A DNA stretch of 64,000 nt from the NCBI GenBank assembly GCA_964607575.1, contig CAZSLS010000002.1:25304-89303 (forward strand), read 5' to 3'. The stretch comes from an uncultured Planctomycetaceae bacterium. GTDB taxonomy: Bacteria; Planctomycetota; Phycisphaerae; SM23-33. The position numbers were made by a program, and so were the translations under genes. Positions 1-64,000 of the stretch are shown here, piece by piece. Each line of letters begins with the position of its first letter. Within the stretch, counting starts at the first letter, position 1. The notes below the pieces were generated by a model. The model searched no databases, had not been told where the DNA came from, and saw only the letters and a list, made by a program, of their open reading frames with translations.

Positions 1-1807
1 CAACATCACCACCGTACACGGCCTGTGGACAACAAACCCCGACGGGACCGGCGTGGAGCATTTCTACGGTAACAACACAATCGATCCGAACGTGGTCGTC
101 GAGGCTCGCGCGATTCCAGGCTCGCGGAAGGTGGTGGCCTCTGCCGTCGCGCACCACCGCTACTTCTCGGGGACCGTTATCGTCATAGATCCGTCCAAGG
201 GCGCCGACGGTCTGAAACCGCTGACACGAGTGACGCCCGAGGTCGCCTTCCCCGAGCGGCGCGCACACAGCTACAAGGGCAAACCGCTCAAGCCCGACGA
301 AAACGGTATCTATCCGTACGGTCTGCCCTACAACCTCAGCGACAAGACGCTATTCGCCGCCGGGCCTCACGAGCCCAAGAAAGCATCGGGCCCCTTCGCC
401 ATGCCATTCCCGCTGACAGAAGACCTCTTCCTGGTCGCCCGCATGGAGAAGAAGACCAGGAAGTTCGCGATATACCTGATCGACACGCTCGGCGGGCGAG
501 AACTGATCTACAGCGATCCGAAGAGTTCATGCTGGGCGCCGATCCCGATCCGCCCGCGCAAGAAACCGCCCGTGCGAGCGTCGCTGGTATCGCCCGATCC
601 GAGCGTAAAGGATGGAACGTTCTTCATCCAGGACGTCTACCAAAACCGCTTCGACTCACGCGGCGTGATAAAACGCGGCTCGGTCAAAGCAATGCGAATC
701 ATCCAACTGCTCGACCAACCGGCAGAGCGGGCAATACCGCGAGGACGCGTGCTGTTCGAACTGCCCAAGCGGATCCTCGGCACGGTCCCGGTCGACGCGA
801 ACGGGTCGGTCGCGTTTCGGGCGCCGGCCGGCGTTCCAATGCAACTGCAACTCATAGACGAAAACGCGATGGCTGTGATGACCATGCGATCGTTCGTCTA
901 CCTACATCCGGGCGAGACCGCCAGTTGCGTCGGCTGCCACGAACCAAAGACCACCGCCCCGCCGCCAGCACTGCGCGGCAAGGCCAAAATCCACGACATC
1001 ACCCCCCCGGCGTGGCGGACGTACGAAAAGGGCATGAGTTATAGTCGCACAATCCAACCCGTATTCGACCAATACTGCATCCGCTGCCACGGACTGGATA
1101 AAAATAATCCCATGTCGCTGATCGGCACGCCGCTGACGAAAACCTACAAGCAGACGGGCATATCGACCGATTGGCCCGGAAAGATCACCGTGCCCGCGAC
1201 GCATGGGTACCACAACCTTCTCGCCCGCCCGGGCGCCGTCGTCATCGCGCAAGCGTACAACGAGAACCTCACCAGCAAACCCAAAGACTACTTCGCCCAC
1301 GCGGGCAAACTCGCGAAAATGCTGCTGACCGGACACCCGGACAAGAAGGGCGCCAGTAAAGTTAAACTCGATCCGGCCTCGATGAGGCGGATCATCGACT
1401 GGCTCGACCTCAACGCGCCGTTTGCGGGCATGTATTCCTTCAACCGCCCGGAGAACCGGACCATCGACCCAGCCGGCGAAAAGGCGCTGCGGAAGCACAT
1501 CAAGAAGACGTTCAGCGAAAAACTCGCCGCCCAGCCGATCGCAGCCCTGGTAAACGTCGCCGAACCCGACGCCAGCCGGATACTCATGGCGCCTCTGGCG
1601 AAATCCGCCGGCGGATGGGAGCAGCTCGATCGCGCTTGGGCCTCGGCGGACTCATCCGGCTACAAGACCATGAAGAAGCTGGTCCGCAGCGCGATCGTAT
1701 TCGGCAAGTACAAGGACATCGCCGGCACATGCGGGCGCGGATCCAAAAACAACTGCCTCTGCAAAGCCTGCTGGATCCGCGAAGCGACAACGGCGAAGGG
1801 TAAGTAA
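1..1807 (+). CDS. Secreted beta-propeller/PSCyt-like CxxCH protein, C-terminal part (5' end outside window)
   Basis: The reading frame is open back to nt 2 with no stop. The sequence aligns by eye with the paralogue at 27760..30612 (…WTTNPDGT…EARAIPGSR…IDPSKG… vs …WTMNPDGT…EARAIPGSR…IDPAKG…). It has two CxxCH motifs (CVGCHEPK, CIRCHGLDK). Confidence 0.6.
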   Translation, partial: NITTVHGLWTTNPDGTGVEHFYGNNTIDPNVVVEARAIPGSRKVVASAVAHHRYFSGTVIVIDPSKGADGLKPLTRVTPEVAFPERRAHSYKGKPLKPDENGIYPYGLPYNLSDKTLFAAGPHEPKKASGPFAMPFPLTEDLFLVARMEKKTRKFAIYLIDTLGGRELIYSDPKSSCWAPIPIRPRKKPPVRASLVSPDPSVKDGTFFIQDVYQNRFDSRGVIKRGSVKAMRIIQLLDQPAERAIPRGRVLFELPKRILGTVPVDANGSVAFRAPAGVPMQLQLIDENAMAVMTMRSFVYLHPGETASCVGCHEPKTTAPPPALRGKAKIHDITPPAWRTYEKGMSYSRTIQPVFDQYCIRCHGLDKNNPMSLIGTPLTKTYKQTGISTDWPGKITVPATHGYHNLLARPGAVVIAQAYNENLTSKPKDYFAHAGKLAKMLLTGHPDKKGASKVKLDPASMRRIIDWLDLNAPFAGMYSFNRPENRTIDPAGEKALRKHIKKTFSEKLAAQPIAALVNVAEPDASRILMAPLAKSAGGWEQLDRAWASADSSGYKTMKKLVRSAIVFGKYKDIAGTCGRGSKNNCLCKACWIREATTAKGK

Positions 1808-1877
1808 AGCACCCAAAAACAATTGCAACTCGGCCACAAGCCCGTGTAGCAAGTTTTGTCGCAAGTTTGTCGCAAGT

Positions 1878-2924
1878 TCAAACCTTCCCCTTTCTGCGAG
1901 CTTTGCGGATACCCTCACGCGCCTCGTCGGCGGTTCTGCTTTTGGGGTCGATGGCAATGGCTTTTTCGAACGCGGTTATCGCCAGGGCATGCTGCTTGAG
2001 CCTCGAGTGGGCCAGACCAATGTTGAGGTGCGCCCGGGCATGATCGGGTCCGATGGCGATAGCCTTCTTCCAAGCGGCGATGGCAAGGGCGTATTGCCCA
2101 AGATTGCCATAGGCCGAGCCCGTGTTGTAGTGCGCCCGGGCAAAATCCGGCTTGAGGGCGATAGCCTTCCTGTAGGCGGTGATGGCGTCGGTGTATCGCT
2201 GGAGATTGCCCAGCGCTACCCCCAAGTTGTAGTGCGCCTCGGCGAGATCCGGATCCAGGGCGATCGCCTTCATGGCGGCCGCTCTGGATTCTCCATGCCG
2301 CCCTAACTCGCCGTAGGCCAGCGACATGTTGTTGTACGCCTCAACGTAGTCGGGCTTGAGGGCGATCGCCTTCCGGCAGGCGGCGACGGCTTGGGCATGT
2401 CGCTTCAGCCTGCAGTAAGCGAACGCCATGCTGCAGTGGGCCTCGGCGAAATCCGGATCGAGGGCGAGGGCCTTCTTGTAGGCGGCGATGGCGTCGGTGT
2501 ATCGCCCGAGCTTGCCGGAGGCGCGGCCGATGTTGTAGTGGGCCCTGACGTAATCCGGTTTGAGGGCGACAGCCTTCCTGAAGGCCGCCAGCGCATCGGC
2601 GTATCGCCCCAGACGATCGTAGGCGCAGCCCATGTTGTTGTGCGCCTCGGCGAAATCCGGTTTGAGGGCAACCGCCTTCCGGAGAGCGGTGACGGCCTCG
2701 GCGTATTGACGGTGCTGCAGGTAGGCGACGCCCCTGTTGTAATACGTTCTGGCGTTACCGGCGTTAATGACGATGGGCTCGACGCGCCGGGGCCCGCCCG
2801 AAGGGTCGTAATCCCCATCGACGTTCACACGGGCATCACAAGCGCATAATAAGGCAGACAGCATAACAACCGCCAGACCGGCCGCAATATACAGAATCCG
2901 CAATTGTCTCAGTTTCCGGAACAT
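1878..2924 (-). CDS. Tetratricopeptide (TPR) repeat protein with an N-terminal membrane anchor
   Basis: There are about nine tandem 34-aa TPR units (…AEAHNNMGCAYDRLGRYADALAAFRKAVALKPDY… repeated). An N-terminal hydrophobic segment is present. The start was chosen at MFRKL because a GGAGGAG Shine-Dalgarno sits 9 nt upstream; the ORF-track start at 3077 lies further upstream. Confidence 0.8.
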   Translation of the reverse strand: MFRKLRQLRILYIAAGLAVVMLSALLCACDARVNVDGDYDPSGGPRRVEPIVINAGNARTYYNRGVAYLQHRQYAEAVTALRKAVALKPDFAEAHNNMGCAYDRLGRYADALAAFRKAVALKPDYVRAHYNIGRASGKLGRYTDAIAAYKKALALDPDFAEAHCSMAFAYCRLKRHAQAVAACRKAIALKPDYVEAYNNMSLAYGELGRHGESRAAAMKAIALDPDLAEAHYNLGVALGNLQRYTDAITAYRKAIALKPDFARAHYNTGSAYGNLGQYALAIAAWKKAIAIGPDHARAHLNIGLAHSRLKQHALAITAFEKAIAIDPKSRTADEAREGIRKARRKGKV

Positions 2925-3006
2925 ACCGTACCTCTCCTCCTGGTGTTCGCCGGAGGGCTTGTCAATCATTGCCCTGGCGCGGGAATCAAGTATGGAATAC
3001 AAAGCG

Positions 3007-4320
3007 CTACTGCCCGAAGATTCCCATGATCGCGCTGAGGGGATCGCTGCGGGGTTTGGCGCCGGTTGAGGGCCCACCGCTCGTCATCGCCACCATAACC
3101 TTGGCGAACTTCTCCTTGACCAGGATAATGTCATCACCGGCGAGGCTCGCATCGGCGAGCACGTCGCTGCCGTCCTGCCTTATCTTGACAGCATCGAGGG
3201 TCTTGGCAACGACTCCCAGGACGGACTTGACATCACTGTCCTTGGCGTCGGCGACGATCCCCTTGATCGTGAGGAGCCCCATAGCCTTGAAGCCGTCGAC
3301 CAACTTGAGGGCCGTCTCAGCATCGTTGTCTGTCGCAAAGGCCGCCGCGACCTTCAACTCCACACCGGAGGCGATCGAGAATCCCAGCCCGCCGCCCTTC
3401 ATCGAGGAGAAGATGGGAGGACCCTTGGCGATCTCGTCTTTCAGGGCATCGGGCATATACATCGCCACGAAGCTGGCCTCGCCGGATACCCGGTCCATCG
3501 CCGAACGCAGGGAATCGTTGAGCGCCTCGGTATTGCCCCCCTTGACGCGCGAGATGGTTTTCGTCAGCGCCTCGACGCCGCCGGTCTGGATCATGCAGAC
3601 AGTGGCGGTATCGGTCTTGGCCAGCACGCCCCGCCGTCCGAGAGGGACGTACTCGACACCTTCATGCTCTTTGACCATCGCCGCCATCCTCGGGTCCAGC
3701 ATTTCCTTGAACGGTATGTCTTTGGTCGTGCGGACTACGATCGTGGGCGCCGGCCTGAATCTCTTACCGGGCGGAGGCTTGTCCAGGAGAACCACAAACG
3801 CCGAGACATCCTCGGGCTTGAGCGTTATCGGAGCGTCCTTCATCCCTTTGCTGACGAATTCCTCCAGGCCGAGCTTTTCGTACAGATCGCTCTTGATGAT
3901 GTTCTGGATATCGATGCTCGCGACGGCAAACGTATCTGCCGACGCGTACTGCCCGATGACCGACGAGGAAGAACCACCAAACATATTCGGAACGAAGACT
4001 ACCAGAAGAAGCACAAGCACGATCGCCGCGGCGCCTATCGAACCGAAAACTATCAGGTTCTTCTTCCCGCCTCCATCCGGACCGGTCGACCGGACCTTGC
4101 GCACCGGCGCCTTTGCGGGCGATTTCGGGCGAGCAGGCGGCTGCGGCTGGGGCGCCGGTTGGGGAGCGGCCTGGGGAGCAGCGGGCTGCGTACCAGCGGC
4201 GGAGGGTAACTGGGGAAACTGGAAGACAGTCTGGCACTTACCGCACTTGACCTTCTTTCCAGCCACGTTTTCCGGGCCGCGGACCGTTACCTGGCAGGAG
4301 GGACACTTCGCTGTAATCAT
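3007..4320 (-). CDS. MJ0042-type zinc-ribbon membrane protein (zinc ribbon, Pro-rich linker, TM, large C-terminal domain of unknown function)
   Basis: The N-terminus MITAKCPSCQVTV…KVKCGKCQTVFQF is a CPxC…CxxC zinc ribbon. It is followed by a PAAPQAAPQPAPQP linker and one hydrophobic helix (IVFGSIGAAAIVLVLLLVVFV). The start was set at MITAK; the longer ORF-track N-terminus has poor coding character. Confidence 0.55.
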   Translation of the reverse strand: MITAKCPSCQVTVRGPENVAGKKVKCGKCQTVFQFPQLPSAAGTQPAAPQAAPQPAPQPQPPARPKSPAKAPVRKVRSTGPDGGGKKNLIVFGSIGAAAIVLVLLLVVFVPNMFGGSSSSVIGQYASADTFAVASIDIQNIIKSDLYEKLGLEEFVSKGMKDAPITLKPEDVSAFVVLLDKPPPGKRFRPAPTIVVRTTKDIPFKEMLDPRMAAMVKEHEGVEYVPLGRRGVLAKTDTATVCMIQTGGVEALTKTISRVKGGNTEALNDSLRSAMDRVSGEASFVAMYMPDALKDEIAKGPPIFSSMKGGGLGFSIASGVELKVAAAFATDNDAETALKLVDGFKAMGLLTIKGIVADAKDSDVKSVLGVVAKTLDAVKIRQDGSDVLADASLAGDDIILVKEKFAKVMVAMTSGGPSTGAKPRSDPLSAIMGIFGQ

Positions 4321-4524
4321 CGTTCTCGCTCTATGTAATCGACATTTCGCTTCGCGGCGCCTATGGCGTCCCCGACAGCCTCTCTCCCCGCAACTTCCGC
4401 AGGGCTCCTGCAGTGATTGTATCCAATACAGCGCGTCAGGCAAGCGCCTTCGTCACTAACATCTAACTGCGCTCTTACCCCATTTGCACCGTAAGCGGTG
4501 TCGTCCGATCATTTCCGGCTTGAC

Positions 4525-5760
4525 TTACTCCGGGGATTTGGTCATTGCCCTTGCCTTGGCTACCCAGTCCATCAGAATCTGCGGTAACTGATCCAAGTCT
4601 GAAGCACTCAACGTGTCGAGCGCCACCTCCAGGTGCCTGGTGAATGATTCCCGGCTTTCCTCCACGGAATCCCACTCTTCGAGCCATGTTCCATCGGGCC
4701 GGTATCGCTTGGGGGAAACACTGGTCCGGTGCCCCTCCTCGATATGAACAACATAGCGGTAAACGCCCAAGACCTTCTGAATGAGTTCTGGAGGGAGATT
4801 CTCCAACTCAGGAGTATATATTTCCTCAGGAAAGTCGCGGGGAACGGGGGACGGTATCGCCATGGTTTGTCGGCAGATTTGCTCTGGTAAACGTTGTGGG
4901 CTTCTCAGCAGTGCCTTGGGCACAGACAGCATCGCGCTGACCATCTGACGATCTTCGGGTATGGTTGCGATAGTACTTCCATCCGGCGAGAGCAACTTAC
5001 CCGGGCCTTCAGCGCAGCTATCCACAGAAACGAGATTCCCGCGCCATGATGCGACGGTATCGCCGGAGTCGACGAGTTGGCCTTCATGGACAAGAAGGGT
5101 TTTGATCCTGGCGGAGGAACCATCAGGGTCCGTCCTTGTTGTGACGCAGCGATTAGCGAATGTCTGATAGACTGCCCCATAGTCTCCTGCGTCGTAGAGT
5201 TCTCCGTTGAAAGATTCCAGTGCCCACACGAGGCCCGATCGAGTGGCGACTTCTCTTCCCGTGAAGGTATCGAAGACCGAATTGTAATCACCTCCATCGT
5301 ATAGGCTGCTCAGATGAGAACACAGTGAGTGGACCTGCCCCTTTCTTCTGGCGACAATCTGACCTGAGAATGTATCATAGATTTCCCCCGAAAGGCCCGC
5401 GTCGTACAGCTTGGCGTCGTGTTCGCACATCACGTGGATGGTGGTGCCCTTCCGGGTGAGCGCCAGCTCGCCGCCGACAGTCTCGTGCAAGTAGCCAACA
5501 CCGGAACTGAAGTTCGAATAGTAGTCCCACACAATATCATTGAAGATAACGAAGCCCTTGGCGTCGCCTTCGCGCTCGCCCAGGCATTTCATCACGCGAC
5601 CGTCGTACGCGTAGATTTTACCGGTGCCCGAAAACCAGTCGGTTCCAATGAGCAGGATGTCATCAGATCTCCAGGATCGCCCGCCTGTGCGCAAGTTGGC
5701 TGAGATGGACGCTCGCGAACCCCCGGTGACCTTTGAGAGTATCCCGTGAAAAAATCCCAT
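4525..5760 (-). CDS. Hypothetical repeat protein (Kelch/propeller-like 'LYDxG…TFxG' repeats)
   Basis: This is a 411-aa ORF with no signal peptide. Internal repeats include …KLYDAGLSGEIYDTFSGQ…, …SLYDGGDYNSVFDTFTGR… and …ELYDAGDYGAVYQTF…. Confidence 0.45.
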   Translation of the reverse strand: MGFFHGILSKVTGGSRASISANLRTGGRSWRSDDILLIGTDWFSGTGKIYAYDGRVMKCLGEREGDAKGFVIFNDIVWDYYSNFSSGVGYLHETVGGELALTRKGTTIHVMCEHDAKLYDAGLSGEIYDTFSGQIVARRKGQVHSLCSHLSSLYDGGDYNSVFDTFTGREVATRSGLVWALESFNGELYDAGDYGAVYQTFANRCVTTRTDPDGSSARIKTLLVHEGQLVDSGDTVASWRGNLVSVDSCAEGPGKLLSPDGSTIATIPEDRQMVSAMLSVPKALLRSPQRLPEQICRQTMAIPSPVPRDFPEEIYTPELENLPPELIQKVLGVYRYVVHIEEGHRTSVSPKRYRPDGTWLEEWDSVEESRESFTRHLEVALDTLSASDLDQLPQILMDWVAKARAMTKSPE

Positions 5761-6202
5761 TTCCCGACTCCTTTCTCAGTCTATTCCCTGCCAACAAATC
5801 ACGGAATATATCTCGCGGTCGCCGGCACAGGATTTCGATATATTCTTGGGACTATTTCCCTGGCGCAACTTGGCGGTGAGCATTTTTTCATAACCCTGTT
5901 TCACCATTTATAGAACCTTCTTTCTCCCATAACAAGGGTGCATTGGGATTCTCCGGATCCAGGCAACGGCGAACCAGCAATCCCGACTTCACTCTTCGCT
6001 TACAGCTTCCGTCGTAACAGGCAAGCCCGACCCACCGTCGGGTACGTGTTGAGCGGGCGAAGACGCCGAGCCGTTCGTAGACGCGGCGTCTACGATTACG
6101 GCTTGGCGCCTGCTAGAACATCACTGTTTTCGCGACATGAGCGCCCCATTGCACGGCTCGATGGGCATTGAATGCGTCATTGGGATCAGGCCCGATCATG
6201 TT

Positions 6203-7861
6203 TTAACGGTCGATGCGGATTACGATGTCGTTGCGGTCCTCGTCATCGCCGCCGTCGTCCTTGAGATTCTTGCCAACGCTGTAAACCACGTAACCATCGC
6301 CCTTGCGAGCGTATTTCAGCGGTTTCCCCGTGAAGCGGTCGCCGGGCACTACTTTTAGATACTTCGGCCACAAGGCCGCCAGCGTTTCGGGGTATTGGGC
6401 CTTGTCGGCTTTGTATGCAATCATCGCAAACGATATCCGCGTAAGGTCCGCCCTGACATGAATGTCGTACCAGATTCCGAGGGTCATATCGACCTGTTGC
6501 TTCGGGTATGCCACATCCTGCGCAAAAGCCCGGCTGAGTTCCCTGACGTTTTCGATACCGATCCTGTCCACAGCCTTATCGAAGCGCTGAACCATGTGCT
6601 CTATCGCCGCTTTCATCTCATCAGGGTCACTATGGTCGAGCTTCACCGCCTCGACGTCCACCAGGCCTTCGTCGATGATCTGCTTCCGGATCTTCTCCAA
6701 CCCGGACCTGGCCGCCGCGAGAGTCGGCTGCCGAAGCGCCTTGACCCATTCGTCCAGCAGTTGGTTGTACGTCGTAAGAAGCAGATCCCAGTCCACATCG
6801 ACCGGCACCCGCGTCTTACCGTCTTCTTCAAATACGGGCAGCCCCTCACGGCCGCTCATCATCCAGAATTCGAGCATCTGCATACGCTCGCCAACGTTGA
6901 TGACGTCGGCGAGGGCGGGCAGTGCTTTGAGTTGCTGAAGTTGCTTCGAATACTCTCTCGCCTGAGATGCCGAAAGCTTCCCACTGGCGATCAGCGCCGA
7001 GTCGCCGTCATACGCACTCTTGTCAACCGCTATTGCGATCAGAAGGTGGACCATCATAAGATCGTCACCCAACAACCTCGCCAGCCGGTGGACAGTCAGC
7101 AGATCCGCCAGGGCCTGATCGATATCGCCATCGCCGGCCTCGAGCATGGCCCGGGTCACCAGCGTCCGCGCCAAGCCCACGCATCGCCTCATCAGATCCA
7201 GCGGCCCGGGCAGACTATCGAGGATAGACGGAGGATCGGACCATGATACTGCCGGAACGAAATAGCGAGGGCGTTTGCTTGCCTTCGTAACCAACTCCAA
7301 CGGTCCGCGATTCATCTCGAGCCATTTCGCGTATCCCGGATGATCCTCGCTCCTGGCCGGAACGGGGCTCTCAGTGAGTTTATCCCTACTCTTGAAGAAC
7401 CGCTCCTCAAACCCGGCGGCCTCGTCGCTGTCGGGAGCATCCGGAAAGACCTTGCTGACATAATCGTTAGCACTAACGAAGTAATTCCCCTTCTCGGGCC
7501 ACTGGTCTATTTCGAGCAGTTCGAGCATTCTTTTCTCGATTGCATCGACCTTCGGATCATTCTCTCCGCATCGCATGGCCTCCGGCCCGATCGCCCGGAG
7601 CAGCAGCACCGCCGCGTTATTATCTCGCGTCACCCCCTTGCCGTTTGCGATGTTATATGCAGCCACGTAGTTGACCGTACCATCTTCATTGAGCGGTCCG
7701 GTAAAACACGTAGTTGCCTTGGAGATGGTGACCTTCATTTCCGGAATCTCAACGACATCCTCGCGTGGCCGCCTCCTGCACCCCGGTGGACACACCCACA
7801 CCACCGCCACGACCAGCCCCGCGACGATCAACTGCATCCAATGCGTACGATCTTTTCTCAT
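6203..7861 (-). CDS. Hypothetical secreted protein
   Basis: This is a 552-aa ORF. The N-terminus has a hydrophobic signal-like segment (MRKDRTHWMQLIVAGLVVAVVWVCPPGC). I recognise no domain. Confidence 0.45.
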   Translation of the reverse strand: MRKDRTHWMQLIVAGLVVAVVWVCPPGCRRRPREDVVEIPEMKVTISKATTCFTGPLNEDGTVNYVAAYNIANGKGVTRDNNAAVLLLRAIGPEAMRCGENDPKVDAIEKRMLELLEIDQWPEKGNYFVSANDYVSKVFPDAPDSDEAAGFEERFFKSRDKLTESPVPARSEDHPGYAKWLEMNRGPLELVTKASKRPRYFVPAVSWSDPPSILDSLPGPLDLMRRCVGLARTLVTRAMLEAGDGDIDQALADLLTVHRLARLLGDDLMMVHLLIAIAVDKSAYDGDSALIASGKLSASQAREYSKQLQQLKALPALADVINVGERMQMLEFWMMSGREGLPVFEEDGKTRVPVDVDWDLLLTTYNQLLDEWVKALRQPTLAAARSGLEKIRKQIIDEGLVDVEAVKLDHSDPDEMKAAIEHMVQRFDKAVDRIGIENVRELSRAFAQDVAYPKQQVDMTLGIWYDIHVRADLTRISFAMIAYKADKAQYPETLAALWPKYLKVVPGDRFTGKPLKYARKGDGYVVYSVGKNLKDDGGDDEDRNDIVIRIDR

Positions 7862-7923
7862 CTACCCATACCCCAAATTGACAGACCAAAGTATACCACA
7901 TTCCACACCGCGCCGCATCTACG

Positions 7924-10900
7924 TCAGTCCATACAGACGACCTTCCCGTTCTTCAGCGAGATGAAGAGTTGCCCGTAGGCTGCCGCTGCGCCGTCGAATA
8001 CCGGGTCGGATTCGAGTTTGTATTGGCCTGTGCGCTTGCCGTCGTCCACGGAATATACCTGCAGGACCGACTCGTGCGGGTCGGGGTCGCCGGGGCTCTT
8101 GGGTCGGCCGGTTTTTAGCTCTATCGCCATCGAATCGAGCCAGCCGGCCAGGAATAACTTCTTCCCGGCCAGGACCATTGCGCGGGGTTGGATCATCTCT
8201 TCGATTGACCATGATGTGGCTGCCGGTCCCCTGGCGGATTTCTTTTTCCCGACGGCTGATATCTTCGAGCCGAATACGAAGAAGTCCTTCTCGTAGCGCG
8301 TGAATTTCTGGTGGAGGTGCCCGTCCTGCTTGTACTTCTCAGCCTGGGATTTACGGATGTGCTTCAGCCTCGTGTAGGGATTGCCCACGCCGACGGTGAC
8401 GCCGTCGTTGTAGGCGACGAGTTGTCCGGCGACCTTCCGGTACTTCCAGCCCTTGCGATGGAACCACGTGCTGTCGAGCAGTCCGGTAGATGAGACAATC
8501 GTCCCACCTCCCTTCCCGCCGGGGCGAAGAGTCTTGCTCATGCGCATCTCGCGCATCGCAATCGTGTTTCCATCCGATATTAGAACATCGACCAAGGCGC
8601 CCTTGCCCTTGCGATCCTTGCCCCAATAGCCTGACGCCACGATGCGACTATACTTCTGCTCGCCCGTCCAGACGTCCAGGCCGTACAGGCGAATACCGCC
8701 GTCGAGGAACGATGAGCGCCCCGCGGCGAAATAGGCGACGTCTTCCATTATCAGCACGCTTCCGCTGACGGCCAGCGGAGATTCGAGCCGATTGCCCGAA
8801 CCCACGCGGCGCTCCACGGCGGAAACTTTGAACCGCCAGCCGAGCCGCCCGTCGGCCGCATTGAGGCAGTAGACCGATCCATCACTACACCCGACAATAC
8901 ACAGGCCCTTGTATATGGTGGGCGGGGAATCGATCGGACCGGCGGCCAGGAATTTCCATTTCACTTTACCGTCTGCTCGGGCGAGGCAGTGGACGGTGTA
9001 AGCATCCTTTTGGGCGACGAATACCTTGTCGCCGGCGATCACCGGGGCGGTGAGGTTGTCGCCGAGTTTGGCCTCCCATTTCCGCTTGAGCTTGTCGCCC
9101 AGTTCGCACTTGGCTGACCCGCTGCGCGAGATACCGCCCCGATAGGTCGGCCAGCCGTCTTTTGAAAACAGGACATCGGGCGATGGAGAGTCTTTTCGCC
9201 CTGACACATCTGTCCAGGCGGAGCCCTTCTCCAACGCCGGGACAATCTTGACCTCGTCGGCGGAACTGCTCTCCATGAGTGCGAAGAAACCGTTGATCCG
9301 CATGCTGTTGTAGCATTGGCAGGGGTCCGGCGGCACGTAGATGTAACCGTTGGCGGGCATGATTCCGTATTGGCAAATTCCGCGGACCCACTGGTTCGTC
9401 GCATTCTTTTTGGTCTTCACATCGACCAGTTGTATACCGCTATGCCCGATCAGAACGTACTTTTCGGTGGCCTTGTTGCGGTAGCAGCGATGGTGATGCT
9501 GGTTGCGGACGAATGGCAGTTCGTCGGTGATCTCCCCGGTGTTGATATCGACACCGACGCCGGTCTTGGCCTGCTTGAGGAAGTTCTCGCCGGGTATGTT
9601 AATGCCCGTGGTGACCATGCCCTTCTTGTTGGTCCTGCTCTTTCGCCAGATGCTCTTTCGCATCGGGGCGGTCCAGGCCTTGTCGCCAATGACGAACAGG
9701 TCGCCGGGCGAGCCGAAGCCGATCGACCCCTTGTTTTCCCAGAGTTTCTTCCCATCCTTGACCGCAAACCCGTGCAGGCGATTCCAGGTCAGGCACATGA
9801 TAACGTCGTCGCGGACGACAACCGTCGGGGCGTAGCTGCGGATGAACTGGCCTTCGGTTTTGAACTCAGAGGCCCATTGCTGCTTGCCGCTTTCGGCGCT
9901 GAGGCAGTGGAGCTGCTCGCTGTCCAGATAGAACACTTTGTCGCCCCGGGCACACAGCGACAGCGGGGTAATACGTTTGAGATTCTCACCGTCGGCGGAC
10001 CAGAGTTTCTTACCGGTCTTGGCGTCGTATGCGACTATCGACTTGTCGATGAGGGCCTTTTCGTGGACGGCCAGTTGCCAGTATCCGAAGCATTTGTCGG
10101 ACTTGGCGATCAGTATGTTCGGATCGCCTTTGACCACGAGTAGCATACCGTCGTGGTAGATGAGCTCTTCGGCCTTGTCCGAGCCGGGGTAGGTCGCCAG
10201 CGTCTTGCCCGTCGCGGCGTCGAGCTTCACTGCAGGGGCGGTCAAGCCGAGCGTCACGTAGACACTGTCGCCGACGGAGACTAAGCGGCGCGGGAGCTGC
10301 TTGGGCCCGGCGCGAAAGTTGTACAGGTGCGTCATCCAGGTTGGAATATCGCGCTTCCAGAGCAGTTTCCCGTTGAAAGCGTCGCGGGCGATGAGCTTCC
10401 AGTCCGGCGGGCGGTGGACCACGGAGATCGATCCTTCATCGTAGATGTAGAACAGTCGCCCGTTGCTGGAGGTCATGGCGCTGAGGCTGGCCAGCGCGTC
10501 GTGATGACGGGCGTGTTTGGGCGGGGCCCACCATTGCAGGCGGCGGGGATGCCCGACCTTCCTGTCCCTGCTGACCGCGTTGCCCGAGGCGTCGTAGAGG
10601 AAATGCGTCCACTGGTCGATATCCTCGGGCCAGGGCTTTGTGTACTCGGTCCATCCGCCGATCTGCCCGGTCTTCTTTAGGCCGGATGTTTTCAGCAGCG
10701 CCGAATCAGACTTGATCAGCACCACGCCCCGGGGAGTGAGTACTCGCTCGATTTCCTTGGCGGTCAGCTTCGCGGGGGCTTCGATCAGGAGCAGGTTGAC
10801 GATATTGTCGCCGTGCGGCAGGTTCTTACCATCGTACCGCTCGGCGGAAACCTTACCGTACAGACCGAGCGAGTCAATGTGCTTTTGGGCTCTTGCGACG

Positions 10901-11115
10901 TCGGCGGGATCGGTGTCGAGACCGTGGACTAGCAGTCTGTCGCTGGTGTGCAGAGCGGCGGTGAGCTTGCCGCCCCCGCAGCCGACGTGTACGGCGATAC
11001 CACCGGATACGCCGGACTCGCCGAGCAGCTCAGCGGCGGGCGGGGCGGCGTGGGCCGAACTGAACGCAATCAGGAGCAGCGAAATCGAGGCAAGTGCGAT
11101 CTTCCAGTTATTCAT
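7924..11115 (-). CDS. Secreted fusion of a class-I methyltransferase-like Rossmann domain with PQQ-like (BamB-like) beta-propeller repeats
   Basis: The start is placed at MNNWKIALASISLLLIAFSSAHA (signal peptide); the ORF-track extension to 11634 is untranslated-looking. VHVGCGGGKLTAAL…LDTDPADV resembles SAM-MTase motifs I/II. Multiple …DGKLLWKRD… and …TGKKLWSAD… PQQ-type blades follow. Confidence 0.6.
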   Translation of the reverse strand: MNNWKIALASISLLLIAFSSAHAAPPAAELLGESGVSGGIAVHVGCGGGKLTAALHTSDRLLVHGLDTDPADVARAQKHIDSLGLYGKVSAERYDGKNLPHGDNIVNLLLIEAPAKLTAKEIERVLTPRGVVLIKSDSALLKTSGLKKTGQIGGWTEYTKPWPEDIDQWTHFLYDASGNAVSRDRKVGHPRRLQWWAPPKHARHHDALASLSAMTSSNGRLFYIYDEGSISVVHRPPDWKLIARDAFNGKLLWKRDIPTWMTHLYNFRAGPKQLPRRLVSVGDSVYVTLGLTAPAVKLDAATGKTLATYPGSDKAEELIYHDGMLLVVKGDPNILIAKSDKCFGYWQLAVHEKALIDKSIVAYDAKTGKKLWSADGENLKRITPLSLCARGDKVFYLDSEQLHCLSAESGKQQWASEFKTEGQFIRSYAPTVVVRDDVIMCLTWNRLHGFAVKDGKKLWENKGSIGFGSPGDLFVIGDKAWTAPMRKSIWRKSRTNKKGMVTTGINIPGENFLKQAKTGVGVDINTGEITDELPFVRNQHHHRCYRNKATEKYVLIGHSGIQLVDVKTKKNATNQWVRGICQYGIMPANGYIYVPPDPCQCYNSMRINGFFALMESSSADEVKIVPALEKGSAWTDVSGRKDSPSPDVLFSKDGWPTYRGGISRSGSAKCELGDKLKRKWEAKLGDNLTAPVIAGDKVFVAQKDAYTVHCLARADGKVKWKFLAAGPIDSPPTIYKGLCIVGCSDGSVYCLNAADGRLGWRFKVSAVERRVGSGNRLESPLAVSGSVLIMEDVAYFAAGRSSFLDGGIRLYGLDVWTGEQKYSRIVASGYWGKDRKGKGALVDVLISDGNTIAMREMRMSKTLRPGGKGGGTIVSSTGLLDSTWFHRKGWKYRKVAGQLVAYNDGVTVGVGNPYTRLKHIRKSQAEKYKQDGHLHQKFTRYEKDFFVFGSKISAVGKKKSARGPAATSWSIEEMIQPRAMVLAGKKLFLAGWLDSMAIELKTGRPKSPGDPDPHESVLQVYSVDDGKRTGQYKLESDPVFDGAAAAYGQLFISLKNGKVVCMD

Positions 11116-11316
11116 CTCGTGTCTCCAGGACCGATGAGGGCATCTGCGGGAGGTAATTTCCAGTTCAAGAATACCAACAACCGCACCGCTAAAACAAGCA
11201 CCGAAACGCGCCGCCGGCCGGTCCGTTGGCGGTTGCGTGCGGATGGAGGGTGTGGTACTTTGCCCGTCGAGGCGCGGCGTGTGAGGCGCCACCGCCACTG
11301 CTATCGGAGAATTGCG

Positions 11317-12324
11317 ATGAGATTGCGAATTGTTGGTCGAATCTGTGTTGTCGCCGCCGTGCTGGCCGCACTTGCGGGCGGATATATGGCTGCCGGCGGA
11401 CCGGAGGCGAATCGCAAGACGCCCCCCGGCGAATCGCTTTACACCAGGCTGCAGCGGACGTCGGTCGAGATCCTGATCGACGGGCGGATGAGCGGCTCGG
11501 GATGCTTCGTCAGTTCCGACGGTGTGATCCTGACTGCATGTCACGTGGTCAAGGACAATGGCAAGCACATCGAGATCGTCTCGCCGGTGGCCGGTCGCCT
11601 GACAGCCAAACGGATCGCGACCGACCGCGGGCACGATCTGGCGCTGCTTCGCGTAGTCGGTAGGAAACGAAAATACCCGTATCGCGAGGTAGCCCCCCGC
11701 ATACCGGATGCGTTATCGGAAGTAACGCTCTTCTGCTCGCCGATGTGGCGTCACGGTCTGGTACTCAAGGGTTCGGTGGCCAGGGAAGCACCGTCGTACT
11801 GCTGGCAGACGGCGCTTAACTGCTACGTTCGATGCATCTACATAGACGGTGCCTCGCCGGTCGGATCGTCCGGCGGATGCTGGACCGACTCGCGCGGGCG
11901 GATCGTGGGCGTCCAGAGCGGGTACCTCAACAACACCGACAAGTCGCCGGTGGGCATCGCCTTCGCGGCGCCGCCAGATGCGATAGCAAAGCTGCTGGCT
12001 GACAAGGGCGACCGTGAGGTGGCCACGATAGGCGCGGCGATAGAAGAACTCTGGACCCAAAGCCAGGGATTCATCGCCCGCCTTCCAAAGGGCACGCAAG
12101 GTATTGTCACGCCGCGCATAGACAAGGGCGGACCGCTGGACAGGGCGGGCATGACACACGAGACGCTGATCCTGGAAATCGACGGAAAATCGGTGACATA
12201 TCTCGATGAGTTTCTGAAGATCATACAATCGAAGAAACCCGGCGATCAGGTCACGCTGAAGGTGATCGAACCGATCGGTAAACCGCCTCGAGAGGTCAAA
12301 ATCCGCCTGGCGAAGGTCAAGTGA
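11317..12324 (+). CDS. Trypsin-like serine protease with C-terminal PDZ domain (HtrA/DegP-like, S1C)
   Basis: Catalytic histidine context GSGCFVSSDGVILTACHVV and serine context GSSGGCW are present. The C-terminus has a PDZ-like …ILEIDGKSVTYLDEF…KKPGDQVTLKVIE. An N-terminal TM/signal MRLRIVGRICVVAAVLAALAGG is present. The start was set at the internal ATG (11317). Confidence 0.65.
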   Translation: MRLRIVGRICVVAAVLAALAGGYMAAGGPEANRKTPPGESLYTRLQRTSVEILIDGRMSGSGCFVSSDGVILTACHVVKDNGKHIEIVSPVAGRLTAKRIATDRGHDLALLRVVGRKRKYPYREVAPRIPDALSEVTLFCSPMWRHGLVLKGSVAREAPSYCWQTALNCYVRCIYIDGASPVGSSGGCWTDSRGRIVGVQSGYLNNTDKSPVGIAFAAPPDAIAKLLADKGDREVATIGAAIEELWTQSQGFIARLPKGTQGIVTPRIDKGGPLDRAGMTHETLILEIDGKSVTYLDEFLKIIQSKKPGDQVTLKVIEPIGKPPREVKIRLAKVK

Positions 12325-12416
12325 CGGATCGCCCGGTATCAGAGACTGATAAGATCCAGCCGCGAAATAGCCGATTGTGTTATTAACCCAGCTCCCTTCC
12401 AGCGAGCACAGTCAAC

Positions 12417-13019
12417 ATGATCAAACGCACCTTCGACATACTGGTCTCGATCCTGATCCTTATCTTTCTACTGGTGCCGATGCTCTTGGTTGCCCTGATG
12501 ATTCGCCTCGGGTCGCCGGGCAATCCTATCTTCGCCCAGCGGCGGGCGGGGAAGGGCGGAAAGGGATTTACCATACTGAAATTTCGCACCATGCGCATCG
12601 ACGCCGATCCGTACGGTAGTTCTCCGCATTCCGGCGAGGACCCCAGGCTCACGCGGTTGGGCAGGTTTCTCCGCGAAACGAGCCTCGACGAACTGCCACA
12701 GGTGTTCAACGTGATCGTCGGCCAGATGAGCCTCGTCGGCCCGAGACCGCTGTACGAGCGTCATGCCGCCCAGTGGAATCCGCACCAGCGCCGGCGTCTG
12801 GAGGTCCTCCCGGGAGTCACCGGATACGCCCAGGCCTACGGGCGGGGTCAACTTACTATCGAAGAGAAGATTGAAATGGACGTCCACTATGTGGATAATC
12901 GTAGTTTCTGGTTCGATCTGCGAATCATTCTGCGAACGGCTGGCAATATCTTTCGCCGCAGGGGCGAAGTTTACGAGAAGCAGTACAGTAGTGACAGGGA
13001 GTACGAGAACGATCGCTAG
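12417..13019 (+). CDS. Bacterial sugar transferase (small monotopic phosphoglycosyl transferase, WbaP/PglC-like C-terminal domain)
   Basis: The gene starts at ATG 12417. The N-terminus has a re-entrant helix, and the protein carries the characteristic …GKGGKGFTILKFRTM…DELPQ…NVIVGQMSLVGPRP… motifs. Confidence 0.85.
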   Translation: MIKRTFDILVSILILIFLLVPMLLVALMIRLGSPGNPIFAQRRAGKGGKGFTILKFRTMRIDADPYGSSPHSGEDPRLTRLGRFLRETSLDELPQVFNVIVGQMSLVGPRPLYERHAAQWNPHQRRRLEVLPGVTGYAQAYGRGQLTIEEKIEMDVHYVDNRSFWFDLRIILRTAGNIFRRRGEVYEKQYSSDREYENDR

Positions 13020-14028
13020 ACAAGAGGTCAATATCCTGTTCACGTGTGCCGGACGCCGCGTGGCGCTGATGGAAGCATTTCGAAAGGCCATCGCGAGTCT
13101 CGGTCTGAAAGGCAAGCTGATCGCCGCGGACCTTTCTGCCGCTTCACCGGCATGTCACGTAGCCGACGCCGCGGAAATCGTCCCGCGCGCCGGTTGCATC
13201 GAGTATATCCCCGGACTGCTGGATATCGTCAAGAAGTACAACATTTCGCTCGTGCTTCCCATGACGGATCTGGACATTCGCTCCCTTGCCCGCCAGCGGG
13301 CGAAATTCGACGCGGTCGGTTGCTCGGTCATGATCGGTAGCGAAGAGTCGATCAAACTCTGCCGCGACAAAGCCGCATTCCAGGACGTTCTTTCATCGGC
13401 CGGACTGGCAACCATAAGGACCATGACCCTCGAAGATTTCCGCGCGGACCAGTTCTACCCGTGCTTTGTCAAGCCGCTGAGGGGCTCGGCTTCGGTCGGT
13501 ACCGGCGTAATAAACAACGATAAAGAACTCAAGGCACACGTCGCCACTTTCGGAGAACTGCTGGTTGTCCAGGAATACGTCCCCGGTCAGGAGTTCACGG
13601 TGGATGTTTTCCGAGGCCGCGACGGAACCGTCCACTGCATCGTACCGCGCCTTCGGATGGTCGTTCGCAGCGGAGAGGTCGAAAAGGGCATCACCATCAG
13701 GGACAAGCGAGTCATGGAAGACTCCGCTAAACTCGCCGGTCTGCTCGGTGACCTATGGGGCGTTTTCTGCTGCCAGTGCAAAATCGAGACCGGCGGGCGA
13801 CCGCGCTTCTTCGAGGTCAATCCACGCTTCGGTGGCGGATCGCCGCTGTCGATAGCCGCCGGAGCAAACCTGCCACGCTACGTCCTGCAGGAAATCCTGG
13901 GCAAACCGATCGACAAGGATATCGATTTCCAGGAGAATATGATGATGCTGCGATACGATCAGGCCGTCTTCACCGTGGAGAAGAACCCCGAATCTCTACC
14001 GGGTTTCGACTCGCCAATTTCAAAATAG
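12991..14028 (+). CDS. ATP-grasp domain protein (carbamoyl-phosphate-synthase-like ligase fold), likely sugar/polymer modifying
   Basis: …NILFTCAGRRVAL… is a pre-ATP-grasp Rossmann region, followed by …FVKPLRGSASVGTGVI…ELLVVQEYVPGQEFTVDVF…FFEVNPRFGG…. The start is uncertain. The ORF-track start at 12763 overlaps the upstream gene, so I chose an in-frame GTG at 12991 after the upstream stop. Confidence 0.55.
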   Translation: MTGSTRTIARQEVNILFTCAGRRVALMEAFRKAIASLGLKGKLIAADLSAASPACHVADAAEIVPRAGCIEYIPGLLDIVKKYNISLVLPMTDLDIRSLARQRAKFDAVGCSVMIGSEESIKLCRDKAAFQDVLSSAGLATIRTMTLEDFRADQFYPCFVKPLRGSASVGTGVINNDKELKAHVATFGELLVVQEYVPGQEFTVDVFRGRDGTVHCIVPRLRMVVRSGEVEKGITIRDKRVMEDSAKLAGLLGDLWGVFCCQCKIETGGRPRFFEVNPRFGGGSPLSIAAGANLPRYVLQEILGKPIDKDIDFQENMMMLRYDQAVFTVEKNPESLPGFDSPISK

Positions 14029-14053
14029 CCGCCCCACCGCCTTACCATATAAC

Positions 14054-14743
14054 ATGCCAGGCAATCCGGCGAGAAACCATGCCGTCGTCTTCGACCTCGA
14101 CGATACGCTCTATGCCGAACGCGACTACGTCCTTAGCGGTTACGGGGCTGTAGCTGAGCATTTGAGCGACAACCCCGCCCGCGCCGACGAGTTGTGCAGG
14201 TGGCTCTGGGAGCGTTTTCTCGGCGGACAGTCTACCGGCGCATTCGACGCGCTCAACGGGAATTTCTCACTGGGTCTGGGAGAGCGGCAAGTCGTCGAAC
14301 TCGTGGAGGTCTACCGGAATCACCGCCCGCGTATCGCCCCGCGCCAGGGCGTACCGCGCCTCCTGGAAAAACTTCAACGCATCCGCATGCTGGGGATCAT
14401 CTCCGACGGTTTCCTTCCGGCACAGAAGCTCAAGCTCGACGCGCTTGGTATTGCGGGGTATTTCGACGCGGTCATCTTCACCGAGGCGCTCGGGCGGGAC
14501 TCGTGGAAGCCCTCGCCGGTCGGCTTCGAAGCTCTCTGCGGACAACTGCAACTCGACGCCGACCACTGCACGTACGTCGCGGACAATCCATCGAAGGACT
14601 TCGCGGCGCCCAACGCGCTTGGATGGCGAACGATCCAATTGCTCCTGGACGGGCAGATCCACTCCCACAAACCCGCTCCCGGGGGGGGTGAAGCTCAACT
14701 GGTCGTCAACTCGATCGATGAATTGGACGGCGCGGTCACATGA
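14054..14743 (+). CDS. HAD-superfamily hydrolase
   Basis: Motif I is VVFDLDDTLY (DxDxT). A downstream …GIISDG… and the lysine and aspartate contexts are present. The protein is 229 aa. Confidence 0.7.
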   Translation: MPGNPARNHAVVFDLDDTLYAERDYVLSGYGAVAEHLSDNPARADELCRWLWERFLGGQSTGAFDALNGNFSLGLGERQVVELVEVYRNHRPRIAPRQGVPRLLEKLQRIRMLGIISDGFLPAQKLKLDALGIAGYFDAVIFTEALGRDSWKPSPVGFEALCGQLQLDADHCTYVADNPSKDFAAPNALGWRTIQLLLDGQIHSHKPAPGGGEAQLVVNSIDELDGAVT

Positions 14744-14749
14744 CGCCCA

Positions 14750-16255
14750 TCAGTCGCGCAGCCGACGTGTCGAGGACGGAGGCCTCCTCGAGGGCCTCGA
14801 ACTTGCCTTGCGGCGCGGCGTGTCGGTCCCGAACGGGGATACCGCTTTACCCGCGGTGCAGTGCGTACACATGGCGGTTTTCGCTCCCCTGCAGGTACTG
14901 CACGTCCCGGACCCGCCCCTACCGTTGCAATATGGACAGACGGAGGTCCCCCTCAACTCGGCTTTCTGCTTGCTGCAAGTGGAACACGGGCCCGAACGCG
15001 ACGAGCCGTATCGCGAGCGATGCATTATACCACTACCACTGCACGTGCGACATTTCGAGTATTTCTTGTAGTAAACACCGCCGCGCCGCACCTTCCCGCT
15101 GGCAACCTTACCGCGACCCGAGCAGCGCGAACATTTGAGACGCCACGTGCCCCCGCACGAGCGACACTTGCCCCGCCCGGCGCCCTTACAGTAATGGCAT
15201 TTGCGCAATCCGGTGGCCTGACCGTTGGTTGTGCAGCCCTTACAGGGCATCTTCCCGGTTCCAAAACAATACGAACATACCAGCGGGTCCACATTCCCCA
15301 ACTTGGCGAGGTCCGACTTGATCTGGGACAAGCTGAGCTTCAACGCTGCGGACATGACGTCAGCTCCGGTATGCAATTTCAGCGTACGTTCATAGTAGAC
15401 TTTGGCGCGCCCGAGCATTCTGTATTTCACCACCGCCACCGGACTCTTGGACAACTCCTTGTAGTACCAGTCGCCCAGATTCTTGCAAGCATCAACGCTC
15501 TGTTCGGAGATGTCCTTGACCGCCATCGGGACAAATATCCGAAACCTCTCGTCGACATCCTCGTTGACGTACTTCATCGCTTCAACCGGATCGTTCATCG
15601 CCGTCACCAGCATCGTCACCAGATTCGAGCGGGCATCGAGATCGTCGGGGGTTTTCTCGAGAGTCTCGATATTACCGGCGATCTTGTCCTGGACCCTGGA
15701 GAGATACGACGATGAGCGTATGTAGCCCGCAAGCCTGTTGGGATTTGGCAGCCTGTAGGCCACCATCACCACCTTGGCCTCGTTGAACAGACTCGATGCC
15801 TTCTTCCATTGACCCTTGGCTGCACTGGCGCCGCCCGCCTCGGTCAGCGCCGCGACGGCTGCTTCGGCCAGTTGCCGTTTCTCGGTCGAAGACTTCGACA
15901 GGGTACACCATCGGCGGTAGACGGCGGCCTTGCGGGACAGCCAATGAGCCTTCCTGCCGGGATCGGACCTTGCCAGATCGGTCAGGATACCCTGGAACTT
16001 CCTGCAGTCATCGACGGTCCTGAGGCTCTTTATTCCGTATTGCACGGCCCGTTCCAGCAGGGCGATCTTCAATTTGCTGTTGCCCTCCGCCAGGGAGACG
16101 GCCCCCATTAGCAGGGTGGATCGCTGGCTGTCGGTGCGTGCGTCCTTGATAATTTCCTGGACAAACGCTTCGATTTCGTCATCGGACTCCGCCGAAAGCG
16201 TTCCGGCGACCACCAGCAACGCAATGAGGACAAGTGTGATTTCTCTCAATTTCAT
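14750..16255 (-). CDS. Secreted protein with C-terminal DnaJ-CR-like CxxCxGxG zinc-finger repeats (paralogue A)
   Basis: The start is set at MKLREITLVLIALLVVAGTLSA (signal peptide). The C-terminal ~150 aa has more than eight CxxC pairs (CSYCFGTGKMPCKGC…CHYCKGAGRGKCRSCGG…CSRCSGRGK…). It is paralogous to 16417..17817 over its whole length. Confidence 0.55.
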   Translation of the reverse strand: MKLREITLVLIALLVVAGTLSAESDDEIEAFVQEIIKDARTDSQRSTLLMGAVSLAEGNSKLKIALLERAVQYGIKSLRTVDDCRKFQGILTDLARSDPGRKAHWLSRKAAVYRRWCTLSKSSTEKRQLAEAAVAALTEAGGASAAKGQWKKASSLFNEAKVVMVAYRLPNPNRLAGYIRSSSYLSRVQDKIAGNIETLEKTPDDLDARSNLVTMLVTAMNDPVEAMKYVNEDVDERFRIFVPMAVKDISEQSVDACKNLGDWYYKELSKSPVAVVKYRMLGRAKVYYERTLKLHTGADVMSAALKLSLSQIKSDLAKLGNVDPLVCSYCFGTGKMPCKGCTTNGQATGLRKCHYCKGAGRGKCRSCGGTWRLKCSRCSGRGKVASGKVRRGGVYYKKYSKCRTCSGSGIMHRSRYGSSRSGPCSTCSKQKAELRGTSVCPYCNGRGGSGTCSTCRGAKTAMCTHCTAGKAVSPFGTDTPRRKASSRPSRRPPSSTRRLRD

Positions 16256-16416
16256 CTGTAGTTTTCCCTTGCCCGTCGCAAGAGGGGCAGGCAAGTGATC
16301 CGAGGCGACTACCTCCGACCACGAGTAGCACTTGGAATTGTATACCACGGGAGGGGCGAACAGCAACCTTTTTGCAGTTGATCGAGATGCGGGACCCGGA
16401 CTGTACACCGCTGGTC

Positions 16417-17817
16417 TTACGGGCAATTCGTGCAGCGCAGAGTCTTCTCCCCGTCGCATTTCGAGCACGCCTTGGATCCCCCGCCACCCTCGCAATCAGT
16501 GCAGGTATCGCTTCCTTTGGGGCGATGATAGCTGCAATTCGAACACGTACCGGAACGATAGCGTTTGTACCTGACGCTATAGTGAATATTGCCCCTTCCC
16601 GAGCAGGGCGAACAAGTCCTCGATGAACGCTGCTTACCGTAGTAGGTTTTCACCATCACGTACACGACGCCCCTACCGCCACAGGTCTTGCACTTGAGAC
16701 CGTATTTCCCGTTGCAACTGGCGCACTTCATCCGCCCGGTACTCTTGCACTTGGCACACTGTAGTTTTCCGGTACTCTTACCGCCGACCATGCATGGCGA
16801 ACAGTCCGTCTTACCGGCCGCAAAACAGTACACGCATATCAAAGGATCGACCTTGCGCAGCTTGGCCAGTTCAGCTTCGATCTGAGAGATCTGGTGTTTC
16901 ATCGCCGCGCTTGCGATGTCGGACTTGTCGTGAAGCGACAGTGCCTGCTGGTGGTAGGCCCTGGCCTTGCTCAACATCTTGTACTTGACCAGCGAGACCA
17001 TACTTTTCGACAGTTCCTTGTAGTACCAGTCGCCCAGGCTCTTGCAGCCTTCAAACGGTACTTCGGAAATACTTTTTGCCGCCAGGGGAACGTATGCCTG
17101 GTATTTCTGGTCGACGTCGTCGTTGATGTACTTGGCTGCGCTAACCGGATCGTCGAGCGTAACCAGGAGCGTCTTGACAAGATTCGACCGCAGATCGGCA
17201 TCATCGGGTGTTTTGGCCAGTGTCGCGGTGTATTTGGCGGCCTGTTCCTGGGCCTTGCTGAGACTGGCAACGGTACGCAGGCGAATCGACAGGTTGCTCT
17301 TCACAAGCTGCTTGTAGAGAATCGCGGCAGATCTGGCGTCGCTGTAGGCGGACATGGACGTTTTCCAGTCGCCCTTTACCGCGGCGCTGTGCCCGGCCCG
17401 TACGAGCAGGGCAACGATCTTAGCCCCAATCTGGTCCTTCTCGTCCCTGGATTTTGTCAGGGTGTAAATGCGACGATATATCAGCGCCTGCTGAGAGAGC
17501 CAGTGTGATTCCCTCTCGGGTACCTTTTCGGCAAGTATGCCCACCGCCTTCTCGATCCTGCTGCACTCATCGGCAGTCCGAAGGCTCTTCATCCCGTACT
17601 CGACGGATTTTTCCAACAGAGCGATCTGCAGCTTCTTGTTGCCTTCGGTCAGAGAAACCGCTTCCATGAGCTTGAGCGACCGCTGGCTGTCGGTGCGCGC
17701 GCCCTGGATGATCTCTTTGATGAAATCTTCGGTCTCGTTACCGCACAGCAACCCCGCGAAAAAACCCACGACCGCCAGAGTAACTACGACCCGTGATTTG
17801 ACTGCTCTAGATTGCAT
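16417..17817 (-). CDS. Secreted protein with C-terminal DnaJ-CR-like CxxCxGxG zinc-finger repeats (paralogue B)
   Basis: N-terminal signal/TM (VVVTLAVVGFFAGLLCG) is present. The C-terminus has CVYCFAAGKTDCSPC…CAKCKSTGRMKCASCNGK…CKTCGGRG…. The N-terminal domain is about 50% identical to paralogue A (…ARTDSQRS…AVSL.EGN.KL.IALLE…SLGDWYYKELSKS…). Confidence 0.55.
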   Translation of the reverse strand: MQSRAVKSRVVVTLAVVGFFAGLLCGNETEDFIKEIIQGARTDSQRSLKLMEAVSLTEGNKKLQIALLEKSVEYGMKSLRTADECSRIEKAVGILAEKVPERESHWLSQQALIYRRIYTLTKSRDEKDQIGAKIVALLVRAGHSAAVKGDWKTSMSAYSDARSAAILYKQLVKSNLSIRLRTVASLSKAQEQAAKYTATLAKTPDDADLRSNLVKTLLVTLDDPVSAAKYINDDVDQKYQAYVPLAAKSISEVPFEGCKSLGDWYYKELSKSMVSLVKYKMLSKARAYHQQALSLHDKSDIASAAMKHQISQIEAELAKLRKVDPLICVYCFAAGKTDCSPCMVGGKSTGKLQCAKCKSTGRMKCASCNGKYGLKCKTCGGRGVVYVMVKTYYGKQRSSRTCSPCSGRGNIHYSVRYKRYRSGTCSNCSYHRPKGSDTCTDCEGGGGSKACSKCDGEKTLRCTNCP

Positions 17818-18068
17818 ATCGCCACATTCTTATTTATACGCACAGCACACCGGGAAGGTTACAAATAACCTCACCGACCACGATCATATCCTGAAAGTCA
17901 CAGTAATTCGCAGGATTCAACCCACAAGTCTATACCATACCATACGTTCGTTTAGAACGCATATCAAGCGACTTTGTTGCAAAACAACAAGGGCGCCATC
18001 CAGACCTCAAACGCTCAGCATACCTATCAGACGCCTCGTTTGCCAGTTTGGTTCCCCGGAAATATCGT

Positions 18069-19100
18069 TCAGGCTTCTTTTGCGAAGAATTCCCCGATCG
18101 CAGCCACCAGGGTATCGATGTTTTCGCCGGTAACGTCCAGATGGGTCACGATGCGAATCATCGGTCCCCCGAGCATTTTCCCGCCGAGGATCAGAATGTC
18201 CCGCTCGGCGAGAAAGCCCACCAGGCGGTCCACTACGTCGTGAGACATTGACGCGAACACCATGTTTGTCTGGACGGCGTCGTGATCGACAGATATTCCG
18301 TCGATGTCGCTCAAACCCTCAGCCAGTCTGGCGGCGTTGGCATGATCTTCGGCGAGACGCTCGACGTGCTGCTGAAGTGCGATGATACCGGCCGCGGCCA
18401 ATATACCCGCCTGACGCATACCGCCCCCAAGCACTTTCCGCCATCTGCGAGCCTCCTTGGCAAGCGGTTTGGTCGTACACAGCAGCGAACCGACCGGGGC
18501 GCCGAGCCCTTTCGACAGGCAGATCGAGACCGAGTCGAAGTGGCGTGCAATGTCGGCAACCGGGGCGGCAAGTTTGACCGCCGCGTTGAACACCCGCGCC
18601 CCGTCGAGGTGTATCGCCAGTCCGCGGTCCCGCGTGAAGGCTTCGGCCCGGGCGAGATACTCCATCGGCAGCGCGATCCCCCTGTGCGTGTTCTCGAGGC
18701 AGAGCAGTCGCGTGCGCGCGAAATGGAAATCGTCGGGCTTGACGACATGGGCAACCTTGTCGAGGTCCAGCGTACCGTCGGGCTCGAATCCCAGCGGTTG
18801 TGGCTGGATGCTTCCCAGTACAGCCGCCCCACCGCCTTCGTATTTATAGGTGTGAGCGTGCTGTCCGACGATGTACTCATCGCCCCTCTGGCAGTGCGCC
18901 AGTACGCCGATAAGGTTGCTCTGCGTACCGCTGGGCGCGAAGACGGCGGCTTCTTTGCCCAGCATCTCAGCCGCCAGAGATTCCAGGCGGTTGACCGTCG
19001 GGTCTTCGCCGTAAACGTCGTCGCCAACTTCAGCCCGGGCCATCGCATCTCGCATCGCCGCGGTGGGCTTGGTTACCGTGTCGCTTCGCAGATCAATCAT
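18069..19100 (-). CDS. ltaE: Low-specificity L-threonine aldolase (PLP-dependent)
   Basis: MIDLRSDTVTKPT… is the canonical N-terminus. …GTQSNL…, the lysine context …ICLSKGLGAPVGS… and overall colinearity support the call. The start is set at MIDLRS rather than the longer ORF. Confidence 0.8.
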   Translation of the reverse strand: MIDLRSDTVTKPTAAMRDAMARAEVGDDVYGEDPTVNRLESLAAEMLGKEAAVFAPSGTQSNLIGVLAHCQRGDEYIVGQHAHTYKYEGGGAAVLGSIQPQPLGFEPDGTLDLDKVAHVVKPDDFHFARTRLLCLENTHRGIALPMEYLARAEAFTRDRGLAIHLDGARVFNAAVKLAAPVADIARHFDSVSICLSKGLGAPVGSLLCTTKPLAKEARRWRKVLGGGMRQAGILAAAGIIALQQHVERLAEDHANAARLAEGLSDIDGISVDHDAVQTNMVFASMSHDVVDRLVGFLAERDILILGGKMLGGPMIRIVTHLDVTGENIDTLVAAIGEFFAKEA

Positions 19101-19109
19101 TGTTTTTTT

Positions 19110-19220
19110 AGCCACGGATGAACACGGATAAACGGCAGGATTTTTTGTAACGGCAACGACCGGCATGTCGTAGCCCTTACAAAGAATCTTATCCGTGTTC
19201 ATCCGTGTTCATCCGTGGCT
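19110..19220. repeat. Perfect 20-bp inverted repeat (AGCCACGGATGAACACGGAT / ATCCGTGTTCATCCGTGGCT) with a 71-nt spacer, plus a tandem ATCCGTGTTC direct repeat
   Basis: The arms at 19110-19129 and 19201-19220 are exact reverse complements. The right arm is preceded by a direct duplication of ATCCGTGTTC (19191-19210). The element lies between the ltaE start (19100) and the stop of the upstream gene (19235). Confidence 0.7.
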
Positions 19221-19234
19221 AATCCTTTTGAGAG

Positions 19235-22159
19235 CTAGTAAACCCTTCCGAAGTTTCGCTGCTGGGGGATCGCCTTTGCGCCTGGCATGTCGATTCTCGG
19301 ATAGGCGAGGAGGGAGGCTTTCGCTTCCTTGAGGACTTTGAGTATGGCCTGATAATCGGGATCTTTGGTGGATTTGAATCTTGCCTTGTCGTTTTCGGCC
19401 GCGCCGCCTGCCGATTTGGCCAGCAGGCCCACGAAGCCCGGTGTCCACTGCGGATTGGTGAAGTTCAGGTTTCTTGCGTCTATGCGCACCTTTTTCTCGG
19501 CGCAGATCTTCTTCAGCCTGTTGACCCATGGAGCGGGTTTGGGGCGTCCCTTTCCGTCGGGCGGTGGAACGGTAGTCGCATCCCGCCCGCCCACCGAATA
19601 CGGACGCGACATGTCCCACGTGCTGTAGTAAGGCACGTTGGCGTCGATCCAGGCGTAGATGCGGCGACGGCCTTGGTCGTCAACATTCACCAACTCGTGC
19701 TTCTCGCTGGTGGACCGGTGTTTCGACTCGATGATCTTCGTCAGCCTGCTGACCCACGAACCGGTCCCGAACGCCGGGAAGTTGCCCGTCGGTCCGGGAT
19801 TGATGTAGTAGTATGCGACGTAATTCCTGAACACCAGCGACTGGTACGACATCGAGTAGAACTGCGTCTTGTCGCCCGACAGGTCGATACCCTTGGCGGG
19901 CGTCGCGCCCGAATGACACTTGATGCAGTGCTTGTCCAGAACGGGCTGGACCTGCTTAACGTAGTCGACCGGTCCGGCGCCCCATGCCGGCGGTGTGATC
20001 TTGTCCGGCGGTTTGGACATGCGTTTCATGTTCGTCGGATTCACCGGTGAGGGCTTGAGGCGATCTTCGTGACATCCGATGCAGGATGCCTGCTCGCCGG
20101 TTGTGATCTGGGTGACCGAACCCATCCTGATTATCTCTTTACCGTTTTCGTCGAGAGCCTCGAAGTAGATCTCCGTGTTCGAGGGCACTTTGAAGAAGGC
20201 AGCCCCGCTTTCGGCGACCGGAACGGTACCGAGATTGATCTTCACGTAATAGCTGCCCTGCCCGATGATCGGGTAATGGTCGTGGTAGCGAGGCCCCTCG
20301 GTGTTGTATTTCTTGGGCGATTGGGCCAGGATCCTCAGGCGCTTGACCTGCCCGCGTTTGACGCCCTGGCGCAGCAGGCCCTGGTAGACGTCCTGGACGA
20401 AGAACGTGCCCTCGCCGGGCTCCTGGGGACACTGTCCGGGGATGATATTGGGCACGGGGCGCTTGCTAAGGGGTACGGCGTTGAAGCACTGCAGGGTCAG
20501 GTCCTTGTACAGGGGCACGACCAAACCGTCGTGCTTGAGAAACGCGATATGATACCGACCCGTTCGCCCGTCAGACACCAGTGAGTAATCCGTGGTTACC
20601 GGATACGGGTCGGTGAACGAGTTGCGATACAACCGATCGCCCGGAGCCCAGTTCGTATGCTTCCAGTCCCTACCGACGGTGACCCTGTATGGCGTGGCGT
20701 TGGTGATCTTGGTCATGCCCTTGGGGTTCTCCACGCCCAGTGATCGGTCGACGATTGCAATGTCGCCCAGTGGCGGGTGGTGGTGGGCGGCCATCGTCAG
20801 GATCACCTTCTTCGTACCCGGTATCTCCTTGGCGCCGTAAACGGAATTGGGCACGGTCAGTGTATTACCGTGATACAGTTTGAGCTGGCGACCGTTGGGG
20901 TTGATCGTCCAGAGACCTTCCCACATGAAGATGTTCTTGTCCTGATACTCCCACCGCGTGCAGAGGATCGAACCGTCAGCCAGGACCGCTGGCGAGAGCG
21001 TACACAGGGTAGTCCAGTCGAACCGGCGCATGTTGGACCCGTCAGCGTTGATAACGTACAGGGCACATGCCAGGAAATTCTGGCAGAGCGAGAATGATTC
21101 GACGCGCGAGGAGGTGAATATGATCCGCCCGTCGCCGTAGTAGACCGGGCTCACATCGTGGAACGGGCCCTTGGTCAGTTGGCGCATACCCGTACCGTCG
21201 ACGTTGATCTCCCAGATATGGAACGGGAGGTTTGTCTTCTCCTTGTACGAGAACACGAGCTTCTTACCGTCAAACGACGGGTTCATGTCGAAGATGAAGC
21301 CCTCCTTGGTTTCAAAGATGACTTTCGGCGCAATGTCCGGTCTGGCTGGATTATACGTGCAGATCGCCGCCCCTTTCCCTGTTCTGCGGGCAAACATCGT
21401 GGCGTTCGTACCGCTCATTCCGTAATTCTGCCGCTTGATGAACGCGATCGGCGGGCAATCCCTGGCGAGTTTGGCGGCTGCGACCCGCTCGGCGGCGATC
21501 TTGGCTTTCTCGGCGGGCGTAAGCCCCGCCTCGATGAATAACTTCATATCAGGGCTGTGGTTTACGCGCTTGGTGCGGTACAACATTTTACCCTCGGGCG
21601 TAGTTACCCGGATGTTTTTGAACTGCACCTGCGTGGACCAACTGCCCAGACCGATACCGCCGGTCTTGTGGCGATGATTCGTAGCAGTATGGATGAGTTT
21701 CCCGTTGAGGTAGCACTTGATGGACGATCCGGCGACCTTGACGCCAATGCGATACCACGTTCCATTCTTGATCGAACCCCTGACCCTCGGGAATCCGCCC
21801 CTGCTCCGCCCGCGCTCGATCGACTCGATTGCATGACCGGTGTTACGCCATCCGCCGACGTTCCACCAGTAGAAGTTGTTCTTGTCTTCCGCTCGGAAGA
21901 TGACAAGGAAACCTTCGGTCCCGCTGATCCTGCGGGCCTCGAGTTCGTAGGTGTAGTCGGTCCACTTGGTGAATTTAGCAAAGGAGCGACAGTCCATTGC
22001 CTTTTCGAGTTGTGCGAAGACATTGTCTATGTGGACCCACCGCCCCTTGGTGGGAGTCCAGTCCTTAAACGACTGGTTGACATCCGCGGCTGATACTACC
22101 GAAGCGGTCGACACAAGCGCGACCGCCATTATCACTACACGTCGCAAACTACTGAACAT
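19235..22159 (-). CDS. Secreted paralogue: DUF1080-like jelly-roll N-domain, PD40/TolB-like beta-propeller, two CxxCH (PSCyt-like) motifs
   Basis: Signal peptide MFSSLRRVVIMAVALVSTASVVSA is present, with GAGGA 8 nt upstream. The N-terminus …FYWWNVGGW…IRV is DUF1080/LamG-like. The C-terminus has CIGCHEDRL and CIKCHSG. The protein aligns with 27760..30612. Confidence 0.6.
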   Translation of the reverse strand: MFSSLRRVVIMAVALVSTASVVSAADVNQSFKDWTPTKGRWVHIDNVFAQLEKAMDCRSFAKFTKWTDYTYELEARRISGTEGFLVIFRAEDKNNFYWWNVGGWRNTGHAIESIERGRSRGGFPRVRGSIKNGTWYRIGVKVAGSSIKCYLNGKLIHTATNHRHKTGGIGLGSWSTQVQFKNIRVTTPEGKMLYRTKRVNHSPDMKLFIEAGLTPAEKAKIAAERVAAAKLARDCPPIAFIKRQNYGMSGTNATMFARRTGKGAAICTYNPARPDIAPKVIFETKEGFIFDMNPSFDGKKLVFSYKEKTNLPFHIWEINVDGTGMRQLTKGPFHDVSPVYYGDGRIIFTSSRVESFSLCQNFLACALYVINADGSNMRRFDWTTLCTLSPAVLADGSILCTRWEYQDKNIFMWEGLWTINPNGRQLKLYHGNTLTVPNSVYGAKEIPGTKKVILTMAAHHHPPLGDIAIVDRSLGVENPKGMTKITNATPYRVTVGRDWKHTNWAPGDRLYRNSFTDPYPVTTDYSLVSDGRTGRYHIAFLKHDGLVVPLYKDLTLQCFNAVPLSKRPVPNIIPGQCPQEPGEGTFFVQDVYQGLLRQGVKRGQVKRLRILAQSPKKYNTEGPRYHDHYPIIGQGSYYVKINLGTVPVAESGAAFFKVPSNTEIYFEALDENGKEIIRMGSVTQITTGEQASCIGCHEDRLKPSPVNPTNMKRMSKPPDKITPPAWGAGPVDYVKQVQPVLDKHCIKCHSGATPAKGIDLSGDKTQFYSMSYQSLVFRNYVAYYYINPGPTGNFPAFGTGSWVSRLTKIIESKHRSTSEKHELVNVDDQGRRRIYAWIDANVPYYSTWDMSRPYSVGGRDATTVPPPDGKGRPKPAPWVNRLKKICAEKKVRIDARNLNFTNPQWTPGFVGLLAKSAGGAAENDKARFKSTKDPDYQAILKVLKEAKASLLAYPRIDMPGAKAIPQQRNFGRVY

Positions 22160-22205
22160 ATACCTTTCCTCAATAGTGTTCCAAAATTTCCGTCCATCCG
22201 TCCAG

Positions 22206-23129
22206 CTACCTTAACGCGGGACCGGGCAGGGGCTTGCCTTTTTCGTCAAGAAGCTGGACGCCCATCATGTGTCTGTCTCCCGCCACATAACGCCATACAA
22301 GTTTCTTATCGCGGGTGATCTCGAGCAGGCTGGCGCCATCGACGCCCTTTACGGCGGCGTAGATGCCCATCACGATATTACCGTTGGGCTGCACGTGAAT
22401 ACCGCATATCATACCGATCTTGACGTCCTTGAACTCTTTCCTGTCGAACTGCCAGACCACTTTGCCTTTGGGGTCAAATTCGGTGATGAAGTTGATATGC
22501 CCGACAACGGTATTCCCGTTGGGCAGGCGGACGGCGGAAAATGCGATCGGCTTGGTCTTGACCTCGAAGACCACCTTGCCCGTCGGGGTATACTCGCGGA
22601 CCATCGCTTTGGCTTTGTAGGCGACCAGGTAGTTTCCGTTGGCCAGTTTGCGAACGTGTCGCAGGTTGTTGTGGCTTCCAGGCTTGCAGTCTGGGAGTTT
22701 CAGTTCAAATACGATCTTGCCCTTGGGGTCGACCTCGACGATCCTGCCGGCGGAGTTCTCGCCGACCATCGTGTTCCCGTTTTTCAGACGCTGGCAGGCG
22801 AACGTACCGCCGCCCTTCTGCATCTCAGGCTTGTAGCTCCAGACGACCTTGTCGCTCTTCGGGTCGACCTCGATAACGTTATTGTCGGCCAGCAGGATAT
22901 TCCCGTTCTTCAGCATCCAGATATCCGAGCAATTTCCGCCCTTGTGCTTCCAGAGTATCTTCCCGGTATTGTCCAGCAGCACCATCCTACCGGTACCGGT
23001 CGCCAGGACTTGGCCTTTAAGGGTTCCGTGGATGGCCTTGCTCTCAACCGCCTCGGCGCCGTTGAGCGACGTCAGGGCGACAATCGACAACAGAACCGCC
23101 GGCAGGACGACAAAAGCTGGTTTCCGCAT
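22206..23129 (-). CDS. Secreted six-bladed-type beta-propeller protein (repeated 'NGN-hydrophobic … KGK(I/V)VW' blades)
   Basis: The start is set at MRKPAFVVLPAVLLSIVALTSLNGAEA, with GGAG 7 nt upstream. Repeats include NGNILLADNN…KVVWSY, NGNTMVGEN…KIVFEL, NGNYLVAY…KVVFEV, NGNTVVGH…KVVWQF and NGNIVMG. Confidence 0.5.
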   Translation of the reverse strand: MRKPAFVVLPAVLLSIVALTSLNGAEAVESKAIHGTLKGQVLATGTGRMVLLDNTGKILWKHKGGNCSDIWMLKNGNILLADNNVIEVDPKSDKVVWSYKPEMQKGGGTFACQRLKNGNTMVGENSAGRIVEVDPKGKIVFELKLPDCKPGSHNNLRHVRKLANGNYLVAYKAKAMVREYTPTGKVVFEVKTKPIAFSAVRLPNGNTVVGHINFITEFDPKGKVVWQFDRKEFKDVKIGMICGIHVQPNGNIVMGIYAAVKGVDGASLLEITRDKKLVWRYVAGDRHMMGVQLLDEKGKPLPGPALR

Positions 23130-23299
23130 TGTTTTACTCCATGGGTATGACGGACCACCGATCTCCGTGCTCTGCACATTTCGAGCAATCCGCATCGGCC
23201 GTCGACTCGTACTCCTATTTTCCCGTCCATCCTCCGTGATAGCAAGAACGATCATTTGGAACGCGGGAACATGAACCAAATACGACTTGTCACGACGGG

Positions 23300-23390
23300 A
23301 ACGACACGCGAAACCGCAAGCGGTTTGGTAGTAGATGCACACGCATTTGTTCGCACGTCATGGAACCGCTTGCGGTTTCGCGCGTCGTTG
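23300..23390. repeat. Perfect 19-bp inverted repeat (CGCGAAACCGCAAGCGGTT / AACCGCTTGCGGTTTCGCG) with a 38-nt spacer; each arm is itself near-palindromic
   Basis: The arms lie at 23307-23325 and 23364-23382, in the divergent intergenic region between 22206..23129 (-) and the sulfatase (+). Confidence 0.7.
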
Positions 23391-23496
23391 GTTTTGTGTC
23401 GGTTCGGTCATACTCGATGCTCAACTCAATTCGCTGTTTGTATTAGAAGTCCCGAATCATCTCGCATATGATGCGTTCAACCAATGAGGCAGATTA

Positions 23497-25026
23497 ATGA
23501 ATAGAACCGGAAGACGTGATTTTCTCAGGACGGCGGCTGTGGGGGCGGCTGTGTTGGCGACCGGTCGGGTGGCGGGCGCGGCGGCGAAAAGTAAACGTCC
23601 GCCTAACGTCATCCTGATAATGGTCGACGATATGGGGTTTTCGGATCTGGGATGCTACGGCAGCGCGATCAAGACGCCTAATATTGACAAGCTTGCGGAT
23701 GGCGGCTTGAAGTTCACGCAATTCTACAACACTGCCAAATGCGGACCTACACGGGCGAGCCTGCTTACCGGATGCTACCACAGAGAGGTCGGTCAGAAGG
23801 CGTTGCGAAACTGCATGACGCTGGGGCAGGCTATGAAGCGAGCTGGATATCGGACGCTCATGACGGGGAAATGGCATCTGCAGTCCAACCCGATCGCCAA
23901 GGGGTTCGACCGCTACTTCGGGCACCTCAGCGGGGCTACGAATTTTTTCACGGGCGACAACTCGTTCCGCCTCGACAAAGAGAAATTCACCGTCCCGAAA
24001 GAAGGCTTCTACACCACCGACGCCAACACCGACTACGCGATACAGTTCCTCGACGAGGCCGCAAAAAAACACGCCGACAAACCGTTCTTCCTGTACATCG
24101 CCTACAACGCGCCGCACTACCCACTGCACGCCTGGCCCGAAGATATCGCCAGGTACAAGGGCAAATTCATGAAGGGATGGGACGCCCTGCGCCTCGAGCG
24201 TCACGAGCGACAGTTGAAGATGGGCCTGCTCAAAGCCAAGTGGAAACTCTCGCCGCGAGACCCCAAGGTGCCCGCGTGGGATACGCTCACCGACGAGCAG
24301 AAAGAAACCGAAGACCTCACGATGGCGGTATTCGCGGCCATGATCGATCGCGTAGACCAGAACATCGGTAAGCTGCTGGGCAAGCTCAAAACGCTCGGCG
24401 CCGACGACAACACGCTGCTGCTGTTCCTCAGCGATAATGGCGGATGCCCGTTCCAGCGGACCAGGACGCCGAACATCCCGCCCGGACCAGCCAACTCGTA
24501 CTGGACATATCACGAAGGCTGGGCCCAGGTATCCAACACCCCCTTCCGACTCTACAAGCAGAACCAGCACGAGGGCGGGGTTTCGACCCCGCTGATCGCG
24601 CACTGGCCCGGAGTCGTAAAACCGGGCACGATGACCGACCAGAGCGGGCACCTGATCGACATAATGGCCACACTTCTGGACATCACGTCCACCAAATACC
24701 CCGACCAACTCGATGGGACAAAACTCCGCCCGCTGCGGGGCAAGAGCCTCCTGCCGATACTCGAGGGCCGACGGCGCGAACCGCACGAAGAAATATTCTT
24801 CGAGTTCGCGAAGTATAAGGCCCTGCGCGCCGGTAAATGGAAAATCTCGTGGCGATACGGGCCGTGGGAACTGTACGATATCGAAGCTGACCGCACCGAG
24901 CTGAACAACCTCGCGGCCGAGATGCCCGAGAAGGTCAAACAACTCGCCGCACGCCACGACGCATGGTTGAAGGAACTCGGCGGCGGGCAGGCGAAGAAAC
25001 AACGGACGCGAAAAAAGAAAAAATGA
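23497..25026 (+). CDS. Arylsulfatase (formylglycine-dependent sulfatase), Tat-secreted
   Basis: RRDFLRTAAVGAAVLA is a twin-arginine signal. The sulfatase signature C-x-P-x-R appears in …TAKCGPTRASLLTGCY…. …MVDDMGFSDLGCYGS… and …GKWHLQ… are also present. Confidence 0.9.
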   Translation: MNRTGRRDFLRTAAVGAAVLATGRVAGAAAKSKRPPNVILIMVDDMGFSDLGCYGSAIKTPNIDKLADGGLKFTQFYNTAKCGPTRASLLTGCYHREVGQKALRNCMTLGQAMKRAGYRTLMTGKWHLQSNPIAKGFDRYFGHLSGATNFFTGDNSFRLDKEKFTVPKEGFYTTDANTDYAIQFLDEAAKKHADKPFFLYIAYNAPHYPLHAWPEDIARYKGKFMKGWDALRLERHERQLKMGLLKAKWKLSPRDPKVPAWDTLTDEQKETEDLTMAVFAAMIDRVDQNIGKLLGKLKTLGADDNTLLLFLSDNGGCPFQRTRTPNIPPGPANSYWTYHEGWAQVSNTPFRLYKQNQHEGGVSTPLIAHWPGVVKPGTMTDQSGHLIDIMATLLDITSTKYPDQLDGTKLRPLRGKSLLPILEGRRREPHEEIFFEFAKYKALRAGKWKISWRYGPWELYDIEADRTELNNLAAEMPEKVKQLAARHDAWLKELGGGQAKKQRTRKKKK

Positions 25027-25033
25027 AAAGGAT

Positions 25034-26275
25034 ATGGTCATGAAACGTACTCACAATGTCGCCAAATGCGTGCTGATCGCCGTTATTGCCCTGATCGGAG
25101 TATGCGCCTCTCTGACCTCCGGCGCCAAAGAAGCCCCGCCGAAAAAGGCAGCGCCCCGGGCAGAGGCTAAACGCACAAAAGTCACCTTCAAGATGAAACG
25201 CGTGGGGAAGTACCGCTCGGAGGCCTGCGAGGTCGGAGATTTTAACGGCGATGGGAAACTCGACATTGTGGCCGGTCCGTACTGGTACGAGGCCCCAACC
25301 TGGAAACCGCACAAGTACCGCAAACTCCGCGGAAAGGTCGACGACAAGGGCAAGGGTTACTTCGACGACTTCGCCAATCTCCCGCTGGACGTCGACGGTG
25401 ACGGGAAACTCGACGTGGTCACCTGCTGCTGGTTCGCCAAGCAGATCGACTGGTACCGCAACACCGGAGCCGAGGGCGATTGGCCTATGAAGGTCATCGA
25501 AAAGAGCGGAAACCACGAGTGCGGTGAACTTTGGGATATCGACGGCGATGGAAAAGCCCTCGAGATACTGCCCGCGACCCGGTCGACTCACTGGTACGAA
25601 GTCGCCAAGAAGGCCGACGGGACCACGGGCCTGATCAAGCATGTAGTCTCAACGAAGAAACACACGTATGGCGGTGGTGTAGGTGATGTAAACGGAGACG
25701 GGCGCCCCGACATCCTTCGACCCGGCGCATGGTACGAAGCGCCGGCCGATCTGCGCAAAGGCAAGTGGAAAGAACATCCGCTGGCGGTCGGGCACATCAA
25801 AGAAGGCAAAGCCGATCACACCCCGCAGATCCACGTATACGACGTCAACTGCGACGGCGCCAACGATATCATCACCAGTTCCGCCCACAAGTACGGGATA
25901 TTCTGGTATCAGCAAATCGGCAGTGGCAAAGAAGTTACGTGGAAACAACACGTGATCGACAAGTCCTGGACGCAGGCACACGCAATTGCCATGGGCGACG
26001 TCGACGGTGACGGCGACATGGACCTGGTGATCGGAAAACGGGTACTCGCACACAACGGCGGCGACCCGGGCGCCAAAGACCCGCCGTGCCTCTACTGGTA
26101 CGAACTGGAGCGCGACGCGACGCCCAAATGGACCAGGCACGTAATAAGCGAAAAAGAAGGTATCGGAGCCGGCTTGAGCATCCCGCTGGTAGACCTCGAC
26201 GGCGACGGAGACCTCGATGTCGTCGTAACGGGCAAGTTCGGCGGACCGGTCATCTTCGAGAACCTCAGGAAATAG
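25034..26275 (+). CDS. FG-GAP / VCBS-like repeat protein (integrin-alpha-type propeller)
   Basis: Repeats include …GDFNGDGKLDIVAG…, …DVDGDGKLDVVTC…, …DIDGDGKALE…, …DVNGDGRPDIL…, …DVDGDGDMDLVIG… and …DLDGDGDLDVVVTG…. An N-terminal signal peptide is present. Confidence 0.7.
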   Translation: MVMKRTHNVAKCVLIAVIALIGVCASLTSGAKEAPPKKAAPRAEAKRTKVTFKMKRVGKYRSEACEVGDFNGDGKLDIVAGPYWYEAPTWKPHKYRKLRGKVDDKGKGYFDDFANLPLDVDGDGKLDVVTCCWFAKQIDWYRNTGAEGDWPMKVIEKSGNHECGELWDIDGDGKALEILPATRSTHWYEVAKKADGTTGLIKHVVSTKKHTYGGGVGDVNGDGRPDILRPGAWYEAPADLRKGKWKEHPLAVGHIKEGKADHTPQIHVYDVNCDGANDIITSSAHKYGIFWYQQIGSGKEVTWKQHVIDKSWTQAHAIAMGDVDGDGDMDLVIGKRVLAHNGGDPGAKDPPCLYWYELERDATPKWTRHVISEKEGIGAGLSIPLVDLDGDGDLDVVVTGKFGGPVIFENLRK

Positions 26276-26329
26276 CCCTCTCCCGGCCGATAGCTGACAG
26301 GTACGTAAAACTAAGGGAGAACCGCAACG

Positions 26330-27649
26330 GTGAAACAACACATCACACTTGCTGTGTGCATCGCTCTGGTATTGCCTGCGGCCATCGGGTGCAATAACAG
26401 ACCATTGATGCCCACGCCGAACCTCTACCTCGGGCAAAAAGAAGATCCGTTCGCCGACGTTCCGACCCGCCTGCAGAACAACAAGGTCGATGTGCTATAC
26501 GTGACCGACCGCGAACCGAGAGAAACGAAAAACGGTTCGGTGAAATATGGCCACAAGCGGTCAACCTCGATGGCGTTCGGCTCGTGTATCGTCGAGATCG
26601 GAAAGGACGTCGAGTGGTCGGAGCTGGTCAAGAACAGTCGGACCAAGAGGCGGTCTGTCTCGCTACCGCTGAGAATAAACCAGACAACCGAGCATGCCAG
26701 ATTCCCCTCGACTCCCCTGTCGGTGATCTCCGTGGGCACCGGTATCGAGTTGAAGCCTGAAGAGGTGAAACTGGAAAAGGAAATCTCCGCCAGGCTCGAC
26801 AATGAGATCAAGAAGCGCCTCGGACCTGCGAAATACAAAGAGGCCTTTGTGTACATTCACGGTTTCAACAACACCTTCGAAGACAGTGTTTTTGTGGCTG
26901 CGGAGTTGTGGCATTTCATGGGACGCCGCGGGGTTCCGATCGTCTATTCCTGGCCGTCCAAGGAAAGCTTATTCGGCTACGGGTACGACCGCGAATCGAG
27001 CGAATTCACGGTATTTCATTTCAAGCAATTCCTGAGGTCGATCGCAGGATGCGAGGACCTTCAAGAGATACATATCCTTGCCCACAGCCGCGGTACGGGC
27101 GTAGTGGCTTCGGGATTCCGAGAACTGGTGATCGCCGCCAATGCCTGGCGTGAAAAAGATGACCGGACCGCCGAATCACCAGGCCAAACCGCCCGGAGCG
27201 TGTTGAACAAGACCGGTAACGTCGTCCTGGCCGCCGCCGATATCGACATGGAAGTAGCCTCCCAGCGACTCAGCGCCGAACTGGCGTTCATGGGCGCCGA
27301 AAGGGTCACGATCTATCTTTCCAAAGAGGACAAAGCCCTCAACCTGGCTGTCTGGTTGTTCGAGAGCATCGGGCGGCTTGGGGAGCTGTCGCTGAGAATA
27401 ATTTCTCCCGCCCGCATGAAGGATCTCGAGGTAATCGACCGGATAGATTTCATCGACGCCCGAGTAACCTCCGGTTTTCTCGGACACGCGTACTTCCATT
27501 CCAGTCCCGCCGTCAGTTCCGACCTGATTCTGCTGCTCCGCGACAACCTGTCTCCAGGCGCAGAGCACGGAAGACCGCTGACCCCCGACAAGCGGAGTAC
27601 ACGCTACTGGTCGATCGGAAAGGGATATCCATATGCAAACAAGAAGTGA
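26330..27649 (+). CDS. Lipoprotein alpha/beta-hydrolase, DUF900-like
   Basis: GTG start with AAGGGAG 11 nt upstream. Lipobox …LPAAIGC. …AFVYIHGFNN…, …ILAHSRGTG… (nucleophile elbow GxSxG-like) and …LAAADID… are present. Confidence 0.55.
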   Translation: MKQHITLAVCIALVLPAAIGCNNRPLMPTPNLYLGQKEDPFADVPTRLQNNKVDVLYVTDREPRETKNGSVKYGHKRSTSMAFGSCIVEIGKDVEWSELVKNSRTKRRSVSLPLRINQTTEHARFPSTPLSVISVGTGIELKPEEVKLEKEISARLDNEIKKRLGPAKYKEAFVYIHGFNNTFEDSVFVAAELWHFMGRRGVPIVYSWPSKESLFGYGYDRESSEFTVFHFKQFLRSIAGCEDLQEIHILAHSRGTGVVASGFRELVIAANAWREKDDRTAESPGQTARSVLNKTGNVVLAAADIDMEVASQRLSAELAFMGAERVTIYLSKEDKALNLAVWLFESIGRLGELSLRIISPARMKDLEVIDRIDFIDARVTSGFLGHAYFHSSPAVSSDLILLLRDNLSPGAEHGRPLTPDKRSTRYWSIGKGYPYANKK

Positions 27650-27759
27650 TCGTTCCGAGGCCGGATGTTTCGTAGTTGACTCAACCGGTCCCGGGAAAAT
27701 AGAATACGGGGACGAGAAGATCGTAAACCCGCCTGGAACCTGTAACGGAGATTAGTTTA

Positions 27760-30612
27760 ATGAGAAATGCTACAAGACTATGGCTCTTGGTATTGATCCT
27801 GTGCGCCATGAGCTTTACCGCCCTGCCGGCTGCATACGCCGCCGAGGCCATCACGCCCGAAGGCCAAGCCCTCCTCGAAGCCGATTGGCTCACGCAGTGC
27901 GGTAAGAAACCGTCGGCAAAGCTCATAACCGACGAGATCAAATGGGCTCGCGAACTGGCTGTACGCATCTTGAAGATCAAGGGCGCTCAGTCGCTGAAGG
28001 TTCATCTCGACAAGCTCACGCAACTCGAGAAGAAAGTCGCCGGAGCCAAGACCGCCGAGGCGATCAAGAAACTCTACTTCGAGGTCCGAACCGCCAAGCG
28101 GGCGATCATGTTCGCCAATCCGCTCGTCAATTTCGATAAAATCGTCCTGATCGACAACCCGTTTCCCAACGGTAAACCGGGCGACGCGACGAACGAATGG
28201 CGACACGAAGCGCGACACCGCAACGGTTATATGGCCGTCATGGGCGGAAAGCTCATCTCGGTCGGTCTCAATCCGGGCGGTAAGGTCAAGAGCCTCTTCG
28301 GCGATCGCGTCGGGAGTTTCTGGCGCCCCGACGTCCACTTCGATGGAAAGAAGATCGTCGTCAGCTTCCAACCGCGAGGACACAAGTCTTTCCATCTTTA
28401 CCAGGTCGACTCGGAAGGCAAAGAAGTCAAGCAGCTCACGTTCGGCGATTATGACGATCTCGATCCGGTCTACACGCCGGACAATCACATTACCTTCTGC
28501 TCGTCGCGAGCGCACACCTACGTCCGCTGCATGCCGATGACCCATGCCTACGCCGTCTCCCGCTGCGACGCCGACGGAAAGAACATCTACGTCGTTTCGC
28601 GAAACGGCGAGGCCGAGTACATGGCCTCGGTCCTGAACGACGGTCGCGTGATCTACACCCGCTGGGAGTACACCGAAAAAGCGCTCTGGCGAATCCAGAG
28701 CCTCTGGACGATGAACCCCGACGGTACAAACGTGCAGACGTTCTGGGGCAACCAGTCCCGCTGGCCTGACGTGCTGACCGAAGCGCGGGCGATCCCCGGT
28801 TCGCGTCGCATTATGTTCACCGGACTGGGGCACCATGACTGGTTCAACGGGGCGCTGGGGATCATCGACCCGGCCAAGGGCCTGAACTACCCCAACGGGC
28901 TTACGAAGGTCACCCCGGATGTCCGCTGGACGGAAGTAGGCGACGGACCGGCGGAGAAAACCGAATCGAAAACCTACCACAGTTGCAAGGCCTTCCGCGC
29001 CTACAAGACGCCCTACCCGCTTAGCGAGGAGGATTTCCTCTGCTCGGCGATCGTCAGCGGTGGGAACCGGTTCCAGCTTTACCTGATGGACGTTCACGGA
29101 AACCGCGAGCTGATCCACAAAGGCACGCACAACGCCTACTACGCCATGCCGTTGAAGGCCCGAAAGGCCCCGCCGGCGATCCCCGACCGGGTCAAGTGGC
29201 CGAAGATCGGATCGAACGAAACGCCCGCCCCCGGCGTCCTGTACAGTAACGACGTGTTCAACAACGCCCCGGAGATACTCAAGGGCAAGGGCAAGTACAT
29301 CCGAACGCTGGTGATGGACCCGAAGAACTACACGACATGGCACAAGACGGTCCAGCACGACGGACCGGCGATCAGCGTATTCCAGGCCGACGGCGTCAAG
29401 CGGATACTCGGAACCACGCCGATCGAAAAAGACGGTAGCATCTGCATGGAAATCCCGCCGGGCATCGCCGTGTTCTTCCAGATGCTCGACGAGAAGAAGC
29501 AGTGCATCCACGTCATGCGTTCGTTCACCGGCGTTATGCCCGGCGAGATGCGAGGCTGCTTCGGATGTCATGAGTCCAAGCTCTCAACACGCGGAAACCC
29601 GAGCGCCGGTTCCAACAGCATCGCGATGCGCAAGGGCCCCAAAAAGCCGGTCCCGCCGCCCTGGGGCGCCAACACGACTATCAGCTACGCTCGCTTCGTC
29701 CAGCCCGTACTCGACAAGCACTGCGCCAAGTGCCACCAGGACCCCAAGCACAAAGCGTTCAAGAAGCTGAACATGACCTACCGCCCGTCGAAGCATCGCT
29801 TCCGCAGCCGAGTGCATACCCGCCCCGGCGAGACCAGCCCGTTCACTGAACCGTACTACACGCTCGTGGGCGGCGGATGCGGCTGGGGTAACGGCCGCAA
29901 GAAGAAGACGCTGTCCGGCGTATACATCGTCGAGTCGTACAACGACAGGAAGGGCAAAGGAACGGATATGAAAACGCTTCCGCCCTACTCGGCGTTCTCG
30001 CCGATCAGCACACTGATCAAGAACGCCTCGAGCGGCAAGCATAACAAGATGAAGATCCCCGCCGCTGATCTCGAAAAACTTGTCGCCTGGGTCGACTCCA
30101 ACGGTCCGTACCTCGGCGACGAAGAGATTCGCAAGATGTACGATCCGTTCTCGTTCGCCGCGGAGAACATCTCAGCCGTCCGCCCGCGAGTGGCCACGGC
30201 GCCCGTCATCAACCGCTTCAACATTCGCCAGGACGGCGACTCGATGAAGGTATCTGGTCCGCTCAAGCTGTCCAAGAGCATCGAGGCCGACAGGAAGAAA
30301 ATGGCCGAGAAGAAGAAAGCCCAGATCGAAGCCGCCAAGCGTCGCGCCGAGGCGATGAAAGACCTGAAAGTCGGAAAGGTCGAGATCATCAGCGCCAAAT
30401 ACGGCGCCGGGTCGACCTGGAAAGATGTGACCAAACTGGTCCAGGCCCGCGCCGGTAAGAGTCGCCTGGTCCCGATCGGCGGGTACAACGCAGCGTTCGG
30501 CGACCCGGTCAGCGGCACGAAGAAAACCCTGAAGATCGAGTACAAGATCGACGGCAAGAGCGGCAAGGACGAGTTCGCCGAAGACGCCGAGGTCATCCTC
30601 ACGACGAAATAA
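27760..30612 (+). CDS. Secreted paralogue: PD40/TolB-like beta-propeller with two CxxCH (PSCyt-like) motifs
   Basis: Signal MRNATRLWLLVLILCAMSFTALPAAYA is present. …GKKIVVSFQ…YQVD.EGK…, CFGCHESKL and CAKCHQDPK are present. A C-terminal …AKYGAGSTWKDVT…FGDP.SGTKKTLKIEY… mini-domain follows. Confidence 0.6.
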   Translation: MRNATRLWLLVLILCAMSFTALPAAYAAEAITPEGQALLEADWLTQCGKKPSAKLITDEIKWARELAVRILKIKGAQSLKVHLDKLTQLEKKVAGAKTAEAIKKLYFEVRTAKRAIMFANPLVNFDKIVLIDNPFPNGKPGDATNEWRHEARHRNGYMAVMGGKLISVGLNPGGKVKSLFGDRVGSFWRPDVHFDGKKIVVSFQPRGHKSFHLYQVDSEGKEVKQLTFGDYDDLDPVYTPDNHITFCSSRAHTYVRCMPMTHAYAVSRCDADGKNIYVVSRNGEAEYMASVLNDGRVIYTRWEYTEKALWRIQSLWTMNPDGTNVQTFWGNQSRWPDVLTEARAIPGSRRIMFTGLGHHDWFNGALGIIDPAKGLNYPNGLTKVTPDVRWTEVGDGPAEKTESKTYHSCKAFRAYKTPYPLSEEDFLCSAIVSGGNRFQLYLMDVHGNRELIHKGTHNAYYAMPLKARKAPPAIPDRVKWPKIGSNETPAPGVLYSNDVFNNAPEILKGKGKYIRTLVMDPKNYTTWHKTVQHDGPAISVFQADGVKRILGTTPIEKDGSICMEIPPGIAVFFQMLDEKKQCIHVMRSFTGVMPGEMRGCFGCHESKLSTRGNPSAGSNSIAMRKGPKKPVPPPWGANTTISYARFVQPVLDKHCAKCHQDPKHKAFKKLNMTYRPSKHRFRSRVHTRPGETSPFTEPYYTLVGGGCGWGNGRKKKTLSGVYIVESYNDRKGKGTDMKTLPPYSAFSPISTLIKNASSGKHNKMKIPAADLEKLVAWVDSNGPYLGDEEIRKMYDPFSFAAENISAVRPRVATAPVINRFNIRQDGDSMKVSGPLKLSKSIEADRKKMAEKKKAQIEAAKRRAEAMKDLKVGKVEIISAKYGAGSTWKDVTKLVQARAGKSRLVPIGGYNAAFGDPVSGTKKTLKIEYKIDGKSGKDEFAEDAEVILTTK

Positions 30613-30742
30613 GGGCCTGCCGAGCCCTCCCGAAACGCCGAGTAAGCCCCCCCGACTGCGGGGGGGCTTCTTGGGTTTTCTGCACCGATTGAACCGGCTT
30701 GATGTTCCATAAGAATCCGCATTGACCGAAAGAAGAAGGCAG

Positions 30743-33700
30743 ATGAAGAATTCATCAAAGTTCGTAATAATCGCCGTCACCCTGCTGATGCTGCTTGCCG
30801 CCGGTACGGTCTCCGCCGCCGCGAAACCGCCGACCTTCAGCGGAGCCAACTGGATATGGCACAAGGGCGTCGGCCAGGCCGCGGGCACGTGGTATTTCCA
30901 GAAGGGTATGGCGTTCCCCGCCGGTCAGAAGCCCAAGAAGGCTCATGTTCTCATCACCTGCGACAACCTATGGACGCTGCATGTCAACGGCAAGCAGGTC
31001 GGGCGGAACGACTCGACCGCCGATTCATGGCAGCGCCCCCAAAGCCTCGATGTCGCCAAGCATCTGGTGATCGAGAAGAACGCGATTGCGATTGCAGGCA
31101 CAAACACTGCCCCCGGGCCGTCGGGGCTTCTGGTCAAGCTGGTCGTTGAATTCGAAGACGTCAAGAAGACGTTCGAACTTGTCAGCGACAAGACCTGGAT
31201 CAGCTCATCGAAACCGACCACAGGTTGGAAGGACAACGGTTTTACCGCCGGGCCCGACTGGACGCCTGTCACCGTTGTCGGCGCTTACGGTTCGGCGCCC
31301 TGGGGCAAGCTGGACGGTTCGGCTCGCAGACCGCGAGGCGCTCGGAAACCCGCTCCTTTGCCCGCCGTTCTAGCCGACAAAGAGGAACTCAAGAAACCGA
31401 TCTACAAAGACGGCGTGGTTTTTGTCGGTAGTGCAGTCGGTCTGAACGTGAACCGTCAACCGATCTATCATCAGAACATACGCGGCACGCGCGCATATTT
31501 TGAAATGGACCCGATGACCCCCGCGGCTTTGGGGCGCCAGCTTTGGAGCCTTATACCGCTCGGGCCCGACGGCAAGAAGACGTTGCTGTGCGACGCCGGT
31601 CAGGGAACGGTGGGCTCGCCGAGCGTTTCCTTTGACGGTAAGACGGTCTACTTCACGAAGGTCAAGCCCGGCGAAGCCTTCTTCCATATCTACAAGATCG
31701 ACATGACCGCAAAGGGCGATGCCGCCCCGGGCGGCGAAAAAAGCGTCGTGCAGCTCACCGACGGACCGTTCCACGATTACGATCCGATGGAACTGCCCGA
31801 CGGGCGCATCGCCTTCAGTTCCACTCGCATCGGAAGCCGCGAGGAGTACCATGGGAAATATGCCTCCTCACTCTGGACATACGATCCGAAGAGTAAGAAG
31901 ATTCGTCCGCTGACTTACCACATTGTCGCCGACCGCGAACCGCGCGTCACGTCCGACGGGCAGTTGGCGTTTATTCGGTCCGACAATTTCCTCGAGCGTG
32001 CAAAAGTCGAAGCACATCTGCACCAGACGCGAATGGACGGTACGGCGGGGCAGGTCATTATCGGGCCTGGGCGCAAAGGCGTTCGGCTCGATCGCGATGT
32101 CGCCGCTGAGCCCGCGATGAACTGGCTCCGCAGATACGGTATTGGCAGCCCGGCGCCGATGCCTGACGGGCGGGTGGCCGCAATCAACCAGAGAGGTCTC
32201 GTCACGTCGGCGACGGCTACGGGACTGGATGTCGGAGGCGGATTCCTGCCGTTCGACCTGTCGCCTTTGCCCGACAGTCGGTTGTTATGCACCGCCAGAG
32301 CAAAGAATCAGATCATAGTTTTCGACCCGAAGGACAAGAGTCAAAAGGGTGTCTTCTCGATGAACGGTATTCATTCGGTGGTTCACCTCGGCGCTCGCAA
32401 GAAACCGTCGGTCATGCCCTCAATGGTGGACCCCGCGATCGAACGCAGCATTAGCAAGACGGGTTTTCTGTACTGTCAGAACGTCCTGAACACCCAGCAC
32501 ACTTCCGCCGACACAAAACGCATCAAGGCTATCCGAGTTTACGAAGGGCGACCGTTTACGATCGAGCCGACCAAGGCCATCTATGTCCACATCGGAACCG
32601 TCGGTATTGAGTTGGGGACCGTACCGCTGGCGAGCGACGGTTCGTTCTATATTGAAGTCCCCGCAGACCGCCCGCTGGCACTGCAGGCGATCGACGGCGA
32701 GGGACGAGCGGTCATCAACGAGCTGTCGTGGATTTACACCCGCCCGGGCGAACAGAGGGCGTGCGTGGGTTGTCACGCCCCGGTCGACGCCGCTCCGAGC
32801 ATGACGCCGGCCAAGGCGATGAGAAGCAGACCGCTGAAGCTGACCGGGCAGGGCGCCCCGCACCGCTTCAGGGCCAACAACGGCGCCAACGGCGGAATCG
32901 TAAACCTGCAACTGGACAAGTTCCGCGAGGTTGTCGGGATAAACCTCAATACCGTTCCGAATGATGCGAGCCTCTCGACGATTCGTCGACTGGGAATACT
33001 CCGCAACCGATCGTCGATCCCGATTCTGGTAAAGGCGCTGGGCGACAAGAGCCCCGAGATGCGCTGCGCCGCGGCGCTTTCGCTTTCGGCGTGCGGTAAT
33101 CGCGATGCGATCAAGCCGCTTATGATATCGCTGAAAGACACAAATCCCACCGTGGCACGCGCCGCGGCCTGTGCGCTGGAGCATCTGACGGGCAACCCCG
33201 CCGGCGGGACCGATTTCTACGCGATTGAAAAGGCCCTGATTGGCAAGATCTCGCCGGAGAATCAGCTTACCGGGACGGCGGCGCCGGTCAAAAAGAGAGC
33301 TCCGAAGATCATTATCAAGTCGGCGCTTTACGGCGTCAAGGGCAAGCCCTCCAGGCAGGTTGATCTGACAAAGAAGATCAGCAAGCGGGTTGCCGCCGGG
33401 AAGTTCACGTTTAGCGCGAGTCACAAGTTCGCAGGCAAGGATCCCGCCCCGGGTATCAACAAGACAACGGAGCTTGAATATTCCATCAACGGGAAGCTCA
33501 AGAAAGCCTCGCTCAGAGAGGGCGCCGAGTTTGATCTGGTCCTGGGCAACATAGCGGGGCCCGGCTCGGTCAGCAGCAAAAGCGGGCAGGAAATCCACAT
33601 GGCGATTGAGGCTCTGGGTCACGTGGGCGGTAATGCGGGCAAGAAGGCAATTCGTGATTGGCTGGCGAGCAATCCCAAGGGCGAACTCCGGATGCTGATG

Positions 33701-34795
33701 GCGGCGATACGCTCACTCGGTTATCTGCAGGACCGCCAGGCGATACCCGACCTCGTGGCGATCATGAATGCTAATCTGAATAAGCGCGGAAAGGGCGGTT
33801 GGAATGAAGGGGGTTTCAACCAGAAGCCGACGTATCTGTGCGCTACGGCCGCCGAGGCACTCGGCAGGATCGGCGGAGCCGAAGTGGAAAAAGCGATTCT
33901 GGCGGCGCTGGCGAAACTGGGCAATTTCGAGTTGCAGGTAATGCGCACCGGCGAGCACGGATGGTTGAGAAGCGCCCAGGCCTCGCCGGGCTACTTCCGG
34001 ATGCTCGAGGCGCTGGAACGCATGGGAAGCAAAGCCGGCGGCGAATTGGCCGGGCCGATCGTGATCTCGATTCCGGTGGACAAGGACCGCGGACTGCTGT
34101 ACGAACTGGACAGTTATGAAAAGCTGGTCGGGCGGACGGTCAAACGCATCGGGCAGATGGACAACGTTGTTGAAGCGTGTTTCGCGGTACTGGACAAGAC
34201 GTCGAAAGCGGCGGTCGACCCCAAGTTGAAGGCCGCGGTATCAAAAGCCCCGCACAACGAGCGCCATATCAGGAGGCTTTCGGCCCAGTCGCGGGCGGCG
34301 CAGGTTATGTCGGTTGTGTGCATGGACCTGAAGTACGCCGACAGGATCAGAAAAGTGCTGAAGACCTACCGGGCCGACAAACCGTCGGAAACCCGCGCAT
34401 GGACTTGCTTCATGCTGACGCGAACCCTCGGGCGGATCGGCGATACCGGATCGATCGACCTGTTCGTAGAGATGCTGACAAAGGATCCTACGGAAACCGC
34501 GCTGGGCCTGAACCCGCCGCCAACCCACATTATCTACAAGGCCTGGCGACCATTCTATCGCCCCGCCGCCGCATGGTCTCTCGGACGGCTCAAAGCCAAG
34601 AAGGCTACCGGCGCTTTGCTCAAGGCGGTGCAGGAATTGGAAAATGCGTCGAGCACGCGCCAGGAATCCGCGATAGCACTCGGGATGATCGCCGACAAGA
34701 CCACCCTGGCCGAACTGAAGAAGATCGCCGAAGAATACCCCGAACTCATGACCAGACGATCGCTCCTGGAGGCAATCGCGAAGATGTCGAAGTAG
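30743..34795 (+). CDS. Secreted paralogue: N-terminal jelly-roll-like domain, PD40-type propeller, one CxxCH motif, then HEAT/armadillo repeats
   Basis: The start is set at MKNSSKFVIIAV…, with GAAGGCAG upstream. CVGCHAPVD is present. HEAT-like repeats run …SIPILVKALGDKSPEMRCAAALSL…AIKPLMISLKDTNPTVARAAACAL… onward. It shares the …LYGVKGK…DLTKK…ELEYSINGK… mini-domain with 27760..30612. Confidence 0.6.
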   Translation: MKNSSKFVIIAVTLLMLLAAGTVSAAAKPPTFSGANWIWHKGVGQAAGTWYFQKGMAFPAGQKPKKAHVLITCDNLWTLHVNGKQVGRNDSTADSWQRPQSLDVAKHLVIEKNAIAIAGTNTAPGPSGLLVKLVVEFEDVKKTFELVSDKTWISSSKPTTGWKDNGFTAGPDWTPVTVVGAYGSAPWGKLDGSARRPRGARKPAPLPAVLADKEELKKPIYKDGVVFVGSAVGLNVNRQPIYHQNIRGTRAYFEMDPMTPAALGRQLWSLIPLGPDGKKTLLCDAGQGTVGSPSVSFDGKTVYFTKVKPGEAFFHIYKIDMTAKGDAAPGGEKSVVQLTDGPFHDYDPMELPDGRIAFSSTRIGSREEYHGKYASSLWTYDPKSKKIRPLTYHIVADREPRVTSDGQLAFIRSDNFLERAKVEAHLHQTRMDGTAGQVIIGPGRKGVRLDRDVAAEPAMNWLRRYGIGSPAPMPDGRVAAINQRGLVTSATATGLDVGGGFLPFDLSPLPDSRLLCTARAKNQIIVFDPKDKSQKGVFSMNGIHSVVHLGARKKPSVMPSMVDPAIERSISKTGFLYCQNVLNTQHTSADTKRIKAIRVYEGRPFTIEPTKAIYVHIGTVGIELGTVPLASDGSFYIEVPADRPLALQAIDGEGRAVINELSWIYTRPGEQRACVGCHAPVDAAPSMTPAKAMRSRPLKLTGQGAPHRFRANNGANGGIVNLQLDKFREVVGINLNTVPNDASLSTIRRLGILRNRSSIPILVKALGDKSPEMRCAAALSLSACGNRDAIKPLMISLKDTNPTVARAAACALEHLTGNPAGGTDFYAIEKALIGKISPENQLTGTAAPVKKRAPKIIIKSALYGVKGKPSRQVDLTKKISKRVAAGKFTFSASHKFAGKDPAPGINKTTELEYSINGKLKKASLREGAEFDLVLGNIAGPGSVSSKSGQEIHMAIEALGHVGGNAGKKAIRDWLASNPKGELRMLMAAIRSLGYLQDRQAIPDLVAIMNANLNKRGKGGWNEGGFNQKPTYLCATAAEALGRIGGAEVEKAILAALAKLGNFELQVMRTGEHGWLRSAQASPGYFRMLEALERMGSKAGGELAGPIVISIPVDKDRGLLYELDSYEKLVGRTVKRIGQMDNVVEACFAVLDKTSKAAVDPKLKAAVSKAPHNERHIRRLSAQSRAAQVMSVVCMDLKYADRIRKVLKTYRADKPSETRAWTCFMLTRTLGRIGDTGSIDLFVEMLTKDPTETALGLNPPPTHIIYKAWRPFYRPAAAWSLGRLKAKKATGALLKAVQELENASSTRQESAIALGMIADKTTLAELKKIAEEYPELMTRRSLLEAIAKMSK

Positions 34796-34845
34796 GTTTA
34801 GTCCGACAGTATTTGCAGATAACCCATTATTCAAAGGAACGCATA

Positions 34846-36216
34846 ATGAAAAGGCGCGAATTCATAAAGACGTCAGCCGCCGCCGCAGCCGCCGGCGCTT
34901 TCGTCGCACCAAGCTTCAGCATTGGTAAAGAAGGCCCTTCCGCCAACAGCAAGATCAACATCGCCATGGTCGGTAACGGCGGTATCGCCGGGATGGCATA
35001 CGGCGGCGTTCGCGGTGAGAATATTGTCGCGGTTTGCGATATTGACGAGGGCAGACTCAAACGCGGAGGCGCCCGAGAATTCACTGACTACCGCAAAATG
35101 TACGACAAGATGGGCAAGGGGATAGACGCCGTCTGCGTCAATGCTCCCGACCACACCCATTTCGGCGCAACAATCGAAGCCATGCGCCGCGGATACCATG
35201 TCTGCACCCAGAAACCGCTGACACACGACCTGTGGCAGGCCCGCACGCTGCTGAAGGCCGCCAAAAAGTATCCCAAACTCGTCACCAACATGGGCAACCA
35301 GGGGCACACCTACAACGGTATTCGCGATATGGCTGAGCTCTACCAGCACGGGCTGCTCGGCGACGTCACTGAAGTTCATTGCGGGTTTCCCGGTCCCAAC
35401 CTCGGGTCGCACTACTTTGCCAAGGCCCCAAAATCATTACCGTATCCCGCCCAGAAGGCTCCCGACCATATCAAGTGGGACCTGTGGCTCGGCCCGGCGC
35501 CGAAGGCGCCTTTCAACAAGGAGTATCATCCGCTGAAGTGGCGCAGTTTCTGGGACTATGGCACGGGCATGCTCGGCGACTGGTTCTGCCACATCGGCGA
35601 CGGTCCAGTGTGGGTTCTGGATCTCTACGATGCGATCAGTTGCGAGCGGATCGAATGCAAAGAGAACATCAAGGGCGTCATTCCGAACAGTTGTGTCGTC
35701 AAGTGGGAATTCGCCCAGCGCGGCGACAAGAAGCCCTGCACCATGTACTGGTACGATGGTATCAAGAATGGCGGGACTCCGATCAAGAAGCCCAAGGATT
35801 GGTCGTACGGCGGTAAGTGGGACAAGGGCACGTTCTTTTTCGGGAGCAAGAACAACGCCTACCTGGACGAGCGATCCAACCACCCGCGAATTTCCGACAA
35901 GAAAGCCATGCTGGAATACAAGGCGCTCAAGAAAGCCGGCAAGGTTCCGCAGAAGTACCCTCGCGTCCAGGGCGGAAGCCCTCACCGCGAATGGGTCCGC
36001 GCCATCAAGGGCGGTCCCAAGCCCGGTTCGAGCTTCGAATACTCCGCTCGCCTGACCGAAACCTGTCTGCTGGGCGTTCTGGCCGAACGGTTCGGCGGAA
36101 AGATCGAGTGGGACGCCAAGAACTGCAAAGTCACCAACCGCAAGGAACTAAACGCATTCGTAAAAGAACCGGTCCGCAACGGTTGGGAAGACTACGGCGT
36201 CGAACTCTGGACGTAA
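34846..36216 (+). CDS. Gfo/Idh/MocA-family oxidoreductase, Tat-secreted
   Basis: MKRREFIKTSAAAAAAGAFVAP is a Tat signal. …INIAMVGNGGIAG… is the Rossmann GxGxxG, and …VCTQKPL… is the EKP motif. The ORF-track N-terminal extension (34177) is rejected because ATG 34846 has AAAGGAAC upstream. Confidence 0.85.
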   Translation: MKRREFIKTSAAAAAAGAFVAPSFSIGKEGPSANSKINIAMVGNGGIAGMAYGGVRGENIVAVCDIDEGRLKRGGAREFTDYRKMYDKMGKGIDAVCVNAPDHTHFGATIEAMRRGYHVCTQKPLTHDLWQARTLLKAAKKYPKLVTNMGNQGHTYNGIRDMAELYQHGLLGDVTEVHCGFPGPNLGSHYFAKAPKSLPYPAQKAPDHIKWDLWLGPAPKAPFNKEYHPLKWRSFWDYGTGMLGDWFCHIGDGPVWVLDLYDAISCERIECKENIKGVIPNSCVVKWEFAQRGDKKPCTMYWYDGIKNGGTPIKKPKDWSYGGKWDKGTFFFGSKNNAYLDERSNHPRISDKKAMLEYKALKKAGKVPQKYPRVQGGSPHREWVRAIKGGPKPGSSFEYSARLTETCLLGVLAERFGGKIEWDAKNCKVTNRKELNAFVKEPVRNGWEDYGVELWT

Positions 36217-36276
36217 AAACAAAGGGAAACAAAGGGGTCGGGATTCGTTTAATTAAACGAGTCCCGACCCCTTTTG

Positions 36277-37680
36277 TCATTTCCTCTTGACGTCATAACA
36301 ATACAGTTTGTTGAAGTGACGCAGATATAGTTTACCGCCGGCGACGACGGGGTGGGCCCAACTGGTGCCCATGGTGCGTTTGTATTCTTTAGTCCATCCG
36401 GATTTATCGGCAAAACCTTCGGCGAAGAAACGCCCTTTGATCTTGAAGCCCTTGGGGGTGCATTCGCACAGGAGCGTTTCGCCGGCTTCTTCGGCGAAGA
36501 CATAGAACATACCGTCTGCCCAGCAGACCGAACCCTTCGGAATATTCTCGACGTCTTCGTCCAGGTCGTTGGAGTCCCACATGGTCTTGCCCGTTTTGAA
36601 ATCGATACAGGCGAAACCTCTCTTGTTGTTACCGTATAGATAACCCTTGTGCAGGATCATACCGCCGTGATGACAGTCGGCGTCTTTGGTCTCCCATGCC
36701 TTCTTTGCGAAGACCTTTTGACCTTTGGCCTTCATTTTCAGGCAGATCCCGCCCTTACCGTATCCGCATGCCCAGAAGACGTGCCCATCGGAGTAGATCG
36801 GTGTATTGCAGTTGGCCATGTTGCCTTTGGCGAATTCATATTTCCAGAGTCCCTTGCCTGTTTCAGCGTGAACGCCCATGAGTCCCTCGCGGCTGCCGTT
36901 GACGAGCATGGGAACGCCGTCGACATCGCCAAGAATGGTCGAACCGTATTGGCTTTGCCCGTTCGGAGGCGATTTCCACAGCGTCTTGCCCGTCATCTTG
37001 TCTAATGCGACCATAAAGGTCTTCTCGCCGCCGGTGCAGTAGATGGCTTTGTCTTTATAGATCAGGACCGATTCGGCGTAGCCCCAACCGTGTCCGACAA
37101 CACCGCTGTCGAATTCTTTTTCCTGAACCTTGCGCGTCCAGATGCGCTGGAAGGTATCCTTCTTCAGGCACATGATTTCGCCCAGACCGGTGGTGACGTA
37201 CAGGCGATCTTTCTCGATAGTGATGCTGGCGCGCGTGCCCTTGTAGGAGAGGTTTTCGTGGCGGCCGTCGGGATGGATCTTTTCGTAATACGCATTGGCG
37301 ACGTCTTTCGATTGCTTCACTTTGCCCGTGGCGTAGTCGATAGTGGTGACGTAAAAGCCCTGGCCCTTGATCTGCCAAATGTGCTTCGGAGGCGTTTTGT
37401 ATTCGATCTTCTCGTCCGCGTGCGGTTTGCGACCGGTGATGTAGGCCAACCCGCCATCAAGCGTGACGCTCGAGTAGCCATTGCCGATACCTTTGACTTC
37501 CCACAGTTTTTTCGGACCGCCTTTGGGCCAGCTCTTGAGCAGACCGGTATCGGTCGATTTGCTATCGCGGTTCGGACCGCGCCATTGTTTCCAATCGCCC
37601 TCGGCGCCCGGAGACCTGCCGGCGATCAGAACAGCAAACACAACAACCGCCAACGGCGACAACAGACGTACTGACTTCAT
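36277..37680 (-). CDS. Secreted PQQ-like (BamB-like) beta-propeller repeat protein
   Basis: Signal MKSVRLLSPLAVVVFAVLIAG is present. …WKQWRGPNRDS… is the typical opening. Repeated …TGK.LWK… and …TGKTMWDS… blades follow. The start is set at ATG 37680 with GAGGTG 9 nt upstream. Confidence 0.7.
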   Translation of the reverse strand: MKSVRLLSPLAVVVFAVLIAGRSPGAEGDWKQWRGPNRDSKSTDTGLLKSWPKGGPKKLWEVKGIGNGYSSVTLDGGLAYITGRKPHADEKIEYKTPPKHIWQIKGQGFYVTTIDYATGKVKQSKDVANAYYEKIHPDGRHENLSYKGTRASITIEKDRLYVTTGLGEIMCLKKDTFQRIWTRKVQEKEFDSGVVGHGWGYAESVLIYKDKAIYCTGGEKTFMVALDKMTGKTLWKSPPNGQSQYGSTILGDVDGVPMLVNGSREGLMGVHAETGKGLWKYEFAKGNMANCNTPIYSDGHVFWACGYGKGGICLKMKAKGQKVFAKKAWETKDADCHHGGMILHKGYLYGNNKRGFACIDFKTGKTMWDSNDLDEDVENIPKGSVCWADGMFYVFAEEAGETLLCECTPKGFKIKGRFFAEGFADKSGWTKEYKRTMGTSWAHPVVAGGKLYLRHFNKLYCYDVKRK

Positions 37681-37893
37681 AACATACACCTCGTAATAAT
37701 AATACTAGCACAAAACGGACACCTTAATCCACCAAACGCACGGGGCGGTCGGCTCGGTCCCTACCTTAGGGATTCAGTTCGTCGGTACAATGCTTAATTA
37801 TTGGATTGCGGCTACACTGTACGTGATGCTAAGCTGTCTTCATGCTGAGAATAGCGAGAAAGGAGACTCCGGATCAACGGACTTGAACGATAT

Positions 37894-38874
37894 TTGGGTG
37901 TACTGGGCGGTGAGGCGGTGGACTTCCTGCCGCGCACGCCGATACTCATGCAGTTTGCGGCTGAGTATATCGGCTCGAACTACGCGCAGTTCGCCTCGGA
38001 CTTCCGCGTCCTGGTCCGGGCCAACGAGCAGTGCGCCGTCGATTTCGGTATCGACCAGCTCAGCACCATCTCCGATCCGTATCGAGAGACGCAGGGGTTC
38101 GGCTCGGAAATAACCTACCGCACCGACGCAACCCCGCTCAGCACGCACCCGCTGGCTGAGACCAAGGACCTATCGACTCTGGCCCGCCCTGATCCGCTGG
38201 TTTCCGAGCGAATGAAAGACCGTGTCGATGCGGTCGCGGCGTACAAGGAGCAGTTCGGCGGTCGTTACTCGATTCTCGGCTGGGTCGAGGGACCTGCCGC
38301 CGAAGCTGCCGACCTGCGCGACGTGGCGGCGTTCATGATCGACACCGTCACCGACGAACCGTTCGCTTGCGATCTGATGGACCTCTGCCTGGAAAACGCC
38401 ATCGAATTCGCCGAAGCGCAAATCCGCACCGGGGCCGACACCATCGGCGTCGGCGATGCGGTGGCGTCCCTGGTCTCGCCGCAGACATACGAATCGCTGA
38501 TCCTGCCCAGAGAAAAACGCCTCGTCGACGCCATCCAAGCCGCCGGAGCGTACGTAAAACTGCACATCTGCGGAAATATCACGCACTTGCTGGACGGTAT
38601 CGCGGAGCTGGGGGTGGACATTCTGGACATCGACCACATGGTCGATATTTCGACGGTGCGCCGGAAGGTCGGACCGGGAGTGGTGATCGGGGGTAATATA
38701 GACCCCGCCGAAGGCGTCTACCGCGGAACATCTGAATCGATCAGGGAAATAACCATGCACGCGTATCAACAGGCGGGCAATCCATTTATGGTTAATGCCG
38801 GCTGCGAAATCCCTTCGGGGACTCCGCCGGAGAATCTCAAGGCGCTGTGCGAACCGATCGAGCAGCTCTCTTAG
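37894..38874 (+). CDS. Uroporphyrinogen-decarboxylase (URO-D) family protein (MtaA/CmuA-like methyltransferase type); start codon uncertain
   Basis: …LGGEAVDFLPRTPILMQFAAEYIGSNY… matches the URO-D-family N-terminal 'GE.vDR.PvW.MRQAGRY' region and the fold continues to the end. An in-frame TAG at 37852 leaves only TTG (37894) or non-canonical codons as starts. Confidence 0.6.
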   Translation: MGVLGGEAVDFLPRTPILMQFAAEYIGSNYAQFASDFRVLVRANEQCAVDFGIDQLSTISDPYRETQGFGSEITYRTDATPLSTHPLAETKDLSTLARPDPLVSERMKDRVDAVAAYKEQFGGRYSILGWVEGPAAEAADLRDVAAFMIDTVTDEPFACDLMDLCLENAIEFAEAQIRTGADTIGVGDAVASLVSPQTYESLILPREKRLVDAIQAAGAYVKLHICGNITHLLDGIAELGVDILDIDHMVDISTVRRKVGPGVVIGGNIDPAEGVYRGTSESIREITMHAYQQAGNPFMVNAGCEIPSGTPPENLKALCEPIEQLS

Positions 38875-39082
38875 TCCAAACTGACCACCCGTTCGGTATT
38901 TATGTTCGACTTATAATCAACTTAGAGCAATTCATGGTCGATACTTACCTTTAGATTCATCGCTTGCCAGGCCCGGAGCGATCGGCAGCGGCGCAAGAAA
39001 ACTCTTGCTTCGGGCATCAGACCGCCGGATACTCACTGGAGTACTCAGCGCGGGAAGGACCAACCGTAACCGGAAGCTCAAC

Positions 39083-40027
39083 ATGACCAGAAAACTAGTA
39101 ATATTCATAGTGTTATTGTCCGCCGCCTTGCTCGGAAGGGCTGCGGACGTACCGAAAAAACAAGTATCCCAATTCAAATCCATCGCAAGAGCCAGCGAGG
39201 ACATTACCGTATCCTCCACCATGCCGGTTCGGGTCTCGAAAGTCTTTGTCAAAGATGGAGACACCGTAAAGCCCGGACAAACACTGGTGCAACTCGACGA
39301 CAAGGCCGAACGCGTTCAGATGGAACAACTGAAAGCACAGGCCGAAGACGAAACGCACCTGGAGGCCGCGGAAGCACAACTCGCCCAGAAGAAAGTCGAT
39401 TACAAACGAATCCAAAATGCCCGGGCCAAGAACGCCGCAACCGCACTGGAACTGGAGCACGCGCGCCTGGAGGTCACGATCTCAGATCTGTCCCTGACGC
39501 TGGCGCGGTTCGAACACACCCAGGACAAACGGAAGTACCTGCAGGCCGAGGCCCAGGTCGATCGATTGAGACTGCGCGTACCTACTTCCGAAAACGATTT
39601 GCCCGGGGACACGTTCAAGGTCTTCAAAGTCTTCGTTTCTCGCGGCGAGTCCGTCGATCGCCTGAAGGAAGTTATCCGGGTCATCAAGATCGATCCGCTC
39701 TGGATCGACGTCCCGGTCCCCGAAGAGATCGTCGGTGCACTGAAACTCAAGGTCGCCCAGAAAGCACGCGTGATCTTCCTCAAGACCAAGACCCTCCCGA
39801 CCGAGGGCAAGATCATCTACATTGCGGATGAGATCGATGCGGCCAGCGGAAAGCAAACGATACGTGTTGAGGTCCCAAATCCCAGCGGAATACCCGCCGG
39901 TAAGAAAGTATTCGTAGAATTTTTACCAAAGGCCCGGTCGACAACCAGACCTGCCGACAAGAAGCAGGCCGCCAATCCCACGGCAGACCGGACAGAAATA
40001 TCGATTAACAGGAAAGGAACGAGTTGA
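39083..40027 (+). CDS. HlyD-family periplasmic adaptor (membrane fusion protein), signal-anchored
   Basis: MTRKLVIFIVLLSAALLGRA is a signal. …VKPGQTLVQLDD… is a biotin-lipoyl hairpin, followed by a long coiled coil (…QMEQLKAQAEDETHLEAAEAQLAQKKVDYKR…) and a beta-barrel-type C-terminus. Confidence 0.75.
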   Translation: MTRKLVIFIVLLSAALLGRAADVPKKQVSQFKSIARASEDITVSSTMPVRVSKVFVKDGDTVKPGQTLVQLDDKAERVQMEQLKAQAEDETHLEAAEAQLAQKKVDYKRIQNARAKNAATALELEHARLEVTISDLSLTLARFEHTQDKRKYLQAEAQVDRLRLRVPTSENDLPGDTFKVFKVFVSRGESVDRLKEVIRVIKIDPLWIDVPVPEEIVGALKLKVAQKARVIFLKTKTLPTEGKIIYIADEIDAASGKQTIRVEVPNPSGIPAGKKVFVEFLPKARSTTRPADKKQAANPTADRTEISINRKGTS

Positions 40028-40398
40028 TGGCCAAAGACACCCCCGAACCGGCACAAGACGCCCCACAGGCGGCGCCTGAAGCAGCACCCGAAGGTCAGGA
40101 ACAGCAGACGATCCGAGTTCGCATGGACCAGCGGGATGTAAAAACCAGCTACGCAAACGCGTTCAACACGCACGGGCTTATCAACGAGGTCATCCTTGAC
40201 TTCGGACTGAACACGCCCGTTCCACCCCAACCCGATCAACCGCCGGAAATCATGCTGCAGATCACCGACCGGATCATCCTGAACTACTACTCCGCCAAAC
40301 GCCTCGCCCTTACGCTCGGGCAGTTGGTCAGGCGACATGAAGAACGATTCGGAGAACTGGAACTGGATGACAGCAAGCGGGTCAAGAGCGACCAGTAG
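40027..40398 (+). CDS. DUF3467-like small protein
   Basis: This is a 123-aa protein. …YANAFNTHGLINEVILDFGLN… matches the DUF3467 core motif. It has a Pro/Ala-rich acidic N-terminus. Its start overlaps the upstream stop (TGATG). Confidence 0.55.
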   Translation: MAKDTPEPAQDAPQAAPEAAPEGQEQQTIRVRMDQRDVKTSYANAFNTHGLINEVILDFGLNTPVPPQPDQPPEIMLQITDRIILNYYSAKRLALTLGQLVRRHEERFGELELDDSKRVKSDQ

Positions 40399-40424
40399 CC
40401 TTCCGAACCGGAGACTCATCCCTG

Positions 40425-42452
40425 ATGCCCCCAGACAACGTGGAAAGCTCCAGACCGCAGCCACAGCCGCATGACGGTCAACTGCCTACATTGGCTGAAC
40501 TCTTCGAACAGCTAAGCCGCTATGACGGCCCGGTGGAGGGTTTTCTTGCGCACCTCGTGCAAACCCAATGCCAGGCCGCCGACGCCAGGGGCGGTGCGAT
40601 ACTGCGAATCTCCCCGGACGGGCGCCCACAGGTTCTGGCGGTATACCCCCCCGCCGAGCCGGGATCAACGCCTCCGGTCTGGTTGGCGCGCGCCGCTGAG
40701 ATCGCGCCGCAGGTAGCGGCGGGAGGCGCCACCGATGTCAGGGCGCTGCACGATCCCGACGATCTCTACGGCCAGCCCGCGCGGAGCCACCTGGCGCTGG
40801 TGCCTTTGACCGGCGGGCAGGGAGCCAGGGGATTGGCTGCGTACGTACTCGAAAAAGGCGACGATGAAGCCGTTTTCGCCGCACGAATCGAACGCCTCGA
40901 GCTTACCATCGTCCTGATGGGGCTCCACGAAATGCGCCTCTCGCTGCAAAGACGAAATAACGATCTTGCGAGGCTCAGGGTCTCCATGGACACCCTGGCA
41001 GCAACTAACGAACACGAGAAGTTCACCGCCTCGGTCATGTCGCTCTGCAACGAAATGGCGTCAACCTGGAAGTGCGAGAGAGTCAGCCTCGGAGTACTGA
41101 AGGGGCGATACGTTCAGGTCAGCGCCGTCAGCGGTACCGAAAAAATCAACCGCAAGATGAAACTGGTCCAGGACATCGAAGCGACTATGGAAGAGGCGCT
41201 GGACCAGGATATCGAAGTGATCCTGCCCGCATCTCCAGAGGCGACCTATGTCAGCCGCGGCGCATCGGAACTCTCCCGCAGGCACGGGCCCTCGGCAATC
41301 GTCTCGCTACCGCTCAGGCGAGAGGGCAAGGGCGTCGGTGTAGTCACGCTGGAGAAGTCCGCCGACAATCCGTTTACCGCCGAACAGATCGAAGCTCTGC
41401 GATTGACCTGCGAACTGGCCACCCCCAGGATTATGGACCTGTTCAAGACCGACCGCTGGTTCGGGGCTAAGGCCGCCCGGACCGTGCGCGGCGGACTGGG
41501 CGTAGTTGTTGGCGCCAAACACACGTGGCTGAAGATGATCGCCATACTCGTATCCGCTTTCCTGGTATTTGCGATCCTGTTCAAGGGAGACTACACCGCC
41601 GGCGGTAGCATGACCCTCCAGGTGAGAACCCAGCACGTTATTCCCGCACCGTTCGAAGGGGTCCTCAAGAGTGTACACGTGGAAGTCAACGAGAGGATCG
41701 TCGGCGAAGGGGCGCCAGGCGTGACGATCCTGGCGGAAATGGACACCGCCGAACTGCGGGAGCGCCTCGCTGCAGCGCAAGCCGAACGCAGCCGGGCGAG
41801 AAATCAGGCGGAGCAGGCCAGGAATGAAGGCAAACAGGTTCAGGTCCAGATTGCAGAGAATGACGTCCAGAAAGCCGACGCCAATATCCGCCTCCTCCAG
41901 CAGCGTATTGCCCTGGCTTCGATCAAGTCGCCCATATCCGGTACGGTCATCAGCGGAGACCTCAAGAGGCATCTTGGGCGGCGCTACGAACTGGGTAAGG
42001 AGCTTTTCCAGATCGCCAAGATCGAGAACATGCGCGCCGAAGTGCTCGTGGGCGAAGACCAGATCGCCGAAGTAATAGAGAAATATGGTCCCAGTTGCAG
42101 GAAACGCAACAAAATCCAACAGGAACTCGACAATCTTGGCAACGAAAATCCCGACAGACGCCGGAAACTCGAAAACCAGATCGCCGAACTCGACAAGGAC
42201 GTAGGAGGCCGCCTAGCCGCGCTGGGGCACGCGGGGAGGCATTTTGATTTTGTAGTCGAACGAATCACACCGGTCGCCAGACCCTCGGAAGGGAAAAACG
42301 TCTTTCCGATTCGCGTCAAACTGCTCCAGACCTCCCAGTGGATGCGACCGGGCATGACCGGCGTGGCGGAGGTAGATATCGATCGCCGCCCGTACGCCTA
42401 CATCTGGACGCGCCGGTTGGTTAACTGGATCCGGATGAAGTTGTGGTTGTAG
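40425..42452 (+). CDS. GAF-GAF-TM-HlyD fusion: cytoplasmic tandem GAF-like sensor domains joined by one TM helix to a periplasmic membrane-fusion (HlyD-family) domain
   Basis: The first ~350 aa carry two GAF-like units (…GGAILRISPDGRPQVLAVYP…LALVPL…GLAAYVLEKG… and …CERVSLGVLKGRYVQVSAVSG…AIVSLPLRREGKGVGVVTLEK…). The TM is HTWLKMIAILVSAFLVFAILF. Then comes …VLKSVHVEVNERIVGEG…, a coiled coil (…ELRERLAAAQAERSRARNQAEQARNEGKQ…) and …IKSPISGTVISGDLK…. Confidence 0.65.
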   Translation: MPPDNVESSRPQPQPHDGQLPTLAELFEQLSRYDGPVEGFLAHLVQTQCQAADARGGAILRISPDGRPQVLAVYPPAEPGSTPPVWLARAAEIAPQVAAGGATDVRALHDPDDLYGQPARSHLALVPLTGGQGARGLAAYVLEKGDDEAVFAARIERLELTIVLMGLHEMRLSLQRRNNDLARLRVSMDTLAATNEHEKFTASVMSLCNEMASTWKCERVSLGVLKGRYVQVSAVSGTEKINRKMKLVQDIEATMEEALDQDIEVILPASPEATYVSRGASELSRRHGPSAIVSLPLRREGKGVGVVTLEKSADNPFTAEQIEALRLTCELATPRIMDLFKTDRWFGAKAARTVRGGLGVVVGAKHTWLKMIAILVSAFLVFAILFKGDYTAGGSMTLQVRTQHVIPAPFEGVLKSVHVEVNERIVGEGAPGVTILAEMDTAELRERLAAAQAERSRARNQAEQARNEGKQVQVQIAENDVQKADANIRLLQQRIALASIKSPISGTVISGDLKRHLGRRYELGKELFQIAKIENMRAEVLVGEDQIAEVIEKYGPSCRKRNKIQQELDNLGNENPDRRRKLENQIAELDKDVGGRLAALGHAGRHFDFVVERITPVARPSEGKNVFPIRVKLLQTSQWMRPGMTGVAEVDIDRRPYAYIWTRRLVNWIRMKLWL

Positions 42453-42464
42453 GAGACGCATATC

Positions 42465-44729
42465 ATGCCAATCGACCGCCCCACATTCAGTGAATCGTGG
42501 TATCGCGTCGCTTCGTTGCGACCGCGCCTGCGGTCGTCGGTCCAGGTATTCCGCCAGCACTTCCGCGGGCAGATGTGGCATGTCCTGCAGGACCCGGGAT
42601 CCAACCAGTTCTTCCGACTGAACGACACGGGCTATCATTTTGTCGGTCTGCTCGACGGGCGGCGAACGGTTGCGGAAGTCTGGAACGTGTGCAACGAACA
42701 ACTCGGCGACGCGGCGCCGACCCAGGGCGAAGCGATCGCACTGCTGGGGCAGTTGTACACCTCCAACCTGCTCCAGGCGGATGTACCACCGGATGCCCAG
42801 GGCCTGTTTCGGCGTTACCGACAGCGAGTGGGACGGGAAGTAAGGGGATACCTCACGAACCTCCTGTTCATCCGGATACCCCTGATCGACCCCGACAGAT
42901 TCCTCGAACGATGGGTTGGTGTATTCGGCGCGATATTCAGCATAGTCGGCTTGATATGCTGGTTGATCCTGATGTCGGTAGGCGCCTACTTCCTGCTCGG
43001 GCGGACCAGCGAACTGGGCAACCAGGCCATGGGCGTCCTGATGACCGCAAACCTGCCCCTGCTGGCGATAAGTTTCTGGATTGTCAAGATCATCCACGAA
43101 TTCGGGCATGGTTTTGCGTGCAAGAAGTTCGGGCTACAGGCCGGCGGAGGTGAGGTCCATACGATGGGCATCATGTTCCTGATCTTCATGCCCCTGCCCT
43201 ACGTCGACGCGTCAAGCGCCTGGGCGTTTCGGAGCAAGTGGCATCGCGTGGCGGTCGGAGGCGCCGGGATGTTCTGCGAACTGGCGATCGCGGCGGTTGC
43301 GGCGATTGTGTGGGCAAGTGTCGGTGAGGGCATGGTCCAGGCGCTGGCGTATAACTGCATGTTCATCGCCTCGGTGACAACGCTTCTGTTCAACGCCAAT
43401 CCGCTGCTGAGGTATGACGGGTACTACATCCTCTCGGATCTGCTGGAGATACCCAACTTCGCCCAGCGGTCCAAAAGCTACCTGTACTACCTGGTCAAGC
43501 GATACATATGGGCCGTACGCAATCCCAGGAACCCCGCAAACACTTCCGGCGAAAAAGCATGGTTCGTATTCTACGGGATCGCCTCGACTATCTACCGCCT
43601 GTTCATCCTGGTCGTGATCCTGATGTTCCTGTCCGACCGCCTTCCGGAGGAACTCAAGTTCATAGCCACCATCGCCGCGGCGGTATCCGGAGCCGTCTGG
43701 TTGTGTACTCCGATATTCAAGTTCCTCAAGTACCTGGCGACCAGCGGCGAACTTTCCCGCGTTCGAGGCCGCGCGGTAACCTCAACGCTGCTGACGGTGA
43801 CAAGCATCATCCTGCTCGTTGGCGTCATACCCTGGCCCGACCGCGTACGCGCCGAAGGTGTTGTCGAACCGCTCGGACTGGTAGTCGTGTACACTCGAAC
43901 CGACGGATACGTTGCAAACTTCCTCCCCTCGGGAACGCCGGTGGGCGCCCGGGACGTGCTCATAAACGCCGTACCGCCTACCGACGACCCGCGGCAGCGA
44001 AACCGGTTCTTCGATAGTCTGAACACTGAACTGACCGCCACACAGCAGATCCTGGAAGCCGAATACGCCAAGATAAAATGGCAGGAAGATTGGGCTCTCG
44101 CCGAAAACGAACACGCAATCGTAGCCTCGAGAATCGAAGAGGCAAAAGCCAAAGCAGAGCAGATCCATCGGGTCAGGAACGATATCAGAAACCTGACGAT
44201 CCGATCGCCGATAAAGGGTGTGTGGATATCCCCCGACGTTGACCGCCTCAAGGGCAATTTCGTGCAAAAGGGTCAGCAAATCGGACTGGTCGCCAACCGG
44301 GAACCCGAAAACCTGGTTGTCCGGGCGGTAGCATCGCAGGAGATCGGGGCGCTTCTTTACGAACTTCACAACAGGAAAAACCACACGATCCCCGTCGAAA
44401 TCCGCATACAAGGACGTCCCGCCCCGGCATTCACGGGCAAGATAATCAAGATCCTCGACTCCGCACAGGACGTCCTGCCCTCCCCGGCGCTGGGATACGC
44501 CGTAGGCGGACCGATTGTCACTCGCTCCGACGACCGCCAGGGCCTGATGGCCGCCGAGGGCTTCTTCGAAATACACGTTACCCCACAGACCGATGATTCC
44601 GGCGACCCGGACGGAGGGGTCCTGCTGCTCCCGGGACAGCGAGTGGTGGTGCGTTTCGACATGCCGTCAAAACCGCTCGTCGCCCAGTGGTGGCGGTCAC
44701 TACTGCAACTGCTTCAGAGAAAACAATAA
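42465..44729 (+). CDS. RRE/PqqD-like N-domain + M50-type (site-2-protease-like) intramembrane zinc metalloprotease + C-terminal HlyD-like domain
   Basis: GGAG sits 10 nt upstream. The N-terminus …VQVFRQHFRGQMWHVLQDPGSNQFFRLNDTGYHFVGLLDGRRTVAEVW… is PqqD/RRE-like. HEFGH lies in a TM helix (…FWIVKIIHEFGHGFACKKFG…). At least five more helices follow. The C-terminus …IRSPIKGVWISPD…KGQQIGLV… is a membrane-fusion beta-barrel/lipoyl region. Confidence 0.7.
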   Translation: MPIDRPTFSESWYRVASLRPRLRSSVQVFRQHFRGQMWHVLQDPGSNQFFRLNDTGYHFVGLLDGRRTVAEVWNVCNEQLGDAAPTQGEAIALLGQLYTSNLLQADVPPDAQGLFRRYRQRVGREVRGYLTNLLFIRIPLIDPDRFLERWVGVFGAIFSIVGLICWLILMSVGAYFLLGRTSELGNQAMGVLMTANLPLLAISFWIVKIIHEFGHGFACKKFGLQAGGGEVHTMGIMFLIFMPLPYVDASSAWAFRSKWHRVAVGGAGMFCELAIAAVAAIVWASVGEGMVQALAYNCMFIASVTTLLFNANPLLRYDGYYILSDLLEIPNFAQRSKSYLYYLVKRYIWAVRNPRNPANTSGEKAWFVFYGIASTIYRLFILVVILMFLSDRLPEELKFIATIAAAVSGAVWLCTPIFKFLKYLATSGELSRVRGRAVTSTLLTVTSIILLVGVIPWPDRVRAEGVVEPLGLVVVYTRTDGYVANFLPSGTPVGARDVLINAVPPTDDPRQRNRFFDSLNTELTATQQILEAEYAKIKWQEDWALAENEHAIVASRIEEAKAKAEQIHRVRNDIRNLTIRSPIKGVWISPDVDRLKGNFVQKGQQIGLVANREPENLVVRAVASQEIGALLYELHNRKNHTIPVEIRIQGRPAPAFTGKIIKILDSAQDVLPSPALGYAVGGPIVTRSDDRQGLMAAEGFFEIHVTPQTDDSGDPDGGVLLLPGQRVVVRFDMPSKPLVAQWWRSLLQLLQRKQ

Positions 44730-44772
44730 CCGGAGTCCGCAATTGAACGAGGTCGCCAGCACAACCTGGCGG

Positions 44773-46743
44773 ATGTTGGCGCAGCGAACGGGCGGTCGAG
44801 AACTGCCTCGCGGACTCGATGCGGCATGGGACGCCGCGGCGGGTATGGCCCAGAAACTCCTTCCGCGAACCGCAAGATTCCTCCGCCAGGCCGACGTGGT
44901 ATTGGGCTACGAGAAGCATTTCGCAATGATGACCGCGGCGAAACTCCGCACCCATGCCGCGGAGTTCCGCGACCTCTTCCGACTGGGACGCAATACATCT
45001 GACGATCTCCTGAAGGCCTTCGCACTCGTCCGCGAGGTCGCCGCCAGGCAGATCGGCCTGAAAGCTTACAGGGTACAGGTCGCCGGGGCACTTGCCCTGT
45101 ACGCAGGATGCATTGTCGAAATGGCCACCGGCGAGGGAAAGACACTCGCCGCAACCATGCCCGCAACCGTTGCCGGATGGTGTGGAAAAGGATGCCACGT
45201 CATCACCGTAAACGACTATCTCGCCAAACGAGACGCCGAGGAAATGGGCCCGATCTACCGCTTCTGCGGACTGAAGGTCAACCATATCGATCAGGAAACA
45301 CCGCCCCCGCAGCGCCGCGAAGCATACCACGCCGACATCACATACTGCACCAACAAGGAAGTCACCGCCGATTACCTGCGAGATCGCCTGGCCATGGGAC
45401 GCTTGAGGGGGCTTTCGTCGGCGTTGCTGGCACGCATCGCCGAGGGCACCCAGAGCGGGACCGATCGAGTAGTACAACGCGGTCTGAACTACGCGATCAT
45501 CGATGAAGCCGACTCGGTGCTGATAGACGAAGGCGTCACGCCGCTGATCATCTCGGGAGAGGCGCCCAATACCGAGCAGGTACAAGCATTTCAGCAGGCG
45601 GCGGGCATCGCCGGGCAAATGCAGGATGGCGTCCACTACCGGGTTAACTTCAAGTATCGCGAGGTCAACCTCACCAAGGACGGAAAAGCCTTCGCAGCCG
45701 AACTGACCGCCGAACTGGGAGGCATATGGGCCGGACAGCGGAGAAGCGAGGAATTGATCGTCCAGGCACTGACGGCACGGGAAATGTTCCTGATCGACAA
45801 GCAGTACGTTATCCAGGAAGACAAGGTCGTGATCGTCGACGACTTCACCGGGCGGCTCATGCCCGACCGCGAATGGCGAGACGGGCTGCACCAGGCGGTA
45901 TCCGCCAAAGAAAACGTCGAAGTACAACCGCCAAAAGACACCTACGCGCGGATGAGTTTCCAGAGATTCTTCAGGATGTATCGACGCCTGTCAGGCATGA
46001 CCGGAACCGCGGTCGAAGCCACTGGAGAATTCTGGCAGTTCTACCACACGCCGGTGGTGGTCGTTCCGACCAACGAACCCTGCATACGCAAGCAACTGCC
46101 CTCCCGCGTCTACGCCTCCCAAACCGCCAAGTGGCACGCCGTCATCGATGAAATCACGCGCGTCCACGAGAAAGGCCAGCCCATTCTCGTCGGCACGCGC
46201 AGCGTCCGCGACAGCGAAAAAATCTCCGCACTGCTCACGGAACTCGAACTGGAACATGAAGTACTCAACGCCGTCAGGCACGCTGAAGAAGCCCAAATCG
46301 TAGCCCAGGCCGGGCAAGGCGGACGAATTACCGTGGCGACCAACATGGCCGGACGCGGTACCGACATCAAACTCGGTCGCGGTGTGGCCGATCTCGGCGG
46401 CTTGTACGTCCTGGCCACCGACCGCCAGGAGTCCGGGCGGATCGACAGACAACTCGCCGGACGGTCCGGACGGATGGGCGACCCGGGCCTGGCGCGCAGA
46501 TTCGTGAGCCTCGAAGACGATCTGCCCAAGCGCTACGCGTTGAAGATGGCGAAATTCCTGCGCAAACGCCACCGCGATGGCGATGAGAGAATCGCCCGAG
46601 ACATCGCCGGACCGCTAACCAGACGCCTCTTCAACCGCGCGCAGCGACGAGCCGAACATACCGCTTTCAAGCAGCGGCGCGCCGTCCTGCGCACCGACCA
46701 CTGGCTCGACGAGTACCTGGGCTTCGCCGGAATCGAGCGATAA
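44773..46743 (+). CDS. SecA-like motor ATPase lacking the C-terminal third (NBD1-PPXD-NBD2 retained; most of HSD and all of HWD/CTL absent)
   Basis: …MATGEGKTLAATMPA… is Walker A. …HVITVNDYLAKRDAEEMGPIYRFCGLKV… is the SecA signature. …ITYCTNKEVTADYLRD… and …AIIDEADSVLIDE… (DEAD) are present. …MTGTAVEATGEFWQFYH…VVVPTNEPCIRKQLPSRVY…GQPILVGTRSV…TVATNMAGRGTDIKLG…LATDRQESGRIDRQLAGRSGRMGDPG… follows. The protein ends about 60 aa after motif VI. An alternative in-frame TTG start lies at 44743. Confidence 0.75.
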   Translation: MLAQRTGGRELPRGLDAAWDAAAGMAQKLLPRTARFLRQADVVLGYEKHFAMMTAAKLRTHAAEFRDLFRLGRNTSDDLLKAFALVREVAARQIGLKAYRVQVAGALALYAGCIVEMATGEGKTLAATMPATVAGWCGKGCHVITVNDYLAKRDAEEMGPIYRFCGLKVNHIDQETPPPQRREAYHADITYCTNKEVTADYLRDRLAMGRLRGLSSALLARIAEGTQSGTDRVVQRGLNYAIIDEADSVLIDEGVTPLIISGEAPNTEQVQAFQQAAGIAGQMQDGVHYRVNFKYREVNLTKDGKAFAAELTAELGGIWAGQRRSEELIVQALTAREMFLIDKQYVIQEDKVVIVDDFTGRLMPDREWRDGLHQAVSAKENVEVQPPKDTYARMSFQRFFRMYRRLSGMTGTAVEATGEFWQFYHTPVVVVPTNEPCIRKQLPSRVYASQTAKWHAVIDEITRVHEKGQPILVGTRSVRDSEKISALLTELELEHEVLNAVRHAEEAQIVAQAGQGGRITVATNMAGRGTDIKLGRGVADLGGLYVLATDRQESGRIDRQLAGRSGRMGDPGLARRFVSLEDDLPKRYALKMAKFLRKRHRDGDERIARDIAGPLTRRLFNRAQRRAEHTAFKQRRAVLRTDHWLDEYLGFAGIER

Positions 46744-47330
46744 TGGCCCCGGCACGCCCATTTGAGCTGGTCATCTTCGACATGGATGGAACGCTGATCG
46801 AGCAGATGCTCGACTTTGAGGGTATACGTAAGCACCTTGGGATCCGCCCGAACGAGGGCATACTCGAAGGAATCGCAAACATGCCGCCCGATCGGCGGAC
46901 CCAGGCCGAACACTGGCTCGTGCGAACCGAACACCTGATCGCCCAAAACGCTCGTCTCATGCCCGGAGCCATTGAAACTCTGGCGGCGATCCGCAACGCG
47001 AATATCCAAACCGCCCTGTTGACCAGAAACACGCGAGCATCGATGCAAACGGTCCTAGAGAAGTTCGACCTCCGGTTCGACCTGGCCTGGTCGCGAGAAG
47101 ACGGACCGATCAAGCCCGAGCCCGACAGCGTCCTGAAGGCGTGCGAGACGCTCGGCGTCGCCCCGGGACAAACCGCGTGCATAGGCGATTTTGAATACGA
47201 TATCGTCGCCGCCAACGCCGCCGGCGCCGTTAGCATCCTCCTGGTCCCGGACTCCAGACCCCCATTCGCCGATACCGCCGATCGCGTCATAATCAAACTG
47301 TCTGAACTACCCGCCCTGCTGGGAATCTGA
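46743..47330 (+). CDS. HAD-superfamily hydrolase (phosphatase-like, subfamily IA type)
   Basis: Motif I is VIFDMDGTLIE. …LLTRNT… and …CIGDFEYDIVAANAAGA… are motifs II-IV. The start overlaps the SecA-like stop (TAATG). Confidence 0.7.
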   Translation: MAPARPFELVIFDMDGTLIEQMLDFEGIRKHLGIRPNEGILEGIANMPPDRRTQAEHWLVRTEHLIAQNARLMPGAIETLAAIRNANIQTALLTRNTRASMQTVLEKFDLRFDLAWSREDGPIKPEPDSVLKACETLGVAPGQTACIGDFEYDIVAANAAGAVSILLVPDSRPPFADTADRVIIKLSELPALLGI

Positions 47331-47430
47331 GCAAACCAAAGGCGAACGCGGGGCGATGCCCCGCCGCTATTCAGGGTGATAGGTGAGAGTCGGTGTTGTG
47401 TAATCTGGCGGATCGGGTATTCTATGGGGT

Positions 47431-49005
47431 ATGAAATCCGCTTTCATATTTGCTGCCCTTGTCGCACTGCTTTCGTCGGCCCGCGCCGGGGAAAACGACT
47501 GGCCTCAATGGGGGCGAACCGACGACCGCAATATGGTCTCAGACCAGAAGAACCTCCCCGATCTCGGTAAGGGGAAAATCGCTTTCAAGAACGCTAAATG
47601 GGACATTCGCTGGACCGTCAAGCTCGGATCGCTGTGCTACGGGAACCCGACCGTCTCAGGCGGAAAAGTTTTCATCGGCACAAACGATCGGTTCTGGTCC
47701 GATCCTCGCGCCAAGCGAAACCGAGGCGGGCTGCTGCTGTGCATTGACGACGTCACGGGCAAAGTGCTGTGGCGCCTGCTCGTACCGCGATACAAGAAGA
47801 AGGTCTACGGCAGCGGATTCGACGACCTGAATGTCGGGGTCTGCTCGGCGGTAACCGTCGAGGGCGACAAGGCGTACGTTGTAAGCAACCGCGCCGAAGT
47901 ACTCTGCCTCGATGTCAACGGGCAGGCCAACGGTAATGACGGGCCGTATCGCGGCGAAGGTAAGTATATCGCCGGGCCCGCCAAGCCGCCGGTAAAACTC
48001 TACCGCGGCGACGGCGATATCATCTGGCGATTCGACATGATCGGCGGCCTGGAAAACGCACCGCACGATGCGACGAACTGCAACATCCTGATCCACGGAG
48101 ACCTGCTGTACGTCAACACGGGCAACGGCGTCCATCGCATGCCCGACGAGCCCATGCCCAAACCCGATGCGCCAACTCTGATCGTGCTGAACAAGAAGAC
48201 CGGCAAGCTGGTGGCCCAGGACGGATGCAGAATCGGTCACCGAACGTTCCACGGTAACTGGTCGTCGCCGTCGCTGGGCAAGGTCGGAGGCAAGGAGCAG
48301 ATCTTCTTCGGCGGCGGAGACGGCGTCCTCTACGCATTTGCGCCCCCGAAGGTGAATCCCAAAGCCGACAAGCCGGTGGTCTTTAAATCCGTCTGGAAGT
48401 ACGACTGCAATCCCAAGGGCTACAAAGTCGACGCCGACGGTGAGGAACTCGACTATTGGGACGGTGACGCATCCCGCGCCGAGGTGACCAAGAGCTACAA
48501 GGGGCAGAGCGAAATAATCGCCACGCCCGTCTTCTACAAGAACCGCGTTTACGTGGCCATCGGACGTGATCCCGAACACGGAATCGCACGGGGAATGCTC
48601 CACTGCATCGACGCGACGAAAACCGGCGACGTAACCAAGGCCGCTCGCATCTGGTCGTACGACAAGATAGCACGCACAATGTCGACGGTCGCCATCGCCG
48701 ACGGGCTGCTCTACATCTCCGACTACGCGGGGTTAGTCCACTGTCTCGACGCCGAAACGGGCAAGGTCTGCTGGGTCCACAACACCGGCGAGCGGATATG
48801 GAGTTCGACCCTGGTCGCCGACGGGAAGGTGTACGTAGGCACGGAGAAGAAGCACCTCTTCATATTCAAGGCCGGCCGCAAAAAGCAGCTCGTCGCGACG
48901 ATCAGGATGCCATACAAAATCTCGACCACGCCGATAGTGGCCAATGGATGTATCTACGTTCCCACCGCCCGGTGCCTCTACGCGGTCGGCAAGCTGAAGA
49001 AGTAA
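47431..49005 (+). CDS. Secreted PQQ-like (BamB-like) beta-propeller repeat protein
   Basis: Signal MKSAFIFAALVALLSSARAG is present. …DWPQWGRTDDRNM…, …TGKVLWRL…, …TGKLVAQD… and …TGKVCWVH… blades follow. Confidence 0.7.
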   Translation: MKSAFIFAALVALLSSARAGENDWPQWGRTDDRNMVSDQKNLPDLGKGKIAFKNAKWDIRWTVKLGSLCYGNPTVSGGKVFIGTNDRFWSDPRAKRNRGGLLLCIDDVTGKVLWRLLVPRYKKKVYGSGFDDLNVGVCSAVTVEGDKAYVVSNRAEVLCLDVNGQANGNDGPYRGEGKYIAGPAKPPVKLYRGDGDIIWRFDMIGGLENAPHDATNCNILIHGDLLYVNTGNGVHRMPDEPMPKPDAPTLIVLNKKTGKLVAQDGCRIGHRTFHGNWSSPSLGKVGGKEQIFFGGGDGVLYAFAPPKVNPKADKPVVFKSVWKYDCNPKGYKVDADGEELDYWDGDASRAEVTKSYKGQSEIIATPVFYKNRVYVAIGRDPEHGIARGMLHCIDATKTGDVTKAARIWSYDKIARTMSTVAIADGLLYISDYAGLVHCLDAETGKVCWVHNTGERIWSSTLVADGKVYVGTEKKHLFIFKAGRKKQLVATIRMPYKISTTPIVANGCIYVPTARCLYAVGKLKK

Positions 49006-49023
49006 CGCCAAAGGAGCAAGCTG

Positions 49024-50811
49024 ATGCGGCTGACTATTGCAACGATCGTTCTGGGGATCACTCTGAGCGCTTGCAGCGCCGCGGACGTCGATCCGTCAAC
49101 CGTGCTGTCAACGCTCGACAAATCTCACCCGCGCCTGATGCTCAAGGACGCCGACTTGCAGAAGCTCAAGATCCGCTGCAAGTCGGATCCGATCCTGCAA
49201 AAGTGCGTCGCCGACGTTATCAAATACGCCGACGCATGCCTGAGAAAACGCCCGCTGGTCTACAAGAAGATCGGCCCGCGCCTGCTGAACGTCTCGCGCG
49301 ATTGCCTGAGGCGAACGTACGCGTTGGCGCTAACGTGGCGGTGGACCGGCGAGAAGAAGTACGCCGACCAGGCGATAAAGAACATCGTAACTGTATGCGC
49401 ATTCAAGGACTGGAACCCGTCGCACTTCCTCGACACCGCCGAAATGTCGCACGCTGTGGGCATCGGGTACGATTGGCTTTATTCACACCTCGACGAAGCG
49501 ACTCGCAAGAAGATCCGCGAGGGCTTGATAAAGAACGGACTGGCCGTCGGAGTCGCCGGTTACGAGAAGAAACACTGGTGGTCCAGGTCCTCGCACAACT
49601 GGAACCAGGTCTGCAACGGCGGCCTGGTGACCGGCGCGTTGGCGATCGCGGAGACCGATCCGAAGTACGCCCGGGCGATAATCCCAGCCGCCGTCAAGTC
49701 ACTCCCGCGTGCGATCAAGACGTACGGGCCGGACGGAGGATGGTCCGAGGGTCCGGCGTATTGGCATTACGCGACGCGATACACCGCATACGGGCTGGCG
49801 GCGATGGACTCGGCGCTGGGCACGGACTTCGGCCTGTCGAAGATCTCCGGGCTGTCCGAGGCCGGACTGTTTCCGGTCTACACCACCGGGCCGACGGGGA
49901 TGTACGTCAACTTCGCCGACTCCGGTACGCGGGCGCGCCGAGGGCCCATGGGATGCATGTTTTACCTGGCCCGCAAGTTCAAGCGCCCTTTCATCTCCGA
50001 TGCCGAGCACGCCATGATCGCCAAACGCTCAGCGACGGCGGAACACGTGATGTGGTACGTTCCGCCCTCGGGCAAGAAGGAGACCCGCGACCTCGACCGC
50101 CTGTTCCGCGGACCGGTTCCCGTCGCACTATTCCGCAGCTCCTGGGGAGACCCGAACGAACTGTTCGTCAGCATCAAGGCCGGATACAACCAGGTGAACC
50201 ACGGACACCTCGATCTGGGCGCCTTCGAACTCGACGCGCTCGGCGTGAGATGGGCTCGCGACCTGGGCTCGGACAACTACAATCTGCGCGGCTACTGGGA
50301 CAGCCGCCGCGACACCAGCAGACGATGGAAATACTATCGCCTGAACTCGCTGAGTCACAGCGTACCGCTCATAAACGGAGCCAATCAATCCGCGGCGGGA
50401 ACGTCGTCGATCCTGAAGTTCGAACCGGGCAGGGTCGTAATCGACTTCACCAGCGCCTACAAGAAGGCGGCATCCAAAGCGACTCGCGAGTTGAAGATTA
50501 CGGACAATCGCAAGAGTGTGATCGTCCGGGACGACTTCGAACTGATCGGCGACAAGGGCGTCGAGATCACCTGGGCGATGACAACCGACGCGAAGATCAC
50601 CGTCAAGAGCAAGACCATCGCGGAACTCACCCTCGACGGTAAGAAACTGTCAGCCGAATTACTCTCACCGTCCGGCGCGGAGTTCTCCGTCGAATCGGCA
50701 GAGCAGAAACCGCCCCAAAAGGCCAACAAAGGCGTATCGCGCCTACTGGCGAAAGTAAAGAACGCCAAGGGCAAGGTTCGGATATCAATCCGCCTGGCGC
50801 CGAAATGGTAG
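49024..50811 (+). CDS. Heparinase II/III-like (polysaccharide-lyase-like) lipoprotein
   Basis: Lipobox …LGITLSACS. …HPRLMLKDADLQKLK…, …WNQVCNGGLVTGALAIAE…, …GGWSEGPAYWHYATRY… and …NHGHLDLGAFELDALGVRWARDLG… are typical of the alginate-lyase/heparinase II/III fold. Confidence 0.6.
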   Translation: MRLTIATIVLGITLSACSAADVDPSTVLSTLDKSHPRLMLKDADLQKLKIRCKSDPILQKCVADVIKYADACLRKRPLVYKKIGPRLLNVSRDCLRRTYALALTWRWTGEKKYADQAIKNIVTVCAFKDWNPSHFLDTAEMSHAVGIGYDWLYSHLDEATRKKIREGLIKNGLAVGVAGYEKKHWWSRSSHNWNQVCNGGLVTGALAIAETDPKYARAIIPAAVKSLPRAIKTYGPDGGWSEGPAYWHYATRYTAYGLAAMDSALGTDFGLSKISGLSEAGLFPVYTTGPTGMYVNFADSGTRARRGPMGCMFYLARKFKRPFISDAEHAMIAKRSATAEHVMWYVPPSGKKETRDLDRLFRGPVPVALFRSSWGDPNELFVSIKAGYNQVNHGHLDLGAFELDALGVRWARDLGSDNYNLRGYWDSRRDTSRRWKYYRLNSLSHSVPLINGANQSAAGTSSILKFEPGRVVIDFTSAYKKAASKATRELKITDNRKSVIVRDDFELIGDKGVEITWAMTTDAKITVKSKTIAELTLDGKKLSAELLSPSGAEFSVESAEQKPPQKANKGVSRLLAKVKNAKGKVRISIRLAPKW

Positions 50812-50815
50812 ACCG

Positions 50816-51244
50816 ATGATCCGCATAACGCCCGATATCTCGATCGAGGCGAACCTGATCACCATGGACTTCGTCCGCGCCTCGGGTCCGGGCGGGCAGA
50901 ACGTTAACAAGGTCGCCACCGCCGTCCAACTCCGCTTCGACGCCGCCAATTGCGCCGCCCTGACCGCCGCGGTCCGCACACGCCTGAAAAAACTCGCCGG
51001 ACGAAGAATGACCGCCGCCGGTATCCTCATAATAGACGCCCGCCGCCACGCCAACCAGGAACGCAACCGCACCGACGCGATGGCGAGACTAACCGAACTC
51101 ATCGCCAAAGCCGCCGTCAGACCCAAACCCCGCCGCAAAACCAGACCAACGCTGGCCTCCAAGAAACGCCGCCTCGAATCCAAACGTCAAAGAGGCGAAA
51201 CAAAAAAACTCCGCCGCTCCATCCGCCGAGACGAACAGTCCTGA
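50816..51244 (+). CDS. arfB: Alternative ribosome-rescue factor B (peptidyl-tRNA hydrolase ArfB/YaeJ)
   Basis: This is a 142-aa protein with …RASGPGGQNVNKVATAV… (GGQ motif) and a Lys/Arg-rich C-terminal tail. Confidence 0.85.
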   Translation: MIRITPDISIEANLITMDFVRASGPGGQNVNKVATAVQLRFDAANCAALTAAVRTRLKKLAGRRMTAAGILIIDARRHANQERNRTDAMARLTELIAKAAVRPKPRRKTRPTLASKKRRLESKRQRGETKKLRRSIRRDEQS

Positions 51245-51497
51245 CGGGCGTGGTGTTGGTGGAATTCTAAAATGCCTCCGATTTACACCACCTTCCAAGT
51301 CGCCGTCTGTTGCGACTTATAGCCTAATTCCTGAAATAACTCGCCGTATATTGCGAATAACGCCAACCGGTATCACGGGCATTGTCGCTTGTGTCGGCAA
51401 GTGTCCGATGTTCCTCTCGCAAAGAGCAGACCCTCAAAATCCCGTTTATTATGCAGCGGAATTACATTTTACCCGATATTACTTCTATATTCGTCCG

Positions 51498-51545
51498 ATT
51501 TGCGTGTATAATGCATTATGATTGCATAATACACGGAGTCTTGCC
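51498..51545 (+). promoter_or_regulatory. TATAAT box embedded in a near-palindrome (GTGTATAATGCA…TGCATAATACAC) immediately upstream of the AAA-ATPase gene
   Basis: TATAAT sits at 51507-51512. There are 12-bp imperfect inverted arms (one mismatch) flanking a 7-bp core. The surrounding 300 bp is conspicuously AT-rich. Confidence 0.25.
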
Positions 51546-52757
51546 ATGTACGTCAAACGAACTATTACGAATATCCTGCGTAAGGCCAGCGCCCAGTTCC
51601 CGGTTTTGCTGATTACCGGGCCCAGGCAGGTGGGGAAGACTACTTGTCTCCGCCATTCGGCCGATCCGAACCGGACATACGTGACACTCGACGATCCGCA
51701 GGCGCGGATGCTGGCGAGGGAGGACCCAGGGCTGTTCCTGCAGCGGTTCGCTGCGCCTGTGTTGATCGACGAGATTCAATACGCACCGCAGCTGCTGCCG
51801 CTAATCAAGATCGCCGTCGATTCTCGTGCCAATAAGGGCGATTACTGGCTGACCGGATCGCAGCAGTTTCACCTGATGGCAAATGTGTCGGAATCACTGG
51901 CCGGGCGGGTGTGTATTCTGCAACTGCTTGGATTCTCTACAAACGAGCTGGCAGACAAGGCCGATGGCGCCACCGCCTTCTCGCCGCAAACCTTCAACCC
52001 CGCCGGCGACGAGCCTCTGGGGCTGATGGCGCTTTACGAGCGGATATGGCGAGGCGCTTTTCCCGCCATCGCAATCGACGACACAATAGACCGCGACCTG
52101 TTTTACGGTTCGTACGTGCAGACCTACCTGCAACGGGATGTCAAGTCACTGATGAATGTTGGTGATGAGACAGCGTTCATGAAATTCCTGCGGGCTGCGG
52201 CCGCTCGGACAGGGCAGATGCTCAACATGGCCGACATCGCCCGCGATGTGGATATCTCGCCGAACACCGCAAAGAAATGGCTGAGCGTTCTGGAAGCCTC
52301 CGGGATCATTTTCCTGCTCGAACCGTATCACAACAATCTTACCAAGCGGTTAGTCAAAGCCCCGAAGCTCTATTTCCTCGATACGGGCCTGGCGGCGTAC
52401 CTGACGCGATGGTCGAGCCCGCAAACCATCGAGGCCGGCGCGATGAGCGGAGCGTTCTTTGAAACGTGGACCGTCGCCGAAATAATCAAGAGCTACCGGC
52501 ACGCGGGCAGGTCAGCTCCGATCTACTACTACCGCGATGCTGATCAAAAGGAGATCGACCTGCTTATCGTCCAGGACGGAACCATCTATCCGGTAGAGAT
52601 CAAGAAAGCCACCGCCCCGACAAAAAGGGATGTGCGTCATTTTTCGGTATTGAAGAAGCTCAAAACGCCCATCGGCCCTGGCGCGGTATTATGCATGAGT
52701 CACTCGCAGATACCGATTACCGAAACAGTCCAGGCGTGGCCCGCGAGCCAAATCTAA
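51546..52757 (+). CDS. AAA-family ATP-binding protein with DUF4143-type C-terminal domain
   Basis: …VLLITGPRQVGKTT… is Walker A and …PVLIDEIQYAP… is Walker B. The C-terminal …IDLLIVQDGTIYPVEIKKAT… is the DUF4143 restriction-endonuclease-like fold. The start is set at MYVKRT (GGAG 7 nt upstream), not the ORF-track ATG. Confidence 0.8.
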   Translation: MYVKRTITNILRKASAQFPVLLITGPRQVGKTTCLRHSADPNRTYVTLDDPQARMLAREDPGLFLQRFAAPVLIDEIQYAPQLLPLIKIAVDSRANKGDYWLTGSQQFHLMANVSESLAGRVCILQLLGFSTNELADKADGATAFSPQTFNPAGDEPLGLMALYERIWRGAFPAIAIDDTIDRDLFYGSYVQTYLQRDVKSLMNVGDETAFMKFLRAAAARTGQMLNMADIARDVDISPNTAKKWLSVLEASGIIFLLEPYHNNLTKRLVKAPKLYFLDTGLAAYLTRWSSPQTIEAGAMSGAFFETWTVAEIIKSYRHAGRSAPIYYYRDADQKEIDLLIVQDGTIYPVEIKKATAPTKRDVRHFSVLKKLKTPIGPGAVLCMSHSQIPITETVQAWPASQI

Positions 52758-52868
52758 CCACTTCAGTACAAACGAAGATTTGCGCATTTGCGCGCCAGGA
52801 TGAACTTTCATAGCGGTTGTGCGTCCAATATAATGTTCGCGAAACCTCAACCACCGGGAGATGCTGCT

Positions 52869-55800
52869 ATGCACTGTGCAATCAGGCGCGGGGTGTTCGT
52901 CGGGATCGTTCTTTTCCTTGCCGCGGCCGCTGGCGCACAGAATGTTGTCCCGGTCATGCTCGTTCGGCCCAAGGCCGGTAAACCGCTGGAGCCTATTACT
53001 TTAGCGGCCGTTGACACGAAGGTTCGGATCATCGGGCGGGTGGCTGAGACTTCGACGACCATGACGTTCCACAACCCGCACAACCGCGTGCTCGAAGGCG
53101 AACTGTACTTCCCCCTACCGCAAGGCGCGACCGTCAGCGGATATGCACTCGACATCAAGGGCAAGATGATCGACGGAGTGGCGATCGAGAAAAGTCGCGG
53201 GCGCGAGGTTTTTGAAAGAATAGTCCGCCGGGGAATCGACCCGGGCCTGGTCGAGTGGGCCAAGGGCAACAACTTCAAGACACGAGTGTTCCCCATACCG
53301 TCAGGGGGCAGCAGGACCATCCGCGTTTCTTACGTCAGCGAGATTACCGGCCCGTCCGACAAGCAAACTTACCACCTCCCGCTGGGCTACAAACGCAAGG
53401 TCGCCAAATTCGCCCTTCGCGTCGAAGTGATCAGGGCGATCAACGCGCCGCAAGTAACCTCCGGCGCGCCGGCGAACTTCACGTTCTGCAAGTCGCGCGA
53501 CGGTTTCGTCGCCGAAACACGGTTGACCAACGCGACGCTGACCAAAGACCTGGTGATCGCCCTGCCCGAGACGACCTCCGCCAACGTCACAATCGAAAAG
53601 GCGGATGACGGAAAGTACTACTTCGCGATCAACGACATGGTGCCCGTACCGGAGCGCAAGAGCAGACCACCGACGCCCAAGCGGGTGTGCGTGTTGTGGG
53701 ATGCATCCGCATCGCGGGCAAACGCCGACCACAAACGCGAGATAGCATTGCTGAAGAAATGCCTCAACAGCATGCTGCCGGCCAGCACCAGATCACAAGC
53801 GAAAGGATTCGCGGTGAATCTGATAATCTTCCGCAACAAATGCGCTGAACCCAAGGCGTTCAAGTGGGGCAAAAGCAAGAAATGGATACGGAAGGGGGAC
53901 AAATGGGTGGACCACACTCCGCTACTCAACGCCATCAGAGAAATCCAATACGACGGCGGGACGCAGATGGGCACCATCACGCCCTGGCCCGATGCGAAAA
54001 CGCCGGACATGTACCTGCTGTTCACTGACGGGGTATCGAATTTCGGTCGGGAGACCCCCGGCGCGATGGGCGCCCCGGTCTATGCATTCTCAGGCGCCGC
54101 AACCACCAACCACGCGATGCTGACCGCACTGACGATGAAAACCGGCGGGCGATACTTCAACCTCAAGCGCACCACTGACGATCAGGTTGTCTCATCGATC
54201 GGCAGGAGCGTTTTTTCGTTCCTGTCGGCCGGTGCGGTCGAAGCACAGGCCGGCCAGTTGTATCCGTCACTGCCGCAACCCGTCCGCGAGCGCACACCTT
54301 TTACGCTGGTCGGCAGGCTCAACGCAGATGCGGCCACCATCACGCTGAACTACGGGTTCGCGGGCAAGGCGTCGGTGTCCAATCCGCTGAAGCTCGCGGT
54401 CCGCGACGCGGTAGCGGGCAATCTGCTGCGGAAGCTGTGGGCCCAGAAGAAACTCGCGGACCTGATGGTATTCCAGGAGAACAACGAGAAGAAGATTCTC
54501 GCACTCGGTAAGAAGTATGGGCTGGTCACGCCCTACACGTCGCTGATTGTCCTGGACTCACTCGCCCAGTATATCGAGCACCGCATCGCCCCACCGCGGT
54601 CCCTTCCGAAAATGCGAAGCGAGTACATGAAGGCCATCGACACCGTCGAAGCCCAGGCCAAAAAGGTCGAGCAGGACAAGCTGGCGACCGTTCGGAAGAT
54701 GTGGAAGAAACGCGTCGCATGGTGGACCAAAGAGTTCAAGTACCCCAAAAACTTCAAGTACGCCCCAAAGAAGGCAACCGCCCAGTCGGGTCAGAACGAG
54801 GGCGCTGGTCTCGACGCCGCCCCCGCACGCGGCCCAATGGTTGAGGCGACGATTCTCTCTGCACGTCTCGGCGCAGGAAACAACTTGGGAGTGAACTTTG
54901 AGGCAGGCCGAAGCCAAACGGGGGAGGGCAGAAGTCAACGTCGCGGCCGGCCCGGGATTGTCATCAAACCGTGGGATCCAAAGACGCCATACCTGGCCCG
55001 ATTGAAGGCCGCAAAACCGTCAGAGGCATTCGCTGTCTACATGGCCAACCGCAGAAAGTACGGCGCCTCGCCGGCATTCTTCCTGGACTGTGCGGACTTC
55101 TTCTACAAGAAACACAATCTCGACCTGTCGCTGCAGATTCTCTCAAACATCGCCGAGATGGAGTTGGAGAACCCGGCGTTGCTGCGCATCCTGGGGCACA
55201 AACTCGTCCAGCAGCGGCGCTTCGACCTGGCCGTCCTGGTCTTCGAGCAGGTGCTCAAGCTCCGCCCCGAAGAGCCCCAGTCATATCGCGATCTGGCGTT
55301 GGCGCTGGAACGCCGGGCATTCGAACTTTCCTGCACGCAACTCCTCAGCCGCCTCAGTATCTCCGACAAGGTAATCCGCCTTACCCCGGACCAGGAAGCA
55401 GCCCTCAAAGCCGCAGCCGCCAAGGGCAATGCCCGGACTGCGCCGCTCCCACTTCCCAAACCACCAGCCAAGAAACCCCGCAACGTCAAGCACATGAACG
55501 TTAAGGATGCATGGGCAATCTACGCCAAAATCGACGCCGACAACATTCGCGCAATCGAGCTGCTCTACAAGGTCGTTACCGGTAAGTGGGACGGGCGGTT
55601 CGCGGAAATCGAAGCGATCGCCCTGACCGAGATGAACCGCATACTGAAGCGAGTAAAGCCCGCGCAGATCAAGCACATCAAGATCGACAAGGCCCTGCAA
55701 GACCTCCTGGACGTCGATGTCAGGATCGTAATGACGTGGGACGCCGACAACACCGATATCGACCTGCACGTTGTCGAGCCTTCCGGCGAGGAAACCTTCT

Positions 55801-56075
55801 ACGGGCATAATTTGAGCACGATCGGCGGGACCGTCAGCAGGGACCTGACACGCGGCTATGGGCCCGAGGAGTATATGGTCCACAAAGCGATGCACGGCGT
55901 CTACACGATCAAGGCCAAGTATTACGGTAGCAGTTCGGTGAAGATCGCCGGCGCCGTCACCGTCCAGGTCGACATATACGCAAACTTCGGACGCGCAAAC
56001 GAAGACCGCAAGTCGATCACCGTCCAATTGAAGGGCGCAAAAGAAATGATCACCATCGGCCAGATCGAATTCTGA
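52869..56075 (+). CDS. Secreted VIT-domain + von Willebrand factor A (vWA) protein with C-terminal DUF2135/YfaP-like domain
   Basis: The N-terminal VIT is …VRIIGRVAETSTTMTFHNPHNRVLEGELYFPLPQGATVSGYALDIKGKMIDG…DPGLVEW…FKTRVFPIPSGGSRTIRVSY…. The vWA is …VCVLWDASASR…. The C-terminus …MTWDADNTDIDLHVVEPSGEETFY…DLTRGYGPEEY…GVYTIKAKYYGS is YfaP-type. Confidence 0.75.
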   Translation: MHCAIRRGVFVGIVLFLAAAAGAQNVVPVMLVRPKAGKPLEPITLAAVDTKVRIIGRVAETSTTMTFHNPHNRVLEGELYFPLPQGATVSGYALDIKGKMIDGVAIEKSRGREVFERIVRRGIDPGLVEWAKGNNFKTRVFPIPSGGSRTIRVSYVSEITGPSDKQTYHLPLGYKRKVAKFALRVEVIRAINAPQVTSGAPANFTFCKSRDGFVAETRLTNATLTKDLVIALPETTSANVTIEKADDGKYYFAINDMVPVPERKSRPPTPKRVCVLWDASASRANADHKREIALLKKCLNSMLPASTRSQAKGFAVNLIIFRNKCAEPKAFKWGKSKKWIRKGDKWVDHTPLLNAIREIQYDGGTQMGTITPWPDAKTPDMYLLFTDGVSNFGRETPGAMGAPVYAFSGAATTNHAMLTALTMKTGGRYFNLKRTTDDQVVSSIGRSVFSFLSAGAVEAQAGQLYPSLPQPVRERTPFTLVGRLNADAATITLNYGFAGKASVSNPLKLAVRDAVAGNLLRKLWAQKKLADLMVFQENNEKKILALGKKYGLVTPYTSLIVLDSLAQYIEHRIAPPRSLPKMRSEYMKAIDTVEAQAKKVEQDKLATVRKMWKKRVAWWTKEFKYPKNFKYAPKKATAQSGQNEGAGLDAAPARGPMVEATILSARLGAGNNLGVNFEAGRSQTGEGRSQRRGRPGIVIKPWDPKTPYLARLKAAKPSEAFAVYMANRRKYGASPAFFLDCADFFYKKHNLDLSLQILSNIAEMELENPALLRILGHKLVQQRRFDLAVLVFEQVLKLRPEEPQSYRDLALALERRAFELSCTQLLSRLSISDKVIRLTPDQEAALKAAAAKGNARTAPLPLPKPPAKKPRNVKHMNVKDAWAIYAKIDADNIRAIELLYKVVTGKWDGRFAEIEAIALTEMNRILKRVKPAQIKHIKIDKALQDLLDVDVRIVMTWDADNTDIDLHVVEPSGEETFYGHNLSTIGGTVSRDLTRGYGPEEYMVHKAMHGVYTIKAKYYGSSSVKIAGAVTVQVDIYANFGRANEDRKSITVQLKGAKEMITIGQIEF

Positions 56076-56087
56076 CCATGTGACAAA

Positions 56088-57932
56088 TTACTCCACGGTC
56101 ACGCTTTTTGCGAGGTTGCGCGGTTTGTCTACGTTGCATCCCCTGGCCACCGCCGCATGATACGCCAGCAACTGCAGCGGGATAACCGTCAGGAGCGGTT
56201 GGAGGGCTTCGGGGCACTCGGGGACGTACAGCACGTGGTCGCAGCATTTGTGGATCTGGTCGTCGCCTTCGGTGGCTATGGCGATTACCGAACCTTTGCG
56301 GGCCCTTACTTCCTCGATATTTCCGATGATCTTCTCGTAGGTGCTGCATCGTGTCGCGATGAATACAACGGGCATGCCCTCGTGGATCAGGGCGATCGGA
56401 CCGTGTTTCATCTCGGCGGCGGGCAGGCCTTCGGCATGGATGTAGCTGATTTCCTTGAGCTTCAAGGCGCCTTCGAGGGCGATCGGGAAATTGTATCCGC
56501 GTCCCAGGAACAACCAGTTCTCGCGGTCGACGTATTTGGCGACCATGTCCTTGATCTCGTCGGACTGTTTGAGGACTTCGGTAATCTGATCGGGAATGGT
56601 CTGCAGCGCTTTGAGATAGCTCGCCATCAGCGGGACGGACATGAACCGACGCCGACCGAGATTAAGCGCCATGAGCGTTTCGACGACTATCTGGCAGGTG
56701 AAGGCCTTGGTCGACGCGACGCCGATTTCCGGACCGGCGTGGAGGTATATCCCCGCATCGGTTTCGCGTGCGATTGTCGAGCCGACAGTGTTTACGATCC
56801 CGATAGTCAGCGCGCCTTTTTCGCGAGCCTCTCGAAGCGCCGCGAGCGTATCGGCCGTCTCGCCGGACTGGCTTATCGCGATCACCGTCGTGTCGGCGTC
56901 GATTATCGGGTTGCGATACCGGAACTCGCTGGCGTATTCGACTTCCGTGGGAATCCTGGCGAGATCCTCAAAGAGATATTCCCCCACCAGGCCCGCATAG
57001 GAAGCCGTTCCGCACGCGGTTAGTATTATCTTCCGCGTCTTCACCAACTCGCGCTCGACATCTTTCAGCCCGCCAAGGATTATTCGCGTGTCCCGAATGT
57101 CAATCCGCCCGCTGATGCATGTTCGGATGCTCTCGGGCTGCTCGAATATCTCCTTGAGCATGAAGTGGTCGTATCCGCCCTTGGCGATCTCCTCGAGGGT
57201 CATCTCGATTTCGACAATTTCACTGGTGACCGGAACGTTGTCGAGCGTGAAGGTTCGCATGCTTTCGGAGGTGATGACGGCGACCTCGTTGTCGTGCAGG
57301 TAGACCACGTTGGCGGTATGCTCGATTATCGCCGACGCGTCCGAAGCGACAACGTACTCGTCCTTACCCACTCCGACGATCAGCGGGCTGCCCTTGCGTG
57401 CGGCTACCAGTTTGTCCGGTTCGCCGGCGCACATTACGACCATTCCATACGTACCGGAGACTTCCTGCAGGGCGGCCAGCACCGCCTCTTCGAGAGTGTT
57501 GCATCCATCGTTGTAGAACTCGCCGATGAGTTGGACGAGCACTTCGGTGTCCGTCTCGGAGACAAAGGTGTGTCCTCGATCGATGAGAAACTGCTTGAGC
57601 GTGGCGTAGTTTTCGATGATCCCGTTATGGACCAGCGATATTTTGCCCGAATCGTCGCAGTGCGGGTGAGCGTTTACTTCATTGGGCTCCCCGTGAGTCG
57701 CCCATCGCGTGTGGGCTATTCCCGCCCGAGCCGACTGCATCCGTGGATCTGCAATGGCTTGAGCCTCGACCGCGGCGACCCGCCCGGGGGCCTTGTGGAT
57801 GCGCAGTTCGCCATCGTGCCAGACGCACAGACCGGCTGAATCATATCCACGATACTCCAGGCGTCTAAGCCCTTCGATCAACACCTCGCAAGCCTTGTCG
57901 CCATTACCAATATACCCGACTATTCCGCACAT
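56088..57932 (-). CDS. glmS: Glutamine--fructose-6-phosphate aminotransferase (isomerizing)
   Basis: MCGIVGYIG… is the N-terminal nucleophile. Two SIS domains are present and the C-terminus is …KPRNLAKSVTVE. The start is set at MCGIV, not the upstream extension. Confidence 0.9.
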   Translation of the reverse strand: MCGIVGYIGNGDKACEVLIEGLRRLEYRGYDSAGLCVWHDGELRIHKAPGRVAAVEAQAIADPRMQSARAGIAHTRWATHGEPNEVNAHPHCDDSGKISLVHNGIIENYATLKQFLIDRGHTFVSETDTEVLVQLIGEFYNDGCNTLEEAVLAALQEVSGTYGMVVMCAGEPDKLVAARKGSPLIVGVGKDEYVVASDASAIIEHTANVVYLHDNEVAVITSESMRTFTLDNVPVTSEIVEIEMTLEEIAKGGYDHFMLKEIFEQPESIRTCISGRIDIRDTRIILGGLKDVERELVKTRKIILTACGTASYAGLVGEYLFEDLARIPTEVEYASEFRYRNPIIDADTTVIAISQSGETADTLAALREAREKGALTIGIVNTVGSTIARETDAGIYLHAGPEIGVASTKAFTCQIVVETLMALNLGRRRFMSVPLMASYLKALQTIPDQITEVLKQSDEIKDMVAKYVDRENWLFLGRGYNFPIALEGALKLKEISYIHAEGLPAAEMKHGPIALIHEGMPVVFIATRCSTYEKIIGNIEEVRARKGSVIAIATEGDDQIHKCCDHVLYVPECPEALQPLLTVIPLQLLAYHAAVARGCNVDKPRNLAKSVTVE

Positions 57933-58016
57933 ATGTTTCTGTTCCTGAGTGTCAGCTATGCTTGCATTATCGGCCCGAAAGACCGTTGACATTCGTTTGA
58001 ATTTACATCGCGCAAC

Positions 58017-58907
58017 TCACCGCGTCCCAGCGGCGGTGTAGACGATCTTGACCGCAAGCATCGCCGCGACGCCCAGCACCAGCAGGGCGAAATACCTGCG
58101 GACTTTTCTCGCGTGCAACCGATTGCACAACCACGAACCGAACTGCACGCCGATTGCGCTACCGGTAAGTATGCTCAGGGATATCCACAGGCTCACCTGG
58201 TCCTTGAACCCGTACCTCACCACCGCAACGGCCGTCGAGCAGAGCACCACGCCCAGGGACGTTCCGACCGCCTGGTGAACGGACATGCCCACAACCATCA
58301 CCAGCAGAGGCATGAACAGCACTCCGCCACCAACGCCCATCAGGCCGACCAGCACGCCCACGCCCAGGCCCATGCCGATGATCCCGGGCAGGCTGACATG
58401 CATGATGCCGGCACGGGGCAGGTCGACGTACGGGCCTATCGGCAGGCGCTGCAACGGGCTCTTACCGTGGGTGGTCTCTTTGGGCCCCCTCCAGACCAAC
58501 CACGCAGCGACGAGCATCAGCGCGACAAACAGGCACCTCATCAACTGCCTGAAACCGTCGCCCGCCAGTTCGTAAAGCCACTGGTGCATTTCCGCCCCGA
58601 GCAGCGCGCCGGGCACGCTGCCCAACGCCAGCAGTATCACGGTCCGGGGCTCTACGTTGCCCAACCTCCCGTGCCTCGCCGTGCCGGCGGCGCTCGTGCC
58701 GACCGACGCGGCAAGGTTGCTACCGACGGAAATCGTAAAATTGAACCCGAACAGCGATTCGAGTATCGGGACAGTCAGGAACCCCCCGCCAACGCCGAAC
58801 AGACCGGCCAGGGTCCCGATGCACAGCCCGACGGCGAGAAGACACCCGATCAGCATCGCCGGATTGGCGAAGTAGCTTCCGCTCAGCAGTTCGTCCAGTG
58901 CAATCAT
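58017..58907 (-). CDS. TauE/SafE-family (DUF81) sulfite/anion exporter-type membrane protein
   Basis: This is a multi-TM protein. …GTLAGLFGVGGGFLTVPIL… and the second-half repeat …GLMGVGGGVLFMPLL… are TauE/SafE hallmarks. Confidence 0.75.
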   Translation of the reverse strand: MIALDELLSGSYFANPAMLIGCLLAVGLCIGTLAGLFGVGGGFLTVPILESLFGFNFTISVGSNLAASVGTSAAGTARHGRLGNVEPRTVILLALGSVPGALLGAEMHQWLYELAGDGFRQLMRCLFVALMLVAAWLVWRGPKETTHGKSPLQRLPIGPYVDLPRAGIMHVSLPGIIGMGLGVGVLVGLMGVGGGVLFMPLLVMVVGMSVHQAVGTSLGVVLCSTAVAVVRYGFKDQVSLWISLSILTGSAIGVQFGSWLCNRLHARKVRRYFALLVLGVAAMLAVKIVYTAAGTR

Positions 58908-59096
58908 GATGCATCGCCCTCGACACTGTCGCCTGTCGGGCCGCGGCGGGCGGGGCGGTTGCGGAGGATCTCGAAAACAAAGTTGATCGACAACCCCCAT
59001 GCAAGAGGGATAACAACCAACAGGATTACTTCAAGAATCTTCGGCATGGCGGTACACTACTGTAACAAATCGACCGGACCGGACTCTGTCTGATTC

Positions 59097-61010
59097 TCAG
59101 CCGATTATACCTTTCGCTCGGAGCAGTGCGATAATTCGTTCGGTGCTCTCTTCAAGGTCGATTTCGTGTGTTGGAATTGTCAGGTCAGCGGTCCGGGGCG
59201 TTTCGTAAGGCGCCGTCACGCCGGAAAACTCGCTGATCTCGCCGCTGTCGGCCAGTTCGTACAACTCAGCGTCTCGTTGTCGGCAGGCGTCGACCGGGGC
59301 GGAGAGATATACCTCCATGTAGCGGTCGGGACCGAGTATTTCGCGGGTCTGGTCACGGCTTGTCTGGTACGGCGAAACGAACGCACAAATACAGATCATT
59401 CCCGCGTCGTTGAGCAGGCGCGCGACTTCGGCGGACCGGCGGAGGTTTTCGTTGCGGTCATCGGCGCTGAAACCGAGGTCCTTGCTGAACCCCAGGCGCG
59501 CATTCTCGCCGTCGAGGACCGAGCAATTACAGCCCGCGGCGAACAGTTTGCGTTCCAGTTCGTATGCGATGGTGCTCTTGCCCGATCTCGGAAGCCCGGT
59601 CAGCCAAATCGTCGCAGGCCTGTGTCCCATGCGCTCGGTCCGCGACTCCTGGGGTATCCCGCTGGCGTGAGAGTGGACGTGCCCGCTCTTGCTGGTGCGA
59701 ATTTGCTTTTCGGGCGATACGGTAAGTTTGTTCGGATCGCGGTCGAGGATCATACCGGCGCCTACCGTGGAGTTGGTCAGGCGGTCGATTACGATAAACG
59801 ATCCGGTCTCGCGGTTGCGGGTGTAGGGATCGTATGTAATCGGGCGGGTAAGCGACACGACACACCGTCCGATCTCGTTGAGGGCGAGGCTGTCGGCCTG
59901 GGACCGGTGCAGTGTGTTGACGTCCACCCGGAATCTCAGGTTGGAAATCTGACCGGGCACCATTTGCGTTGAATGTTTGATCAGGTACTGCTTGCCCGGT
60001 TGCATCGGTTCTTCGGACATCCAGACGATCATGGAGTCAAGCTCCCGATCGACCCTCGGGACGTTGTTGACGTGTACGATGGTGTCGCCGCGGCTGACGT
60101 CGATATCGTCTTCCAGCGTCACCCCGATCGCCAGAGGCGGGAACGCTTCGTCGAGGTCGCCGTCGGGCCCGAAGACGGTCTTGATACGGCTTCGCATACC
60201 GGCGGGCAGGACCATGACATCGTCGCCCGGCTTGATCGTGCCCGAGGCGACCGTTCCCAGGTAGCCCCTGAACGTCCTGTCCGGGCGGAGAACGTACTGC
60301 ACGGGAAGACGCAGATCGATCAGGTTTCGATCGGAAGCGATATGGACGGTCTCGAGATGATTCAGCAGCGCACTGCCCTTGTACCAGCCCATCGCATCGC
60401 TGCGCTCGACCACATTGTCGCCTTCCAGGGCGCTTACGGGTATGAACGTCAGATCGTGGACTTCGAGCTTTGCGGCAAACTCGGTGAACTCCCTGCAGAT
60501 CGACTCGTAGACTTCGCGGGAGTAGTCGACGAGATCCATCTTGTTAATCGCCACCACGACATGCGGGATACCCAGAAGCGCAGCGATAAACGCATGTCGT
60601 TTGGACTGCGTGACGACCCCGCTCTTGGCGTCGATGAGTATGATCACCAAGCTGGCGGTCGATGCTCCGGTGGCCATATTGCGGGTGTACTGCTCGTGCC
60701 CCGGGGTGTCGGCGATGATGAACTTCCGGCGAGGTGTCGAGAAGTATCTATATGCCACATCGATAGTTATGCCCTGCTCGCGTTCGGCCCGCAGACCGTC
60801 GGTGACTAAGGCGAGGTCCAAATCGCCACCGGTGGAGCCCACGCGGGCCGACGCCTCGACAACCGAAGACAACTGGTCCTCGTATATACCCTTGGATTCG
60901 TACAGAAGGCGCCCGATCAGCGTGCTCTTGCCATCGTCGACGCTGCCGGCGGTTACGAACCGCAGCAGGTCCTTGCTCTCGTCTTCCTGTAGTGTCTTTA
61001 TCGCGTCCAC
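59097..61010 (-). CDS. cysNC: Bifunctional sulfate adenylyltransferase subunit 1 / adenylylsulfate kinase (CysN-CysC fusion)
   Basis: GTG start with AAGGAGG 9 nt upstream, overlapping the cysD stop (TAGTG). The GTPase part is …[22 protein letters not shown]…DTPGHEQY…. The C-terminal APS-kinase part is …[17 protein letters not shown]…[10 protein letters not shown]…. Confidence 0.9.
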
Positions 61011-61915
61011 TAGAAGTACCCCTCCTTTTTCTTCTCTTCCATTGAGCCTTCCCGGTCCTGGTCGACGGCCCGATTCTCCCGCTCGGAGTTTCTTGCTATC
61101 GTGGTTTCGGCGATGATCTCCTCGATCGTTGTGGCGGTAGACTCCACCGCCCCGCTGCACAACTGGCAGCCAAGCGTTCTGAAGCGGACTGTCATTTCGA
61201 CGACTTCCTCGCCCTCGGCGGGCTTGTTGAGATCGCCGGCGAGAAGGAGCATCCCGTCCCGCTTGATCACCGGATGGGTCCTGGCGAAGTACAATGGCAC
61301 GATCGGTATATCTTCGACGTGTATGTAATGCCACACATCCAACTCCGTCCAGTTCGACAGCGGGAATACCCTGAACGACTCGCCCTTGGCGTGACGCGTG
61401 TTGTAGAGGCTCCACAACTCGGGACGCTGGTTCTTGGGGTCCCACTGCATGAACTCGTCGCGGAACGAGAATATCCGCTCCTTGGCGCGCGATTTCTCTT
61501 CGTCGCGGCGCGCCCCCCCGAATGCCGCGTCGAACCCGCCGTCCTGAAGCGCTTTGACTACCGCCTCGCGCTTGAGAATGTCGGCGCACATCGTACACGT
61601 CCAGTTCTCGACCGGACCTATCCGGTCCAACGCTTCCCGGTTAATGTGAACTATCAGTTCGGCGCCGATGTCGCGGGCAAACTTGTCGCGAAACTCGATC
61701 ATCTCGCGGAACTTGAATGTCGTATCCACGTGAAGCAATGGGAACGGAAGTCCTCCGGGTGCGAAGGCCTTGCGGGCAAGGCGAACCATCACCGAGGAAT
61801 CCTTGCCCATCGAATACAGCATCACCGGGCGATCGCACTCGGCGACCACCTCGCGGATGATGTGGATGCTCTCGGCCTCCAACTGCTTCAAATGCGTTAA
61901 ATTATATGAACTCAC
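61010..61915 (-). CDS. cysD: Sulfate adenylyltransferase subunit 2
   Basis: …[18 protein letters not shown]… is the PP-loop SGGKDS-type. …[11 protein letters not shown]… is present. The protein is 301 aa with a GTG start. Confidence 0.9.
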
Positions 61916-61963
61916 GTCTTGCTCCTGCCGAGGGCGGGGCGCCCGCGCGGTGTTTGTCTTATC

Positions 61964-62569
61964 TCACTGGCCCGAGAGGAATCGCTTCTCGTCCAGGTAC
62001 TCCATAATCTTCCCAGCCGCATCGGTCGGCGTTGCCTGGGCGCTGGTAATCCTGATTTCAGGATGCTCCGGTTGTTCGTAAGGCGCGTCAATACCGGTAA
62101 AGTCGGCGATCTCGCCGGCACGCGCCCGCTTGTAGAGACCCTTGGGATCTCGCCTTTCACACTCGTCAAGAGGTACATCGATGTACGTCTCGATGAACCG
62201 CTCGGGACCAACGATCCGGCGGGCATGCCCGCGCCCGGTCCGGTACGGCGAGATAAACGCCGCTATAGTAATAATACCCGCGTCGGCGAAGAGTCGCGCC
62301 AATTCGCTGATTCGGCGTATATTTTCTTCGCGGTCTGCAGGGGAGAACCCCAGATCCGAGTTAAGCCCGTAGCGGACATTGTCGCCGTCGAGAACGTACG
62401 CCAGATGCCCCAACCCTACAAGCCGCGACTCCAGGCTCCGTGCGATAGTACTCTTGCCCGAACCGCTCAAACCGGTCAACCAGACCACGCATCCGCGCTG
62501 GTCGAGAAGCGCGCCGCGGTCTTCGGGCCTGACTTCCCCTCCATGCCATGTTATGTTCGTCGATTTCAT
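61964..62569 (-). CDS. cysC: Adenylylsulfate (APS) kinase, standalone second copy
   Basis: …VVWLTGLSGSGKSTIARSLE… is the P-loop. …YVLDGDNVRYGLNSDLGFS… and …ISPYRTGR… are present. The start is set at MKSTNITW. Confidence 0.85.
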   Translation of the reverse strand: MKSTNITWHGGEVRPEDRGALLDQRGCVVWLTGLSGSGKSTIARSLESRLVGLGHLAYVLDGDNVRYGLNSDLGFSPADREENIRRISELARLFADAGIITIAAFISPYRTGRGHARRIVGPERFIETYIDVPLDECERRDPKGLYKRARAGEIADFTGIDAPYEQPEHPEIRITSAQATPTDAAGKIMEYLDEKRFLSGQ

Positions 62570-62621
62570 TTTTCTGTCAGTTCCACTGTGAAGTACCGGA
62601 TATCGGTCGACCGCCTCCCCG

Positions 62622-62656
62622 TCTTGCACAATCCCGAGCGTTGCGGTAGTATAATA
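62622..62656 (+). promoter_or_regulatory. Candidate sigma70-type promoter for cysQ (TTGCAC … 20 nt … TATAAT)
   Basis: A perfect TATAAT sits at 62651-62656, about 65 nt upstream of the cysQ GTG. The nearest -35-like hexamer TTGCAC has non-optimal 20-nt spacing. Confidence 0.25.
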
Positions 62657-62719
62657 GGAGATTACCGCCGGAGTCAAGCAAATGACCGGCCACTCCGCAA
62701 TAACAAGGAAACCTCGCCC

Positions 62720-63514
62720 GTGGATCAACAACTTCTCAACGCGTTCCTCGATAAGGTCCGTCCGCTTGCGCAGGCGGCGGGAAGAGCCATTCTACAGATC
62801 GCCGGCGAAGATATCGGCGTTACGGAGAAGTCCGACGGATCGCCGCTCACGCGCGCCGACATGGCGGCTCATCGGACAATCCAGGACGGTTTGAGCAAGC
62901 TCGAGCCCGTATTCCCGATACTCTCGGAAGAAGGCGACCTCGATAACCTCCAGGAACATAAATGGGGGACCTACTGGTGCGTGGATCCGCTCGACGGGAC
63001 CAAGGAGTTCGTCAAAGGCCTGGCGGACTACACCGTAAACATCGCTCTGGTCATCGACAGCAAACCCGTCCTCGGCGCGATCGACATACCCGCGGTCGGC
63101 GTGACTTACACCGCGGCGAGGGGACTGGGCGCCTGGAAATACCAACGCGACGCACCGCCGGAGCAGATCGCCCCCAGCACGCGGACCAAACCGGAATCGG
63201 CCGTCGTCAGCCGCTCCCACCTCGACGACGAAACCAGGCAGTTCCTCGAGGCGCTCGGAATCACCAACGTAATACCCCACGGTAGTTCGCTGAAGATATG
63301 CGCAGTGGCCGACGGAACCGCGGATATCTATCCGCGATTCGGACCGACGTGCCTGTGGGACACCGCCGCCGGGGCCGCAATAGCCATCGAAGCGGGATGC
63401 AAAGTAGTTGACCTCGCCGGCGATGATCTGGTGTACGACCCCGGGCAAAACATCAAACACGCCGGATTCATAGTCTCCCCGGAAGGGGTCCAACTGCCCG
63501 TCGCGAGGGAATAA
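62720..63514 (+). CDS. cysQ: 3'(2'),5'-bisphosphate nucleotidase (PAP phosphatase, inositol-monophosphatase fold)
   Basis: GTG start with AAGGA 10 nt upstream. …ILSEEGD… is motif A. …WCVDPLDGTKEF… is the WxDPLDGT motif. …WDTAAG… is present. Confidence 0.8.
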   Translation: MDQQLLNAFLDKVRPLAQAAGRAILQIAGEDIGVTEKSDGSPLTRADMAAHRTIQDGLSKLEPVFPILSEEGDLDNLQEHKWGTYWCVDPLDGTKEFVKGLADYTVNIALVIDSKPVLGAIDIPAVGVTYTAARGLGAWKYQRDAPPEQIAPSTRTKPESAVVSRSHLDDETRQFLEALGITNVIPHGSSLKICAVADGTADIYPRFGPTCLWDTAAGAAIAIEAGCKVVDLAGDDLVYDPGQNIKHAGFIVSPEGVQLPVARE

Positions 63515-63645
63515 CGACGACGGTTCAAGCCCGCCGCGGTCCACCTCCTGTCATTAATGCGCCACAGAAACCATAAACACGTTATACTGATAGCGGCGTT
63601 CGAGACAGAATATCCGGTAGAGTTGTCGGGATCGGGAGAAAGACT

Positions 63646-64000
63646 ATGCGCAACATGTGGAGTCTTATGGCGGCGGCGGTCATCTGTGCGGGCCTGCAGG
63701 CGGGATGTGGAGGCGGAGAGGAAGAAGCCCCACCCCCACCCTCCGGACCAAAAGGGGTCGCCCTGACCATGTTGAAAGCGATCGCCGCGGGAGATGGGGA
63801 TGTGGTGGTGGCATGTTATGACTGTTCCATCGAAGACAAAGAGTACATGATCAAGACGATGTCCTTTCGCCGGTCGCTCATGAATCTGGGCAACGCCGGA
63901 GCCAAGGCATACGGCTCGGAGGCCTGGGGAGCAGCCACAGAGAAAGCCGGCATGAACGCACTTGTACCCGACATGACCAATACCGAAAAGAACATGCAAT
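63646..64000 (+). CDS. Lipoprotein of unknown function (3' end beyond window)
   Basis: ATG 63646 has GGGAGAA 7 nt upstream. MRNMWSLMAAAVICAGLQAGCGG carries the lipobox LQAG-C. Coding character is good through the window end. The track's minus-strand ORF 63328..63999 overlapping it looks like an antisense artefact. Confidence 0.45.
   Translation, partial: MRNMWSLMAAAVICAGLQAGCGGGEEEAPPPPSGPKGVALTMLKAIAAGDGDVVVACYDCSIEDKEYMIKTMSFRRSLMNLGNAGAKAYGSEAWGAATEKAGMNALVPDMTNTEKNMQ

Follow-up and report, generated by a model that had tools for sequence, protein, structure and literature searches.

What kind of proteins do four CxxCH-bearing genes of a marine Phycisphaerae MAG encode, and how recently did they part from one another? 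The genes, here called A, B, C and D, lie in a stretch of 64,000 nucleotides (the window), whose left edge truncates A. The original prediction described them as a paralogous family of giant, exported propeller proteins that share CxxCH motifs and differ in their end domains, and the core of this description stood up. All four reading frames were found, the CxxCH strings had been quoted correctly (Table 1), and Sec-type signal peptides were readable directly in each protein; with 886 to 1350 aa, however, the word giant was an overstatement. The four genes encode exported propeller proteins that are related to HzsA, the alpha subunit of the anammox enzyme hydrazine synthase, and putatively bind haem.

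Table 1. Features of the four genes and their surroundings (coordinates are positions in the window).
Feature	Position	Strand	Basis or detail
Paralogue A, 3' part (last 601 codons of 886-aa protein MDP6544487.1)	1..1807	+	PF18582, 76.7 bits
A putative haem-I motif CVGCH	926..940	+	ends HZS_alpha middle domain
A putative haem-II motif CIRCH, inside QPVFDQYCIRCH	1076..1090	+	weak Cytochrome_CBB3 match
Paralogue B, 974 aa, MDP6544500.1	19235..22159	-	signal peptide, DUF1080, propeller, HZS_alpha middle domain, two CxxCH
B putative haem-II motif CIKCH	19913..19927	-	aligned to HZS-alpha haem alpha-II motif
B HZS_alpha middle domain	20066..20353	-	Pfam
B putative haem-I motif CIGCH	20069-20083	-	end of HZS_alpha middle domain
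B propeller segment with invariant residues R352, C359, R402-W403-x-Y405, L416-W417, H459-H460	20780..21106	-	119-135 of 135 representatives
B N-terminal DUF1080 / 3-keto-disaccharide-hydrolase-type ConA-like domain	21602..22072	-	PF06439, residues 30-186, E 1.3e-11
Mala_s_1-like six-bladed propeller gene upstream of B	22206..23129 (ORF open to 23342)	-	PF22701, E 1e-17
Paralogue C, 950 aa, MDP6544505.1	27760..30612	+	PF18582, fold, profile
C putative haem-I motif CFGCH	29557..29571	+	motif reading
C putative haem-II motif CAKCH	29722..29736	+	motif reading
C C-terminal SUEL-type (L-rhamnose-binding) lectin-like module	30376..30603	+	module profile vs 5h4s_A, E 4e-14
Terminator-like hairpin between C and D	30644..30679	+	11-bp stem with 9 G-C pairs, then T-rich tail
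Paralogue D, 1350 aa, MDP6544506.1	30743..34795	+	PF18582, NCBIfam, fold
D N-terminal beta-sandwich, rhamnosidase CBM67-like / Pleurotus ostreatus lectin-like	30815..31321	+	NF041573, residues 25-193, E 6e-25
D sole CxxCH, CVGCH, haem-I position	32762..32776	+	motif reading
D HEAT-repeat region, in place of haem-II domain	32978..34690	+	PF13646 E 4.6e-27; PF03130; PF13513
D SUEL-type lectin-like module, inserted in HEAT region	33305..33541	+	homologous to C C-terminal module
Gfo/Idh/MocA gene adjoining D	34846-36216		best match BT_2158-family glycoside 3-dehydrogenase; TAT signal

All six pairs among A, B, C and D gave significant BLASTP alignments (E 1e-16 to 3e-67, 23-35% identity). Because the matches span 144-687 residues, low-complexity matching is excluded and the four proteins are homologous, as predicted. 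All of them matched PF18582, the HZS_alpha middle domain, in hmmscan (76.7, 67.4, 75.9 and 62.9 bits for A, B, C and D; cut-off 26.6). The only real PDB sequence match was 5c2v_A, HzsA of Kuenenia stuttgartiensis, which the C profile hit in five colinear segments (E 4e-20). Foldseek likewise put this chain first for the AF2 model of C (pLDDT 86.6; 823 columns, E 7e-25) and for that of D residues 1-760 (pLDDT 78; E 1.4e-21), and TolB propellers were the next-best structural matches of both. HzsA is the top match of the family in sequence and in fold; the HZS-alpha fold was modelled for C and for residues 1-760 of D, and A and B align with C along their full length. The predicted PD40 propeller core is weak by Pfam and clear by fold. 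A has the minimal architecture, in which a signal peptide and a helical N-region precede the propeller, the HZS_alpha middle domain and two CxxCH motifs. C has a signal peptide, helical N-domain, propeller, middle domain, two CxxCH motifs, a long helix and, at the C-terminus, a module resembling lectins; D consists of a signal peptide, a CBM67-like domain, a divergent propeller, an HZS_alpha domain with a single CxxCH and HEAT repeats with a lectin-like insert.

The four proteins contain seven CxxCH motifs, against 0.015 expected from composition, and none of the other stop-free stretches of 200 aa or more, in any frame of the 64 kb, contains one. The motifs occupy aligned columns: one closes the middle domain at its C-terminus in all four (haem alpha-I position), and the second lies in the C-terminal cytochrome c domain of A, B and C but not of D (haem alpha-II position). 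The motifs are kept across homologues, with two CxxCH 51-59 residues apart in 120/120 C-type and one in 120/120 D-type sequences. Motif counts in divergent representatives were made on 148 sequences (37 A-like, 69 B-like and 42 C-like), 143 of which have at least two CxxCH; residue invariance was counted on 135, all of which carry C-x-G-C-H at the haem-I position, the family-wide form being C-x-G-C-H-E. Conservation of the motifs in exported propeller proteins makes haem binding likely, and the sequences suggest that the haem c is covalently attached. A Met 14 residues before haem I is near-invariant, and a candidate distal His stands ~16 residues before a W-x-D motif in 130 of the 135 representatives.

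Given the PF18582 and 5C2V_A fold matches, we asked whether A-D could be alpha subunits of hydrazine synthase, in which case this Phycisphaerae bacterium would have a cryptic anammox-like nitrogen metabolism; from other Phycisphaerae, hzsA-like genes lying beside hzsBC-like genes have been reported (PMC10732223). HzsA does share with the family the succession of a PD40-type propeller, a middle domain ending in CxxCH (alpha-I) and a class-I cytochrome c domain (alpha-II), the last with the motif Q-P-x-L-D-x-x-C-x-x-C-H. However, identity in the structural alignment is only 14-17%, and NF052339, the NCBIfam HzsA equivalog, scored 31-49 bits where 800 are required. The four proteins also lack the Tyr four residues past the haem-I His (HEPKT, HEDRL, HESKL and HAPVD against HYGSY in HZS), which in HzsA is the proximal haem ligand Tyr591, so that canonical His ligation is expected in A-D. 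Since the 64 kb contain no further CxxCH-bearing ORF, there is no beta-gamma partner there, and the neighbouring propeller proteins have no sequence similarity to HZS-beta (5c2v chain B). Moreover, the host does not belong to the anammox bacteria, lectin-like and HEAT modules have been added, D is without haem II, and related genomes carry 7 to at least 14 family copies each, which fits a single core enzyme poorly. In HzsA, the CxxCH His and Cys303 of the propeller form a Zn site; the propeller-segment profile did not recover 5c2v_A, and no position equivalent to Cys303 was located. Hydrazine synthase identity was rejected at its defining features, namely the equivalog score, the Tyr and the beta-gamma partner, and we regard it as extremely improbable.

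Hagglund et al. 2025 (PMC12758564) described HzsA homologues outside anammox bacteria as clades I-IV, and hzsA-like genes have been described in Phycisphaerae UBA1845 (PMC10732223). These non-anammox PF18582 proteins, which occur in Planctomycetota including Phycisphaerae, lack Tyr591 and the Zn-binding Cys, some lack haem alpha-II, and both studies judged such homologues not to be hydrazine synthases (PMC12758564, PMC10732223); the latter proposes a wider enzyme family with other substrates. D is without the haem alpha-II motif, as are clades II and III (PMC12758564), so that not every family member shares it. Both studies selected genes located beside a homologue in which beta and gamma are fused, in many cases accompanied by an FG-GAP/CRTAC1 gene, whereas A-D have no such partner in 64 kb; the FG-GAP gene at 25034-26275 lies between B and C and adjoins neither. 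In contrast to the few alpha homologues of PMC12758564, our profile search gave 2,211 clusters at 50% identity (E<=1e-30). The family is already named and very large.

The CxxCH motifs had originally been called PSCyt-like, and the genes could on this view be PSCyt1/PSCyt2/PSD1 cytochromes, recently duplicated and shuffled in this genome. PSCyt1/PSCyt2/PSD1 (DUF1549/DUF1553) proteins are likewise exported PVC proteins whose N-terminal CxxCH has a similar local sequence, and they occur in the same genomes; the haem-II motif (QPVLDKHCxKCH, then Gly-/Lys-rich) looks PSCyt1-like by eye, and C and D stand in tandem, as predicted, with a 130-nt spacer. Those proteins, however, have neither a propeller nor an HZS_alpha domain, and no PSCyt1, PSCyt2 or PSD1 model (PF07635, PF07583, PF07587) matched A-D at E<=0.1, although the same models were recorded for true members in another locus (L004). 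In that locus, PSCyt1/PSCyt2/PSD1 proteins adjoin a D-type gene.

Recent duplication was equally refuted. The paralogues are only 23-35% identical, local gene order is kept in related MAGs, and D's exchange of haem II for HEAT repeats is fixed subfamily-wide. Because orthologues of each paralogue, 45-66% identical, occur elsewhere in the PVC group (Kiritimatiellia, Lentisphaerae, Verrucomicrobia or Planctomycetia), the duplications behind A-D are, on these comparisons, old, and the idea of a family actively diversifying through duplication was mostly not borne out. The accompanying idea of domain swaps was right in part: end modules vary family-wide, and the lectin-like module is present or absent among D orthologues of ~80% identity, which would also suit recent shuffling. 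PSCyt membership with recent duplication is therefore very unlikely.

The end modules point in a common direction. The predicted DUF1080 domain of B was confirmed (PF06439, 45.3 bits against a cut-off of 26.8) and matches weakly the CBM66 module of a levanase (4azz_A, E 0.003), and the N-domain of D matches 3w5m (E 9e-15) and 6kc2_A (27% identity, rmsd 2.1 Å, 166 columns) in structure. The SUEL-like module profile also matches CSL3 (E 1.5e-8) and latrophilin lectin domains, and the D module is 34% identical to that of C (BLASTP E 1.6e-5; E 1.4e-11 against the C-module profile). The module was found in 114 of 120 C-type homologues and, among D orthologues, only in the closest ones. Animal SUEL-type lectins carry disulfide cysteines, which on reading the sequences are missing from the modules of C and D. 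Variable end modules, mostly lectin- or CBM-like, are the rule across the family, whose extra domains include NPCBM, Laminin_G_3, F5/8 type C, NedA-like, DUF642, CE2_N, Fucosidase_C, Glyco_hydro_2_N and Bac_rhamnosid_N. Its hosts, among them Phycisphaerae, Kiritimatiellia, Victivallales, Draconibacterium, Sunxiuqinia and Chitinispirillaceae, are polysaccharide degraders. The end domains of the four proteins thus look like sugar-binding modules, and our best inference is that A-D are exported, glycan-targeted haem proteins, probably redox enzymes, although lectin-like modules can serve adhesion instead of substrate targeting.

The explanation that we favour, and hold as a whole to be probable though well short of secure, is that A-D are anciently diverged paralogues of the HzsA-related (PF18582) family. 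The shared core is a PD40/TolB-like propeller followed by a beta-rich middle domain ending in the C-x-G-C-H site of the putative haem I; A, B and C continue into a cytochrome c domain of class-I type that has the second CxxCH (putative haem II) and the candidate distal His. The propeller Arg, Cys, Trp and Tyr are invariant in 135/135 divergent representatives, and the His-His pair is kept in 119-123. These residues (Arg and Cys, Arg-Trp-x-Tyr, His-His) may form with haem I a ligand-binding or catalytic pocket, which would correspond to the haem alpha-I site of HZS-alpha, and haem II, as a separable unit at the surface, would exchange electrons. The end modules (DUF1080/CBM66-like in B, SUEL-like in C, CBM67-like and SUEL-like in D) could direct the paralogues to different glycans. 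In cytochrome cd1 nitrite reductase and quinohaemoprotein alcohol dehydrogenase, a periplasmic propeller provides the active site, with an added class-I cytochrome c domain for electron exchange; the likeness is one of functional analogy only, as there is no sequence or cofactor relationship, and A-D lack a d1 haem or PQQ site and would hold their haem in a distinct middle domain. Haem alpha-II of HZS-alpha lies too far from the other haems to transfer electrons efficiently (PMC12607021), so that coupling between haem I and haem II is not to be assumed in A-D.

Given the near-invariant Met, haem I could be six-coordinate and carry electrons instead of being a site of catalysis. A-D might then be electron-transfer cytochromes with no catalytic site of their own, serving periplasmic dehydrogenases such as the Gfo/Idh/MocA enzyme encoded beside D. 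The class-I-type character of the haem-II segment (weak Cytochrome_CBB3 match in Pfam), the glycoside 3-dehydrogenase-like best match and TAT signal of that enzyme, the 3-keto-disaccharide-hydrolase-type domain of B, and the Gfo/Idh/MocA genes near other family members are consistent with such a role. But a carrier needs no 400-aa propeller with residues invariant in 135/135 sequences, D retains haem I without haem II, and Gfo/Idh/MocA genes occur at ~11/82 loci; like sulfatase genes, they are no commoner as neighbours than the estimated genomic density, itself a rough figure. We consider a pure carrier role unlikely.

We judge it similarly doubtful that A-D are non-redox periplasmic binding or scaffold proteins, TolB- or adhesin-like, in which haem is structural or a redox or gas sensor. 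The next-best structural matches are indeed TolB and PD40 propellers, a fold found also in S9 and tricorn peptidases; D has a HEAT scaffold, adhesins commonly carry lectin-like modules, and the neighbourhoods hold no conserved enzyme partner, no conserved neighbourhood having been found among distant homologues. Haem domains are absent from those propeller proteins, however; the invariant Arg/Cys, RWxY and His-His residues are missing from TolB, and A-D have no peptidase domain. In addition, thousands of divergent sequences strictly keep the two CxxCH motifs and the candidate distal His, and an enzyme subunit is the one relative to have been characterised. Faint PF26549 Tricorn_N matches were seen in some homologues.

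Within the favoured pocket model, D stands apart. The original prediction had noted that one paralogue is without the second CxxCH and has HEAT repeats, and both features were confirmed in D; this single-haem HEAT form, present in 120/120 homologues, is a stable old subfamily. At the family pocket positions D has Y369, S413, N415, H427, a gap, E660 and A679, and the subfamily shows its own invariant residue set. The subfamily has lost haem II and most of the family-invariant residues, evolved the new set and gained the HEAT scaffold, and D therefore probably does something different, either non-redox or partner-dependent.

A broader proposal, which we offer as speculation and think unlikely, is that HzsA-related proteins form a huge class of CBM-targeted haem enzymes whose substrates are glycans or compounds derived from them, in the periplasm of anaerobic polysaccharide degraders of the PVC group and Bacteroidota, with the lectin modules of the paralogues setting specificity and HZS-alpha being a late specialised offshoot.

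Finally, the Mala_s_1-like gene upstream of B is a probable operon partner of B. The spacer between the two is 46 nt and contains no terminator-like site, Mala_s_1-like genes adjoin HzsA-like genes in loci L005-L007, L022 and L024, and a homologous domain is fused to the HzsA-related core in six representatives.

The window holds four genes, A to D, whose products are paralogous propeller proteins. All six pairwise BLASTP comparisons between them were significant (E 7e-16 to 3e-67), with 23-35% identity across 144-687 residues, and the alignment of the four proteins spans the propeller, a middle domain and the first CxxCH motif. These results confirm the four homologous propeller/CxxCH ORFs of the original prediction, whose motif strings were exact. 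We observed seven CxxCH motifs, every one in A-D; composition predicts 0.015 for these four proteins and 0.29 for the window's 91 long stop-free stretches taken together. The full product of A is 886 aa long (MDP6544487.1) and has a Sec-type signal peptide. In public records the four proteins originate from a Phycisphaerae MAG, and A and C are named 'hypothetical', B 'DUF1080 domain-containing' and D 'HEAT repeat domain-containing'.

Genes and other features of the window discussed in the text
Feature	Position	Strand	Remarks
A	2..1807	+	runs off left window edge
B	19235..22159	-	clear Sec-type signal peptide at start
C	27760..30612	+	clear Sec-type signal peptide at start
D	30743..34795	+	clear Sec-type signal peptide at start
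Hairpin, strong, terminator-like	30644-30679	+	between C and D; begins 32 nt past C stop codon
Mala_s_1-like six-bladed secreted propeller	22206-23129	-	directly upstream of B; repeated NGN motif
PLP-dependent aldolase, GntG/low-specificity threonine aldolase type (497 bits)	18069-19202	-	32 nt downstream of B
Two paralogous Cys-rich proteins (~46% identity)	14750-16495 and 16417-17817	-	
1236-aa protein, PQQ_2/BamB-like propeller repeats and SAM-methyltransferase-like domain	7924-11634	-	
FG-GAP repeat protein	25034-26275	+	between B and C
Gfo/Idh/MocA oxidoreductase with TAT signal	34846-36216	+	directly downstream of D
URO-D-family, HlyD-like, GAF+HlyD, PqqD+peptidase-M50-like block	37894-44729	+	
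Shadow ORF	23494-25041	-	matches no family
ORF matching sulfatase	23497-25026	+	E 1e-59

The domain common to A-D is PF18582, the 'hydrazine synthase alpha subunit middle domain' of Pfam (63-77 bits against a cut-off of 26.6), and the match terminates at the first CxxCH in each protein. The earlier interpretation was right that the four are homologous, probably bind haem and have modular ends, but the name 'PSCyt-like' was wrong: no Pfam match to PSCyt1, PSCyt2 or PSD1 was found in A-D, which rules out PSCyt/PSD membership. The only meaningful PDB sequence match was 5c2v_A, the alpha subunit of the anammox enzyme hydrazine synthase (HZS-alpha, or HzsA), which was matched in colinear segments that span the propeller, the CxxCH-bearing middle domain and also the second CxxCH. 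With a profile built from C homologues the match reached E 4e-20. An AlphaFold2 model of C (pLDDT 86.6, pTM 0.83) matched 5c2v_A over 823 columns with a Foldseek E of 7e-25, followed by TolB propellers at about 1e-11, and 5c2v_A was also the best match (E 1.4e-21) of a model of D residues 1-760 (pLDDT 78). Because PF18582 pre-exists, as does the NCBI name 'HzsA-related protein' carried by some relatives, A-D are new members of a known family, and for this locus the finding adds members to a family already named.

We then asked whether A-D could themselves be hydrazine synthase. The NCBIfam HzsA equivalog model gave them only weak scores, 31-49 bits where the cut-off is 800. In HZS-alpha the iron ligand of haem alpha-I is Tyr591, four residues past the CxxCH histidine (CSGCHYGSY), and that histidine binds a zinc ion instead (PMC12607021, PMC12758564). 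This Tyr is missing from A-D, in which the site reads HEPKT, HEDRL, HESKL and HAPVD, respectively. No other long ORF of the 64 kb contains a CxxCH, so neither a dihaem gamma nor a beta-gamma partner is encoded there. Taken together, these data rule out that A-D are hydrazine synthase. The neighbouring propeller proteins of the window, the 1236-aa protein included, showed no sequence similarity to HZS-beta and are ruled out as its equivalents. A segment profile intended to align the His-His motif of the family with Cys303 of HZS-alpha did not recover 5c2v_A.

A search of 1.84 billion cluster representatives with a profile of the four paralogues returned 2,211 proteins (clusters at 50% identity) at E<=1e-30 and 7,415 at E<=1e-10. 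Among the best 148 representatives, 104 have two CxxCH motifs, 38 have three, and five have none or one; a single representative has four, since its sequence contains two complete cores. One protein from this search (P0241, 1774 aa) consists of two complete HzsA-related cores in tandem, with four CxxCH. The closest C homologues all have exactly two motifs, spaced by 51-59 residues (120/120), and the D homologues exactly one (120/120). In 135 divergent representatives the invariant or nearly invariant residues were, in B numbering, R352, C359, R402-W403-x-Y405, L416-W417 and H459-H460 in the propeller; M679, G688-E689 and C693-x-G-C-H-E698 around the first CxxCH (haem I); and Q738-P739 and C745-x-x-C-H749 around the second (haem II). 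A His about 16 residues ahead of a W-x-D motif, present in 130 of the 135, is a candidate for the distal ligand of a bis-His haem II, as in HZS.

The whole residue set is present in A, B and C. In D, the Cys, Trp, Tyr, Trp, His-His, Met and Glu are substituted and haem II is missing. The D subfamily nonetheless keeps a long list of invariant residues of its own, which argues that D changed in function rather than decayed.

We infer a mechanism for the HzsA-related proteins from these patterns. The conserved unit would be the propeller, the middle domain and haem I, which D retains although haem II is lost, and which clades II and III also retain without haem II (PMC12758564). The strict invariance of the propeller residues argues for a defined pocket, which they may form by analogy with the HZS haem alpha-I site; the sequence candidates for the axial ligand of haem I are the Met, the Cys or the His-His pair. 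Haem II would be a separable bis-His module for electron exchange. Since haem alpha-II of HZS sits at the surface and lies too far from its fellow haems to exchange electrons with them efficiently (PMC12607021), internal coupling between haem I and haem II should not be assumed.

The ends of the proteins vary. Ahead of the core the 148 representatives have an N-terminal extension of median 292 aa, and 32 of them have C-terminal extensions of at least 100 aa. We tallied extra Pfam domains in 42 representatives with long extensions and found NPCBM (6), Laminin_G_3 (5), F5/8 type C (3), NedA-like galactose-binding (2) and Mala_s_1-like (2), and one each of Golvesin_C, DUF642, CE2_N, Fucosidase_C, DUF1080 and FIST. 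Relatives of A-type carry discoidin or Glyco_hydro_2_N domains, and those of D-type Bac_rhamnosid_N. The N-domain of B is DUF1080, with weak matches also to a levanase CBM66 module; that of D matches a rhamnosidase CBM67 region and a Pleurotus lectin (27% identity, 2.1 A rmsd). The C-terminus of C is homologous to an insert within the HEAT region of D (E 1.6e-5), and a profile of this module matched L-rhamnose-binding (SUEL-type) lectins with E 4e-14. Of 120 C-type homologues, 114 have the module. Among 120 D-type homologues only 35 have it, all close to D, while some orthologues that are about 80% identical to D over its aligned N-terminal ~60% are without the module, which makes this a concrete case of a module gained or lost comparatively recently. 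End modules are overwhelmingly lectin- or CBM-like, and together with the host organisms, which are polysaccharide degraders, they suggest that these modules would target the proteins to glycans.

The family had also been proposed to be actively diversifying by duplication, and on the recency of the duplications the data pointed the other way. Sorting of the 148 representatives gave 37 A-like, 69 B-like and 42 C-like proteins; D-type proteins, which come from Phycisphaerae, Kiritimatiellae and Verrucomicrobiae, make up a subfamily of their own. Orthologues of B are 66% identical in Kiritimatiellia and 54-55% in Lentisphaeraceae and Verrucomicrobia, a C orthologue in Kiritimatiellae is 45% identical, and A has relatives of 45-50% identity in Verrucomicrobiota and Planctomycetota. 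The window paralogues are only 23-35% identical to each other, against 45-66% for orthologues elsewhere, so the duplications giving A-D are old. Gene order is conserved as well: in three Phycisphaerae MAGs the Mala_s_1-like gene, B, the PLP aldolase and the two Cys-rich proteins again form a run, and the C-D tandem recurs with its downstream genes in a Phycisphaerales MAG (locus L001).

Copy number is high. A pattern-limited scan, which gives lower bounds, found at least 11 family loci in Phycisphaerales co234_bin25, plus 3 more on L001, and at least 9, 7 and 6 in three other MAGs. The source MAG has at least one member beyond A-D (QGH60_15820), and 17 of 82 fetched loci have more than one member within about 8 kb. 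One B-type member, 58% identical to B, lies on a contig (L010, JADHXT010000163.1) of a MAG labelled Candidatus Brocadiia, the class containing anammox bacteria.

Hydrazine synthase, whose origin is debated, supplies the only characterised relative of A-D. Its non-anammox alpha-subunit homologues have been described as few and without key residues, with a focus on genes co-located with beta-gamma homologues (PMC12758564, 2025), and hzs-like genes in Phycisphaerae led to the proposal of a broader enzyme family with other substrates (PMC10732223, 2023). Our literature search for functional data on HzsA-like proteins gave only these two genomic studies, and we did not find in it the family size, the multi-copy, partner-less organisation or the systematic lectin-like association. 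Three results change the picture of few alpha homologues. Proteins with the alpha-like scaffold form a very large family, genomes of non-anammox bacteria carry them in many copies, and they usually have no beta-gamma partner and are usually joined to lectin- or CBM-like modules. The family gives HZS-alpha a concrete candidate for its ancestral stock, with the strictly conserved propeller residues as a testable set. For glycobiology, it is an abundant group of exported haem proteins, so far unstudied, in marine and gut polysaccharide degraders.

We also analyzed the gene context. The hairpin between C and D has an 11-bp stem with 9 G-C pairs followed by a T-rich tail, and the two genes are therefore probably transcribed separately despite their tandem position. 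The order of a C-type and then a D-type gene is found again in L001 and on a Kiritimatiellae contig (L084), whose upstream gene shares 45% identity with C. The tandem is missing from loci L004 and L083. An upstream C orthologue was likewise absent from all 41 metagenome D-type loci whose upstream sequence was long enough, D orthologues of 77-87% identity among them. Because the tandem is missing from these loci and the hairpin separates the genes, C and D are not an obligate pair.

B lies 46 nt downstream of the Mala_s_1-like gene, and neither spacer flanking B has a terminator-like site. The best PDB match of this propeller is the uncharacterised protein 3no2_A. Mala_s_1-like domains are fused to HzsA-related cores in six divergent representatives, and such a gene adjoins HzsA-like genes in Pontiellaceae and Sunxiuqinia, which points to a functional link. 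The B-aldolase arrangement is kept in related MAGs. Beyond the B and C-D arrangements neighbourhoods were not conserved: no partner gene is common to the contexts of distant C- and D-type homologues, and sulfatase and Gfo/Idh/MocA neighbours were no more frequent than their roughly estimated genomic density would predict, so we rejected gene neighbourhood as a guide to function. FG-GAP/CRTAC1 genes adjoin hzsA-like genes in clades I-III (PMC12758564); the FG-GAP gene of the window adjoins none of A-D.

Other neighbours gave minor observations. No family model matched the two Cys-rich proteins; each combines a hydrophobic segment at the N-terminus with a helical region and with ten CxxC in its last ~140 residues, an array resembling the DnaJ-type zinc finger, and four related MAGs keep the pair downstream of the B operon. 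Paralogues of the 1236-aa protein adjoin HzsA-like genes at four loci (L008, L028, L069, L080). The shadow ORF and the sulfatase ORF are nearly coextensive on opposite strands. The best NCBIfam match of the Gfo/Idh/MocA gene was BT_2158-family glycoside 3-dehydrogenase (285 bits, below the 750-bit cut-off). The block that begins with the URO-D-family gene has the same order downstream of the D orthologue in L001, where an AbiEi/AbiEii pair and a hydrolase replace the window's Gfo/Idh/MocA and PQQ_2 genes.

Follow-up and report, generated by a model that had tools for sequence, protein, structure and literature searches.

Tandem planctomycete proteins with predicted signal peptides carry a ten-CxxC array that appears distantly related to the DnaJ zinc finger

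Two adjacent genes on the minus strand, here called A and B, encode paralogous proteins whose C-terminal tails (~145 aa) each contain exactly 10 CxxC motifs and thus 20 cysteines. Sequence comparison relates this array, distantly, to the much shorter DnaJ zinc-finger domain, and it constitutes a discrete ten-motif domain of ~125-155 aa with its own fixed spacing that is present in no domain library. In both proteins the array follows a TPR-like N-terminal domain and a predicted Sec signal peptide, and we infer that A and B are Sec-exported periplasmic proteins, either soluble or tethered to the inner membrane. Our preferred reading, to which we assign a probability of about one half, is that a periplasmic metal-stabilised rod (probably with five Zn) on a TPR-like scaffold functions in binding or assembly independently of ATP. 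An earlier note on this DNA had described two adjacent minus-strand open reading frames at 14750-17817 as a tandem paralogous pair with signal-peptide-like N-termini, about 50% identical to each other and with eight or more CxxC pairs per tail. This description was borne out: the two proteins share 48% identity over 462 columns, across their full length including the tail (E 2e-147), and the motif count is ten in each. The features are listed below by position in the window, which is the whole 64,000-nucleotide stretch of DNA that was analysed.

14750..16255, minus strand: gene B, complete coding sequence with stop codon, 501 aa; start placed at the Met conserved across orthologues
14753..14848, minus strand: basic Ser/Pro/Arg-rich C-terminal extension of B, aa 470-501, missing in A
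14849..15292, minus strand: ten-CxxC array domain of B, aa 322-469, C327 to C466 (motif count, alignment with A)
15293..16189, minus strand: TPR-like N-domain of B, aa 23-321 (aligns with the A N-domain)
16190..16255, minus strand: predicted Sec signal peptide of B, aa 1-22, MKLREITLVLIALLVVAGTLSA followed by ESDDE (heuristic)
16256..16416, minus strand: A-B intergenic spacer, 161 bp (read from the sequence)
16417..17817, minus strand: gene A, complete coding sequence with stop codon, 466 aa (open reading frame list, identical database protein P0001)
16420..16851, minus strand: ten-CxxC array domain of A, aa 323-466, C328 to C465 (motif count, alignment, AF2)
16852..17739, minus strand: all-helical TPR-like N-domain of A, aa 27-322 (AF2, Foldseek)
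17740..17817, minus strand: predicted Sec signal peptide of A, aa 1-26, MQSRAVKSRVVVTLAVVGFFAGLLCG followed by NETE (heuristic; cleavage site deduced)
17939..17967, minus strand: weak sigma-70-like promoter match upstream of A, TTGATA-17-TATGGT (consensus match only)

The gene boundaries draw on the orthologues. The ATG at 17817 is backed as the start of A by the conserved N-terminus of its orthologues (n=24, 59-85% identity to A); the JGI gene call for A, database protein P0001, is 100% identical to A and begins at an internal GTG, losing most of the N-terminal hydrophobic segment. The B reading frame is open to 16495, and the Met at 16255 (MKLREIT...) is the start in all B-type orthologues (P0026-P0042), giving 501 aa. 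A promoter and terminator scan found no terminator-like sites, the A-B spacer included, and two promoter-like sites against 1.6 expected from shuffled sequence, which is not above chance. A six-frame profile scan of the window found no further copies of either the N-domain or the array domain. The earlier note had also proposed surveying the N-domain family in other genomes and checking whether the pair is always tandem. All 34 homologues found for the A/B family come from uncultured marine Phycisphaerae; their genomes conserve the A-B tandem, and some carry a third copy as well. This conservation suggests that the paralogues have functionally diverged or work as a pair; the conserved synteny may reflect only the close kinship of the few genomes available. 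The source MAG names point to a Black Sea sample taken at 750 m and to an Arabian Sea sample, sites that we take to be oxygen-poor waters.

Among the 34 homologues, at a mean column identity of 56%, each of the 20 tail cysteines is either invariant or conserved in at least 90%, and in 40 arrays drawn from unrelated architectures, at only 31% mean identity, 19 cysteines are invariant and the twentieth is at least 90% conserved, which is far beyond chance. Similarly, the spacing between successive motifs is kept in these 40 diverse proteins: 11, 15 (or 11), 11, 11-12, about 26, 12-25, 14-16, 12 and 11. The CxxCxGxG pattern originally claimed for the tails holds in A for motifs 5, 6 and 8, while motifs 4 and 9 read CxxCxG and the remainder CxxCxxxG or bare CxxC; across the 40 diverse arrays, CxxCxGxG or CxxCxG is the consensus at seven of the ten positions and full CxxCxGxG at five. 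The CPxCxG knuckles of motifs 4, 8 and 9 have a geometry like that of rubredoxin knuckles. In the full-length AF2 model of A the array reaches pLDDT 71-89, with β-hairpins at residues 384-401 and 410-422; modelled alone, the tail has a mean pLDDT of only 61, with 82-86 at its centre. Most B-type orthologues carry a C-terminal extension of variable length and sequence beyond the array (alignment columns 480-546), and the composition of the B extension suggests that it is disordered.

The nearest known relatives of this array are DnaJ-type zinc fingers, as indicated by Pfam, Foldseek and hhalign, and to this extent the earlier description of the tails as DnaJ-CR-like stands; the array is not, however, a DnaJ cysteine-rich (CR) domain. 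Pfam DnaJ_CXXCXGXG (PF00684) scored A at 20.7 bits (E 5e-4) and B at 13.7 bits (E 0.075) against a gathering cutoff of 32.7, ranking first for A and second for B behind GRXCR1-2_C, with both matches sub-threshold. Related array proteins likewise fell under the gathering threshold (17.7-29.5 bits), as did zf-AtTam37 against A (15.3 bits, cutoff 27) and GRXCR1-2_C against B (18.1 bits, cutoff 26); the BSD2_CRD Pfam model matched neither protein. Among PDB sequences the tail profile matched EMB2737 best (E 6e-4, 23 bits), followed by DnaJA3 (0.019) and the E. coli DnaJ CR domain (0.04). When the tail-only model was submitted to Foldseek, the top three distinct targets were DnaJA2 and DnaJ, as weak matches (TM 0.28, E 7e-3 to 1.7e-2). 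The profile comparison with the DnaJ CR domain that the earlier note had called for gave a match for the central hairpin: hhalign aligned motif 5-hairpin-motif 6 with DnaJ motif 2-hairpin-motif 3 at 81% probability, and a β-hairpin of the AF2 model falls precisely between motifs 5 and 6. Only this segment aligns with DnaJ zinc centre II.

Both domains thus share CxxCxGxG knuckles and, at the centre of the array, a CxxC-β-hairpin-CxxC unit aligned with DnaJ motifs 2 and 3. The DnaJ CR domain (PF00684; E. coli DnaJ 1EXK, human DnaJA2 7ZHS) is a V-shaped pair of β-hairpins around two zinc ions. Its two Zn(Cys)4 centres are built from four CxxCxGxG motifs (1+4 and 2+3); the array has ten motifs and about five predicted sites, with additional CxxC motifs at positions that in DnaJ are plain strands. 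The sub-threshold Pfam scores, the ten motifs in place of four and the distinct spacing set the array apart from a true DnaJ CR domain, and it looks like an enlarged version of the DnaJ zinc-finger hairpin. Nor are A and B type I Hsp40 chaperones, which combine a J domain bearing HPD, a G/F region and DnaJ C-terminal domains. A and B have none of these (neither the J domain, PF00226, nor DnaJ_C matched in Pfam at E <= 1), and they carry the array on an all-helical, TPR-like protein with a signal peptide.

The array extends well beyond the A/B family. A word-indexed protein database gave almost no matches with either the tail alone or a 40-sequence array profile, since word indexing handles Cys-rich repeats poorly, and the family was found by exhaustive search of representatives. 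This search recovered 1389 representative clusters at E < 1e-3, many of the weaker ones being generic or multi-copy CxxC repeats, and 91 of the best 150 representatives bear the ten-motif spacing signature. A signal-peptide-like N-terminus or an upstream transmembrane helix is present in 47 of these 91; another 21 lack a signal peptide and place the array upstream of membrane domains, where it is probably cytoplasmic. These layouts suggest export or an outward-facing membrane anchor for about half of the array carriers and a cytoplasmic position for about a quarter. The uncharacterised metagenomic proteins P0063-P0202 share the spacing signature and invariant cysteines with A and B, and many have signal peptides or upstream transmembrane helices, but their partner domains differ: a short beta/TPR N-domain with VWA, CHB_HEX_C_1/Fn3_assoc domains, a zinc ribbon with a transmembrane helix and a long helical region, or downstream multi-pass membrane domains. 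For example, P0078, P0081 and P0091 run from signal peptide to array to VWA domain (the last by inspection only in P0091), and in P0070 the array comes after a transmembrane helix and CHB_HEX_C_1/Fn3_assoc domains. In P0064, P0065, P0067 and P0068 it lies behind a predicted cytoplasmic zinc ribbon and one transmembrane helix with a strongly basic N-side. A J domain suspected in the membrane protein P0070 from its N-terminal DYYTLLDV gave no Pfam match at E <= 0.01.

The N-domain (~295 aa in A and B), which the earlier note had called unrelated, has relatives of its own: it appears to belong to a TPR-like solenoid family that is also joined to other C-terminal modules. AF2 predicts 14 helices for it in A, mostly with pLDDT >90, and Foldseek returned generic TPR solenoids only (E about 1e-3, TM 0.2-0.3). 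At the sequence level NCBIfam assigned no family to A or B, no Pfam family matched the N-domain of A, no TPR model from Pfam matched A or B at E <= 1, and a PDB sequence search with the full-length profile gave nothing significant for this region; the distant homologue P0051 has a sub-threshold TPR_12 match (20.6 bits, cutoff 30.1). Its homologues P0047-P0054 end in beta-rich repeats instead of the array (P0048 with a marginal DUF1080/3keto-disac_hyd match, E 0.098), P0044-P0046 end in a non-Cys domain, and in P0069 the array is inserted within the N-domain itself. From these arrangements both the N-domain and the array are modular.

Export is predicted from a heuristic scan of the 34 members and their alignment, with the cleavage sites deduced; the scan agrees with the original claim that a signal peptide precedes each N-domain. 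All 34 members have a positively charged start and a 12-residue hydrophobic core (mean Kyte-Doolittle 2.2-3.5), followed by a stretch that is net-acidic in 33 and neutral in one. In A the core (H12 of 2.74) leads into an acidic stretch, a pattern seen family-wide, and residues 1-25 have AF2 pLDDT <50; B likewise starts positively, with H12 of 3.31 and a charge of -5 past the core. Small residues at -1 and -3 immediately precede the conserved (D/N)ETE at the start of the mature domain, and B-type orthologues show AxA-type sites, e.g. VFAAAA|DDE. These are the hallmarks of a Sec signal peptide processed by SPase I. A lipoprotein (SPase II) signal was rejected: the A-type sequence G-L-[LVM]-C has a bulky residue at -1, unlike the lipobox [LVI][ASTVI][GAS]C, and its Cys, which B-type members lack, gives way to R or A in several orthologues. 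A Tat signal (S/T-R-R-x-F-L-K) was likewise rejected, as the N-terminal regions of A and B contain no RR motif. Because this N-terminal pattern recurs in all 34 members, and because relatives of the array lie behind signal peptides or transmembrane helices, we favour export of A and B.

A location outside the cytoplasm has precedents. PSA2, a thylakoid lumen protein with a DnaJ-like zinc finger, regulates PSI assembly, and Moc50, which has DnaJ-like zinc-finger motifs and has been described as a scaffold, resides in the chloroplast intermembrane space. The earlier assertion that CR-type fingers are cytoplasmic is therefore not general, the 47 array representatives behind a signal peptide or transmembrane helix arguing the same way. 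The plastid DnaJ-like zinc fingers (PSA2, BSD2, Moc50) are stand-alone, CR-like and J-less assembly or scaffold factors, and the compartments of PSA2 and Moc50 are, like the predicted location of A and B, topologically outside the cytoplasm; EMB2737, the best PDB match noted above, also falls in this comparison. They differ from A and B in being eukaryotic, with 2-4 motifs and neither an A/B-type N-domain nor the ten-motif spacing signature. Literature searches found nothing on CXXCXGXG in Planctomycetes, and a search on periplasmic DnaJ-like zinc fingers returned only a chloroplast paper and no bacterial case. Extracytoplasmic TPR chaperones and assembly factors include ER-lumenal P58IPK/DNAJC3 (TPR and J domain) and bacterial BepA and BamD. 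These too combine a helical-repeat scaffold with a chaperone-type module; they have no sequence relationship to A and B, which lack a J domain or protease domain.

In the mechanism that we propose, five metal ions, most likely Zn(II), would each be bound by four thiolates from the 20 invariant cysteines, and metal binding would make the array a rigid, elongated series of β-hairpins and knuckles. At the centre of the array, motifs 5 and 6 with the hairpin between them would be the counterpart of DnaJ zinc centre II, and the motifs on either side may be paired in nested fashion (4-7, 3-8, 2-9, 1-10), as DnaJ motifs 1 and 4 are. The array would offer one protein-binding surface and the TPR-like domain a second, and together they could act on envelope proteins without ATP, as a holdase, assembly factor or scaffold, with a J-less mode of action as in PSA2, BSD2 and Moc50. 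We infer export, metal binding, cysteine pairing and chaperone or scaffold activity alike, the last by analogy with the Moc50 scaffold and with PSA2 in PSI assembly. Metal is favoured over disulfides because the array also occurs in the 21 probably cytoplasmic representatives and because the sampled waters are presumed oxygen-poor. Against metal sites, DsbA-type oxidation is expected to oxidise the CxxC pairs of a Sec-exported protein, and Zn(Cys)4 sites are, to our knowledge, uncommon in bacterial periplasms.

The cysteines could instead form disulfides, within the domain or between envelope proteins, making A and B structural or cross-linking envelope components rather than chaperones. The Sec-type signal peptides, which would expose the array to periplasmic oxidants, and the Pro/Ser/Arg-rich tail of B-type members fit this proposal, and planctomycete envelopes have historically been reported to be rich in cystine and proline proteins. 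We nevertheless think it unlikely, given that the Gly pattern of CxxCxGxG, the central hairpin that follows motif 5 and the matches to the DnaJ CR domain are all typical of zinc knuckles, and that the probably cytoplasmic contexts and the sample names also speak against it. We consider it quite unlikely that the motifs serve redox or metal handling, either as a thiol-disulfide oxidoreductase or isomerase or by buffering and sequestering soft metals (Zn, Cd, Cu, Fe) in the periplasm. Thiol-disulfide activity has been reported for the DnaJ CR domain and for plant LQY1 and CYO1, DnaJ-like zinc-finger proteins being tied to disulfide isomerase in the literature, and ten CxxC motifs, the occurrence of the array in both compartments and a sulfidic or low-oxygen habitat, inferred from sample names only, are compatible with such a role. 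However, A and B have no thioredoxin fold and match no oxidoreductase family in Pfam or NCBIfam, no metal transporter or resistance gene lies nearby, and 20 strictly invariant cysteines at fixed spacing fit a structural role better than one-site catalysis.

That A and B are not exported at all, the N-terminal segment being an uncleaved anchor or a plain hydrophobic helix of a cytoplasmic protein with its zinc fingers in a reducing compartment, strikes us as very improbable. The heuristic nature of the signal-peptide call and the truncated start of P0001 leave room for it; however, the positive start and acidic flank predict an N-in/C-out orientation in every member, the orthologues keep the full N-terminus including the small -1/-3 residues, and the array falls on the outer side in relatives that have a transmembrane helix ahead of it and domains of extracellular type. 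A long shot, finally, is that the array is a redox-active metal-thiolate rod with five centres, either an electron-passing chain of rubredoxin-like Fe(Cys)4 or Zn/Fe sites or a zinc-thiolate redox switch. Such a rod would let planctomycetes of the presumed oxygen-poor waters detect or relay redox state, or deal with thiophilic metals, across their enlarged periplasm, with the TPR-like domain docking it to partners.

The A/B family is narrow and comes from uncultured organisms. If confirmed, the preferred metal-stabilised rod would add an uncatalogued domain (~125-155 aa, ten CxxC motifs, probably five metal sites) and would show that J-less DnaJ-like zinc fingers work outside the cytoplasm in bacteria as well as in plastids. 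It would also be relevant to the persistence of Cys4 metal sites in a periplasm, and to the way in which the unusual planctomycete envelope achieves protein quality control or assembly without ATP. The gene neighbours point to no client or pathway; they encode a threonine-aldolase-like lyase, a DUF1080/HZS_alpha protein, HAD, ATP-grasp and sugar transferase proteins and an HtrA-like protease, with the lyase and DUF1080/HZS_alpha genes lying upstream of the A-B pair.

Genes A and B are adjacent minus-strand paralogues that share one layout, a signal-peptide-like start followed by a helical TPR-like N-domain and a cysteine-rich tail:

16417-17817, minus strand, gene A, an ORF of 466 aa
14750-16255, minus strand, gene B, 501 aa, starting at the Met at 16255 (MKLREIT...) common to all orthologues
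between A and B, an intergenic spacer of 161 bp

The second ORF remains open as far as 16495, 240 nt beyond the conserved Met (16256-16495), and in this extended form shares 79 nt with the 3′ end of A; we placed the start of B at the Met because every orthologue begins there. Public gene calls conflict with the orthologue-backed starts of both genes (window 16256-16495 and 17770-17817): a JGI call, P0001, has A begin at an internal GTG (V17) and loses most of the signal peptide, and the database protein P0031 (532 aa) sets the start of B further upstream. BLASTP aligns A and B at 48% identity over 462 columns (E 2e-147), beginning where the signal peptide ends and running as far as the last cysteine, and each protein contains exactly ten CxxC motifs within its final ~140 residues (C328-C465 in A, C327-C466 in B). 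B alone continues into a 32-aa basic Ser/Pro/Arg-rich C-terminal extension, a feature that most B-type orthologues also have.

A search of 5.8 billion proteins retrieved 54 relatives, all metagenome- or MAG-derived, whose named sources are Phycisphaerae, Phycisphaerales or Planctomycetota. These form three groups: A-type (59-85% identity), B-type (42-49% identity to A) and distant, N-domain-only proteins. Across a 34-sequence alignment with a mean column identity of 56%, each of the 20 cysteines in the tail is either invariant or conserved at 90% or more, and the same holds for several glycines past CxxC (positions +2 and +4). A and B are genes under purifying selection, with the cysteine pattern as a conserved feature. 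The family was present in only five MAGs, labelled Phycisphaerae, Phycisphaerales or Planctomycetaceae, among 185,579 species genomes scanned. The earlier note had asked whether the pair is always tandem, and the A-B tandem was indeed found in four species genomes (loci L001/L006, L005, L007 and L008). Three tandem copies occupy metagenomic contig L015 (6431-11099; an A-type protein of 475 aa, P0039 of 471 aa and a B-type ORF of ~523 aa), and the family therefore expands by local duplication. Three tandem-bearing MAGs also encode a third, unlinked paralogue with 37-47% identity to A (L004:8001-9422, L009:6001-7386, L010:6001-7383). The context of the L004 copy, the only one examined, includes a BNR_4 sialidase-like protein, a HEAT/TPR protein and a TetR regulator, and differs from the surroundings of the tandem pairs. 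Within the 64-kb window no further copies of the N-domain or the array were found.

The N-termini argue strongly for export. In 34 of 34 members a positively charged segment precedes a 12-residue hydrophobic core (mean Kyte-Doolittle 2.2-3.5), and the stretch past this core is net-acidic in 33 and neutral in one. Small residues lie directly before a conserved mature start, (D/N)ETE or DDE, in the alignment (...VCG|DETE, ...VRA|DETE, ...AAAA|DDE). Residues 1-25 of A are predicted by AF2 with pLDDT below 50. A lipoprotein reading of A was rejected, Cys25 being outside a lipobox context and not conserved, as was a Tat reading, the twin-arginine motif being absent. Taken together, the pattern of charge, core and small residues and the lack of both lipobox and twin-arginine motif are best read as a Sec/SPase I signal or, at minimum, as an N-in/C-out anchor.

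The N-domain itself had no specific match in Pfam, NCBIfam or a PDB profile search. An AF2 model built from the family alignment (mean pLDDT 85.6) places 14 helices, mostly above pLDDT 90, in residues 26-320, and Foldseek against the PDB returned only generic TPR solenoids (LGN, OGT, kinesin light chain; E ~1e-3, TM 0.2-0.3). This domain is modular. In P0044-P0046 it is joined to a Cys-free C-terminus of ~130 aa, and in P0047-P0054 a diverged version precedes one or two beta-rich domains, of which only that of P0048 matches 3keto-disac_hyd (DUF1080), marginally (E 0.098). A diverged N-domain (29% identity) is combined with a ten-CxxC array at locus L011 and in P0061 and P0063. In P0069, a metagenomic protein of 476 aa, the array (residues 194-323) is not C-terminal but sits mid-way inside a diverged helical N-domain, making this protein a natural domain-insertion variant.

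The array is likewise a domain of its own. An exhaustive HMMER search of the tail profile against 1.84 billion cluster representatives gave 1389 matches at E < 1e-3, of which 54 reached E < 1e-10. Many matches cover the entire profile in one stretch yet belong to unrelated proteins. Among 40 such proteins the CxxC-to-CxxC spacing is nearly fixed (11, 15 or 11, 11, 11-12, ~26 [variable], 12-25 [variable], 14-16, 12, 11). In their alignment, which averages 31% identity, 19 of the 20 cysteines never vary, the one exception being at least 90% conserved. Motifs 1, 3, 5, 6 and 8 have the consensus CxxCxGxG, and motifs 4 and 9 read CPxCxGx[W/K]. No Pfam model describes the ten-CxxC array, and DnaJ_CXXCXGXG (PF00684) matches only below its cutoff of 32.7 bits (A 20.7, B 13.7, other array proteins 17.7-29.5 bits).

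Several comparisons nevertheless lead to the DnaJ cysteine-rich (CR) domain. Against PDB sequences the tail profile matched EMB2737 (8XKU chain R, E 6e-4), DnaJA3 (E 0.019) and the E. coli DnaJ CR domain 1EXK (E 0.041), and the best Foldseek matches of a tail-only AF2 model (pLDDT 61 overall, 82-86 in the central 60 residues) were DnaJA2 (7ZHS) and Streptococcus pneumoniae DnaJ (6JZB), both weak (TM 0.28, E 7e-3 to 1.7e-2). Aligning the 40-array profile with the E. coli CR segment (hhalign, 81% probability) superimposed motif 5, a beta-hairpin and motif 6 on motif 2, hairpin and motif 3 of DnaJ, which form its zinc centre II, and in the full-length AF2 model a long beta-hairpin (384-391, 394-401) falls exactly between C376xxC379 and C402xxC405 of A. 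Because of these matches and the modelled hairpin, the array core is predicted to be a DnaJ-type zinc hairpin. Four further knuckles flank it on each side. Their roughly symmetric 11-16-residue spacing is compatible with a nested pairing of motifs (4-7, 3-8, 2-9, 1-10), which would extend the 1-4/2-3 topology of DnaJ; sequential pairing may be the alternative. The likeness to the CR domain proposed in the earlier note therefore holds for the central hairpin; the tail as a whole is a discrete ten-motif domain. With sub-threshold scores, ten motifs where the DnaJ CR domain has four, and no J domain, A and B fall outside the PF00684, BSD2, AtTam37 and GRXCR1 models.

To place the array relative to the membrane, crude hydrophobicity classes were applied to the 91 carriers of the spacing signature among the best 150 of the 1389 matches. 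A signal-peptide-like N-terminus was present in 35 and a transmembrane helix upstream of the array in 12, while 23 were fragments or unclear. The remaining 21 lack a signal peptide and have membrane segments downstream, such that the array is probably cytoplasmic, on a membrane protein; in these representatives (P0117, P0134, P0137, P0139, P0162, P0195, P0201 and others) the array spans approximately residues 110-250 and 1-5 hydrophobic segments lie near the C-terminus. Other architectures support an array outside. P0064, P0065, P0067 and P0068 open with a putatively cytoplasmic zinc ribbon and a basic stretch; after a single transmembrane helix come a long helical region and finally the array. 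In P0064, P0065, P0067, P0077 and P0095 the ribbon is an N-terminal double-CxxC type (MIRFxCxxC...CPxCG) with a very basic linker, and ~350 aa of helical or coiled-coil sequence separate helix and array; these proteins would therefore have Cys4 modules on either side of the membrane. P0070 has a transmembrane helix, CHB_HEX_C_1 and Fn3_assoc before the array, and in P0078, P0081 and P0091 a signal peptide and a small beta/TPR domain precede the array, with VWA behind it (in P0091 by inspection only). The array thus appears to be a general module serving both sides of the membrane.

We give about an even chance to the following explanation: A and B would be periplasmic proteins whose elongated knuckle array is made rigid by five metal-thiolate centres (probably Zn), and this array and the TPR-like scaffold would together bind other proteins, serving independently of ATP as holdase, assembly factor or scaffold. 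They would then work like a J-less DnaJ-like zinc-finger protein. This explanation is preferred because of the homology between array core and DnaJ CR, the pairing of arrays with protein-interaction domains (TPR, VWA) and plastid precedents. The latter also show that the premise of the earlier note, that CR-type fingers are cytoplasmic, was too strong: Moc50, which carries DnaJ-like zinc-finger motifs and is termed a scaffold, sits in the Orf2971-FtsHi motor as part of its intermembrane-space module (bioRxiv 10.1101/2024.09.02.610899), and PSA2, a regulator of PSI assembly, is according to one account located in the thylakoid lumen (PMC7662858). In the literature we found neither a bacterial or periplasmic case nor an account of the ten-motif array.

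The same cysteines could instead knot a structural envelope protein through disulfides, which is unlikely, since occurrence of the array on both membrane sides speaks more for a fold stabilised by metal than for one with disulfides only. A redox-active or metal-buffering role for the thiolates is quite improbable, and given the uniform N-termini it is very improbable indeed that A and B are not exported. The samples to which the MAG names refer, one from the Black Sea (750 m) and one from the Arabian Sea, presumably come from oxygen-poor waters, in which periplasmic thiolates would be less at risk. The array is a moderately interesting, well-defined and uncharacterised domain, and its carrier family here is narrow and comes from uncultured organisms.

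Upstream of A and B lies a conserved same-strand block (a PQQ_2-like protein, a 974-aa DUF1080/HZS_alpha protein and a threonine-aldolase-like Beta_elim_lyase gene), and a usually conserved convergent block lies downstream (HAD, ATP-grasp, Bac_transf and a Trypsin_2-PDZ protease). None of these neighbours hints at a client or pathway, and the synteny carries little functional weight because the genomes are close relatives. The gene for the 974-aa protein (19235-22159, minus strand), kept in every related contig at the same place upstream of the pair, encodes a signal peptide, an N-terminal 3keto-disac_hyd domain, an HZS_alpha middle and, near the C-terminus, two CxxCH motifs (CIGCH, CIKCH) that look like c-type haem sites; a similar 974-aa protein lies near the unlinked paralogue of L004. 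ARAGORN found no tRNA or tmRNA genes in the window (1-64000). A strongly positive AT skew (+0.13 to +0.30) extends over ~32 kb (24000-56000); it coincides with a long run of plus-strand ORFs (400-1357 aa) and appears to follow the coding strand, marking nothing unusual.

Follow-up and report, generated by a model that had tools for sequence, protein, structure and literature searches.

A truncated SecA paralog, an M50 protease and HlyD-type adaptors in a Phycisphaerae operon: a candidate export machine for giant LEPR-XLL surface proteins

Introduction

What could a SecA-type motor, an intramembrane protease and periplasmic adaptors be doing together in a single operon? The question is raised by six genes located in a 64-kb stretch of Phycisphaerae DNA (the window, i.e., the whole of the sequence analyzed), which an earlier note had read as a candidate undescribed system for export and processing across the envelope. 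Here we describe the genes, their recurrence in other genomes and the proteins encoded beside them, and weigh the functions that they may have.

Gene content of the operon

The six ORFs proposed in the earlier note were recovered at the same coordinates, all of them co-directional and tightly packed:

39083..40027, + strand: g1, periplasmic adaptor of the HlyD/RND_mfp type, whose N-terminus has a signal or anchor segment at residues 5-23 (hydropathy)
40027..40398, + strand: g2, cytoplasmic DUF3467 protein (Pfam DUF3467, E = 2e-13)
40425..42452, + strand: g3, GAF sensor, one TM segment and periplasmic HlyD-type adaptor (Pfam, hydropathy)
42465..44729, + strand: g4, PqqD-like RRE, M50 membrane domain and periplasmic adaptor domain (Pfam, alignment, AF2, Foldseek)
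44773..46743, + strand: g5, truncated SecA paralog, 656 aa from the ATG at 44773 (alternative TTG start at 44743; Pfam, structure alignment)
46743..47330, + strand: g6, HAD-IA phosphatase (Pfam Hydrolase 3.5e-21, HAD_2 2.8e-19)

The coupling between them is evident from a TGATG overlap at the g1/g2 junction (40025-40029), a TAATG overlap at g5/g6 (46741-46745) and gaps of 26 nt (g2-g3), 12 nt (g3-g4) and 13 or 43 nt (g4-g5, depending on the start chosen), and no terminator-like site was found on the + strand inside the block. As had been noted, the operon is devoid of ABC, RND or TolC genes, in line with all the evidence gathered, and neither TolC, SapC nor a further HlyD gene was found in the whole window.

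Nearly all the domains assigned in the earlier note were recovered (HlyD, DUF3467, GAF-TM-HlyD, PqqD/RRE-M50-HlyD, SecA without its C-terminal third and HAD), the exception being the second GAF domain of g3. This protein has a single cytoplasmic GAF (residues 206-332, nt 41040-41420; Pfam GAF_2 8e-8, GAF 1.5e-5), the TM segment (residues 368-386, nt 41526-41582, by hydropathy) and an adaptor region matching HlyD_3 and HlyD_D23 (both ca. 1e-7), and its first 200 residues had no match in Pfam. The adaptor g1 matches HlyD_D23 (2.5e-13) and HlyD_3 (3.6e-10), and scores 83.8 bits against the NCBIfam RND_mfp model, under the cut-off of 94.9. The small protein g2 starts with 25 disordered residues, after which come four strands and a long helix.

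The fusion proposed for g4 was upheld, in part through its relatives. The RRE (residues ca. 20-103, nt 42522-42773) is detected as PqqD (2.2e-7). The M50/site-2-protease-type membrane domain, with about seven TM segments by hydropathy, has a weak Peptidase_M50 score here (9.5e-4) but is matched in 26 of 30 members of the family (PqqD in 17, HlyD in 16). Its HExxH motif is HEFGH (residues 211-215, nt 43095-43109) and its NxxPxxxxDG motif NANPLLRYDG (residues 310-319, nt 43392-43421), with H211, E212, H215, N310, N312, P313 and D318 invariant over 30 sequences with identities down to 33%. The periplasmic adaptor domain (residues 456-754, nt 43830-44726) was not detected as HlyD by Pfam in this protein; the assignment comes from the relatives and from an AF2 (AlphaFold) model (pLDDT 77.5), whose N-terminal domain has three strands and three helices and whose C-terminal one is an alpha-hairpin plus barrel. 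Foldseek matched the model to MexA, MacA, AcrA and EmrA (E = 1e-11 to 1e-8), with target-normalized TM-scores of 0.5-0.68 for the first three (E ca. 1e-11). The predicted topology makes the RRE and the GAF cytoplasmic and the adaptor domains periplasmic. When clustered at 50%, the family of g4 has 11,467 representatives.

The PqqD/RRE domain of g4 and its similarity to the daptide and YydH/LiaK epipeptide M50 leader peptidases could also indicate a small-peptide (RiPP or bacteriocin-like) exporter with its leader peptidase, in which, as in a peptidase-containing ABC transporter, the RRE would bind a short precursor, which the M50 domain would cleave and the adaptors and TolC carry out of the cell. 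We consider this quite improbable, as the NCBIfam scores are well under the cut-offs (160.6 bits vs. 300 for daptide_HExxH, and well below the 225 of the YydH/LiaK model), over 82 loci the surroundings of the module showed no recurrent small ORF of precursor type and no recurrent modification gene (radical-SAM or other), and the neighbor that does recur is a giant LEPR-XLL protein (see below).

Recurrence and previous description of the module

The recurrence that the earlier note had put forward as a check was found in at least eight phylum-level groups. The order GAF-HlyD, M50-HlyD, SecA-like is present in Planctomycetota, Verrucomicrobiota, Lentisphaeria, Desulfobacterota, Alpha-, Beta- and Gammaproteobacteria, Nitrospira, Fibrobacter, Flavobacteriales and Spirochaetota. 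The same gene order in dozens of loci from so many phyla takes the arrangement far beyond chance. A GAF-HlyD gene (g3 homolog) is found in 67 of the 70 loci whose sequence extends 2.5 kb or more upstream of the g4 homolog, and a g1 homolog in 43 of 51 related loci having both flanks, on the upstream side in PVC bacteria and on the downstream side in Proteobacteria and Nitrospira. The g2 gene is a facultative member. A TolC/OEP gene adjoins the module in 16 loci and two plasmids, and SapC is inside or beside it in six genome loci and two plasmids. There are also variants lacking the SecA-like gene (in Thalassospira and locus L068) that keep the cargo, DUF3467, GAF-HlyD, M50, HlyD and TolC; the gene is missing from loci L027, L073 and L079 as well. 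Therefore, the motor is either not universally required or replaceable.

The system had, however, been described before, contrary to what the earlier note supposed. Kamneva, Poudel & Ward (PLoS One 2015, 10:e0129066, PMC4452313) reported by comparative genomics a “secondary SecA_DEAD” locus with four core proteins, i.e., a SecA_DEAD protein without SecA_SW, an M50-like/HlyD, a GAF/HlyD and a HlyD/biotin-lipoyl protein, giving as examples META1p2399-2402 of M. extorquens AM1, SPO2713-2718 of R. pomeroyi and PSMK_16490/16500 of Phycisphaera mikurensis. They proposed a type I-like system in which the SecA_DEAD protein takes the place of the ABC ATPase. In their supplement, cluster 4 is SapC and cluster 5 a small, unnamed hypothetical protein that sits where DUF3467 lies, and both clusters fit the present loci. 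Genes g1-g5 are a Phycisphaerae copy of this module; the four core proteins and the taxa are the same and there is no essential difference, the HAD gene being specific to the lineage of the window. The PqqD/RRE domain, the DUF3467 name, any cargo and the LEPR-XLL motif are not mentioned in that paper. We found no experimental study of the module in the literature, the only expression data being the M. extorquens AM1 microarray re-analyzed by the same authors, where the GAF gene was expressed and the other module genes were low or off.

The SecA-like protein and the HAD phosphatase

The description of g5 as a SecA motor-domain paralog without its C-terminal third holds: Pfam detects SecA_DEAD (2.9e-100), SecA_PP_bind (1.1e-25) and P-loop_SecA (1e-56), and has no match for SecA_SW. 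In the alignment to Bacillus subtilis SecA, which covers chain positions 28-606 in 3jv2_A, a construct of 783 residues, and residues 26-603 in 3iqy_A, whose chain has 841, g5 retains NBD1, NBD2 and the preprotein cross-linking domain and extends into the scaffold helix, of which the start is kept. Missing are the helical wing domain, two-helix finger and C-terminal tail. The ATPase motifs are kept (Walker A GEGKT, DEAD and GRSGRMGDPG). Every NCBIfam SecA and SecA2 model scores g5 under its cut-off (e.g., TIGR00963, 630 vs. 800).

Apart from g5 no secA was seen in the 64 kb of the window, as would be expected if this gene were the housekeeping secA lying by chance beside an ordinary pair of efflux adaptors. 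The truncation, the scores under every SecA equivalog cut-off and the recurrence of the neighborhood across phyla (the SecA-like gene is present in 60 of the 66 loci that extend 2.5 kb or more downstream of the g4 homolog) effectively refute this reading, to which we give next to no chance. Besides, genomes with the paralog also have a canonical SecA (PMC4452313), and a transposon mutant in the “SecA2” of Ruegeria pomeroyi (SPO2713) is viable, with a fitness defect in co-culture (PMC10041152), indicating that the paralog is not the housekeeping SecA.

The sixth gene has the HAD fold and is translationally coupled here, as had been claimed, but it does not belong to the module. Downstream of the SecA-like gene, a HAD gene was found only in locus L001, from the same organism, and was missing in L002, L003 and the remaining loci; among the 51 loci with both flanks there was a single one, unrelated and on the opposite strand. 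Hence g6 is a lineage-specific passenger and not a conserved part of the module.

Linkage to giant LEPR-XLL proteins

An indication of what the module may handle comes from its neighbors. In the eight annotated alphaproteobacterial plasmids (8/8) a giant co-directional adhesin-like gene was found directly upstream of the module; the annotated products have 4,033, 8,148, 8,847, 10,518, 10,603 and 12,918 aa, and in two further plasmids the open frame is unannotated, with a length of no less than 2,546 and 3,323 aa. Among the genome loci, about 22-25 of 82 have a giant adjacent to the module. The repeats found in these proteins are RTX, cadherin, He_PIG, Big_9, PKD and DUF4347. Seven of eight N-termini tested scored above the cut-off of the NCBIfam model NF012209 (LEPR-XLL) and the eighth had the variant LEARLLFSAD; the motif was also found in Mesorhizobium and Methylosinus. 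The signal consists of a basic tract followed by (L/F)E.LEPR.LLSAD, and the leader region has no TM-like segment.

The linkage also holds in the opposite direction. Searching with a DNA pattern for the LEPR-XLL motif alone we retrieved 80 metagenome loci, in all of which (80/80) the motif was close to the start of a long ORF, and a core module gene was present in 12 of the 36 loci having 2.5 kb or more of upstream sequence and in 7 of the 17 having 5 kb or more. This two-way genomic linkage indicates that the module most likely handles LEPR-XLL giants. The adjacency of the giants, the presence of LEPR-XLL on them and the retrieval of the module from the motif are new relative to the literature found. 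Truncated SecA domains have been tied independently to giant proteins in Omnitrophota (bioRxiv 10.1101/2023.11.21.568195). The likely cargo had not been foreseen in the earlier note. Within the 64-kb window no LEPR-XLL ORF was found (best score 6.8 bits) and most of the nearest Phycisphaerae loci also lack an adjacent giant, so that for this organism the cargo is assumed.

The M50 motifs are conserved and GAF is a sensor domain, features that would also suit regulated intramembrane proteolysis, with a site-2-protease type enzyme and a GAF sensor cutting a membrane regulator and the adaptors serving an unrelated efflux. This is very improbable: a conserved anti-sigma/sigma gene pair was not found nearby, the protease is itself fused to an adaptor domain and an RRE, and the SecA-like, TolC and giant cargo genes tightly linked to it speak for transport.

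A possible export mechanism

We think it probable that the module is an envelope-spanning machine without ABC transporter that recognizes, processes and exports giant surface proteins with an N-terminal LEPR-XLL signal. Domain architectures and module conservation are established, as are the predicted topology and the two-way linkage to the LEPR-XLL giants, and from them the following mechanism can be inferred. The PqqD-like domain of g4 would bind the LEPR-XLL leader in the cytoplasm, possibly helped by the DUF3467 protein g2, and the M50 active site would remove or trim it at the inner membrane, both by analogy to RiPP systems. The g5 motor, with its intact ATPase motifs and preprotein clamp, would feed the unfolded giant polypeptide, N-terminus first. 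The HlyD-type periplasmic domains of g1, g3 and g4 may join into a tunnel of mixed adaptors that leads to a TolC-type outer-membrane channel, whose gene is beside the module in some genomes and would be elsewhere in the genome of this organism. The GAF domain of g3 may gate the system on a cytoplasmic ligand. A point against this mechanism is that M50 domains are not known to serve as protein channels, as an inner-membrane conduit would have to.

RTX repeats are typical of type I substrates with a C-terminal signal, and their presence in many of the adjacent giants makes an unlinked ABC exporter possible. The giant would then be exported C-terminus first by a classical type I system, and the module would hold the LEPR-XLL end at the inner membrane by means of the RRE and the adaptor tunnel until M50 cleavage upon a GAF signal freed it, resembling the control of LapA by LapG/LapD. 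Response-regulator GGDEF-EAL genes near the module in nine loci, the sensor nature of GAF and the persistence of cargo, M50, adaptors and TolC in the variants without SecA-like gene would fit such retention and release. However, no ABC exporter was found beside those cargo-module units with both flanks open to inspection (e.g., none flanks that of Pseudosulfitobacter), three adaptor proteins plus TolC are the inventory of a conduit, and a SecA-type ATPase with a preprotein clamp, so widespread among the loci, would have no role. We therefore regard this alternative as rather unlikely. Export and processing across the envelope by a dedicated SecA paralog, an intramembrane protease and a GAF sensor, as the earlier note had suggested, is consistent with all the findings.

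Comparison with known systems

Among the closest parallels are the type I systems for giant adhesins and RTX proteins (HlyBD-TolC, LapBCE/LapA and SiiCDF/SiiE), which share with the module the periplasmic adaptor(s), the TolC-type channel and a giant repeat-rich cargo (often RTX or Ig-like) encoded beside the apparatus and without a classical Sec signal peptide. The module differs in having a SecA-type motor instead of an ABC transporter, an M50 protease and, as adaptors, three distinct proteins of which two carry fused cytoplasmic or membrane modules, and the conserved signal of its linked giants is N-terminal rather than C-terminal.

A dedicated SecA paralog tied to the export of very large surface proteins with unusual N-terminal signals is also found in the Gram-positive SecA2 and SecA2/SecY2 systems (giant serine-rich adhesins, e.g., GspB). 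However, the module has no SecY2 or Asp genes, the SecA2 models of NCBIfam all remain under cut-off, and g5 is truncated after the scaffold helix and found in a diderm adaptor/TolC context. The M50 RiPP leader peptidases with RRE partners (YydH/LiaK, daptide HExxH) have in common the membrane HExxH metalloprotease and the PqqD-like leader-recognition element, but g4 scores under the family cut-offs and is fused to a periplasmic adaptor, precursor and modification genes are lacking, and its likely substrate runs to thousands of residues.

Lastly, giant proteins of Omnitrophota and Actinobacteria contain embedded SecA_DEAD and preprotein-binding domains without scaffold/wing, for which self-export has been proposed (West-Roberts et al., bioRxiv 10.1101/2023.11.21.568195). 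The tie between a truncated SecA motor and giant proteins is the same, although in that case the giant itself contains the SecA domains and no M50, GAF or HlyD module has been described.

Organization of the operon

The six genes named here g1 to g6 are consecutive co-directional ORFs of the plus strand with tight junctions. The earlier note had read them in this way, and the reading was borne out when ORF coordinates, overlaps and gaps were rechecked:

39083-40027, plus strand: g1, HlyD/RND_mfp-type periplasmic adaptor (ORF, profile match)
40027-40398, plus strand: g2, DUF3467 protein (ORF, profile match)
40425-42452, plus strand: g3, GAF-TM-HlyD protein (ORF, profile match)
42465-44729, plus strand: g4, PqqD-like-M50-adaptor protein (ORF, profile match and model)
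44743 or 44773 to 46743, plus strand: g5, SecA paralogue (ORF, profile match)
46743-47330, plus strand: g6, HAD-IA hydrolase (ORF, profile match)

The g1/g2 junction is a TGATG overlap (40025-40029), the g5/g6 junction is a TAATG overlap (46741-46745), and the intergenic gaps from g2 to g5 are 26, 12 and 13 or 43 nt. No terminator-like site was predicted on the plus strand inside the g1-g6 block, nor any sigma-70-like promoter upstream of it, the latter being of little meaning in a planctomycete. JGI contigs 140 and 194 kb long encode proteins identical to those of the window, as does a Phycisphaerae MAG at NCBI.

The arrangement had been taken for an undescribed system. This was wrong because the module was already reported by Kamneva, Poudel and Ward (Kamneva et al., 2015; PMC4452313), who described a conserved locus in which M50-like/HlyD, GAF/HlyD and HlyD/biotin-lipoyl proteins are encoded, at times together with an OEP gene. 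In their proposal the SecA_DEAD protein serves as ATPase in a type I-like system, with the membrane part perhaps provided by the M50 protein. Their S2 Table also lists a SapC cluster and a small “conserved hypothetical” cluster three genes from the SecA gene, the place that DUF3467 occupies, and Phycisphaera mikurensis is among their genomes (PMC4452313). The SecA_DEAD protein of their module lacks all or most of SecA_SW, as does g5, and its M50-like/HlyD, GAF/HlyD and HlyD/biotin-lipoyl neighbors have their counterparts in g4, g3 and g1. The only experimental record of the module that we found in the literature is a fitness-table entry for the “SecA2” of Ruegeria pomeroyi (SPO2713), whose transposon mutant is viable and had a fitness of -0.42 in one co-culture (PMC10041152). 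A Chem Rev 2021 review of tripartite systems does not discuss it. The module is therefore known and experimentally untouched, and the window holds an additional copy, in a Phycisphaerae MAG, with the cargo gene absent from the window. The functional interpretation first given to the operon, a trans-envelope conduit fed by a dedicated SecA paralogue, holds in spirit; its errors concern novelty and the HAD gene.

Several neighboring genes deserve mention in their own right. PQQ_2/beta-propeller genes flank the operon (36277-37689, minus strand; 47431-49005, plus strand), the downstream one with a signal peptide, and neither is conserved beside the module elsewhere. At 30722-34795 (plus strand) there is a 1,357-aa protein with precomputed matches to HZS_alpha (hydrazine synthase alpha-like propeller), HEAT and PD40 repeats, an unusual combination for a Phycisphaerae genome. 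A heparinase II/III-like gene (49024-50811) directly precedes one coding for a 142-aa RF-1 domain protein, an ArfB-like peptidyl-tRNA hydrolase (50816-51244, plus strand).

The protein components

By hydropathy, g1 starts with a hydrophobic signal or anchor, and g2, g5 and g6 have no TM segment. Only part of the GAF-GAF-TM-HlyD architecture attributed to g3 stood: Pfam and hydropathy recovered one GAF domain (residues 206-332), one TM segment (368-386) and a region of HlyD type, and the second GAF domain was rejected, residues 1-200 having no Pfam match. The g2 protein matches DUF3467 (E = 2e-13, Pfam), and in its structure model four strands and a long helix follow a disordered N-terminus. 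No solved structural relative was found for it, and a role as SecB-type chaperone was rejected, as it resembles SecB neither in fold nor in profile. In several phyla DUF3467 accompanies the module facultatively. As its gene is placed between cargo and apparatus (see below), our guess is that it could be a cargo-specific cytoplasmic helper.

The description of g5 as a SecA without its C-terminal third was confirmed. The protein matches SecA_DEAD, SecA_PP_bind and P-loop_SecA in Pfam, with SecA_SW absent, and its alignment to Bacillus subtilis SecA stops early, covering residues 28-606 of the 783-residue construct 3jv2_A (26-603 in the 841-residue chain 3iqy_A); g5 ends about ten residues past the aligned segment. 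It follows that g5 retains the two nucleotide-binding domains, the preprotein clamp and the beginning of the scaffold helix; its ATPase motifs are all preserved (GEGKT, DEAD and GRSGRMGDPG). What lies beyond residue 606 in the established structure of SecA, namely the wing domain, two-helix finger and C-terminal tail, is missing. In this g5 differs from canonical SecA, which has the HWD, the two-helix finger and the tail, and it also scores below the cut-offs of both canonical profiles (630.4 against 800 bits for TIGR00963, 635.2 against 814 for PRK12904) and of all four Gram-positive SecA2 profiles (TIGR03714, TIGR04221, TIGR04397 and NF012136). The aSec type has SecY2/Asp partners, whereas no SecY-like or Asp genes were found near g5. 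The best 120 homologues are all 639-678 aa long with the same shortened architecture, which indirectly favors a place in the secondary PVC/proteobacterial clade of the SecA tree, apart from canonical SecA. No second, canonical secA was found within the 64-kb window.

Public names for these proteins are inconsistent. The SecA paralogue appears as “prepilin peptidase”, “DEAD/DEAH box helicase”, “hypothetical protein” or “preprotein translocase subunit SecA”, and the M50 fusion as “PqqD family peptide modification chaperone”, “site-2 protease family protein”, “biotin/lipoyl-binding protein” or “hypothetical protein”. Cases were seen in several of the related loci compared with the window, labeled L or P (L085 23074-25098, L089 22222-24138, P0113, L088 22177-24138, L090 22127-24112 and L094 12031-14037), and we flag the misannotation as systematic.

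For g4, the PqqD-like and M50 assignments held and the HlyD part had to be recovered indirectly. The N-terminus matches PqqD (E = 2e-7, Pfam) and has an RRE layout of three strands and three helices in the AlphaFold model (pLDDT 77.5). About seven TM segments follow, bearing the two signatures of site-2 proteases (Peptidase M50), i.e., HExxH in a TM helix (HEFGH, residues 211-215) and a downstream NxxPxxxxDG (NANPLLRYDG, 310-319). The Pfam M50 score of g4 is 19.0 bits, under the gathering score of 27.2, and the M50 profile is matched in 26 of 30 relatives; the motif residues are invariant across all 30, at identities down to 33%. The C-terminal 300 residues have no Pfam match, and in 16 of the 30 relatives HlyD_D23 or HlyD_3 was matched. 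In the model, this part consists of a lipoyl-like domain, an alpha-hairpin and a barrel, and the Foldseek comparison with MexA, MacA, AcrA and EmrA gave E = 1e-11 to 1e-8. M50 leader peptidases of the daptide (NF041824, 160.6 against a cut-off of 300) and YydH/LiaK (NF058609, 33.9 against 225) families do not include g4. RiPP precursor peptide or modification enzyme genes were found neither in the window nor as recurrent neighbors of the module: all-against-all clustering of flanking ORFs yielded only shadow ORFs, OEP, GGDEF-EAL regulators, SapC and giant proteins.

Recurrence of the module

The g4 family is very large, with 11,467 representatives (50% clustering level) at E <= 1e-3 and 3,829 at E <= 1e-30, the 150 best matches being mostly full-length (ca. 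690-760 aa). A scan of one genome per species gave at least 563 confirmed loci. The best 80 of these come from Planctomycetota, Verrucomicrobiota, Lentisphaeria, Desulfobacterota, Alpha-, Beta- and Gammaproteobacteria, Nitrospira, Fibrobacter, Flavobacteriales and Spirochaetota. A gene-neighborhood check found the same order in related loci of many phyla.

Components of the module in related loci (the six window proteins searched against six-frame ORFs of 82 loci; the sequence that had to be present is given in brackets)
GAF-HlyD: 67/70 loci (at least 2.5 kb upstream of the g4 homologue)
SecA-like: 60/66 loci (at least 2.5 kb downstream of the g4 homologue)
Separate HlyD adaptor: 43/51 loci (both flanks)
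DUF3467: 13/51 loci (both flanks)
HAD: 1/51 loci, an unrelated gene on the opposite strand (both flanks)

The HAD gene, which had been counted as part of the system, was rejected as a member; not being conserved in the related loci, it is a local passenger. In PVC bacteria the separate HlyD adaptor is encoded upstream, in Proteobacteria and Nitrospira downstream. Sixteen related loci and two plasmids have a TolC/OEP gene beside the module. None was found within the 64-kb window, and TolC may be encoded elsewhere in this organism, as is common. There are also variants without a SecA-like gene (Thalassospira pCSC3H3, i.e., L095, 1-16508, and L068, L073, L079 and L027). In L068, L073 and L079 a HlyD gene directly follows the M50 gene, enlarged in the first two (466-497 aa). 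Both L095 and L068 have an adjoining LEPR-XLL giant, and L095 also retains DUF3467 and TolC.

SapC, otherwise known from the S-layer type I secretion operon of Campylobacter fetus, is encoded in or beside the module in L058 (6962-7777), L072 (9072-9938), L061 (12294-13151), L085 (22260-23081) and L093 (2058-2855). Its gene lies before GAF-HlyD, between GAF-HlyD and M50, between M50 and the SecA-like gene, or divergent from the giant gene; neither SapC nor further adaptor genes were found within the 64-kb window. The locus L013, labeled “uncultured delta proteobacterium”, has a module 47% identical to the g4 of the window and the PVC-type order with the HlyD adaptor upstream; this points to wrong binning, a wrong taxonomic label or a recent transfer.

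Giant LEPR-XLL proteins as candidate cargo

Clustering of flanking ORFs revealed very long co-directional ORFs abutting the module. In all eight alphaproteobacterial plasmids with a true orthologue a giant gene is immediately upstream.

Giant proteins encoded upstream of the module in alphaproteobacterial plasmids
Pseudosulfitobacter: 12,918 aa
Pontibrevibacter: 10,603 aa
Mesorhizobium ciceri: 10,518 aa
Methylosinus: 8,847 aa
Alisedimentitalea: 8,148 aa
Thalassospira: 4,033 aa
Pseudohalocynthiibacter: at least 2,546 aa (open frame, unannotated)
Rhodobacteraceae M382: at least 3,323 aa (open frame, unannotated)

In five of the eight, DUF3467 separates the giant gene from the other module genes, directly before GAF-HlyD in four and with a HlyD adaptor gene intervening in Mesorhizobium; two of the eight units end with TolC. 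Among the 82 genome loci a giant adjoins the module in about 22-25, including L021, L022 and L008 of the window's own class. The repeats found in the giants are RTX, cadherin, He_PIG, Big_9, PKD and DUF4347. A cargo rich in RTX could instead use an unlinked ABC system; in the Pseudosulfitobacter plasmid no ABC exporter flanks the cargo-module unit on either side.

The NCBIfam model NF012209 “LEPR-XLL” was found at the N-terminus in seven of eight giants tested, the eighth having the variant LEARLLFSAD. The consensus is (L/F)E.LEPR.LLSAD, preceded by a basic tract and without a TM-like segment. In the literature searched, the name LEPR-XLL turned up in only two papers, both unrelated, and neither PMC4452313 nor two relevant preprints connect it with the module. 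A cargo gene in the window was searched for with a motif regex and a purpose-built HMM and rejected, as there was no LEPR-XLL ORF (best score 6.8 bits).

The association was also found in the reverse direction. A search with a degenerate DNA pattern for E.LEPR.LLSAD gave 80 metagenome loci, and in all 80 the motif lay in a long, usually truncated ORF, at a median of 49 residues past the preceding stop. A core module gene (SecA-like, M50, GAF-HlyD, DUF3467 or SapC) was present in 12 of the 36 loci with at least 2.5 kb of upstream sequence, in 7 of the 17 with at least 5 kb and in 21 of all 80 (30 of 80 if adaptors and TolC are counted too). These counts are lower bounds because modules located 3' of truncated giants are invisible.

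Annotation of the giants is itself deficient. In the Alisedimentitalea plasmid the LEPR-XLL motif (L093 1725-1878, 21 bits with the purpose-built HMM) is in frame some 15-20 codons upstream of the annotated start of the 8,148-aa “calcium-binding protein”, a start that seems to have been placed too far downstream. The two unannotated frames upstream of the module (L094 1-7640 and L096 1-10207) are absent from the PLSDB gene tables, and one probably crosses the record origin; annotation-based surveys would miss such frames.

Proposed mechanism and comparison with known systems

The RRE domain of g4, the GAF domain of g3, DUF3467 and the SecA paralogue are predicted to be cytoplasmic and the three adaptor domains periplasmic. 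By analogy with RiPP systems, the RRE domain would bind the N-terminal leader of the giant and the M50 site would cleave it. The clamp and ATPase of g5 could then feed the unfolded chain, as those of SecA do, the adaptor domains would bridge to TolC in the manner of tripartite pumps, and the GAF domain of g3 might gate the system. Tentatively, and as a possibility that we would not yet call probable, the module could be a distinct, widespread and ABC-free secretion type of diderms, in which the RRE-M50-adaptor protein reads the LEPR-XLL motif of adhesins of 4,000-13,000 aa and the truncated SecA drives them, N-terminus first, through a tunnel of three adaptors and TolC.

The main rival is a retention-and-release device similar to LapG/LapD. 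Response-regulator GGDEF-EAL genes are located near the module in nine loci (including L013 344-2122), which hints at c-di-GMP control as for LapA-type adhesins, and they fit the export model and a retention-release device alike. If the ABC-free reading is true, the module would be mechanistically a new secretion type, a variant of neither type I nor Sec, in a family with more than 11,000 representatives (50% clustering level) over many phyla. Known by genome comparison since 2015, it had cargo and mechanism unassigned, and what is new here is a candidate cargo and its signal. The linkage to LEPR-XLL found both ways offers a concrete substrate, with LEPR-XLL and the RRE domain as candidate signal and receptor. 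Culturable carriers of the module or of the full cargo-plus-apparatus cassette exist in Ruegeria, Methylobacterium, Mesorhizobium, Methylosinus and Pseudosulfitobacter, so that the question is directly testable. For the window itself the result is more modest, one more copy of the module with no cargo gene in the window.

To our knowledge, how bacteria carry proteins of ca. 10,000 residues over two membranes is understood for just two routes, ABC-driven type I systems and Gram-positive SecA2/SecY2. Compared with a classical type I system, the membrane fusion protein is matched by the three adaptor-type domains of g1, g3 and g4. The TolC-family factor was not found in the window and adjoins the module in the 16 related loci and two plasmids. 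The energizer differs: the ABC transporter of HlyB type is found neither in the operon, as had been remarked from the start, nor among the ORFs recurring beside the module. Classical type I substrates carry an uncleaved C-terminal signal; the conserved motif found in the giants is N-terminal.
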